In this document: positions 1-64,000 of the stretch, one piece after another
Position numbering within the stretch: the first letter of the stretch is position 1
Layout of the letters: each line of letters starts with the position of its first letter
From: Heptranchias perlo
Taxonomy: Eukaryota
Direction: 5' to 3'
DNA length: 64,000 nucleotides
Assembly (NCBI RefSeq): GCF_035084215.1
Contig: NC_090329.1
Location: forward strand, 23,994,001 to 24,058,000
Position numbers and translations under genes: made by a program
The notes under the pieces: generated by a model
The model's database searches: none
What the model was told of the DNA's origin: nothing
The model's input: only the letters and a program-made list of their open reading frames with translations

Positions 1-434
1 TCTGGGCACCACACATTAGGAAGGATTGCAAAGCCTTGGAGAAGGTGCAGAGAAGATGAGGGACTTCAGTTATGTGGAGAGACTAGAGAAGCTGGGATTG
101 TTCTCCTTAGAGCAGAGAAAGTTGAGGGGAAATTTAATAGAGGTGTTCAAAATTATGAAGGGTTTTGATAGAGTAGATAGGAAGAAACTGTTTCCAGTGG
201 CAGGAGGATCAATAACCAGAGGACACAGATTGAAGATAATTGGCAAAAAAGTCAGAGGGGAGATGAAGAGAATTTTTTTTATGCGAGTTGCTATGATCTG
301 GAATGCACTGCCTGAAAGGGCGGTGGAAGCAAATTCAATAGTAACTTTCAAAAGGGAATTAGATAAATACTTGAAAAGGAAAAATTTGCAGGGCTATGGG
401 GAAAGAGCAGGAGAGCGGGGCTAATTGGATAACT
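1..434 (+). mobile_element. CR1 LINE 3' fragment (ORF2 C-terminus and tail), interrupted by a Penelope insertion
   Basis: Translation RLEKLGLFSLEQRKLRGNLIEVFKIMKG...TRGH...WNALP is the typical CR1 ORF2 C-terminus; the tail resumes as gtataattctatga near 1673. Confidence 0.9.
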
Positions 435-1671
435 CGTCCCGTGTTAGTCTCCTGAGGAAGTCTATGCGATTTTTTGCTGTGGCCCATCGGAACTGTCGAT
501 CGATGAGTCGAGCGTCATATCCCGTTCTTACTAGGGCGTCTTTCAGCGTCTGTAGGTGTCCATCGCGTTCCTCCTCGTCTGAGCAGACCCTGTGTATTCG
601 CATAGACCTCCTCAGGAGACTAACACGGGACGCAACCAACAGAGTACCCTTTGTCGTCCAGTACTTCCCCGGAGCGGAGAAACTACGCCATGTTCTCCGC
701 AGCCTTCAACATGTCATCAATGACGACGAACACCTCGCTATGGCCATCCCCACACCTCCACTACTCGCCTTTAAACAGCCACCCAACCTCAAACAGACCA
801 TCGTTCGCAGCAAATTACCTAGCTTTCAAGAGAACAGCATCCACGACACCACACAACCCTGCCACGGTAACCTCTGCAAGACATGCCAGATCATCGACAC
901 AGATACCACCATCACACGAGAGGACACCACCCACCAGGTGCATGGTTCATACTCCTGTGACTCGGCCAACGTTGTCTACCTCATACGTTGCAGGAAAGGA
1001 TGCCCCAGAGCATGGTACATTGGCGAGACCATGCAGACGCTGCGACAACGGATGAACGGACACCGCGCAACAATCGCCAGAGAGGAGGGTTCCCTCCCAG
1101 TTGGGGAACACTTCAGCAGTCAAGGACATTCAGCCACCGACCTTCGGGTAAGCGTACTCCAAGGCGGCCTTCGAGACACACGACAACGCAAAATCGTCGA
1201 GCAGAAATTGATAGCCAAGTTCCGCACCCATGAGGACGGCCTCAACCGGGATCTTGGGTTCATGTCACGCTACACGTTACCCCACCAGCGAACAAATGTT
1301 ATCTGTTTTTAATATAACGGGTCAGTTGCTGTCTTTTCTATGTTTCTACCTCTCTATCTCTGTTTTTTTTTGTTTGTTTTTTTTTGGTGATTTGTATATT
1401 CGGAGACCTTGCAGGTAACACCTGTCTGTCTGCACACTGATTGCCTTGGCAACGGGCAGTTGAAAAAACTGTCTGTAATCACCAAGCATTGTTCTGTGAA
1501 TTATAAATGCGATTTCATTTCGAGGATTTCATTTCCAACAAACGTTCACCTGAGGAAGGAGGAAGCCTCCGAAAGCTTGTGAATTTAAAATAAAATTGCT
1601 GGACTATAACTTGGTGTTGTAAAATTGTTTACAATTGTCAACCCCAGTCCATCACCGGCATCTCCACATCA
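435..1671 (+). mobile_element. Penelope-like retroelement, 5'-truncated with inverted 5' segment; GIY-YIG endonuclease and 3' region with hammerhead
   Basis: Open frame to 1312 with CKTC, VVYLIRC...WYIGET...RMNGH...EQKLI...GLN (PLE GIY-YIG); 435-597 reads as upstream PLE sequence on the - strand; CpG-rich; 3' end atcaccggcatctccacatca is nearly identical to the copy at 60741. Confidence 0.93.
1545..1583 (+). ncRNA. Minimal type-I hammerhead ribozyme motif (PLE-associated)
   Basis: uucac-CUGAGGA-a-ggagg(aag)ccucc-GAAA-gcuu-gugaa: stem I, conserved core, stem II, palindromic AAGCUU in place of stem III. Confidence 0.85.
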
Positions 1672-2440
1672 CGTATAATTCTATGACATAGAATGAGCTA
1701 AAAATTTGAGAAAAGCAACTTTAAATAAGTAGGTATGCTGAATCTTAATGTTATTGTAGCATATGTTGTTTCATTTAAACATTTCAGGGAAATATTAATG
1801 GTAAAACGTAGTAAGATGTTTCCTTCAGTTACAGAACATTGTGTTATTTGTAGCTATGAATTTTGATAGTCCAAATTTCCTGAAGAAATTCCTGAGTAAG
1901 ATAGTTTGTAACAAAGGTTGACCCCAGCTAAACCTCTACCTGTACTTGAAAATGGCTGTGCAGTTAACCTGGGGATTGGGTATACCAGCAGAGGAGGTTT
2001 ATTCAAAGATTTATTGTAAGTTTATATCACTGTAGATATGACACAGTAGTTTTATGACACAGTTACTCTTTTTTTTAGCCCCTCAGTACAGATCATGTAC
2101 TTTATTTGCAGGCCACAAAAAGAGAGCCCATAGTCTCACAATAGACCTCATATTAAAAAAAAATCACACTCCCAGAAGAGCGTCACCCACTGGGAACACG
2201 TGTCGGGAAATCGTGGTGTGCTCCCGCGATTTTGCATCTGTTTTGGTGAATTCATAAAATGCACCCATAAGGGCAGTTCTTGACTAATTGGGCAATGCTG
2301 AAGGGAAATCAGTTTACAACATTCAGATCGCCCCACTTCAGGTGTCCTTAAAATCTGCCAGCTGATGACCAGTGTAAACTTCATCACTCAGAAGGCCAAA
2401 CTCCATATCATCTCATAATCCTGATCCTACCAACCTCACC

Positions 2441-3790
2441 TCATCAGCAAAGTGATGGAAGGTGTCGTCGACAGTGCTATCAAGCGCCACTTACCCACCA
2501 ATAACCTGCTCACCAATGCTCAGTTTGGGTTCTGCCAGAACCAATCAGCTCCAGACCTCATTACAGCCTTGGTCCAAACATGGACAAAAGACCTGAACTC
2601 CAGAGGTGAGGTGAGAGTGACTGCTCTTGACATCAAGGCAGCATTTGACAGAGTGTGGCACCAAGGAGCCCTAGTAAAATTGAAGTCAATGGGAATCAGG
2701 GGAAAAACTCTCCAGTGGCTGGAGTCATACCTAGCACAAAGGAAGATGGGAGTGGTTGTTGGAGGCCAATCATCTTAGCCCCAGGACATCGTTGTAGGAG
2801 TTCCTCAGGGCAGTGTCCTAGGCCCAACCATCTTCAGCTGCTTCATCAATGATCTTCCCTCCAACATAAGGTCAGAAGTGGGGACATTTGCTGATGATTG
2901 CACAGTGCTCAGTTCCATTCACAACCCCTCAGATAATGAAGCAGTCTGTGCCTGCATGCAGCAAGACCTGGACAACATCCAGGTTTGGGCTGATAAGTGG
3001 CAAGTAACATTTGCGCCAGGCAAGTGCCAGGCAATGACCATCTCCAAGAGAGAGTCTAACCACTTCCCCTTGACATTCAACAGCATAACCATCGTCGAAT
3101 CCCCCACTATCAACAACCTGGGGGTCACCATTGACCAGAAACTTAACTGGACCAGCCACATAAATACTGTGGCTACAAGAGCAGGTCAGTGGCTGGGTAT
3201 TCTGCTGCGAGTGACTCACTTCCTGACTCCCCAAAACCTTTCCACCATCTACAAGGGACAAGTCAGGAGTGTGATGGAATACTCTTCACTTGCCTGGATG
3301 AGTGCAGCGCCAACAACACTCAAGAAGCTCGACACCATTCAGGACAAAGGACCCTGCTTGATTGGCACCCCATCCACCACCCTAAACATTCACTCCCTCC
3401 ACCACTGGCGCACCGTGACTGCAGTGTGTACCATGCACAGGATGCACTGCAGCAACTCGCCAAGGCTTCTTCGACAGCACATCCCAAGCCCTGACCTTTA
3501 CCACCTAGAAGGACAAGAGCAGCAGGCACATGGGAACACCACCACCTGCACGTTCTCCTTCAAGTCACACATCATCCTGACTTGGAAATATATCGCTGTG
3601 CCTTCATTGTCGCTGGGTCAAAATCCTGGAACTCCCTACCTAACAGCACTGTGGGAGTACATTCACCTCACGGACTGCAGCGGTTCAAGAAGGCGGCTCA
3701 CCACCACCTTCTCAAGGGCAATTAGGGATGAACAGTAAATGCTGGCCTTGCCAGCGATGCCCACATCCCATGAATGAATAATAAAAAAAA
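2441..3790 (+). mobile_element. Non-LTR retrotransposon (CR1-group, second family), RT to 3' end, decayed
   Basis: QFGF, ALDIKAAFDRVWH, GVPQGSVLGP, FADD motifs; 3' tail aaatgctggccttgccagcg...gaataa(A)n; second copy at 31474-33233. Confidence 0.88.
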
Positions 3791-3825
3791 ACCTCTTCCC
3801 CTCCTCACTCGACAATCCTCACCTG

Positions 3826-4280
3826 TGGCTTAGTGGTAGTATTCTCGCCTGAGTCCAACGGTTGTGGGTTCAAGTCCCACTCCAGAGATTTGAGCACATA
3901 ATCGAGGCTGATACTTACTTCAGTGCAGTATTGAGGGAGTGCTGCATTGTCGGAGATGCTGTATTTTGGATGAGATGTTAAACTGAAGCCCCATCTGCCC
4001 TCTCAGGTGGATGTTAAAGATTGCATGGCACATTTCGAAGAAGAGTTGGGGAGTTTTTCTCGGTGTCCTGGCCAATATTTATCCTTCTACCAACATCACT
4101 AAAACAGATTACCTGGTCATTATCTCATTGGTGTTTGTGGGACCTTGCTGTGCACAAATTGGCTGCTGTGTTTCCTACATTACAACAGTGACTACACTTC
4201 AAAAAGTACTTCATTGGCTGTAAAGCACTTTGGGACGTCTGGAGGTCGTGAAAGGCGCTGTATAAAAGCACGTTCTTTAT
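3826..4280 (+). mobile_element. tRNA-derived Deu-domain SINE (SacSINE1-like) with L2-type tail
   Basis: A box ggcttagtgg, B box gggttcaagtccc, central gagggagtgctgca...gatgagatgttaaac...ctctcaggtggatg, tail tgtaaagcactttgggacg...aggcgctgtataaa; several copies in window. Confidence 0.8.
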
Positions 4281-4697
4281 TTCTTTCTCTCTCCCTTCTG
4301 CCTGATAAAATCGTTTTTAACGTGTTCTTTCTTTCTCATAGTCATGGATTCAGAGTGGAACATCACAGCCAGACAGCCTTTTTGCAATTGGTGATTCGGT
4401 TACGAGTAAGACAACACTGAGTCATCAACAACATAACTCACTTGTTGTAGTTGTCAGTTTTCCAATAAATGACCAAAAAGCCTCAGTTAGACCTGAGCGA
4501 TGAAACAAGTGAAGGTGCTGATGATAAATCAGTTATTTAACCCAACAATAGTATTTGAGCATTTGGCCATGTGCATGTTTTAGTACACTTCAATTCATTG
4601 GGGTTAATGTTACCAACAGTATTTGAGTAAATTAAATTCTAAATATTGCAAAGTTTAAGTCGCATAACAGTTTGTTATGTTTTGTTCCATATTCCAG

Positions 4698-4747
4698 GTG
4701 ATTTTCAAAGCAAAATCCAAGTACTACCCAGAGCTTCAAAAATACAG
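4698..4747 (+). CDS. GPR137B: GPR137B exon 2 (VIFKAKSKYYPELQKYR)
   Basis: ccag acceptor, AG|gtacag donor, 50 nt; matches recalled human VIFKAKSKYSPELLKYR. Confidence 0.9.
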
Positions 4748-4999
4748 GTACAGTCATAATCTACACTTTGTTACCATTATATAGTAGTCACAGTCTGTCA
4801 TTATTATATAGTCATAATCTACACTCAATTACCATTATGTAGTAGTCACAATCTACAGTATATTACAATTATGTAATATAGTCACAATCTACACTGTATT
4901 ACAATTATATAGTACATTCACAGTCTACACTCTATTACAATTATGTGGTACAGTCACAGTCTACACTCTATTGCCATTGTATAGCACAGTCGTAATCTA
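4748..4999. repeat. Degenerate ~36-bp minisatellite, left part
   Basis: About 7-8 units like gtacagtcacaatctacactctattaccattatata, starting at the exon 2 donor. Confidence 0.85.
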
Positions 5000-6475
5000 A
5001 GAACATAAGAAACAGGAGCAGGAGAAGGCCATACGGCCCCTCGAGCCTGCTCCACCATTCAATAAGATCATGGCTGATCTTCTACCTCAACTCCACTTTC
5101 CCGTCCCATCCCCATATCCCTTGATTCCCTTAGTGTCCAAGCATCTATCGATCTCAGTCTTGAATATACTCAACGACTGTGCATCCACAGCCCTCTGGGG
5201 TAGAGAGTTCCAAAGATTCACAACCCTCTGAGTGAAGAAAGTTTTCCTCATCTCGGTCCTAAATGGCCGACCCCTTATCCTGAGACTATGCCCCCTAGCT
5301 CTAGACTTCAGCCAGGAGAAACAGCCTCTCAGCATCTACCCTGTCAAGCCCTCTAATAATTTTATACATTTCAATGAGATCACCTCTCATTCTTCTAAAC
5401 TCCAGAGAATATAGGCCCATTCTACTCAATCTCTCCTCATAGGACAACCGTCTCATCCCAGGAATTAATCTAGTGAACCTTCGTTGCACCCCCTCTAAGA
5501 CAAGTATACCCTTCCTTAGGTAAGGAGACCAAAACTGTACGCAGTACTCCAAGTGTGGTCTCACCAGAGCCCTATATAATTGCAGCAAGACTTCTTGTAC
5601 TCCAACCCCTTTGCAATAAAGGCTAACATATCATTTGCCTTCCTAATTGCTTGCTGCATGTTAACTTTGTGATTCGTGTACAAAGGACACCCAAATCCCT
5701 CTGACTACCAACAGTTCTTAGTCTCTCACCTTTTAAAAAATATTCTGCTTTTCTATTCTTCCTACCAAAGTGGATAATTTCATATTTCCCCACATTATAC
5801 TCCATCTGCCACCTTCTCACCCACTCGCTTAACCTGTCTATATCCCTTTGCAGACTCTTTGTGTCCTCCTCACAGCTTATTTCCCATCTAGCTTTGTATC
5901 GTCAGCAAACTTGGATACATTACACTTGTTCCCCTCACCTAAGTCATTGATATAGATTGTAAATAGCTGAGGCCCAAGCACTGTTAGTTGCGGCACCCCA
6001 CAGTTACAACTTGCCAATCTGAAAATGACCCGTTTATTCCTACTCTGTTTTCTGATTGGTTAATCAATCCTCTATCCATGCCAATATATTACCCCCACCC
6101 CCATGAGCCCTTATCTTGTGTACTAACCTTTTGTGTGGCACCTTCTCAAATGCCTTTTGAAAATCCAAATATGCTACATCCACTGGTTCCCTCTTATCTA
6201 TCCTGCTAGTTACATCTTCAAAAATCTCTAATAGATTTGTCAAACACGATTTCCCTTTCATAAAGCCATGTTGACTCTGCCTAATCATATTATGATTTTC
6301 TAAGTACCCTGTTACTAAATCCTTAATAATAAATTCTAACATTTTCCCTACTACTGATGCGAGGCTAACTGGCCTATAGTTCCGTGTTTCCTCTCTCCCT
6401 CCTTTCTTGAATAGCCGGGTTACATTTGCTACCTTCCAATCCACAGGGACCATTCCAGAATCTAGGGAATTCAGG
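5000..6475 (-). mobile_element. CR1 LINE, 5'-truncated (RT to 3' tail), inserted in the minisatellite
   Basis: Minus-strand NYRPVSL, QHGF, YLDFQKAF, LVRPHLEYCVQFWSP; candidate TSD AATCTA at 4994-4999 and 6476-6481. Confidence 0.92.
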
Positions 6476-6595
6476 AATCTACACTCTATTACCATAGTAT
6501 AGTTACATTCTACAGTATTATTATTAGAACGTTCAGTCACAATCTACACTCTGTTACAACTATATTACCATTATATAGTACAGTTACAGTATATC
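6476..6595. repeat. Minisatellite, right part
   Basis: Same unit resumes: aatctacactctattaccat...cagtcacaatctacactc. Confidence 0.8.
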
Positions 6596-7239
6596 TTACA
6601 CTGGTTAACAGGCTGGATCTTATTTATGCAAGCTGAGATGAAGTCATTTAATTTAATGCTATTGTGAAGATCTCGTTTTGATGGCAATAAGAAAGCCACG
6701 AGAGATTGCCTGTTAATTATGTTACGAAATCATAAACATGAATGGAAAGGATGCCTTTGTGATTTCACTATCAATAGTGAATAAAGGAAATTTCTAGACT
6801 GTTAGAAAGATAAACCAAAGCTGCACAATGCAGCTACATTAAGGTTTAGAATTATCAATAATTAAGTCAGGAAAAACTCTCAAGAAACATAGTCTGTTTT
6901 CAGAATTTACAATCTTAAAAAAAAGTGAAAAGCTGCTACCTGGGGTCAAGTCTGCCCACTGGCTCAATACTCTGAGTGAGATTGTGCTCCCTTATTACTG
7001 AGTAACTCCAGGTATACTGGAATATCTATTTTCTGAGGACCAGACCCATCAAGCTAGATTTTCAGCATTGTTGCCTGGTATTGCCAAATTTTCGGAGAAT
7101 ACTCAATTGGCATTGAATACTTTAGCCTCTGCCACTGCACATCCAAATCACAGCAATTAGACTGTAGGTTTAGATAGGTAGTTGCTAGAGAATCAGTTGC
7201 TGAGACATATTCATAGGTTGTATAACTTAGTTGATCTAA

Positions 7240-7473
7240 GGCAAGATGAGGAGAATTTTTTTTGATGCAGCGTGTGTTATAATCTGGAATGCGCTGCCTG
7301 AATGGGTGGTGGAAGCATATTCAATAGTAACTTTCAATTGGATATGGATATATACTTGAAAAGGAAAAATTTGCAGGGCTATAGGGAAAGATCAGGAGAG
7401 TGGGACTAATTTGATAGCTCTTTTAAAGAGCCGGCACAGGTATGATGGGCCTTCTGTGCTATAAGATTCTATG
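7240..7473 (+). mobile_element. CR1 3' end fragment
   Basis: ggaatgcgctgcctgaa...gggactaatttgatagctc...gattctatga, near-identical to other CR1 tails here. Confidence 0.8.
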
Positions 7474-7597
7474 AACTCATTTTTTGTTATACTGACATGC
7501 ACACTTCATTTGGAAGAAAGGTAACAACATGCAGTACAACTTATATAAGAATGTCCTTGCTTGTGTGCTTGTTGATAAATGCTGCATGTTGATAACT

Positions 7598-8160
7598 CAA
7601 CAACAACTTGCATTTATATAGCACCTTTAACGTAGTAAAATATCCCAAGGCGCTTCACAGGACCGTTATCAGACAAAATTTGACACCAAGCCACATAAAG
7701 AAATATTAGGACTAGAAAGAGGTAGGTTTTAAAGAGCATCTTAAAGGAGAGAGAAGTAGAGAGGCAGAGGTTTCGGGAAGAAATTCCAGAACTTAGTACC
7801 TAGGCAGCTGAAGGCAATGGTGGGACGATGGAACTTGGGGATGCACAAGAGGCCAGAATCGGAGGAACGCAGAAGTCTCGGAGGGTTGTAGAGCTGGAGG
7901 AGGTTACAGAGATAGGGAGGGGCGAAAACAAGGATGAGAATTTTAAATTCGAGGCCTCGCCGGACCGTGAGTCAATGTAGGTCAGCTGGCACAGGGGTGA
8001 TTGGTGCAAGTTAGGATATGGGCAGCAGAGTTTTGGATGAGCTCAAGTCTATGGAGGATGGAAAGTGGGAGGCTGGCCGGGAGAGAATTGGAATAGTCGA
8101 ATCTGGAGGTAACAAAGGCATGGATGAGGGTTTTAGCAGCAGATGGACTGAGACAGGTTG
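7598..8160 (-). mobile_element. L2 LINE 3' fragment
   Basis: Minus-strand LIHAFVTSRFDYSNSL...QNSAA; tail caacaacaacttgcatttatatagcacc. Confidence 0.85.
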
Positions 8161-8205
8161 AGTCGATGTTGAACTCATACTGAATCGGTTTGTTTTTCAT
8201 TCTAG

Positions 8206-8428
8206 GCTGCCTCTCCAGTTGGTTTTCCTGCTGGCCAGTCTCCTGTTCCTTGTGGTAAACCTGACCTGCGCATTGCTTGTGAAGATCACACACACCGAAA
8301 CCAAGACCATTGTGTTTGTCCGTGTTGCCATCAACGATACCCTCTTTGTGCTGTGTGCAATCTCACTCTCTGTGAGCCTCTACAAGATCGCTAAAATGTC
8401 CCTGGCCAATATATATTTAGAATCTAAG
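8206..8428 (+). CDS. GPR137B: GPR137B exon 3 ([13 protein letters not shown]...[11 protein letters not shown])
   Basis: tag acceptor, AAG|gtttgt donor, 223 nt, in phase; [14 protein letters not shown] and [12 protein letters not shown] motifs. Confidence 0.95.
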
Positions 8429-9184
8429 GTTTGTTTCAGTAACTGGGTCATGACTTCATTTTCCTGTTAAGACTTTACGGGGAGTTTTCTTCTGATCATT
8501 TTCTTACCAATTCATTGCTGTGGTGATTAAAAGTAACGAAAACAATGATCTCAAGTCATGATGTTCCAGCAGAAATAATGGATTAGTAACAGTGGTAACA
8601 TCTAATATGGAGAGGGGGCAGATAGAGAGTCACTGACACTGGTCCAGTGTAAGACCACTTTAGCCCCATCAAGCGGATTCTGATTCCAGTGTTACAATTT
8701 AATTTTACAGTTACTGCAACAGGATATTATTTGATGAGTGAACCGAAGTGGACTGTACCAGTTTGTTTCAGAATCAACTTATAAGGATAATACTAATCCA
8801 CATCTTTTATGCCCGTCCGTCCGTTAGAACTACTAAATAGGTGTCCATATGATATCCTCAAATCACAATGGCACTTGGTTTGTGGTCTATCTCTCATTCT
8901 ATTTATGATTCTAAACCTGGAAATATTAAATCTCCACCATAGGATGTTATTTCTGTCTGTGAGTCAGGCATAACCATGATTGGAATGTGATCAAAGATAA
9001 TTCAATCTACGAAGATTGCAATCATGGCCCCGACCATCTCCCATAACCAAAATAAGCAACCGATTTAGGAACAAATATATAACCCGTCTTCAATTGGTTT
9101 TGTAGACTCATCATTCTGACAAGCCCAGCTCACTGCTTGGTACTGGCATCACTTCTACTCCATCTTTGATACTGGCATCACTTC

Positions 9185-10180
9185 AACGACAACAGCAACT
9201 TCCATTTATATAGCGCCTTTAACGTAGTAAAACATCCTAACTCGCTTCACAAAAGCATTATCAAACAAAATTTGACACAGAGTCACATAAGGAGATATTA
9301 GGAGAGGTGACCAAAGTCTTGGTCAAAGAGGTTGGTTTTAAGGAGTGTCTTAAAGGAGGAGAAGCAGAGAGGTTTAAGGAGGGAATTCCAGAGCTTTGTG
9401 CCTGGGCAGCTGAAGGCACGGCCGCCAATGGCGCAGCGATTAAAGTGGGGATGCACAAGAGGCCAGAATTGGAGGAGCAGAGGCATCTCGGAGGGTTGCA
9501 GGGCTGAAGGAGGTTACAGAGATAGAGAGGGGCAAATCCATGGAGGGATTTGAAAACAAGGATGAGAATTTTAAAATCAAGACGTTACCGGACCGGGAGC
9601 CAACGTAGGTCAGTGAGCACAAGGGTGATGAGTGAACAGGACTTGGTGCGAGTTCAGATACAGGCAGCAGAGTTTTGGATGATCTCAAGTTTATGGAGGG
9701 TGGAAGATGGGAGACCAGCGAGGAGAGTATTGGAATAGTCAACTCTAGAGGTAACAAAGGCATAGATGAGGGTTTCAGCAGCAGATGAACTGAGGCAGGG
9801 GTGGAGATGTGGCGATGTTATGGAAGTGGAAGTAGGCGGTCTTGGTGATGGAGCGGATGTGGGATCGTAAGCTCATGGATCGTAAGCTAATCTCAGGGTT
9901 AAATAGGATGCCAAGGTTGCGAACGGCCTGGTTCAGTCTCAGACAGTGGCCAGGGAGAGGGATGGAGTCGGTGGCTAGGGAACGGTGTTTGTGGTGGGGA
10001 CCGAAGATAATGGCTTCAGTCTTCCTAATATTTAGATGGAGGAAATTTTTGCTTATCCAGTACTGGATGTTGGACAAGCAACATGACAAATCAGAGCCAG
10101 CGGAGGGGTGGAGAGAGGTGGTGGTGAGGTAGAGCTGGGTGTCGTCAGCGTACATGTGAAACCTGATGTGTTTTCGGATC
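9185..10180 (-). mobile_element. L2 LINE fragment (RT C-terminus to 3' end)
   Basis: Minus-strand FHMYADDTQLY, LNIRKTE, VRNLG; L2 tail. Confidence 0.88.
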
Positions 10181-10679
10181 AACTCCATCTTTGATTATTT
10201 TTCCCCCACCCTGTCTCAATTTGTCTAATAATGGTTCCGGAAGTAAAGTGAAGTCTTTCCCATCCAGCTTCATCAATCTGGCGCTCACTTATTGCAAAAA
10301 GGTGCTGTTTTTATACTCAGGGTATGTTTGCTCCCTCCCCATGACCCCATCACTACAATGAAACCATCATATCGAAACCATCATATCAAACCCCTCAATT
10401 TGTGTCTTCCCATATTTCCCAGCAGGGAGATTTCCTATTGTATTATTTACCTCCTGTTTAAATGTTCTTAATATTATCCAGATCTTAATACAACTTATTA
10501 GCAAATAGTAACTCAAACACTCCTCTGCTCTCAGGAATGCGATGAATATGCTGTCTTTTTTATAGCCATCAACATTCAATTACAACAAAATTCCTTTAAG
10601 CTTCAGCATTGAAACGATACTCCCCCCAGAACCAAAAGACTTTGGTTTCCGGGCTCAAACTACCACCTGTTATACCACC

Positions 10680-11245
10680 ACAAGGCAATGGTTAAGCCGC
10701 AGTTAGAGTGCTGTGTACAGTTCTGGGCGCCCTATTATAGAAAGGACATTAAAGCCATAGAGAGTGTACAGCATAGATTCACCAAGGCAATGCCAGCAAA
10801 ATGGGAAACTAGAATTATGAGGAGAGATGTGAGATGCTGGGACTATTTCCACTGGAACAGAGATAGCTAATAGGTGATTTCATAAAAGTTATAAAAAATT
10901 ATGAAAGGCTTGATTGGGTGAATAGGGAAGACTTTCTTTTTGTTGGGGAGTCAGTGACAAGGGTCATCAATTTAAAATTGTCACTAAGAGAGTGAGCAGA
11001 GATTAGGAGAAATTTATTTGCATATAGGGTTGTTGGAGCATGGAATGTTTCCCCACATAGTGGTTGAGGCAGAGATTGTTACATCTTTTAAAAGGAAAAG
11101 TGGATTAATATATGAAGCAGAGGACTGTACAGGGAACTGGGGAGAGGGCATGGGACAGTTGGGTAAGTTTTGGATTGCTCTAACAAAGAGCCAGCACAGA
11201 CACAATGGGCAGAATAGTCTCCTTATGTGCTATAACCTTCTATAG
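10680..11245 (+). mobile_element. Old CR1 3' fragment
   Basis: [20 protein letters not shown] and decayed CR1 tail. Confidence 0.75.
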
Positions 11246-11614
11246 TTCTTTAGTTCCCCAACCTCAGTTAATCACTCCCCCATGGACCACTCTTCACCCC
11301 AAACATCCTTATGACATCTTGGAGAGGACTACCAGTCTGTGCAAACTCATTTCACTTAAGGACCTTGAGAGGGGAAGACTTTTATTCTATCATTTTCAAC
11401 TGGATTCAAACTCAGATCCCAGAGGAGTTGGGACAGTGTGCAAACCCATTGCACCACTTGGTCCACAATATTTCACAAGAGGAAACATTAACACATGTTT
11501 CTGAAAATTATTTGACATCAAATATTGCTGTTTGTATATTTGAATGGAATCGTTTGAGGTCAAAAAAGGAAGGTGCTGGGCATTGAAGATCCTCTGTTGT
11601 GTTTCTTTTCCCAG

Positions 11615-11764
11615 GGGACGTCCTTGTGCCAGATTGCAGTGGTGGGAGTGCTAATTATATTACTGTACACGACAAGGGCCTGCTACAACCTGGTTGCTAT
11701 TGCACTCACCTCCTATAACCACATCAACACGTTTGATTATGACTGGTACAACGTGTCTGATCAG
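11615..11764 (+). CDS. GPR137B: GPR137B exon 4 (GTSLCQ...FDYDWYNVSDQ)
   Basis: Polypyrimidine tract plus cag, CAG|gtcagt donor, 150 nt; RACYNL and FDYDWYNVSDQ motifs. Confidence 0.95.
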
Positions 11765-12254
11765 GTCAGTCCACTTCTGGGTCAGGTCAGTCTGGATCTT
11801 TCACTAAATGTTTAGAACTACTGGTTCTAACCAGCCAGTCACCAACTGATTGTGGACCAGGCAGACTTATGTTTTCTTGGTTTTTATCATTACAAAAAAT
11901 GTGTTGCATGAAAGGACTGGGTGGTGGAAGGGGTTAGATACTGGCTTTTCACCAACTCAAACTGACGGACATAAATCTTTGTCTGTCAGCTGTATGGGTC
12001 TTACATGGAATGAGTTTGGGAGTTTCACCCAGTTCCTAGTACGCATGGACCCCTACATTTGGGGCCAACTCTCCCTAACTTGGCAATCTCACTCACAGCT
12101 GTCCGCAGGAAAGACATGTGGGAAACAGCAAAAGTGTCACCCTCAAACAGTAGGGGGCATTGCTGTGAGGTGGATTGTTGGGACAAAACATCTAACTGTG
12201 CTGTACCTGATCTAGAAACCTTAATGCTAATATGGGCTCGCTGACCTACATGGG

Positions 12255-12642
12255 CTCCTAGTCGACCAACGCCTCGATTTTAAAATTCTCATCCTCCATG
12301 GCCTCGCCCTTCCCTATCTCTATAACCTCCTCAAGCCCTCAACCCTCAGAGATGTCTGCGTTCCTCCAACTCTGGCCTTTTGTCCATCCCCACTTCTTTC
12401 GCCCCACCATTGGCGGCCGTCCCTTCAGCTGTCTAGGCCTTAAGCTCTGGAATGCCCTCCTTCAACCTCTCGCCCTCTCTCTCTTCCTTTAAGACGCTCC
12501 TTAAAACCTACCTCTTTGACCAAGCATTTGGGCACTTGTCCTAAATCTCCTTATGTGGCTCGGTGTCTGATAACATTCCCGTGAAGCGCCTTGGGACATT
12601 TTACTAAGTTAAAGGCACTCTATAAATGCAGCTGGTTGTTGT
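12255..12642 (+). mobile_element. L2 LINE 3' fragment
   Basis: tttaaaattctcatcc...cagctgtctaggccttaagctctggaat...gtgaagcgccttggg...tataaatgca; inverted relative to the 9185 copy. Confidence 0.8.
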
Positions 12643-12677
12643 TGAGGTGCTGACATGTTATTATTGGTCTCACACAG

Positions 12678-12806
12678 GCGGATCTACATACCCAGTTGGG
12701 GGATCAAGGGTACCTGATATTCGGGGTGATCCTATTCATCTGGGAACTGCTGCCCACGACTTTAGTTGTCCTGTTCTTTCGCGTAAGGAGACCCGTCCAA
12801 AGTCTG
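12678..12806 (+). CDS. GPR137B: GPR137B exon 5 ([12 protein letters not shown]...[11 protein letters not shown])
   Basis: cag acceptor, gtaagt donor, 129 nt; [10 protein letters not shown] motif. Confidence 0.95.
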
Positions 12807-12974
12807 GTAAGTAGGTTGGAACTTGGTCTTCGAGTGCTCGGGCCTCTTGAGCTGTACTGGGCATTAGTTTACTTCGAGCAAATCCCAGTAACAGAAGCAC
12901 ATATCAGGAGTGGAGGCTGTACAAATTTTCAGACATTAATTTCTATATATCCAAGGAGGGTTCACAGAAAGGGA

Positions 12975-13086
12975 AGAACAGGGTCATACCGACACAGGAG
13001 GGAATAACAGGATCACATCAACAGACGAGGGAATAACAGGGTCACACCGACACAGGAAAGTCACAGAAAGGGAATAACAGGGTCAT
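12975..13086. repeat. Short ~29-bp tandem repeat, 3-4 units
   Basis: gggaataacagggtcacaccgacacagga recurs. Confidence 0.7.
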
Positions 13087-13292
13087 TAATTCCAATAAGG
13101 TATTTGGAATAATTTGCACTGCAGCAAGCTCATCATTCCCAGTGGCCATTGTTTTAACCTTTACAATGATGTTTAGAAATGTGTAGCTATTAAATTGGAC
13201 TTGGAAGCTTGGTCTCCTTATGGAACAGATAGGTTAGCTTGAAAATGCTGCTCTGCCAGACTCACTGCCCATGTTTTCCTGTATTGTTGCAG

Positions 13293-13417
13293 AGGGGGAA
13301 TGGACTATCCTCCAGCCACGGTTTCACTCCCAGGGCCTTTTTCTTTGACAATCCACGACGCTACGATAGTGATGATGACTTAACCTGGAATGTCACATGT
13401 CACAGCGCACTCAGCAG
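13293..13417 (+). CDS. GPR137B: GPR137B exon 6 ([33 protein letters not shown]...)
   Basis: gcag acceptor, AG|gtaatt donor, 125 nt; family hallmark [14 protein letters not shown]. Confidence 0.95.
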
Positions 13418-13469
13418 GTAATTACTAGAAACCGATTTCTGGCTCCACTACAATTCAAGTGCTAGGATT

Positions 13470-13960
13470 GTACAATCTTACAACACAGAGGGAGGCCATT
13501 CGGCCCAATGTGCCTGCTCTTTGAACAAGCTATCCAATTAGTCCCACTCCCCTGATCTGCCCTGCAAATTTTTCCTTTTCAAGTATTTATCCAATTCCCT
13601 TCTGAAAGTTACTGTTGAATCTGCTTCCTCCTCCCTTTCAGATCCTAATAAATCGCTGCCTAAACAAAATTCTCATCTCCCCTCTTTTTTTTGCCAATTA
13701 CCTTAAATTTGTGTTCTCTCGTTACCGACCCTTCTGCCAATGGAAGCAGTTCCTCCCTATTTACTATATCAAAACCCCTCATAGTTTTGAATACCTTTAT
13801 TAAATCGCCTCTTAACCTTCTCTGCTCTAAGGAGAACAATCCCAACTTATCCAGCCTCTCCACACAACTGAAGTCCTTCATCCCTGGTACCATTCTAGTA
13901 AATCTCCTTCCTAAAGTTTGCTGTCCAGAATTTGACACAATACCTTAGCTGAGACCTAAC
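13470..13960 (-). mobile_element. CR1 3' fragment
   Basis: Minus-strand RLDKLGLFSLEQRRLRGDLIKVFK. Confidence 0.85.
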
Positions 13961-15640
13961 ATGTGAAAACTTAATTATTCCTTCAATTTATTTTTTTTTA
14001 AAAAATTGGTCACCAAATTTTCTCCCTGTCCAACCTCTCCCAAAGGCATTGGTTCCTCGTTGGGTGAGGGTAGTTCCACCACACGTGCCTGGCACTCCCT
14101 GGTATCTCACCCAATGAGCCGAGTTCTGTGACAGTGAGTGTCCACAGACTGTTCGGTTTATTTGGGGGGGGGGGGAAAGGGGGAGGTTACCGCGAAACAC
14201 AATCCTCACCATATTCACACATGCACCTCGAATAAGGGCTCTACCAGGAGCGGGAATCCTGTCCTCATTGATTGAGGATGATAAAAGGTCCCAGGTTGAA
14301 TTCTGGTCTATATTGAATTAGCTGATCTCAGCAGGGGCCACCAGAACATTGCTCAAGGTTCCCATTCCTGATTGATGTACAATGATACCTGCTGACAGTG
14401 TGTGTGCAAATGCAAGGTGAGAACAAGACCAGACTAGGCTGTGCTGCTCCATAGTCAAATAGCCTGTTTGAACTTGCTGTCAGGGCTGACGCATGAATAA
14501 TGGCAACTTAAGTGAGGTAGTGATGGGTGTCTTGGATCTGTGGAACGGAAGACCAGCAAGGAGACAATACCTTCAGGGGAGAGGAAAACCCGGGGCAATG
14601 AGAAAGCAAAAGTAAGTGTACAACTAACTCCACAAGTACCACAGATCTCTTCATTCTTCACAGACAGTACATTTTCAATAAGTAATAGTAACAGTGGCTA
14701 AGTAACAAGAACCTTACCGATGAATGGGACCTTATTTTGTTTCACAAAAGCACCATGCTTAGTAATTCATCAGCTACAGTAACAGGCTTCATAACCCATT
14801 AATCTCAGTTTCAGGTCAAAGGCTGCCAGACTCTCACTTGTATTTTCTACGAGAGGGAGAAGTTTTGTAGTTCCGAGTTATGTGACAGTCATATTTGACC
14901 CTTTTTCCCCCACAGGGAAAGAAATAACTAACGTAGGCCATCTATCCTTGACTCCAACCCAACTCTGAATAGGGAATGACTATTCGCTTCCTCCAGTATT
15001 CTGTTTTCTCCTCTCCTATAGGCAGTGACTCTCGCTGGGGTTGCCTGGTGCTGAACACCCATCCAGGTGCCCATTCTTCATGCATGAGCCTAGACAGTAA
15101 CTGTCAGCAGGTTTTAGACTGTAAGCCCTATCCCATCTTCACCCAATGTCAACAAATGCACACATTCTAGCTGATTTTTCTTCCTGTTTTTTTAGCGAAG
15201 AGGCACTGAGGCCAAATGTATCACCCATAGCTGCTGTGCTAGCTAAGATCAGCTAATTCAACAAAGACCAGGGATCAAACTTGGCTCTTTCCCAGTTCAT
15301 GTAGCCCAGTTGCTTTACCGGCTGAGCTTTAAGAAATTATTTTAACCTTATGGCTTCTTGTGCATCCCCGATTTCCTTTGCTCCACTATTGGCGGCCGTG
15401 CCTTCAGCTGCCTAGACCGTAAACTCTGGAATTCCCTCCCGAAACCTCTCTGCCTCTTTCGCCCCTCCTTTAAGATGCTCCTTTCAACCTACCTCTTTGA
15501 CCAAATTTTTGGTCACCTGTCCCAATATTTCACATGAAGCGTCTTGGGATGTTTTACGTTAAAGCCATATAAACCCATGTTGTTACTTCAGTATGAGGCA
15601 GATAATCAGTCCCTGAATTCACGGTAACCGCTCTTTGCAG

Positions 15641-15791
15641 CTCGTCAAGCACCTCTCAAATTACTGATCAAGATGGAACCAAGAACCAAAGCTACAGCTA
15701 CGAAGAATTTGTTTCCTTCGCTTCAGATTCCCACATGCCAGTAGACGCAGAGATTCACCAGTACAACTGTTCCCCTTCACTCATGATCTGA
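15641..15791 (+). CDS. GPR137B: Candidate GPR137B terminal coding exon (SSSTSQITDQDGTKNQSYSYEEF...SLMI*)
   Basis: ctctttgcag acceptor, correct phase after exon 6, 49 open codons then TGA, AT-rich UTR-like sequence and AATAAA follow; homology to mammalian tail not evident. Confidence 0.55.
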
Positions 15792-16082
15792 ACTGGGATC
15801 ACTTTTCAATAAGCTCATCACCCACACTTTAAACAATCAGGTATTTCAGAAACAAGCACTGTGAAAATGGACGACTGGAATGGCGGTTGATTTGGACCCT
15901 GTGTGTGTCGACACAAAGACTTGTACTAAAAACTGTTTTACTGACAATGCTAACTTTGTGAATGTGACTTTTACTGATTTTAACTAATATAACTATGTAA
16001 AAGTTTGTGATTAGAATGGTTTAAGTTCTCTGTAAATATTGTACAGTTACTACTATAGAGCCTACGGTACAGTGAATCACAT

Positions 16083-16088
16083 AATAAA
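16083..16088 (+). promoter_or_regulatory. Candidate GPR137B polyadenylation signal
   Basis: AATAAA about 290 nt after the candidate stop, followed by T-rich sequence. Confidence 0.45.
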
Positions 16089-16247
16089 TTGTAGCCAGTT
16101 TTTTGACAATATCCTTTCTGGTCTCCAGTGCTATTTATTTTCTTTAGGAGTGGATATCATTCTCAACAGTCTCTGTGCCTTATATTTTGTTTATGATTAG
16201 ATACCGAGCCAGGATCTAGCCCCATTCAAAGGCACCAATCCACTTGG

Positions 16248-16500
16248 GTACGGTAGCCCAGAGGTTACGGTACTGGACTAGAAACCAGGAGATTGTGAGT
16301 TCAAAACCTCACCATGGAAAGTTGTGAAACTGAATTCAATAAATGTGGTAATTTGTTGGCTAGCACCAGATAAAATGATCCCAAAAGCTGCTGGGTTGTA
16401 AAAGTCCAACTGGTTCACCAATGGCCTTTAGGGAAGGGAGCCTTCAGTCTTTACATGTTCTACACTACGTAGTTGACTCTTAATGCCATCCGAAGTGGCA
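16248..16500 (+). mobile_element. tRNA-derived SINE, decayed
   Basis: A-box-like ggtagcccagagg and B-box-like gagttcaaaacc followed by non-tRNA body. Confidence 0.5.
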
Positions 16501-16859
16501 TTAATGAGAAGAAAATCAGATGAATCCATCGGCAATGACCCAGGCATCGTACTCGTTTAATCTCAGCCCAGTCGAACCTGCAAAGCCCTCCTCACTGACG
16601 CTTGTCCCACAGACTAGTCAAGCAACAGCCCAACATAGTTGTACTCACAGGATGACATTCCAGACTCATCCATCACCAACCCCGAGTATTCCCAATGCAC
16701 CAGAGGTGGAGGGCACATGACTATATAGTCAAGTGTGAGTGGCCTTTGAAGTCCAGAACATTGACCCTGAACCCCATGAAGTCACTTGTCTGCCCAAAAT
16801 AGCAATATCAAAATAGTGTCATGGGATCATCTTTAATAATATCATCTTTAATAATATAA

Positions 16860-17032
16860 TGAGAGGGCAGACCTCAGTTTAAGGTCTCATCCGAAAGACA
16901 GCACCTCCAGCAGTGCAGCACTCCACAGTACTGCTTTGGAGAATCATCCTTTGCTGAAGTCTCTGGAGTGGGCCTTGAAGTCACAAGCTTCTGACACAGA
17001 GGCGAGAGTGCTACCACTGAGCCACAGCTGAC
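16860..17032 (-). mobile_element. SacSINE1-like SINE 5' fragment
   Basis: Reverse complement matches the head and Deu region of 3826-4280. Confidence 0.7.
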
Positions 17033-19744
17033 ACTATATATAGAAAAGCTTGGGTTGCTGTGTTGCGGACTGTGGGGCAGTTGTGTGTCGGAATGGCATG
17101 AGTGGTCTTGCGCTACCCTTGGAGTACTTTATGCATTAACAATAGGCTCACAAAAGGGCTGTCTGATTGTTCCAGAGTCCATAACCATGGTTCAGAGAAT
17201 TGGTATGCCAGCTGATTTGAATCTTCATCTTCCCCAGCCATGCTTCATATCACATGCGTATTTACCAATCCAGCAATGAGTTTACATTCTTAAACTAATA
17301 CTATCAAACACTTTACATTCTTAAGTGCACCCTCTCTCAGTTTCTGCTCAAGGCTATCTAAAACTTCCAGGAGTTTCATCCTGAAAGATTTCACAAGCCT
17401 TTTCCTGATCTTTTATCATTCATAAACCTTCCACAACCTTTCTTTTCCTAACCATCGACATTTAGGTGGATAAGTATGATCTTTAATTCTTCACACTACC
17501 ATAAACAGAATCCCACTTATGAACATATGAAATTGGCAGGCAGGAAAAGGTCCACTGGCTGGTCCATCAAGCTTGCACCCCCACCCCCTCAAGGGCCAAT
17601 AAGGAAAAAACACTGTGGAAAATTCTTCTCCGATCCCCTCAGGCATCCGAAACCAGTCCAGATCACATGGACCAAGTCTTATCTATAAAGACTCTTACCT
17701 TCGATATCATGCCATCTTTGCCCCAGTCAAGAACTAGTCCAGCTCCCTCTTGATAGGCGCTTCAGATGACCTAACCAATCGAAGGCCAATTGGGTTTTAT
17801 AAACCCCCTTTCTAAGGTGTCATTGAAGCAACTGACATGTCTTAAGAGTGTAACTGTCGGAACCTTAGCAGAAGAGCATGCTATAATGAAAACACAGATA
17901 AGAAGACTCATTACACAATGCCCTCAGTCATAAGGCCATCGGGTTCTTCCTTCTTATGCCAGGCTTAAGGCCGCTTGATCCAAAGAGAAACCCTTCTTTG
18001 ACTAGTTAATATATTTAGTGAACTGCCATTTTGTCTGAACCCTGAAAATCACATTAGGAAATTAGCCTCTTTGATTGGGCTGGAGTAGTTTTACAGACAT
18101 CAGTGATGGGAAGAACTACATTTTTTACATAGATTGCTAGTTAGGCTGCATCCCTGATATTCTACAGTTATAGAATTAAAAGAGCTGATAATTGGGTGCA
18201 AGAGGTACAAGGCAGTTTCAGACTTGAGTTTAATTCACTCCCCCACACACATCAATTTTCCAGTTTATTACTGCAAAGGAAAAATATCCAAAGCTACATG
18301 AATGCACAAAGGCAATGTTCATCTCTAAATACAAGAGAAATGTCACAACATTGATAGTGATGCGGATCAGTCAACAGGCAGTTCTTAAAGCAAGAGGGCA
18401 GGTTTTCAAAGTGGATAGCCAGGAAAATTTATTTTTCTTTAAATAAATACATCTGACAAGTGCAGTAAACACAAGAGGTGCAATTCAACATTTTCAAAAA
18501 ATTTTGTTCTCTTTACGCTGAACAGATGTACAGTACATAAAGAACCAGAAGAGCTTAACTGGGAAAGGTTTAGAACATAGGCGAGTAGTGATCATGAATT
18601 AAACTAAAGAAAACAAAAATATTTTTTACAATCAGTTTTGTCACATTGACCAAGCAAGCACTTCTTTTGCTTAAGGCAGGGTATAAATGCACTGAAATAT
18701 TAGTGCTGATCATGCAAATGAAAGTCAGAAAAGTGTTATAGCAACTCGGTGCAAAATCTGCTGCTAAAGATGTCAGTTTTTTGTGTTTTCTTCAAGAGTT
18801 GTTAAGCAGTAGTTGGACAAAGGAAAGAAATGCTTGGTTCACAGAGCTCAGGTTATTCCAGTCAGCATTTGCAAAAGTGCATTCAAAATAATTTGATAGC
18901 ATTTTAAAAATCTGCTGTAATTTAAAAACAAGTATATGCAATTTATAATTGCTTTTGTTACTTAGCTGTCTGCTATCCTCTACCAAGAAATCACCAGTAG
19001 ATAAAAGTGCATGTTGAGAAATTACAATTGCCCTTCATTACTAGTTTCTGCTGAATCTGAATGATGCAAAAAGAACTACAGAAGAAATCGTAACTTATAG
19101 ATAAACTAAAAACTTAACGTTAATTGCATCTGGTTGTATAACTTAAAATGTCAAAATATATTGTGTGCATCCGGCTAGACTGTTTAGGTACTTGCCAGTA
19201 CTGTACCACCAATTTATTTATCCTTAGGTGATCACTGCTAAGTGTGCACACAGCGTCAGCAGCTTGTTTCTCTGTACGAGAGAGAGATTTTTCATATTCA
19301 GAGCCATAGTGGATCATTATTTAGGAGCTTGCCTGATGTGATTAATTAAAAAGCTCCATGATAGCAGAGATAACTAGTGGAAAAAATTGATACTCCCAAT
19401 TATAGCTCGAACCTACATGAATTCTCCAGCTCTATGCCACCAATCTGTGCCAAAATGCAAAAATCCTGCTGGCTTAAACAGCTGGTTTTAAAAAGATCAA
19501 GAGTTAAAAAACAAAATAAATGAGATATTAGAACAAAGAAAACAAAATCCTCTGCAAAATAGTGATTAAGATCATTACTTAGACACATACTGGAGTTCAA
19601 TTTAAAAATGGATATTTTTGGTCTTTCTGGCTATATAAATTTATTTTTAACATCCTTTTTCTCTTTCCCCCCCAACTCCTCTCCAATGCACCATTCTCCA
19701 ACGAAGAGATGACCTTCTGCAGGCCACCTGACTATGCCACTCTT

Positions 19745-20080
19745 AAGATGTAGAGAAGTTGTCTCCACTGTGGGGGAGATCAAAACTAGGGGCCATAAAT
19801 ATAAGATAGTCACTAATAAATCCAGTAAGGAATGCAGGAGAAACTTTTTACCCAGGGAGTCGTGAGAATGTGGAACTTGCTACCTCATGGAGTAGTTAAG
19901 ACGAATAACATAGATGGATTTAAGGGGAAGCTAGATAAGTACATGAGGGAGAAAGGAATATAAGGTTATGCTGATAGGCTTGGATGAAGTAGGGCGGGAG
20001 GTGGCTTCTGTGGAGCATATGGCGGTATAGATCAGTAGACCGAATGGCCTGTTTCTGTGCTGTACATTATATGTAGTTCT
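19745..20080 (+). mobile_element. CR1 3' fragment
   Basis: actaggggccataaatataag...gaatgtggaac...ccgaatggcctgtttctgtgctgta. Confidence 0.8.
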
Positions 20081-21785
20081 AGGCTAGTGAATACGCAAGT
20101 CGCCTGGAGCAAGTCTATGTCTAATTCTTCTCTCTTCCCGTGGCGCATTGGTCGGGCTCTACTGAGCACCCTTCTCCTCTCAAGAACTCAGCTGGGTTTA
20201 AGAACACCCGGTTTAACTACTTGACATGGAAGTTGTAGATTTGGAAGTACAAGATTGCAGATGGCAAGGACTAATAGTCTCAACCTGCAAATCATTTAGC
20301 AAAGGCACAGATATTAAGATAGTACTTTATTAATGGCATGTAATCGTCTCGATTTTTATAGTAAATTTTAATATTTTGAACCATATGTGTATGTGAACCA
20401 GGCAAAGCTTCACACCAATACAGGGGTTGAAAAGGCTTCAGCAGCAACAAAGCATGAGAGGTTAAGACACAAACATAAAGCAGAAAGCACAATTTACATA
20501 ACAAAATATATTCACTATTATTTGTGCCATATATACTGATATCCTGGCTGCAGATGCTCCAACAATAACTTACTTTATACCCACATGTAGCTTTTAAACA
20601 GTCACATTTCTTTGCTCCTCACTCCAAAAGGATGCTACCCATCAAATACATCAGCAGGTTAGGCAGCTTTATTTGGTCAATTCAAAGTAACCTGCTTAAT
20701 ACAAGATGCTAAAATTGAAATAAAAGCAGTCATTGGAAACAAAGTACATCATGATACTGAAATCTATTTTATGTGGAAAGCAATTTGAAGCATATATATT
20801 ATTGTTTGTTGATTCAGAAAACCATTGCAATTTAGAAGTGTGGGATACCGAATTGTGAAGGAGAAATTCCTGACATTTGATGTCTGATGTGAAGATTTAT
20901 AAAGATCCTTACGACAGTCACTGAATGTTTTTCTACAGTGGTCTTAAAACCCCTTTTACTTAAGTAGATTACTAGTATTTAAAAACTGCTTCAATTTCTC
21001 CACAGGATTTAACTGTACAGTTAAACTTTGCTAAAAAAAACCAATTAGCTCATTGTGCAGCAGTTGCAATAACATTTTTTCCAACAGTTGCTTTTATTTT
21101 TAAATGACAAAAGTCTCATGTCCTCAAAGTACAAATGACACAATCAAAAAGGTATGTACCCCAGAGAAACAGGAATTATTTTTGAAGGGAAAGGAATCGG
21201 ATTCAGAACCAACCTTTATGCACTCTGGTCATTTTAACGGGTTAATTAGAACTTTATTAAGCCAATGATCAAAGTTGTGTGGATACTGAAGTACTTCCCA
21301 AGAACGCTCAGTTTGCAATACTGACACAGTTGGGGTCCAGGGGAAGTGCTCTCAAGCCATTGGAGTCAAAATTAAAATTACATTTCCGTTTTAATGGATT
21401 AATGCAGATTATAATTTTCCCAACGGGTAAGGTTTGGTAGTCTTTGAAATCAATCAATTTCATATATGTGCTAAGTAAACCAGTAAAAGCCTACACACTG
21501 TGAGCACTGTAGGTTTGGTAATAATCAAGAACCTTAAGAGCACTTCATTGTATCAGGCTCACAAGGAAATGCTATCAAATGAGACATAAAACATTGTTCA
21601 CTATTACCAAACCTAATGCATCTCTCTACCTTTCGCTGAATGTAGTTCAAGCCAATGCAATACTGTAACGTGTGCAACAGCTACTGGATCCCTGAAGAGC
21701 CTGAAGTTCTGTCGAGTGCCAGAGATTGGTACAATGCTACAAAGTCTCCACACAGCACCCGTCATTGTAGTTTCCGCAGCATTTG

Positions 21786-21846
21786 TTACCTCTTGTCCTT
21801 TAACAGCATTTTGAAAATCTGTAACTCTTGTATACTTGTTGACAGC
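21786..21846 (-). CDS. ERO1B: ERO1B terminal exon 16 (LSTSIQELQIFKMLLKDKR*)
   Basis: ttccag acceptor, in phase, TAA stop; aligns to recalled human LSTSIRDLQNFKVLLQHSR. Confidence 0.92.
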
Positions 21847-22347
21847 CTGGAAGAGCAAAGCAACAATGTAAAGTTACACTCTAAGACCATATGGAGTTAG
21901 GCATTTTTACAGCTGTAGTATATAAATCCAAAGTTTACATGCTGGGAATGAGGAAGGGACAGGCAAATGAAACACTTCATTAGCTAGAGCGTCTCCATTG
22001 CATCCCTACAGTAAGCTCAATAGCAGTGTGCGGCCTAGTAAGAAAGCTCTCCCTAAAGATTACTTTAATGCCCTCTCAGAAGTTAATAAGCACACAATTT
22101 TCATGATTTAACAAGTATTAAATTAAAGGGTGCCTATTTCTTTGGTAAAATGGAGGACCTGAAGAAATTATTTTAACTTTTCATAAAATATCTCCTCTGT
22201 CACTTCCCCCCCACCATATATTACCATTTAAGTGACAGGAAACCGCATATATGAAGACCAATTTGCCCTGTTAAAAGTCTGTTATATTCAAGTCTCTGTT
22301 CATTGTAAGATTGTCAGTGCAACTGGAATTCAACATTTAGGGCTCCT

Positions 22348-22790
22348 AGAATCATAGAATGATACAGCACAGAAGGAGGCCATCCGGCCCATTGTGCCTG
22401 TGAAGACACTCTGAAAGAGCTACCCAATCAGTCCCACTCCCCTGCTCTTTCCCCATAGTTTTGCATTTTTTTCCTTTTAAACTATTTATCCAATTCCCTT
22501 TTGAAAGTTACAATTGAATCTGCTTCTACTGCTTGTTCAGGCAGTGCATTCTAGATCATAACAGCTGGCTGCATTAAAAAAATCTCTTCATCTCACCTCT
22601 GGCTCTTTTGCCAATTGTCTTAAATCTGTGTCCTCTGGTTACTGACCCTCCTACCAGTGGAAACAGTTTCTCCTTATTTACTCTTTCAAAACCCTTCATA
22701 ATTTTGAACACCTCTATTAAGTCTCCCCTTAACCTTCTCTGCTCTAAGGAGAACAACCCCAGCCTCTCCAGTCTATCCACATGACGGAAG
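22348..22790 (-). mobile_element. CR1 3' fragment
   Basis: Minus-strand RLERLGLFSLEQRRLRGDLIEVFKIMKG; (attctatg)n-type tail. Confidence 0.88.
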
Positions 22791-23999
22791 TTATATGGTG
22801 ATGTTTTGAAGCTGACCTGCGATCCGGCTTTGAAATCTCATAATTTTAGCTAAAAGAACATGAAAATATTATCTGAAACTTGCAGGCACACGTATTGGGA
22901 GTCAGACCGAGTCTTTAAGTCAATCCCACTTGAGATAGGTTGTGCCCTTTTTTTTTTATTAATAATGTTCTTGCTCTCTCCAGACGAAGTGTTTAAACTT
23001 TCATGTTGCTTCTAGAAATCTCAAATATTATAGTTTTGTTATTTAAGAATAATATCAAAGGAAAAATGAGACTAGTATAACTCTCCCACCAAGCAGCTAA
23101 TTAGTCTCAGTGTCAGGCTTCCTTTCCTTTGCACCGAGCAGCTTGCTAGTTAATTTTTTTAAGTGTAATAGTGGTTCAGGGTGTGGGAGAGAGGGGACCA
23201 AACTAGCAAAATAACCACCGTCAAAATGAATGGGGTCCTCAAGGTTCTTTTCAGTCAGGAACCCTGCAAGGAGTTCACAACAGTAATGGAGGTTCCTCCT
23301 GGGCTTTCCTGTTATGACTATAGCAATTAAACTGGCTTCCTGTACCTTGGGGCCTTTGAGCTCGTCAGCTCCCTGCTTTTTTTTTGAGACAAAATCACAA
23401 GACAATCAAAAATGTTCCAATTTATTGTAGGTGATAATTTATTTCCTTCTAGTTTTACTAGAAGGTATGGGAAGCTAAAAACATAGGACATAAATCAAAA
23501 TTACTTACAAACTAAAGTTGAATTGAATTGATGAAGTGAGCAGAGTGGATAAACTGAAATCTTATTGAAGACCTGACTCCCTGCTGATTGTTTCCATGTT
23601 GGGGTTCAGTGGGATCCAGGCAGAGTACAACACACAAGTTGTGTGGAGACGCAGTCATGCAGATCCTGAGCTGCAGCGTAGTTTGTAAACACGGGATTGT
23701 GTGCCTTACTGATATTTAGATTCTCTTATTGTTCTTAATTATGTTGCTTTGTCTAACTTTATCTAAAATTTGACTAAGTTTGGCATCAAGCATTTAACTT
23801 AAATTTAATCTTAACTTGCAGTTTTCAGTTAGTGGTGAACAAGCAGCCTGAAGTGGCAGTTGGTCACCTAGTGAATTAGGTGACTGGTTAGAACTGGTAA
23901 TCTACTATCAGCTGGGGCTGACTCAGGTGATTGGCATTCTAGCTAGCATAAATTCAGAAGGGTTTTGCTAATGCATGGAGTAGCAGCTGTTGACAGAGT

Positions 24000-26900
24000 C
24001 TATAATGGGGAATTTGGTGAGTGAGTTGCATGTGTTTAGACAGCAGAGTGGACTGTACTGAGAGCGGGTCACAGCAACAACAAAACTTCAGTGTGATGTC
24101 ATAGGTAAGGCAGGTAGGTGGTTGATAGTGAGTATCTCTTCTGTTTTCTTCTTAGGACTGTGGGCTAAGTAACTTATAGCATAAAACTAATTTTAAAAAA
24201 AAACTAAACTTAATTTAATACATTAAACAAGGCCAGTACTTGGTTCAACCTAAAAAATAATTTGATTGAGATTGTAGCAATCAATTAAATAAATGTTATG
24301 ACAGGGCAGGAGATGTGATGCAGCTGCAATATGTGCGAGCTACTGGACAGTTTTGTCCAGGGCAGCTACATCTACAGTAAGTGTCTGCAGCTTGAGGAAC
24401 TTCGGCTCCGAGATGAGGAGCTGGAGTCCGAGCTGCAGACATTGTGATGCATTAGGGAGGGAGAAAGCTACCTGGAATGTCACGCCTTAGACTAAATACT
24501 GTAGAATTGGCACATGGTCCGGGACAGGAGGGTGTGACTGCGAGCGAGACGGGTACGGGAATCCAGGAGGTAGCATTGCAGGAGCCTCAGCCTCTGCACT
24601 TGTCCAATAGATACGTGGTTCTTGCAGCCCTTGTGGACGAGTGCATGGACCGCAGGGAGGATGAGCAAACTGGCCGCAGCACTGTGGTTCAGGGGGCCAT
24701 TCAAGTGGGGGGAGTAAAAAGGAATGTGGTTGCAGTAGGCGACAGTATAGTTAGAGGGATAGACACTGTTCTCTGCAACCAAGAGCAAGAGTCCCGAAGG
24801 CTGTGCTGCCTACCCGGTGCTAGGGTTAAGGACATCTCCTCAGGGCTGGAGAGAAACTTGGAGGGGGAGGATCCAGTTGTCGTGGTCCATGTAGGTACCA
24901 ATGACATAGGTAGGACTAAGAGAGAGGTTCTGCTGAGGGAGTTTGAGCAGCAGGGGACTAAATTAAAAAGCAGAACCATAAGGTGATAATCTCTGGATTA
25001 TTACCTGAGCCATGAGCAAATTGGTACAGGGTAAATCAGATCAGAGAGATAAATGCGTGGCTCAAAGATTGGTTTGGGAGAAGTGGGTTTTGTTTCTTGG
25101 GGCACTGGCACCAATACTGGGGAAAGAGGGAGCTGTTCCGTTGGGATGGGCTTCACCTGAACCATGCTGGGACCAGTGTTCTGGCAGACTGAATAACTAG
25201 GGCGGTAGAGAAAGCTTTAAACTAAATTGGGGGGGGGGGGCTCAGCTGGGGTGAAGTTTAGATTGATAGAGACAAGACAAGGAAGTAGTACAGGAAAGTG
25301 ATGGGGGTAATGATGAACAGAGTGTGTACAAACATGTGTGCACTAGCAAATGGGGCCAGGGTAGGAAAGAATGGTAAAAAGACAAAATTAAAGGTTCTTT
25401 ATCTGAATGCGCACAGTATTCATAAGATAGATGAATTGACGGTACAAATAGAAACCAATGGGTATGATCTCATGGCCATTACAGAGACGTGGTTGCAAGG
25501 TGACCAAGATTGGGAGCTAAATATTCAGGGTTACTTAACATTTTAGAAGAAAAGGAAAAAAGGTAAAGGTGGTGGGGTAGCTCTGTTAATAACAGTTGAA
25601 ATTGGTATAATAATGAGAAATGACCTTGGCTCAGAAGATCAAGATCTCTAATCAATTTGGGTGGAGGTAAGAAATAGCAAGGGAAAGAAATCACTGGTGG
25701 GAGTAGTATATAGGCCCCCTAACAGTAGCTCCACTGTAGGACAAAATATAAATCAGGAAATAAGGGGGGCTTGTAAAAAAAGGTATGCAATAATCATGGG
25801 CGATCTTAACTTTCACATAGATTGGATAAATCAAATTGGCAAAAATAGTCCTGAGGAGGAGTTCATAGAGTGTATTCAGGACTGTTTCTTAGACTGATAA
25901 GTCGGGGAACCAACCAGGGAAAAGGCCATTTTGGATCTGGTAATGGGTAACGAAACAGGATTAATTAATGATCTCAAAGTAAAGGATCCCTTGGGAAGCA
26001 GTGATCATAACATGATGAATTTCACATCCAGTTTGAGAGTGAGGATTTTGGGTCTGAAATTACTGTATTAAACTTAAATAAGGGCAATTATAAAAGAATG
26101 AGTGCAGAATTGGCTAAAGTAAACAGATTAGATGGTATGATGGTGCATAAGCAGTGGCAAACATTTAAAAAGATATTTTATGACTTGCAACAAAAATATA
26201 TCCCTATGAGGAGGAAAGACTCCATAAAAAGGGTGAACCAACCATGGCTAACTAAGGAAGTCAAGGATGGTATCAGGTTAAAAGAAAAAGCATACAACAT
26301 GGAAAAGATTACTGGTAAGCCTGAAGATTGGGAAAACTTTAAAAACCAGCAAAGGATGACAAAGAATAATAGAGGGAGAAAATAAATTGAGAGTAAACTA
26401 GCAAGAAACATAAAAACTGACAGTAAAAGCTTCTACAAGTGTATATTAAAAAGGAAGAGGGTAGCTAAAGTAAACATTCATCCCTTAGAGGATGAGATTG
26501 GGGAAATAATAATGGAAAACAAGGAAATGGCAGAGGAATTGAACAGATATTTTGTATCTGTCTTCACAGTAGAAGACACTAATAACATGCCAATAATAGT
26601 AGAAAATCAAGGGGCAAAGGGGAGGGAGGAACTAAAAACAATCACTATCACTAGAGGAAAAAGTACTAGGTAAACTAATGGGTCTAAAGGCTGACAAGTC
26701 CCCTGGACCTGATGGCTTGCATCCGAAGGTCTTAAAGGAAGTGGCTACAGAGATAGTGGATGCATTGGTTGTAATCTTCCAGAATTCACTAGATTCTGGA
26801 AAGGTCCTAGCGGATTGGAAAACCACAAACATAACACCCCTATTCAAGAAGGGAGTGAGACAGAAAGCAGGTAACTATAGACCAGTTAGCCTAACATCTG

Positions 26901-40090: not shown

Positions 40091-40122
40091 AGCCACTACT
40101 GAGCCATGCAAACCAGAAGGTT
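40054..40122. repeat. Perfect 29-bp inverted repeat with 11-nt loop
   Basis: aaccttctggtttgcatggctcagtagtg (40054-40082) is the exact reverse complement of 40094-40122. Confidence 0.95.
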
Positions 40123-42098
40123 TGAATCAGCCTAGCTAAAGGATTGATATTTAAAACAAAGACAAACAAAAATAAAACATTTACTACTTTAACAGCATCA
40201 ATAATGAAAACAATGTTGAGAACAAGGATGTACAATTGAGAGAGAAAGGAAAAAGTAGAAGAGAAAAACAAGGAAAAAAGAGAATGAAATAGAAAGAGAG
40301 AGAAATAGAGAGAGAGAAAGAGAAAGAGAAAACTATGGCTTTCAGCAGCAGAGGGACTGAAGTGGAAGGAAGTGACCTTAGTGACGGATAGATTGTGTGA
40401 TGAAGGCTCAGCTCAGGATCAAATATAATGGCAAGATTATGACCATGATAAACGGCCAGGGAGAATGATGGAATCTGCAATGGTGGGGGGGGGGGGGTGG
40501 AAAAGAGAGTCTGTGAAAGGGGATCAGGACAATGGTTGCTATTTTCCTGATGTTAAGCTGGAAGGAGCTATAGTTCACACAGCTGGTTTGCCATCAAGAA
40601 AGGTTGTCCATAACCTTTGGACAAGGACAGGGAGGTGCAATATTAATTCACATAATTGAGCCATTTGCTAGTGAACTACCAGATCAATTGTGCCCAATGT
40701 GCATTCTGGGTTGGGGTCCTCAGCATTCAGGGGATGGAAAGAAGAATTTTACCAGAGGGAATAGTAAGGATGGGAGACAGTGTGGCACCTGGCAGGCAGA
40801 AGGTAGCCTCAAGGCAGGGACAAGGGGGCTGTTGAGCACAGATGTGTCATGGTGGATGGAAGGCCAGAGGATAGGAAGTTAGGACTTTGGGAGGGTGTTG
40901 AAAAGGGAGCTGAGGGGTAGGATTTAAAAAAAAAAATAGGACAGAGGGTGATCGTAGAAGAGTTTGATGCAGGCAAGGCGATTGTTATGCAAAATGAGGA
41001 ATTGATCAGGAATGGCTTTGTCACAGATCTCAGAAGTGGTAAGACCTCGAGACGACATGATCGAGGAAGCAACTATGGTTGGGAAGTTTACGTCGAGGGT
41101 GAGCTTCAGCGAGGATAAAAGTGCAGAGAAATCAGAGGAAAGGGAAATTTAGGTGAAGCCTGAAATGACTGAGGATGAGAAACCACGCTGCAGAGGCTGA
41201 GTAAGGAGAGGAGCGAGGAGATTTCAGCTTGAAGTTATCAGGGTACTTTGAATGGCAGCAGAAAAGAAAGATTATGAAGAATAAATGAGAGGGGTGGTAG
41301 TGGGAGAGATGCTCAAAAAAAGGTGGTAGAGGAGTAAGGTGCCAGGTCAAGATGGGACCTGATGAGAATCACGCCACCACCATCAAGTTTTGGCAAGGCC
41401 CCAGGGTATCAGTGGACTGATCTAGGATGAGGTTGTGGATAACGAGTACCTTATTTTCAAGGAAGCAGACATTTTGAGAGGGTGACGTGGAATGGATGGG
41501 TAATAGGAGACTTACGGAAATGATCTGGTGGGAGGAACACAAGGGCCCGGTGTAAATCTTTGTCTGGATTACACTCCTGTGAAGTGTCTTGGGGACGTTT
41601 TACTACACTGAAGACGCTATTTAAATGCAAGTAGTTCTTGTTGAGAGGTTCGTTCCCAGGGGAGCCAACCATAGGTAAAATGTCCACGATAAAAGCTCAA
41701 ATTTCTCCCTGAACCCACCCCCATTTTAGATATTACACAGAATTTTACAGCATAGAAACAGGCTATTCAGCCCAACAGGTCTATGCTGGTGTTTATGCTC
41801 CACATGATAGGATATCAATTTAATCTCAGAAACAATACAATTCAAGCCTGATTAGTTGGCATTAATGGATGGCATTTCTAAGGTCCCAGGAATGGAGAAT
41901 CCCTGATCTCTCTTCCCACGTCTCTCCTGCCCAACAATCTCGTCCCCCTCATTCAAATGAGGTCCTGCAATTAAATTTGGCAGGACCTCAGCATTTCCCA
42001 GCTGCTGACAGTCTCCCCCGCTCCCTCCCCACCACCCCATAAATATCGGGCCAATCATTCTTGTGTCATATCCCATCGTTTTGAGGTGTTTTTCTTAC

Positions 42099-42345
42099 TT
42101 GGTTTCATCGAGAACCTCCAGCAGCTGTTTTTTGGTAATTGTATCTTCTGTTATATTTCCAGTGTACAAGTCGACAATCGAACGTTCAAAATACAGAGCT
42201 ACTTTGGACAAAGCTCTCAGTTGAATTAAGTACAAAAAATAAAGGTTTTTCAACCTTCTTGGGCCTTCTCCTTTTGTTTCAGTAGGGTGAAACCGACATT
42301 GGAATTCTTTTAAATTTGGTCCCCATCTAGTTCTTCCCCACGCAT
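42099..42345 (-). CDS. ERO1B: ERO1B exon 12 ([14 protein letters not shown]...EVLDETK)
   Basis: tcag acceptor, gtaag donor, 247 nt; [16 protein letters not shown] and [12 protein letters not shown]. Confidence 0.96.
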
Positions 42346-43914
42346 CTGAAACAACAGGTCAGATAATAGTTAAAATGACGCTCGTTCAGAATGATGCACT
42401 ATGCTGAAATGTGTTATAATTGATAATACCTAGGAAACAATTGGATTCTGACTGGTCAAATAATGCATATAATTTTGGAGTGCACAATGACAGGGTCTGT
42501 CTGGTAATGTATAACATGTATTCACTGCACAGTATGCCCTTCATTCTTCAATCCAGCAGCCTATGCTCAATTAAACGGCACACTCTGCATCAGTAATAAT
42601 TATTGCCTTTTTGCAACTTATTAAACAAATCCAGTTGTAAGAGAGCACTGTGGGGGGGAGCTGGAGAATTATCCATCAGTGATGCGATTACTAGAATCTG
42701 TATTACTATTCCAAAATACATGGTTAAAAGTTATAATTGCTAAATTCACGAGGGTAATTTTTACCTTCACTGCTTGGGTGGTGAAGTGGCGGAGCAGAGC
42801 AGATTGCCTGCCCATTAAAGAACTCAACCGATTTTCATTGATTTCAATGGAAGTGAAAATGAGGCAGGTTTCACAGTGGGCTGGCAATCCATTGTGCTGG
42901 ATTACCACGTATCATTGCTGTATGTGCCATCTAATTGGTCTTCTGTATCAGAAACAAAATAGATTTTCCCCCCATTTCTCTCTGTAAGAGGTCTGTAAGG
43001 TTATTGGGAGTCAAGCCCTCAATGGGACAATGTCGCATGACTTTGCCTGTTTGCTGAATAACTTGTCCAAATGGATGTGGAGAACAAACAAGGAAGAATG
43101 CATTTTTAACACATGTTCCAGGATAAAAGCCAGCCAGTTAAATAAATTACAGTATTGCACAAGAATTTGTATGTAAATTTAAAAGAAAAATTCTCACACA
43201 AATTCTTCCTGCCCCAAAGGCACAATTTCAATGCTGTGATATGGTGTCATGGGGCACCGGGCACCATCTAGGACCTGGTCCAAGCAGCCATTATGCATGT
43301 GAGAACTTGGATAGTAAGCATTGGCAGTCTATTCATCAATGCTCAATATCCATATAGATGCACCTCATATGTATTTAGATAGCTCAAAAGCAGGAACCCT
43401 GGTTCGTTTCCCTAACCCTTGGTGCCGAAGTCTACTGTAACACTCTTATACTGCCATATCAGCTGAGATCAACTAACAGCAGAGAACACCAAGACGTTCT
43501 TGGTTTATACGACTCAGCTACACTAAACACTGGATAACCTTGCTGAGTTATTCCCGCCCCTGCTCCTCCAAAGCAATTTAATTAAAGCCTACAGATGTAA
43601 ATATAGACATTTTACAAGTTGTTTTATCCCCTCCATTTCTTATTAATTCCCACTTGCGAGGGTACACAGGCAATCTGCTTCCAATCCACTGCTTGAATTG
43701 ATTAGTAGGAGGAACTATAGGTGTTAACTTTCCTTGCATCAGCATGTGAAAATGCCTAGTGTCCATGTCCCACCTGGGATAAAATCTGACACAATGTGAA
43801 TTTACAACCTAACACTCCATGGCACAACATGTTGAAAACATACCATTAAATAGCTCTCTGACGCATAATGAAATATTCCAAATTGCTTTTAATGAGAAAA
43901 CTATTTGTACATAC

Positions 43915-44007
43915 CATCAAGGAGATACTTTGCACAAAGGTGCAAATTGATACTAGCATGGAGTCCAGAAATCAGCCTGTAAAATACTCTCTTTTCAAGG
44001 CAAAGAC
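43915..44007 (-). CDS. ERO1B: ERO1B exon 11 ([30 protein letters not shown])
   Basis: gtag acceptor, gtatgt donor, 93 nt; ISGLHASIN motif. Confidence 0.96.
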
Positions 44008-44219
44008 CTACGAATATGAAAATTCACAATCAGCACAATTCAGAGTGCAGCTAATTTATTTCAAAGTGCAGAGAAATATGGTATTTTATTTACAGAATAC
44101 ACAGATCTACCATCACCTAGTATGCATAGAAATATTCTAACAGCAAAAATCTCAATTAGCACAAAGCAACGTTGACAAAAATATTATTCTTGGAATGTTC
44201 AATGAATGTTCACATTTTT

Positions 44220-44750
44220 TTTTTGAGGCGGTTAATAGCATGGTGGATAGGGGAGTGCCTATGGATGTTGTCTATGTGGACTTCCAGAAGGCATTTGATA
44301 AGGTTCAGCACAAAAGCTTGTTAACAAAAATGAAAGTGCATTAATTGGAGGTAGCCTTGTGACATGGGTTGGTAATTAGTTGGGAGGGTTGAGACACAGA
44401 GCAGTGATAAAGGGAACGTTCTCTGGTTGGTGGGATGAGAAAAGTGGTGTTTCCCAGGGATCTGAACTGAGGCTTCAGTTTTTCACCATATAATGACTTG
44501 TATATCCAAGTTTGCAGATGACAGTAAGTTAGGAGGGAAAGTAAGTTGTGTAGATGGGAGCAGGAAGTTACAAAGGGACATAGACTAAGTGAGCGGGCAA
44601 AACTATGGCAGATGTGGGAATGTGTGAGGTTCTCTACTTTCGATCTGAGAAAGACAAATCAGAATATTTTCTTAATGGTAAGATACTGGGGGCTGTGGAA
44701 GAGCAAAGGGATTTGAGCGTCCATGCACACAAATCATTAAAGCTGGTATG
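44220..44750 (+). mobile_element. CR1 RT fragment
   Basis: DVVYVDFQKAFDKV and KFADD remnants. Confidence 0.75.
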
Positions 44751-45367
44751 CTCTGCTAGTGAAAGATGCTATCTAAATGCAAGGCTTTCTTTCTTTCTTT
44801 TCATTACAATGTGAGATGGGAAGTGTTCTCAGAGACCAAACAATGGATAATTCATTAGCTACGTCTGGTTATTCAGGGACATACTTTGCACCTTACTGTT
44901 GGAAATCTTTATGTGATCTATGTGGTTGTGGGGGGCATGAGGCTTTTAAAAATCAGAACACAAACACAACCAAGAGGGAGTCGAGCAGCAAAAGGGAGTG
45001 AACCGCTGTCCCAGGCAGTATGGCACAGAGCAATTATGTTGTTAAGTTAGACAACCCGACTGGAGTGGGCTTTTGCTTGCGAGTTCTTTATTTCTGTAAT
45101 TGTACGCCAACAGAAGTTGTACCGATTGTATCAAATGGCTCATCAATCTCACTGCTCCTACTGTGGAATAAAGCAGCTTATGATTCGAACCAAACTTCAC
45201 CTCACCCAGTGTTAACTCAGAGATCGTAGGAGTACATATGTGTAAGACACAGAAAATCCGATCCAAAACACAAGGGAGTTTTATTATTACATTCTTGGAT
45301 CCAGCTACCACATAAGTACATAGGGCAGTGAGAGTCAACTGCCATGAAAAAGTGCTCAGACTGTTTC

Positions 45368-45737
45368 GAATTTAAAATTCTCATCCTTGTGTTCAAATCC
45401 CTCCATGGCCTTGCCCCTCCCTATCTCTAACCTCCTCCAAGCCCTACAACCCGCCGGGAACTCTGCATTCCTCCAATTCCAGCCTCTTCCACATCCCCGA
45501 TTTTCAATCGCTCCGCCGTGTCTTCAGCTGCCTAGACCCCAAGCTCTGGAATTCCCTCCCTAAACCTCTCCATCTCTCTCCTCCTTTAAGACCCTCTTTA
45601 AAAGCTAACTCTTTAACCAAGCTTTTGGTCATCTGTCCTAATATCTCCTTATGTGACTCGGTGTCAAATTTTGTCTGATAACGCTTGTGAAAGGCCTTGG
45701 GACATTAAAGGCGTTACATAAATACAAGTTGTTGGTG
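45368..45737 (+). mobile_element. L2 3' fragment
   Basis: Matches the L2 3' ends at 12255 and 9185. Confidence 0.8.
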
Positions 45738-46319
45738 TTAAGGAAGCAACTGACACCACCATACCTAAGAAAATAAAATTTAAATATTTCACAGATATTT
45801 GAGTGGAGATTTAAACCATCAAGCTTTGGATACCTTCTGGATATAAATATTAAGACTGTAACTATCTTGAGAATAAGAAAATGCTATGGTCATATACAAA
45901 CTGGAAAGTCCCCATGAAGATTCCTTGCAGCCTTGCTACATATACCCTATTGTAAAGTCCCAGAGACATTACTAGCAGCACTGGACTGCATGAAATTTAT
46001 TTTGAACTGAACCCATTAACAAAGCCTTTGAACACATAATGATTAACAGAATGTAATTTTTTTTGGTCTCCATCACCTGTTCCATTACACTAAGAAATCA
46101 AGATCATAAAAGATACAGTTGCCGTCATACTTGAGCACCTACTGAACCATGGAAGTTAAGTGCTGGATATAGGTGCATTAGGAAACCAGTGAAAAATGTT
46201 GGCCGCATTTCTTTATTTACATTTCCATCTTGCTGGTCCAACAGCTCAATCAGGCTCAATCCAGATGGCTTTAACTTAATGGATTTTTCAAACATTTCAT
46301 ATACATGTTCTGTCATTAC

Positions 46320-46346
46320 CTTCCAACCACGTGTAGAAGGACTCGC
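46320..46346 (-). CDS. ERO1B: ERO1B exon 10 (ESFYTWLE), 27 nt
   Basis: acag acceptor, gtaatg donor; matches recalled human ESFYTWLEG. Confidence 0.93.
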
Positions 46347-47429
46347 CTGTGAACATAAAAATAAATCACTATTTATGGCAAATAATATGAAACTCCTCTT
46401 ACCACATTCAACAAAACCAACACATAACACAATTATCTCACGCATTTTTACCCTCATCGTCCAAAGATGCAGACTCATGCTGGAATATGGTTTCACTTGC
46501 ACCAGCAGCCCCTTGGAACCTTACCAAAAGGGTCACGATCACATATAAGCCAAGATAGAAAGTGCTGGTAGGCTGTTTGACCTTCTCGGCAATCACAGCT
46601 GAGCATATGCTGTTCTCACTGGATGTACACATGTGTGTATCTTCCAGCAAGTGTCACTGAGCACCAAGCAATAGCAGCAACCCTAATTTTCCACTCTCTC
46701 AATCAGAGACACAGAGACCAGTTGTAACATCACCACAGCCACTGCTAAGATCAGCTAACTGAGCACAGTTCAGAGATCAAATTGTTGATTTTCCTGGTCT
46801 GTATAGCATTTTGCAACACAACATGGAGCATTTATCCATGCCATCAAGGTAGTACTGTAAAACAGATTTACACTCTTCCTTTGAAAGCTGTCAAGGGTGC
46901 AAAATAAACACATTTGTTTCATCAATATTGCAATGCTGTATACCAGAGTCCATTCATACAACTGCAAGGATAACCGCTTGAATAAATTTGTTGTTCTAGT
47001 GCAGAAATTCTTTTTTATTCCGAGTTGAAGGGCAACATGGCTATCTATTAATTTCTCATTACTGTCTAAGCAAACTTAGCAAGTATAATTAAGTTTTTCC
47101 ATCCATCACAGGTGAAACTCTTTTCATGTTGCATTTTTGTTTTAAAAAATGCAAAAAAGGAAAATTAATTTTAAATGTCTAAAGTAATGGAATTTAATAT
47201 TTACAGGTTTAACAAATGTTTCATTTCAGTGCACTACAAAAATGATTACTGAATCATTTTTCTGATTAAAACACATTTAGGCAAATTATTTTACCCACCG
47301 TCAAAGAACTATTTTTTTTTTAAAAAAGTGGGCTGCAAAAGTGGTTTAAAATGCAAACCAAAATGCAGAAGTACATTTGTATCAATAATTTAGTTCATAC
47401 ATATTCGTATCCATCTCTTCTGCTCTTAC

Positions 47430-47441
47430 CATCACCATCTC
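47430..47441 (-). CDS. ERO1B: ERO1B exon 9, 12-nt microexon (G-DGD-G)
   Basis: tttttctctttccag|GAGATGGTGATG|gtaaga; fills the GEDDG-equivalent gap in phase. Confidence 0.88.
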
Positions 47442-47577
47442 CTGGAAAGAGAAAAATGAGGTTTTTAAAAATAAAAATCAAGTCAATTAGTATTACTTTC
47501 ATTATTTACAAAATCTAAAGCAATATATAAAAATAAAATCCTGTATTGTCCTTAGCTTCCTGTATATGTATTGAGTT

Positions 47578-47980
47578 GGAATGGCTCAGTTGGTAGCCTC
47601 TGGTCAGAAGGTTCCAGCCCCACTCCATGACTTCAGTGTATAACCGAGGCTGACATTTCTGTGCAGCACCGAGTACATGCTGCAATGTTAAACCAAGACC
47701 CCTCTACCTGTCCCAGTTCTTCAGGCGGACAATAGAGATAATGCCACTATTTGAAGAACAGGGAGTTCACTCAGTGTTTTGGCCAACATTCCTCCCTCGA
47801 GGTCACTAAAAATAAATTAGCTGCTCATTCATCTCACTGCTGTTTGTGGGATCTCTGTGTACCAAATAGCTGCCACGTTTACCTAAACAACCAGTGCACT
47901 TCATTATACGTGAGACACTTTTGACATGTTTATGGGACACATTTGAGATACACGATAAACAGTTAGGTAAAGGCAATTTT
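47578..47980 (+). mobile_element. SacSINE1-like SINE, diverged
   Basis: tggctcagttggtag head and Deu-like body similar to 3826-4280. Confidence 0.7.
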
Positions 47981-48522
47981 TTTTCTTTTTATGCCTATAT
48001 CCAATTCAACTTTCTTTTGGCCTTATTTTAGTTCGTGGTTACCACCTTTAAATTTTTTCATGTCATACACTCTTTGACCAAGCAGGCCAAACTCCTGTTA
48101 ATGCCACTCGTGAGGTGAATATTAGGAGGCACTTGAAAGTACCTGGGATAATTCACTGAGTTTGCTGCCTTCTCTCTGTGAAAGGAAAGTCCCTGCTCAG
48201 TGTCTCCACTGCCCGTTCAGAGAATATTGGGAATTCACTTATTGGAGAATTGCAGGTGAATTGCTTGCGATTTTCCATCCATTAATGTCAGACGGACAGA
48301 AAGTTGTGGGCATAGCACCTGTGATTTTCCAATAGGTCACCCACTCTGTCCATCAAGTAAGGACCATCAACAACTTCTCAGGACAACTAGAAATGAGCAA
48401 TAAATGCAGCCTTGCCAACGTTGCCAAGAAATTTAAAAAAACTTTTGCTTTGTCTGAAGCAAAGTTACTGCCGAGCATGCAGATACAACAAGAGCCAAAA
48501 CAGGTTTTATACATAAACTCAC

Positions 48523-48569
48523 CTCTGCTCGGTGCTAGTGGATTCAGAGGACGATACACAGAACGAGGC
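48523..48569 (-). CDS. ERO1B: ERO1B exon 8 (PRSVYRPLNPLAPSR)
   Basis: gcag acceptor, gtgagt donor, 47 nt; beta-specific sequence. Confidence 0.95.
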
Positions 48570-49948
48570 CTGCAAAAGATTACGTTTTTTTTTATTATTA
48601 GTTGCTTAATGGAACAGATTTCAACAGTGCTGTAACAGTTTGGAACACATTGCTGCACTGCTCGCGTGGCAAGACGTCCTTCAGTAGTCGCAGATTGGAA
48701 TCTCAGGCCAAGTTCTTTCCTAAGTTAAACTGAATTTCCTTCTGCAGATTCAAGTAATGTCAAAGCTTCTAAGACACTACTTCAAGAGCAGGAGGTAAGT
48801 TTTCTCAAGTGTCCTGACTAGCATTCCTCCTTCAAATACCAAAAAAAAATCAACTAGGTCATTCATGTCACAGCTGTTTGCGGGCAATAATGGTGGAAAA
48901 TAGCCATTTCACTTGTTTTCATACCAGTCACCAAACTCCAATAGTGCATTACGAACATACGAAATCGACAGGCAGGAAAAGATCAGCTGGTCCATCAATC
49001 CACAATGTGTGAAGCAGTTTTGACGTAAGGTTCCGTACAAATTCACCTCTAATGAAAACCTTTTGCATGTGTATACTCCCCGATAGTCACATTTCAGATG
49101 CTATTCCAATGCTCTCCTAGCTGGCCTCCCATCCTCCGCTCTCCATAAACTTCAGATCATCGAAAACTCAGCTGCCCGTTATCCTATTCCGCACCAAGTC
49201 CCGCTCATCCACCACCCCGTGGTTGCTGACCTGCATTGGTTCCCGGTCTCCCAACGCCTCCAATTTAAAATTCTCATGCTCGTGTTTAAATCCCTCCATG
49301 GTCTCACCACTCTCAATACCAGACATGGAACTGTTGAGTTTGTGTTCTGAAAACAAACTGGACTGAGGCAATTCAACAGAAAGTGGTGAGTATCAAAACA
49401 GAAACTACAGCTGGGTAAATTGGCATAAACTTCACAACTTAACAAACAGACATTTGAACCAACTATTAAATGCACTGACTATTAAATCCAACGAATCAAT
49501 GAAGAAACAAACAATGGCAGCTGGAAAACTTTGTGTGTGTGGAGCAAAGAGACTCTATATATAACTTGGGCTGGAGAGATCACATGGCCGACCTCAGGAT
49601 CCAAACATCTTAAATGGACAGAGTCGAGAGATTTTCACTATTTGAATGATAACCTAATTTATTAATATTAATCTGTTGACTACCTGAAAAATTACATGTG
49701 TAGAACGTATGAAGGGTGAATTGGGGACATGAAATGTGGTCGTCACTGTCAACACAAAAGATTGAGAATTTTGAGAGTCAGGCCAATTCAAAGCCTGAAC
49801 TGCTGGGATGCTGCACAAAACCTACAGTATCCACTGATCACAATTAAAAAAAGTGATAAGTGACATGTCCTCAAATCTATTTTTGAAAACAAAAACTCAA
49901 AATACATACTTATGTCTTTTCAGTGGCAATTCTAACCCTATCCCTGCC

Positions 49949-50080
49949 AAGAACATAAGAAATAGGAGCAGGAGTAGGCCAATTGGCCCCTCGAGCCTGC
50001 TCCGCCATTCAATAAGATCATGGCTGATCTGATCCGAACCTCAAATCTAAATTCATGTCCAATTTCCTGCCCGCTCCCCG
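49949..50080 (-). mobile_element. Young CR1 3'-tail insertion
   Basis: Reverse complement differs from 53148-53279 at about 5 of 132 positions. Confidence 0.88.
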
Positions 50081-50134
50081 GAAATAGAAAATAGCTTCAA
50101 GGAGTATAATATAGAGGAAATTAAAAGAAAGTAC

Positions 50135-50255
50135 TTGAAGCAGTTCTCTTCATAGATGCTGTTCCACACCCTCCAAGCTGACAATCCCCTGTACCCAGTG
50201 TAACGCTCTGGATTCAGGAGGAGATCCACATATTCTGCATCAGGCGACAACTCAT
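50135..50255 (-). CDS. ERO1B: ERO1B exon 7 ([23 protein letters not shown]...EENCFK)
   Basis: gcag acceptor, gtactt donor, 121 nt; [13 protein letters not shown] and IYEENCF. Confidence 0.97.
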
Positions 50256-50309
50256 CTGCAGGGAGAGATTAATTATCACTTTCAAGAAACAGTCTCCACT
50301 TTATTTACA

Positions 50310-51280
50310 AATAAAACAAAACAGTACAAATACTGGAAACAAGTCAGGTCAATCAACATCTGTGAAGAGGAAAGTCAGGCATTGACATTATTAGGGTATA
50401 GCTTTCATCAGAAATGAAGACAACTTAGTAAGTTTAGAGAGAGAAAAGAGGGAGGAAGAGAATCAAAACATGCACCAATCGCAGAAAGGGGGTTAATGGG
50501 TTGAATGACCTGCAAACTGCTTATAAAAGACAAATGAAGCAACGTGTAACATAAAAAGGACAAAAGAATGTGCAAATAATTAGGAGGGTGAAAAGACATG
50601 GGAAAATGGGGGCCGGGGGGGAGAAAGCTGCAAATGCAGAAGTGAAATGAAAGACAAAGTTGGGAAAACAGTGGGTTTGCCAGGCCTCAAAAAGAGAAAG
50701 AAAATGACAACATCACAGGCCCAGACCTCCCATCATCACTGTGCTCTGACAAAAGGGTCTCTACCCAAACACCCACTTGCCTCCACTTCTCCCGGACATT
50801 GAAAGACCTACCACACATTACAAGCAGCCCCGCTGTAAAGCAAATGGAGCAATAGAGCCAAGGTCCAAAGCTACTAGACTCAATGTTCAGGCTGCAGAGT
50901 ATCCAGGAAAAGGATGAAATGCTGTTCCTGAAGCTTGTTTTGAGTTCAACTGGTACAGCGTGGGAGGCCAAAAAGAGAGGTTAGAGCATGAGTGGGACGG
51001 GGAATTAAAATGGTGAGTCACAAGGAGGTCAGGGTCATGCAGAGGTTTCAGTAACGCGGTCATCTAATCCGTGTTTGCTCCCCCCAATGTAGAGGAGACC
51101 GTGCAATGAGCAGCAAATACAGTGTACTAGATCTCTCCCAACCTTACTAAAATTGCCAGCTCATCTTTTAGTCTTCTATTCTAATGAAAGGCACATATCC
51201 CAAACACCAAAACCTGTCTTTTCTCTTTACAGATGTTGACTGTGCTGCTATATATTTCCATTTTTTCTGGTTTCACTCCA
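50310..51280. mobile_element. Old Penelope-like remnant of a second family, mixed orientation
   Basis: Minus strand 51131-51050 reads LVHCICC...GLLYIG (GIY-YIG remnant); broken hammerhead-like cores near 50405 (-), 50746 (+), 51181 (+). Confidence 0.55.
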
Positions 51281-51599
51281 CTTTATGTACTTTACATAGC
51301 GTGACCTGTATTGGCAACACAATTCTACCCGTCTCAGTCCTATAATAATTTGGCACAACATCATACAAATTTGAATAGAAGCAAATTTCCTTTTATTTAT
51401 ATACAATGTGATTGATATATATTTCAAAAAAGATACAGCATAATTCATTGAATTTTCAATTAAATCATCAGGTGGCTATGTGAAAGTGGCTTTGTTAAAA
51501 TTGAACCGAATCAAAGAAATTACAACACAAGCTGTCATTATGCCACGTGCAGCTGCACTGGTGCTAGCTCTTCAACTGCAGAATCTCATGTAATTCCAT

Positions 51600-52170
51600 T
51601 TCACTGCCCTTTTCTTGTATCCTTCCAGATTCTTACTTTCAAACACTTACCCAATTCCCCTTCAAATCATGATTTATTCTCTGTCTCAATAGCCACTTAT
51701 AGTAAAGCATTCTTCTTGTTTTAATAACCCTGTTGTGTGGAAACAAGTTTTTTTTTTAACTTCCTCTCTATTCTGTTCGTGACAACCCTGACTATATGCC
51801 TCTGGTTACTAATTTGCCTTACAATGGAAACATTATTTCACTTTTTACCCTTGCAGAGCCTGTCATAATTTTGAAAAACGATATTAAATCCCCTTTAACC
51901 TTTACTGCTTGTGGAAAAAGATCCAATTTTTCAAGTCTGTAACACCTCATTCCTGATATCATTCTAGTGCATCTTCACTGCAGCCTTTCCATGACTCTAA
52001 CATCCTTCCTATAATGGAGTGCCCAGACTGCACAAAATACCGCAACATAGTCAATGAGACAAATCCAGCACAACTTCCTTGCTTTGGTATTGAACACTTT
52101 TGTATATAAAACAGCCAAAATCCATTTACCCTCTTATGCCTTCCTACCTGCATTTCAAACTTTAAAGTTT
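51600..52170 (-). mobile_element. Old CR1 3' fragment
   Basis: Minus-strand LRYFVQ remnants and CR1-like end. Confidence 0.6.
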
Positions 52171-52489
52171 AAATCTTGATTCTGTAAAAATCAAAATATG
52201 CACAAAAAAGGGAGGACAGAGTCTTACCATCAAGTACCCTTTTAAAAATAGCATTCACACTAGGAATAACAATACGCCTGGATAACATAATGAGCTTGAG
52301 AGAGAACTGACGACACATACGCTGTTGAAATGAAGCATCTGGATTAATATCAATCTCTACTGATGCCAATTCAGCTGCCTTAAACTGCAGATACTAACTT
52401 CCCCGTATCAATTCCTACTGACACGACCAGCACTCGCTGTTCAAACTAAGTTATTCACAAAGATAAAAGAATCCAATTTAACAACAGTT

Positions 52490-55312
52490 TGGTATTTAAA
52501 GACCAAGATGTAGAATCAGTTTGGGTAGAGATAAGAAATAGTAAAGGCAAGAAGTCACTTGTGGGAGTAGTTTATAGGCCCCCTAACAGTGACCACACTG
52601 TAGGACAGGGTATACAGGAAGAAATAATGGGGGTTTGTGAGAAAGGAACAGCGATAATCATGGGTCATTTTAATCTACGTATAGATTGCAAGAATCTGAT
52701 TGGTAAAGGTAGCCTAGAAGATGAGTTCATAGAGTGCTTTCAGGACAGTTTCTTAGAGCAGCACGTTCTAGTGCCAACCAGAGAGCAGGCTATTCTAGAT
52801 CGGGTAATGTGTAATGAGACAGGATTAATGACCTCATTGTAAAGAAGCCTCTAGGTAGCAGTGATCACAACATGATTGGATTTCACATTCAGTTTGAGGG
52901 AGAGAAGAGTAAGTCTAAGACTAGTGTTTTAAACTTAAATAAGGGCAATTATGAGGGCATGAAGACAGAGCTGGCTAAAGTGAACTGGGAAATTAGGTTA
53001 AGGGATAGGTCAGTAGAGATGCAGTGGCAGACATTTAATGAGATATTTCATAACACTCAGCAAAGATACATTCCAGTGAGAAAGAAAGACTCTAGGGGAA
53101 GGACATATCATGTCATACTTCCTAGAAGTAAAGGGAATTAGGGGTTACGGGGAGCGGGCAGGAAATTGGACATGAATTTAGATTTGAGGTTAGGATCAGA
53201 TCAGCCATGATCTTATTAAATGGCGGAGCAGGCTCGAAGGGTCGATTGGCCTACTCCTGCTCCTATTTCTTATGTTCTTATCATCCGTGGCTAACTAAGG
53301 AAGTTAAAGATAGTATCAAAGTGAAAGAAAAAGCATACTATTCCGTGAAGGTTAGTGGCAGGTCAGAAGATTGGACAGAATATAAAAAACAGCAAAGAAT
53401 GACTAAAAGAATAATAAGGAGGGAGAAATTAGAGTACGAGAGAAAGCTAGCTAGAAATATAAAAACAGTAAGCGTTTCTACAGGTATTTAAAAAAGAAAT
53501 GAGTAAGTAAAGTGAGCATTAGTCCTCTAGAGTGAGAGTCTGGGGAATTAATAATGGAGAACAAGGAAATGGCAGATGAATTGAACAGATATTTTGCATC
53601 TGTCTTCACTGTAGAGGATACAAATAACACGCCAGAAATAATGAATCAAGAGGTGAAAGGGAGTGAGGAACTTAAAACATTTATAATCACCAGGGAAAGG
53701 GTTGTGAAAAAATGATTAGAACTAAAAACTGACAAGTCCACAGGTCCGGACGACTTCATCCTAGGGTCTTAAAAGAAGTGGCTGCAGAGATAGTAGATGC
53801 ATTGGTATTAATTTTCCAAAATTCCCTAGATTCTGGAAGGGTTCCATCAGATTGCAAAATAGCGAATGTAACTCCTCTATTCAGAAAGGAGGGAGACTGA
53901 AAGCAGGAAACTACAGGCCAGTTAGCTTAACATGTATCATAGGGAAAATGCTAGAAGCTATTATTAAGGAAGTTATAGCAGGGCACTTAGAAAATCTCAA
54001 TGCAATCAGGCAGAGTCCACACGGCTTTGTGAATGGGAAATCGTGTTTGACTAATTTATTAGAGTTCTTTGAGGAAATAACAAGCAAAATGGATAACGGG
54101 GATCCTGTGAATGTGGTGTACTTGGATTTCCAGAAGGCATTTGACAAGGTGCGACATCAAAGACACAAAATAAAAGAGCTCATGGTGTAGGGGGGTAACA
54201 CATTAGCATGGATAAAGGATTGGTCAGCTAACAGGAAACAGAGAGTAGGCATAAATGGGTCATTTTCAGCTTGGCAAGATGTAATGAGTGGAGTGCCACA
54301 GGGATCAGTGCTGGGGCCTCAACTATTTACAATCTATATCAATGACTTGGATGAAGGGACCGAATGTATGGTTGCTAAATTTGCTGATGACAAGAAAGCA
54401 GGTAGGAAAGTAAGTTGTGAAGAGGACATAAGGAGTCTGCAAAGGGATATAGTTAGGTTAAGTGAGTGGGCAAAAATTTGGCAGATGGAGTATAATGTGG
54501 GAAAATGTGAACTTGTCCACTTTGGCAGGAGGAATAGAAAGCAGTATATTATTTAAATGGAGAGAGATTGCAGAGCTCTGAGGTACAGAGGGATCTGGGT
54601 GTCCTAGTACACGAATCACAAAAAGTTAGTATGCAGGTACAGCAAGTGATTAGGAAGGCAAATGGAATGCTGTCATTTATTGCAAGGGGAATGGAATATA
54701 AAAGTACAGATGTTTTGCTACAGTTGTACAGGGTATTGGCGAGACCACATCTAGAATACTTTGTGCAGTTTTGGTCTCCTTATTTAAGAAAGGACATAGC
54801 TTTAGAGGTGGTTCAGGGAAGGTTCACTTGACTGATTCTTGGAATGGGGGGGGGGTTATCTTATGAGGAAAGGTTGGACAAGCTGGGCCTGTATACATGG
54901 CGTTTAAAAGAATGAGAGGTGATCTTATTGAAACATATAAGATCCTGAGGGGGCTTGAAGGGGTAGATGCTGAGAGGATGTTTCCCCTTGTAGGAGAGAC
55001 TACAACTAGGGGACGCAGTTTAAAAATAAAGGGTTTCCCATTTAAGACGGAGATGAGGAGAATTTTTTTTCTCTCAGAGGGTCATGAGCCAGTGGAAATC
55101 CCTTCCCCAGAGAGCGGTGGAGGCAGGGTCACTGAATATTTTTGAGGCTGAGTTAGATAGTTTCCTGATTAACAAGGGAGTCAAAGGTTATAGTAGGTAG
55201 ATGGGAAAGTAGGGTTGAGGTCACAATCAGATCAGCCATGATCTTATCAAATGGCAGAGCAGGCTCGAGAGGCCGAATGGCCTACTCCTGCTCTCAATTC
55301 GTATATTCGTAT
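52490..55312 (+). mobile_element. CR1 ORF2 (endonuclease to 3' tail), decayed, with nested CR1 tail at ~53112-53278
   Basis: VYRPPN, SDH, NYRPVSL, YLDFQKAFDKV, GVPQGSVLGP, FADD; nested piece flanked by TATCAT (53106-53111, 53279-53284). Confidence 0.93.
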
Positions 55313-55831
55313 TGGGGAATGTTAAAAATAGAGAACACAATTTGAAAAACACTCAAAATACATACACTCAAAATAATACAGTTTTTAAAAATATTACTCG
55401 TCAGTCTCTCATAGCATTGTTAACAGGAAAACAAGGCATTGTGCAATCTTCAGGCGAAGTGGGGTTAGAGGGAGAGGGATAATTGGACCAGGGCATGTAG
55501 ATGTAATTCAGTCCCCAGTCAAAATTATACATTATGCCTTTAATTTTATATATTTCCATTATATATTCCTATAACCACATTTATAATGGAAATGGCCTTT
55601 GTAAAGGTGTCATGCTGGAATTACACCCTCCTGCCAGTGCTACTGCTAGTCAAGATTGATCTCTGCATTTGGCTTGTTTGCAGTCAATCAGGACAGTTTT
55701 TGGACCACTAATTATTATTGAGCATTTGTAGTGTATTGGCTTAAACCTCATTTAGTCATTAAACATTTTTAGATCAAAATTTTGGAATTCTTAGGAATGA
55801 ACACTTCACCAGACGTTCACTAGATCCTTAC

Positions 55832-55905
55832 CATCAAGTTCACAAAAATGATCTTGTGCATCATCGTATCTTGCCCAATCAATGAAAGCTTCTTTTGTTT
55901 GGTTA
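55832..55905 (-). CDS. ERO1B: ERO1B exon 6 ([24 protein letters not shown])
   Basis: ttag acceptor, gtaagg donor, 74 nt. Confidence 0.96.
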
Positions 55906-56986
55906 CTAAGGACAAAAGAAAGTGTGATTTGGTACAGGAATACAAACACACCAACCAAGCACCGATAAATTGCCTATGACGTTGCAGTCAGTTGATGAAT
56001 ATAAGTAAAGTGGAGCGGGGCGCGGGGGGAAGGGCGGGGAGAAGAGCACGGGGAGAGAAAAAGAGGGAAGAGAAGGGAGCCAACAGAGAGAGCCGTAAGA
56101 TGCTTTTAGATTTCTTTCTAATAAATCAGTGTGAGCACATTCTGCAGAGACTACACCTGAATGTTCAAATCCACTTTCCACATGTTAGTCATATTGTAGC
56201 ATCATGTGCTAATGCCAAAAGTCGTAAATGAGCAGTGGCCATTACAGGTGTTTCCCTGACCCCCTTACTCCAATGGTGTGTCGAGGATGCTGTCTGAAGA
56301 AAAACTGTTCCTCGACTCCAACATCTATGATTAAGGCTTGAAGATCAGTGAAATTTATAAATTACATTGCTGTATATTTACAAGCATTAAATGCACATAA
56401 TACCATCTTGATTTCTGCTGCCACATTTGTGCTGAAATAAAGCCAAGTTTCTGACATTCCAATATGGACTTGACAGTATAAAATTTGCAGGGCTGTTCAT
56501 TCCAATTTCATATTAATGTCAAAAAAAACCTTTCAGGGTTTTCTAAATGCCAGTAAGAGCTTGGGATTGTTTAGCAGTAAAATATAGTAATGGTAAAAAT
56601 AGTACAGAAGTTGAACCAGAAACTAGTTTTACTAGCCCAGCATCATCTGTTGCCTTGGTAGGATCTTGCTTTCCATTGGTTGAAAAAAAGTGTTATGCTC
56701 TATTTATTAGAACGCTGCTTTGTTTAAGAGACCAAGTCAAACTGATTGTAATTTCACAACTGAAAAATCCTACATGTTAAAAGCGCAAACGGTTTACATC
56801 CTAATGAATGGAGTACTGCTGCATCCTTTTATAGTAAAAAGTGGGCTGCATATGTTCCAAGTGCACCACGATTCACTAAGTTGTCTGGATGAGTTGTTGC
56901 AATCAGGACCAGCACAGCTAATCTCATATCAAGAGTTAGCACAAATAAAACTGCAGCAGGTTAGATCATTGAATATTTACTCTCAC

Positions 56987-57069
56987 CTCAATGTGCTGTT
57001 GACAGCTCCAAGCTTATTCGCTTCCTCACATTCTTGCAACTGTACTACTGTATTCACTTCCTCAGAATA
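56987..57069 (-). CDS. ERO1B: ERO1B exon 5 (YSEEVNTVVQLQECEEANKLGAVNSTL)
   Basis: ctag acceptor, gtgaga donor, 83 nt; CE.ANKLGA.NSTL. Confidence 0.93.
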
Positions 57070-57498
57070 CTAGACACACAATAAAATATTAGCAAATCAA
57101 CTATGCATCTGGAAGGAATTATTAATCCACTATTTATACTGCAACAACTGAAAACATGGTAACACTGGAATCAGTTTAACAAACAAAGTTCAGAGAAATG
57201 TGCACATTCTGGATTTGAACCATATCATCTTTCAATCAGGGAATACAGTAAAAACTACATACTGTGAAAAATGTCTTTTGGTCAAGAACGTTCAACGTAC
57301 ATATACAGGGATTAAGATATTGTGTGCTATTTTGCATTTTTGCGAAAGCTTGCATTTGTGTATAGATAATTTGTAACTTTAAACGGTTTAATCACGACCT
57401 ATGCTTAACGTACCATAACTAGTCCTATGAACAAGTGATCAGGTACAAAAGTTAATTCAAATATATTTACATGAAACATCTATCAGCTGTCGACTTAC

Positions 57499-57540
57499 TT
57501 TGTTGAAATTGGCTGCTTTAATTCCAATAGGAACCTCACT
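57499..57540 (-). CDS. ERO1B: ERO1B exon 4 (SEVPIGIKAANFNK)
   Basis: ttag acceptor, gtaagt donor, 42 nt. Confidence 0.92.
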
Positions 57541-58310
57541 CTAAAAATGAAAACAAAGTGTTAAAACAGCTGCTCAAATTGAAATTGGTACTTCAAGAAG
57601 TCTCCTCAGAACATGGCCAGCAAATTACTGGATTAAGTGCATAAAGTGATTAAAGAAACTTGGGAGTAATCACACCACAAAGTAGAACACCTGACTATAA
57701 AAATGTGAAACAGTTTCCAGAATGCTCACCAAAACTAGAAGAAATCATGGAACTTTTTTCTAAAAAAGTGAAAGGTTTAAGCTTAATTTGCTGGACAACT
57801 GGGTAATCTTACATTTACTCTATTTCAGATTGGGGGTGATCATATTTAAACATGTTATTCAATTTAAATTTAATTGAGGATTTATTCCAGGGATGCCTGC
57901 TGACTGTCCTGCTGCAGTCTCTTCTTTAGCTTGCCTGCTCACCATGGCCTTCTGGCCATCCCCATCTTCAGGTCAGTTGCTCTTGCTGCCTTGGCTCAGG
58001 CAGTGATTCATATTTGGGAGCTCCGTTTTATTAATATGCTTTCTGACCATATTGCTATTTCAAATCTTTTTTCTGCTTGCTTCCAAGTTTCTTGGGCGCT
58101 CAGGACCGCGGTAAACAGATTACAATGGGATTTCTGAGGGTTGAGTAAGGGGCTGTCATGTAATGTTTGGTAAATGTGCTGAGCATATATTATTTAAGAT
58201 TTGTGATGGAAGTTTTCCCTTACTTAAATCCTGCTCAACAATTTCTATTTAATATAAAAACTTGAATTTCCCACCAAACAACATCTGTAAAACACTTCCA
58301 GACACTTTAC

Positions 58311-58394
58311 CTCAGAACAAGGCTCTACATGACAATCCTTAATCGAGCAGTGTCCATCGTTTGACCAGAAGGGACAGGGTCGCTTCAAATTGAC
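58311..58394 (-). CDS. ERO1B: ERO1B exon 3 with shuttle cysteines ([28 protein letters not shown])
   Basis: atag acceptor, gtaaag donor, 84 nt. Confidence 0.96.
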
Positions 58395-59440
58395 CTATTA
58401 AAAAAAAGGTTTACAGAGTATTTTAATCAGCCTACATCTGAACATTTATATTTAAATCTATTGGACAATGTAGGAAAAAGTTGCAGGCTATGGGGAAGAG
58501 CAGGGGAGTGGGACTAAATGGGTAGCTCTTTCAAAGAGCCGGCACAGGCACCAGGGGTTGAATGTCCTCTTTCTGTGCTGTGTGATTCTATGTCCTGAGA
58601 CCACTTATGCAAATCATAAGTTTTGTTTTACCCTAACTCTATTAGACAAGTTATTTGTGTTATAGCAGACAGAATACATCACAACTCACCTACTCATTCA
58701 TAGATTTTTACGGCACAACAAAACCAGGTTTCCACTGAATACATCGGTAACTATAATCTACTACAGGGAACTTGACAGGGTTTGCACTCAAGCTGATCAG
58801 TGGCAATTGACGTACAGACAGATGAATAAACAGTATGTTTGAAGTACGAGCCATATGTAGGACAGAAAGTTTTGTTCATCATGTTTTAGTTGTAGCCTGA
58901 AAAGGTTACCCCATTCTGCCACTAGCATTTTAGGCATCAGCCATCTCAGGCATAATTCAATCAGATCGATATTAATTTACCCCAACCTGGTAGCCATCCA
59001 TCACCTAGGGTAGCCATCCATCACCTAATCTGAAAACATTGAAAGCGGTGGACCATTCCCAGCACTAGTCATTCATGAAGAAACCATTTGGTTCAATGCA
59101 TACATGACATCTTGTAGTCACAGAATGAGGGCAATAACGCTTCAATTCTTACATGAAACATATTTAACTCCTAATGAGAAAGAATCCTTATTTTAATCAA
59201 GCCCACACATCAGGATGATGAACCAGCAGTCAGGTTTACAGAGTGGTAAGTAGGGTAAAAGTATTTACCCCCTCCAAAAAAATAAACTAATCTTGGATCA
59301 GTTCTGACACTAGAACTGCCCAAAAACTCAGCTACCATTAAACTTTGGAGTTCAATACAAAACCAACATGCACTTCAAAGTACCTTATGAAAAACATTAT
59401 TGTATACAGTTGAAAGTTTTAAGCAAGTTAAGGATCTTAC

Positions 59441-59560
59441 TTTGTAATATCTGAAGTAGTCCCTTTCTTGCAATTTCTGTAATTTAGGGAAGATCTTGTA
59501 GCTGTTGAAGTCATCAATACTTTCTATGTCACAGAAGCAGTCATCCAAGACACCTGTCAA
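59441..59560 (-). CDS. ERO1B: ERO1B exon 2 ([19 protein letters not shown]...DYFRYYK)
   Basis: atag acceptor, gtaaga donor, 120 nt. Confidence 0.96.
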
Positions 59561-59905
59561 CTATAAAAGATGACATTTTATTTTCAGGCATATAAATTTA
59601 AGATACATTCGTCTGAAATGCTTTTAATAAAATAATGTGATTGGTTCCACATATTAATAGATAAAAACTTCAAATGCTAGAAATGCACAACAGGTCTATT
59701 AGCATCTGAAAAAAGGCAAGAGAACCCCTTTATAGGGCTAACCAAAACAAAATGGGGAAGGAAGCAACTATAAATAAGTTAATGCGTTTAAATCGTAACC
59801 TGATGTGAGGTTACATACTGAAATCATCCAGCACTTTCTACCCACCAGCTACACTTTTTTGAAAAAAGGCTGAGGAAGTGCTAGACGGTATACGAAATGT
59901 GACCT

Positions 59906-60452
59906 AGAATCATAGAATCGTTACAGCACAGAAGGAGGCCATTCAGTCCTTCAAGCCCATGCCGGCTCTTTGTAAGAGCAATCCAGTTAGTCCCATTCCC
60001 CCGCTCTATCCCCATAACCCTGCAAACTTTTTCTCTTGAAATATTTATCCAATTCCTTTTTGAAAGCCATGATTCAATCTGCATCCGCCACTCTTTTAGG
60101 CAGCACATTCCAGATTATAACTACTCACTGTGTAAAAAAGTTTTTCCTCACGTCACCTTTGGTAATTTTGCCAAACACCTTAAATCTGTGCCAGTGGGAA
60201 CAGTTTCTTTTCATTTACTTTATCTAAACCCTTCATGATTTTGAACACCTCTATCAAATCTCCTCTCAACCTTCTCTGCTCTAAGGAGAACAACCCCAAC
60301 TTCTCCAGTCTATCTATGAAACTGAAGTCCCTCATCCCTGGAACCACTCTAGTAAATCTTTTCTGCACCCTCGCTAAGGCCTTCACATCCTTCCTAAAGT
60401 GAGGTGCCCAGAACTGGACACAATACTCCAGTGTTTTATAAAGGTACTCTAT
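59906..60452 (-). mobile_element. CR1 3' part (host of the Harbinger insertion)
   Basis: Minus-strand LEYCVQFWAPHFRKDV...LRGDLIEVFKIMKG; continues at 62444-62720. Confidence 0.9.
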
Positions 60453-60740
60453 GGGGGAAAAATTGGATAAGGGTCCATTCTGGGCGATGGTAGCGCGATG
60501 CGCTAACACCCCGTGCCCGACGGACCCTGGGCAGGCAAGATGCAAGTTTGGACCCAAGGGAGCACTTACCTGCAATCGGCGTTCCTTTCCAGACCTTGCA
60601 CATGGAATCAATGCAATTTGCACTTTCCACTACCAGAGGGAGATCAATCTCTTAAAGGGAGGATGTTTCTTGGAAATCTCTTAAAGGTAGCTTGTACCTG
60701 TTATTTGCTGAAAATAACAGTCTACTGTCTGCACGGAGTC

Positions 60741-61024
60741 TGATGTGGAGATGCCGGTAATGGACTGGGGTAGACAAATGTAAGGAGTCTTACAACACCA
60801 GGTTATAGTCCAACAGTTTTATTTGAAAATCACAAGCTTTCGGAGATTATCTCCTTCGTCAGGTGAGTGAGTGAATGAGAGGTTCTCAAATCGCATATCT
60901 TATATTAGGCTGGGAATCAAAGGTGTCGTTGGTGTTCAGACAGGTTAGCCACGGAAAACAGTATGTCCCAGTATACTGAATACACAAGGGTCAAATTACA
61001 CAGACAAGGAGAGAAAGAGACCCG

Positions 61025-61068
<44 letters not shown>

Positions 61069-61380
61069 TCCAGTTGTATTAAAAACAGATAACTTTTTTT
61101 CCCCCGCTGGTGGGGTTACGTGTAGCGTGACATGAACCCAAGATCCCGGTTGAGGCCGTCCTCATGGGTGCGGAACTTGGCTATCAATTTCTGCTCGACG
61201 ATTTTGCATTGTCGTGCATCTCGAAGGCCGCCTTGGAGAATGCTTACCCGAAGATCGGTGGCTGAATCACTGCACAGGACCTCCAACCAACGCTATACAC
61301 CAGATACATAGACGACATTTTCTTCCTGTGGACCCACGGCGAAGAATCACTGAAGAGACTACACGATAACATCAACAAGT
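60741..61380 (-). mobile_element. Penelope-like element 3' fragment with inverted RT piece
   Basis: 61110-61266 is the reverse complement of the GIY-YIG C-terminus at ~1128-1285; 61268-61380 on + reads LYTRYIDDIFFLWTHGEESL (RT YIDD); (GA)n at ~61031-61066. Confidence 0.92.
60830..60866 (-). ncRNA. Minimal type-I hammerhead ribozyme motif
   Basis: ucac-CUGACGA-a-ggaga(uaa)ucucc-GAAA-gcuu-guga. Confidence 0.85.
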
Positions 61381-61754
61381 TGATGACCTCCAAACATATA
61401 CTCAAAGCAGTGGGAGGCAACAGGGGACGAAGTCAATGCCAGGCACACAGCATCATGAACATGGATGCAGTGCAGGAACAAGTTCAATGCTTTGACATGA
61501 GTGGTCAAGGTGAGTGAGGTCAACTGTCAAGTAGCATTTCCTACCAACCGCACCATGCACTACACCCCCCCATCCCAATAAACTCTTCCAATCAGATGCT
61601 TCCTCTCACCCTTACACATTACCACTGCTTCAAGCCGCCCATCTACAACTCACAGGCAACACACACTGGTAGCTATTCAACCATGACAGGCACATCACCC
61701 AGGCACACGTCCCGCTTTCTTGCAGAAGGTGACGCATATCAAGAGGCAGCAAGT

Positions 61755-62030
61755 AGCCGTGGCATTTGGCCCCTCGAGCCTGTTCCACCATTCAATGAGA
61801 TCATGGTAGACCTGCGACCTAACTCCATATACACGTCTTAGCCCCATATCCCTTAATACCCTTGGTTCACAGAAATCTATCAATCTCTGATTTAACATTC
61901 ACAAGTGAGCTGGCATCAACTGCCGTCTGCAGAAGAGCGCTCCACCATTTGCTCGTAGAAGCATTTCCTAGCTCCTTGCACGTCCTGGCTCCAAATGTCA
62001 GGCCAAGTCCCCGCGTCCTAGTACTCAAGT
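61755..62030 (-). mobile_element. Diverged CR1 3' fragment nested in the Harbinger-like element
   Basis: cccctcgagcctgttccaccattcaatgagatcatgg...ccccatatcccttaatac, as in other CR1 tails. Confidence 0.7.
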
Positions 62031-62443
62031 CTAGGAGACCTCCAAAAACAGTTACAAATGTCTCGGCAGCCAGAAGCAATAATCCAGCCACTAACCTGTA
62101 AAACCTGCAAGGTCCCTTTAAATAGCGCCAGTGGCAGGTCCTCCAGGCACCTTAAGGCACGTTCAGATGGTCAGGGTTAAGACTGTGCGTTGAGTTGAGC
62201 GTTACACACCATTTTGGGACTTATCACTTTAAATCAGCGCTGCATACTGATTGAAACCATTTTCTCCCTATTTTACATGATTCCAGCGATCATTATCTGC
62301 GCCTGCGTAAACTCCTATACTAAGATGGCGTCTGGCGCACATCACGCAGGAAATGTGCATGCGCATCCAAGATGCCATCTTGGATGTCGGAGAGGCCATG
62401 TAGCGCCAAAACAATGGGCGCTACACGGCCCAATTTAGCGCCC

Positions 62444-62720
62444 TATGTCTCTATTTATAAAGCCAGGATCCCGTATGCTTTTTTAACCGCTTTCTCAACC
62501 TGTCCTGCCACCTTCAAAGATTTGTGCACATATACTCCCAGGTTTCTCATTTCCCGCACCCCCTTTAGAATTGTACCATTTAGTTTATATTGCCTCTCCT
62601 CATTCTTCCTGCCAAAACATATCACTTTGCACTTCTCTGCATTAAATTTCATCTCCATGTGTCCGCCCATTCCACCAGCCTGACTATGTCCTCTTAAAGT
62701 CGATTACTATCCTCCTCAAT
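62444..62720 (-). mobile_element. CR1 continuation (upstream part of 59906-60452)
   Basis: Minus-strand MKFNAEKCKVICFGRKN...LGVYVHKSLK...KAYGILA. Confidence 0.88.
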
Positions 62721-62859
62721 CTGGTTGCGAAAAGGCATTAGAAACACAAAAGGGAAATAAAACTCCAAAATAAAAGGCAACAAAATGGAATGTGAAGCAA
62801 AGAAACTGGCAGGAATATTAAAGAAATATAGTTGCTCAAGTCCATTTTCAGAGCACGAT

Positions 62860-63575
62860 TGGCCAGGATGAAGACGAGGATGCTGAGCATGGCTGCAGCA
62901 GTCTAGGAAGTTAAAGGCAGAAATGGGAGGTGAATCTGAAGTGACTAACCACAGGGAAATCGGATCCTGCTTGAAACAGAGTGGAGATGTTCAGCAAAGC
63001 AGCCACCCAATCAGTGTTTGGTGTCAGTGAGCATTAAATATGATAACACATTGAAGGAAGCTCATGTAAAGTACTGTCTTACACAGATATGTTTTGAGCC
63101 CCAGACAATGGTGTGGGAAGCAGTGAATGGACAAGTGCTGTTTCTGCTCAACTGCATGAGAGTCTGGAGAAAACATGTGGAAATGAAAGTGACACAAGAG
63201 TAAACAAGGAAGACACGGCAACAATGGTCCCTCTGGAAAGCAGACAGAACTGATGGAGGGAAAGATGTATTTGGTTCCAAAATGATGATGTTGTAGGTGA
63301 CAATGGACAACCCAGTGGCTGTTAAGACTGATGGGATGGAGGACAAGAACAATAGGGATAATTTTGTCGCCGTGAGAAGAGTGGAGACTCTGCAATAGTC
63401 AAGAATCTCAATGTTTCTTCCCACCCGGTTTCCTATAGTCATTCATATTCCATCCCACTAGCTGCTGCATCTGCCAGATCATCTTCCGCAATCTATGGTG
63501 TAACTCCAGCACCAAACACACCTTCCCTTTCCTGGAGGGACCATTATCTCTGTGACGCTCTTCTCCATTGCAGCT
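62860..63575 (-). mobile_element. Old Penelope-like remnant with inverted terminal piece
   Basis: Similar to 50830-51130; 63460-63570 on + resembles the reverse complement of 63210-63300. Confidence 0.45.
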
Positions 63576-64000
63576 TCATTCTTTTCCATTCTATATAGAA
63601 TTGCTGGTCCATTCAAAATCCTTAAAATACTGAATCCGTGCATAAAAGATTCACATTCACAATTACATTTAAAAGTGATAACAATTGATCACTCTCAAAT
63701 TTAACCTGATGGCAGTAGATTCGAGAAGTGTTTTGTGGTTTTTGTTCAAATTGATTTATGGATTAATAATTGACTAAATTAGATCAGGCTATGGTACAAA
63801 AGATCTCTATCTGACTTTACTGACAAAAAAAAGTTAGTTATCGAATGAATCAGAACCAAAAGGCCAGTCAGAAAAAATACATTTTTCAATTTTATTAAAA
63901 TTGCAGTTTTTTTTAAATAAAAGTATTCAGCATAAACCAGAGAGGAAAAAAGTACACATAGGTCCATTCTAAAAGCACTGAAGCATTAGGGGAAACTAAG

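Follow-up and report, generated by a model that had tools for sequence, protein, structure and literature searches.

Hammerhead motifs in introns of a GPR137-type gene and ERO1B as probable passengers of Penelope-like element insertions

The window analyzed here, a 64-kb stretch of Heptranchias perlo DNA, contains three minimal hammerhead motifs, each of which is very probably the 3′ end of a distinct insertion of an abundant Penelope-like element (PLE), carried as an inert passenger in a host pre-mRNA. Each motif lies in the 3′ end (pLTR) of a 5′-truncated PLE insertion, and neither the presence of three copies in the window nor their shared orientation exceeds chance.

Copy 1 occupies positions 1545-1583 of the + strand, where stem I is formed by 1545-1549 and 1579-1583, stem II by 1558-1562 and 1566-1570, and the predicted cut falls after 1578. 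Copies 2 (30302-30266) and 3 (60866-60830) reside on the − strand, with predicted cuts after 30270 and 60834, respectively, and copy 2 has 4-bp stems I and II. All three read CUGANGA, one extra A, stem II, GAAA, GCUU and stem I, and each therefore displays the CUGANGA and GAAA boxes, the two stems and the NUH triplet of a minimal hammerhead (min-HHR). A search of the 64-kb window with the core pattern returned exactly these three matches, and shuffles averaged 0.02. Position N7 is G, C and C in copies 1, 2 and 3. At the fifth position of stem II, copy 1 pairs G with C, copy 3 pairs A with U, and copy 2 has a G.G mismatch. The AGCU palindrome (15.1-16.1) is present in all three, helix III is absent, and a strand-swapped dimer can be drawn. 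A sequence-only reading had placed these motifs at the same coordinates and strands, with core, stems I and II and AAGCUU kept, and had called them minimal dimer-type PLE hammerheads with a predicted CUU triplet; the core, the palindrome and the missing helix III agree with that description, and the N7 variation (G/C) and the G-C to A-U change between copies 1 and 3 are likewise seen. The Rfam comparison that it suggested gave no hammerhead match across the whole window at the gathering score, and none in the surroundings of copies 1 and 3 at E≤10.

Insertion 1 (435..1671, +) consists of a 5′-truncated forward part, 598-1671, and an inverted 5′ piece, 435-602; its final base is the A of the start codon of the following unit. 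By blastn against the tandem unit (L178/L179), the forward part is 91% identical, with gaps in the pLTR, and the inverted piece 98.8%; identity to L008 is 98.4% over 1,076 nt. An open C-terminal part of the PLE ORF (599..1312, +) displays a CX4CxxC linker and a GIY-YIG endonuclease with two Cys between its motifs. It is 97% identical to residues 273-502 of the ORF of a relative (L003), has an Atlas match at 0.97 to GIY-YIG clusters in which 23-27% of members carry PF01541, and gave no Pfam match at E≤1. The 3′-end positions of 27 copies place an optional “tail” between two preferred 3′ ends at 1634..1671 (+). Insertion 2 (30214..30306, −) is a 93-nt tail-less remnant, comprising the hammerhead and the 3′ end within unique flanks; positions 85-177 of a 241-nt query match other genomic copies at up to 98%, and the remnant is 94.6% like copy 3 over 93 nt. 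Insertion 3 (60741..61637, −) joins a forward part from 61267 to 60741 (ORF end, pLTR and tail) to an inverted RT fragment from 61267 to ~61637, represents a different pLTR subfamily, and over 300 nt is 97-99% identical to 39 copies elsewhere in the genome. Copies 2 and 3 inserted independently. The intact appearance of the three motifs is due to their youth (1-3% from other copies) rather than to conservation by the host.

In its intact form, the PLE is arranged head to tail in tandem units of 3,086 nt. An ORF of ~900 aa is flanked by identical hammerheads (L184:3750 and 6836), the first of them 92 nt before the start of the ORF and the second past its end. Among the first 100 places listed, at least three same-strand motif pairs are spaced 3,070-3,086 nt apart. 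The features expected of a PLE are found here, namely a single ORF with RT and C-terminal GIY-YIG, tandem pLTRs bearing the hammerhead, inverted 5′-truncated copies and an optional tail of 30-40 nt. The RT domain was recognized in the ORF of the relative L003 (PF00078, RVT_1; E 3.8e-10); segments of the tandem ORF had no significant match in Pfam or PDB, and the endonuclease part was unmatched in Pfam. The translation contains Neptune-type motifs, a CX2-5CxxC linker and CCHH cysteines within GIY-YIG, and the element likely belongs to the Neptune clade, an assignment made by motifs rather than by a tree and to be read with the presence of the linker in Nematis (PMC8557442). Genomic copies are mostly 5′-truncated, many with an inverted 5′ piece. 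In 26 of 27 copies the 3′ end falls 55-62 or 92-96 nt beyond the cut site (classes of 14 and 12), so that any insertion longer than ~100-130 nt carries the hammerhead; these two classes match the PLE tail as described in PMC11167929 and PMC8557442. A literature search on Penelope/Neptune elements in shark genomes, with repeat libraries outside its scope, returned no relevant paper.

The metazoan PLE min-HHRs (Cervera & De la Pena 2014, PMC4209133) share with the copies described here a type I core, an extra nucleotide before stem II, a G10.1-C11.1 pair, a stem I of 4-5 bp, a palindrome (15.2-16.2) and the lack of helix III, as well as the pLTR position, the ~3-kb tandem spacing, inverted near pairs and thousands of solo copies. 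Stem II is 4-5 bp here rather than the 7-8 bp of Schistosoma, sequence variation is low, unlike in that min-HHR set, and the 43,515 exact copies compare with ~4,000 in coelacanth and ~9,000 in Xenopus; the hosts considered from that paper include no cartilaginous fish. The Neptune EN+ PLEs (Craig et al. 2021, PMC8557442) similarly have a single ORF with RT followed by C-terminal GIY-YIG, the CX2-5CxxC linker, two Cys inside GIY-YIG, partial tandems, an inverted 5′ copy and an optional 30-40 bp tail. PAc, the Poseidon element of Anolis carolinensis (Frangieh et al. 2024, PMC11167929), also has two preferred 3′ ends downstream of a hammerhead at the pLTR-ORF junction, but its ORF starts inside stem II and is cut 26 nt in, whereas here the start codon lies 92 nt past the cut. 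Unlike the present element, Poseidon has no linker zinc finger. The non-LTR retrozymes (Li et al., bioRxiv 10.64898/2026.07.22.740005) carry type I hammerheads related to PLE pLTRs, and copy 2 resembles a solo monomer; however, retrozymes are short non-coding tandem arrays, and the window copies are solo ends, with ORF sequence attached to copies 1 and 3.

All three insertions are intronic, based on host exons called from translation and splice motifs rather than from RNA. On the + strand, copy 1 is placed sense in intron 1 of a gene that we take to be GPR137-type, with exon 2 at 4698..4747 (+; translation and AG/GT boundaries) and exon 1 ~12 kb upstream of the window; a Pfam search with one of its exons gave nothing. 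On the − strand, ERO1B is represented by its last coding exon (21786..21846) and exon 2 (59441..59560), both from translation and splice motifs, and its penultimate coding exon (30397..30530; PF04137 match at C5:24024396-24024533, boundaries from splice motifs), with an exon 1 candidate beyond the window (L023:3739-3623). Copy 2 lies sense in the last intron, ~125 nt 3′ of the last donor site, a position at which a cut might matter, and copy 3 lies sense in intron 1, with the exon 2 acceptor 1,274 nt downstream. These exon calls uphold the earlier intron assignments (GPR137-type intron 1; first and last introns of ERO1B).

A 35-nt motif pattern has the 43,515 exact copies genome-wide given above, and its reversed control has none. 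The expectation is 0.86 exact copies per 64 kb, for which P(≥3) = 0.056, and ~2,800 windows with at least three exact copies are expected genome-wide. The sequence-only reading had also remarked that all motifs are sense. This holds within the window (three of three relative to the host) and fails for ERO1B as a whole, where two further intact copies, both antisense and located in the part of intron 1 outside the window (L022:2012-2050 and L023:3366-3404), bring the count to 2 sense and 2 antisense; the pattern is a window-edge effect, ERO1B intron 1 extending beyond the window. The suggested test for intronic orientation bias, run on six other genes (1,397,000 intragenic bases), revealed none, with 22 sense and 18 antisense intact copies (P=0.64; two classifications gave equal totals, with two genes differing by one copy). 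Broken copies were 5:5 (Fisher P=1.0) and solo intact insertions 9:6 (P=0.61). The sense share has a 95% interval of 0.38-0.71, and inverted pairs, each contributing one sense and one antisense copy, account for 16 of the 34 insertions; given this small test and these pairs, weak selection in either direction would be missed. Three of the six genes hold 4-8 sense intact copies, and ten adjacent sense pairs within 31 kb are spread over three of the six.

Selection is suggested at the level of the element. Among 30 variants, 93% of stem cells are paired, with 18 double-sided changes affecting five of ten stem pairs and none of 500 shuffles as high, in a set whose members are mutually related and whose core and part of stem II are fixed by the search pattern. 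This covariation points to selection on the element rather than on the host. The AGCU palindrome is invariant in the 30 variants, most of it being fixed by the search.

How the motif might act in the element can be outlined from these features and the literature. Monomers of minimal PLE hammerheads are described as inactive, and even adjacent dimers as cutting weakly (PMC4209133); the anole PLE hammerhead cleaves only with protein and leaves no RNA-seq ends at the cut site (PMC11167929), and in vivo RNA cutting by PLE hammerheads has been called unclear (PMC8557442). Presumably, the hammerhead acts as a slow, strand-swapped dimer within tandem transcripts of the element, its natural partner being the identical motif 3,086 nt away, and the element's own protein probably helps cleavage, a dependence taken from a Poseidon-clade element and thus from a different clade. 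On RNA that is uncut or has been re-ligated, reverse transcription would begin at either of two internal positions 3′ of the hammerhead. Solo intronic copies would have no partner nearby and, if the anole element is a guide, no protein-binding RNA 3′ of the start site; they probably fold as closed monomers and are removed by splicing without being cut. Introns cut by slow hammerheads still get spliced (PMC2995048, citing Dye 2006 and Fong 2009). In a nearest-neighbour model, the active dimer costs 3.5-5.4 kcal/mol relative to free monomers when flanks are omitted and 7.5-15 kcal/mol when 20-nt flanks are included; since it is equally unfavourable for the natural tandem pair, the model does not discriminate.

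The sequence-only reading had proposed that the first- and last-intron copies of ERO1B cut nascent RNA. Both are sense, intact and alike, and a dimer is possible on paper, but they are 30,564 nt apart, for which a crude polymer estimate gives an effective 28-78 nM against ~1-2 µM at the natural 3,086 nt. With copy 3 so close to the exon 2 acceptor (1,274 nt), intron 1 could be removed ~29 kb before copy 2 is made; in addition, both insertions are recent and comparable sense pairs are common in the control genes. With 2:2 orientation in the gene and no bias in six others, the proposal is unsupported: cutting of nascent ERO1B RNA is unlikely, and pairing in cis that also regulates the gene is extremely improbable. 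There is virtually no prospect that these are domesticated hammerheads, kept by the host for mRNA biogenesis like those of RECK and other amniote genes (PMC6155905). Those are likewise type I, intronic and sense, and are thought to derive from retroelements, yet they are conserved across species and have tertiary contacts, whereas the motifs here are young, minimal and present in 43,515 copies rather than few, lack helix III, share 97-99% identity with many dispersed copies, and in copies 1 and 3 remain attached to element ORF sequence.

A small chance attaches to low-level collateral cutting, in which sense intronic copies are occasionally cleaved in trans through pairing with abundant element RNA or through the element protein where the PLE is expressed, with a slight cost to the host and no function. 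The cores are intact, the palindrome is invariant within the limits of the search, copies 2 and 3 have stem I strands compatible with each other, and a young family with open ~900-aa ORFs could supply both partner RNA and protein. Against this, intact sense copies are not depleted (22:18 in six genes), the anole RNA-seq data described in PMC11167929 show no ends at the site, and 5′ junctions show no clear pile-up at the cut site, with counts of 109 there, 100 at −2 and 31 at −4, where the pattern excludes A and the flanks are A-rich. A stronger version, in which expressed element RNA or protein activates tens of thousands of sense intronic hammerheads and pre-mRNAs like that of ERO1B are measurably cut, is very unlikely; if true, it would amount to a genome-wide, transposon-driven ribozyme load on nascent RNA.

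On the preferred reading of the motifs as inert 3′ ends of PLE insertions, the locus itself is of little importance, being one among the ~2,800 expected windows. The family, by comparison, is a possible test system: it is young, retains intact tandems and numbers more than 43,000 insertions, and it could address whether PLE hammerheads cut in vivo.

The three hammerhead motifs lie where the sequence-only reading had placed them, at 1545-1583 on the plus strand (copy 1) and at 30266-30302 and 60830-60866 on the minus strand (copies 2 and 3). A search of the window with the core pattern returned exactly these 3 matches, whereas 100 shuffles averaged 0.02, and all share one order of elements: stem I, CUGANGA, A, stem II, GAAA, GCUU and stem I. 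Stem I comprises 5, 4 and 4 bp in copies 1, 2 and 3, respectively; stem II has 4 bp in copy 2 and 5 bp in the other two, its fifth pair being G-C in copy 1 and A-U in copy 3. Cleavage is predicted after 1578, 30270 and 60834. Rfam reported nothing for the window at the gathering score and no hammerhead model for the surroundings of copies 1 and 3 at E ≤ 10, a silence that is likely due to the missing helix III. Copies 1-3 match the minimal hammerhead of Penelope-like elements (PLEs), both in its predicted mode of working and in the features by which it can be tested, and are predicted ribozymes. A retrozyme array and a RECK-type conserved intronic hammerhead were ruled out for these motifs by comparison with the available portions of bioRxiv 10.64898/2026.07.22.740005 and PMC6155905, respectively.

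Covariation is consistent with the proposed stems. The comparison covered 30 distinct variants without exclusions: copies 2 and 3 and another 28 taken from fetched loci. In these, 93% of stem cells are paired, and 18 double-sided changes occur in 5 of the 10 pairs, among them the compensatory G-C to A-U change already recognized in the window. None of 500 shuffles scored equally high, and slid controls reached 31-52%. This result is supportive but does not amount to a probability, since the search held the core and some of stem II fixed and the variants are related to one another. As the double-sided changes divide subfamilies, they probably reflect selection on active elements.

Likeness among the copies reaches far past the motif borders, into the PLE insertions that end in them. 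Insertion 1 (1.2 kb; 598-1671 forward and 435-602 inverted) ends in copy 1 and contains an open frame with 97% identity to the end of an ORF elsewhere in the genome (L003) that bears an RT domain (PF00078, E 3.8e-10). A Pfam search of the insertion 1 ORF fragment itself gave no match; in the Atlas protein cluster resource, GIY-YIG clusters match it at 0.97, and 23-27% of their members carry PF01541. The ORF has a CX4CxxC linker and two cysteines that fall within the GIY-YIG motif, a combination that the available part of PMC8557442 gives as marks of Neptune or Nematis PLEs. Insertion 3, which ends in copy 3, retains an ORF end, a pLTR (the 3′ end part of the element) unlike that of copy 1 and an inverted RT piece, and insertion 2 is a 93-nt remnant carrying copy 2 between unique flanks. 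Identity to the nearest copy is 98-100% for copy 1, 97-99% for copy 3 and up to 98% for copy 2, and all three insertions are, judged in this way, young.

The site of insertion 1 (380-440 and 1672-1690) is a further LINE-type repeat, interrupted in its 3′ end; relative to other window copies of this repeat end, roughly 55 bp were apparently deleted, and there is no target-site duplication. Copies 1 and 3 differ more in their pLTRs (only ~75% alike) than in their ORF ends (~90%), and the pLTR of insertion 3 includes a (CT)n microsatellite at 61030-61065. Further kb-sized interspersed repeats of 76-80% identity (2441-3789 and 32012-33234; 4998-6477, 26239-28272 and 52499-55311) are probably older LINEs.

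Such motifs are abundant. An exact 35-nt pattern has 21,756 + 21,759 matches in 3.25 Gb (reversed control, 0), so that 0.86 exact copies are expected per 64 kb, with P(≥3) = 0.056 and ~2,800 windows holding three or more. A structural descriptor found 28.6 motifs per Mb inside six control genes (reversed control, 0).

Copy 1 lies in a plus-strand gene located by characteristic motifs and, judging by synteny, probably of GPR137 type. Its predicted exon 1 is ~12 kb upstream and exon 2 is at 4698-4747, placing copy 1 inside intron 1. PF04137 matches were obtained on the window's minus strand and in a paralogue on another contig (G000:C10:46057836-46079210) that is nearer to human ERO1-alpha. Against ERO1-alpha, the exon from C10 reaches 120 bits and its counterpart in the window 85 bits, so the window carries the other paralogue, which is consistent with ERO1B. 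Its predicted minus-strand exons include exon 2 (59560-59441), the penultimate coding exon (30530-30397) and the last (21846-21786). The best candidate for exon 1 (L023:3739-3623), with a GC-rich setting, a hydrophobic leader and a phase-0 GT donor fitting exon 2, resides beyond the window, so intron 1 would continue ~24 kb past it. An antisense PLE of the copy-1 subfamily (L023:3065-3495) lies some 130 bp downstream of this donor, on the margin of the GC-rich promoter region, and its pLTR could conceivably drive antisense transcription towards the ERO1B promoter.

The claim that all motifs are sense does not hold for the whole ERO1B gene: in the predicted part of intron 1 beyond the window, two intact motifs (L022:2012-2050 and L023:3366-3404) are antisense, giving 2 sense versus 2 antisense. 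Three ITPR and three RYR genes served as control, their position and orientation taken from Pfam matches at either end (1,397,000 bases inside genes; four spans almost complete, two RYR spans partial). They hold 22 sense versus 18 antisense intact motifs (P = 0.64, 95% interval 0.38-0.71), a sample that rules out strong bias only, and 5 broken motifs in each orientation (Fisher P = 1.0). Counted by insertion, there are 16 inverted pairs, and solo intact motifs number 9 sense versus 6 antisense (P = 0.61). Sense copies number 4, 7 and 8 in three of the six genes, where ten pairs of neighbours lie within 31 kb. Of the 34 insertions in these spans (L031-L170), 16 are inverted pairs in divergent arrangement, each flank formed by a 3′ end; such a pair would place a sense hammerhead in host RNA in either landing orientation.

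For cutting by the ERO1B pair, copies 3 and 2 would have to meet across 30,564 nt, a distance for which a crude polymer estimate gives an effective concentration of 28-78 nM, versus 0.9-2.4 uM at the 3,086 nt of a natural tandem; the exon 2 acceptor lies 1,274 nt from copy 3. In folding predictions the monomers are closed and the active dimer is unfavourable, a result that also holds for the natural tandem and hence does not discriminate. According to the available portions of the sources, no cleavage was seen with a single minimal hammerhead and low levels with dimers or trimers (PMC4209133), and splicing still occurred for introns cut by a slow hammerhead but was blocked by a fast HDV ribozyme (PMC2995048, citing Dye 2006, Fong 2009). 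The portion of PMC11167929 consulted describes an anole motif that cuts only with protein, has no RNA-seq ends at its cut site and belongs to an element that can insert without cleavage, in which the protein requires RNA that continues 3′ of the start site for ~55-60 nt. If this arrangement applies across clades, the integrated copies here would be without that RNA.

The natural tandem (L184:672-8070) has two long open ORFs and identical head-to-tail hammerheads at 3750 and 6836, flanking a ~900-aa ORF whose ATG is 92 nt beyond the cut site; an inverted-pair insertion of another variant follows, and the PLE family looks to have been recently active. In 27 copies of the copy-1 subfamily, from the window and stretches L011-L170, the 3′ end lies 55-62 nt past the cut in 14, 92-96 nt in 12 and 24 nt in one. 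The two main classes correspond to an optional tail, which copies 1 and 3 carry and copy 2 does not; in the anole element, as far as PMC11167929 was available, the tail marks two internal reverse transcription start sites. The 5′ junctions showed no clear peak at the cut: counts were 109 there, 100 at -2 and 31 at -4, where A-rich flanks bias the control. Because genomic copies continue across the cut site, the template was presumably uncut at that hammerhead or re-ligated.
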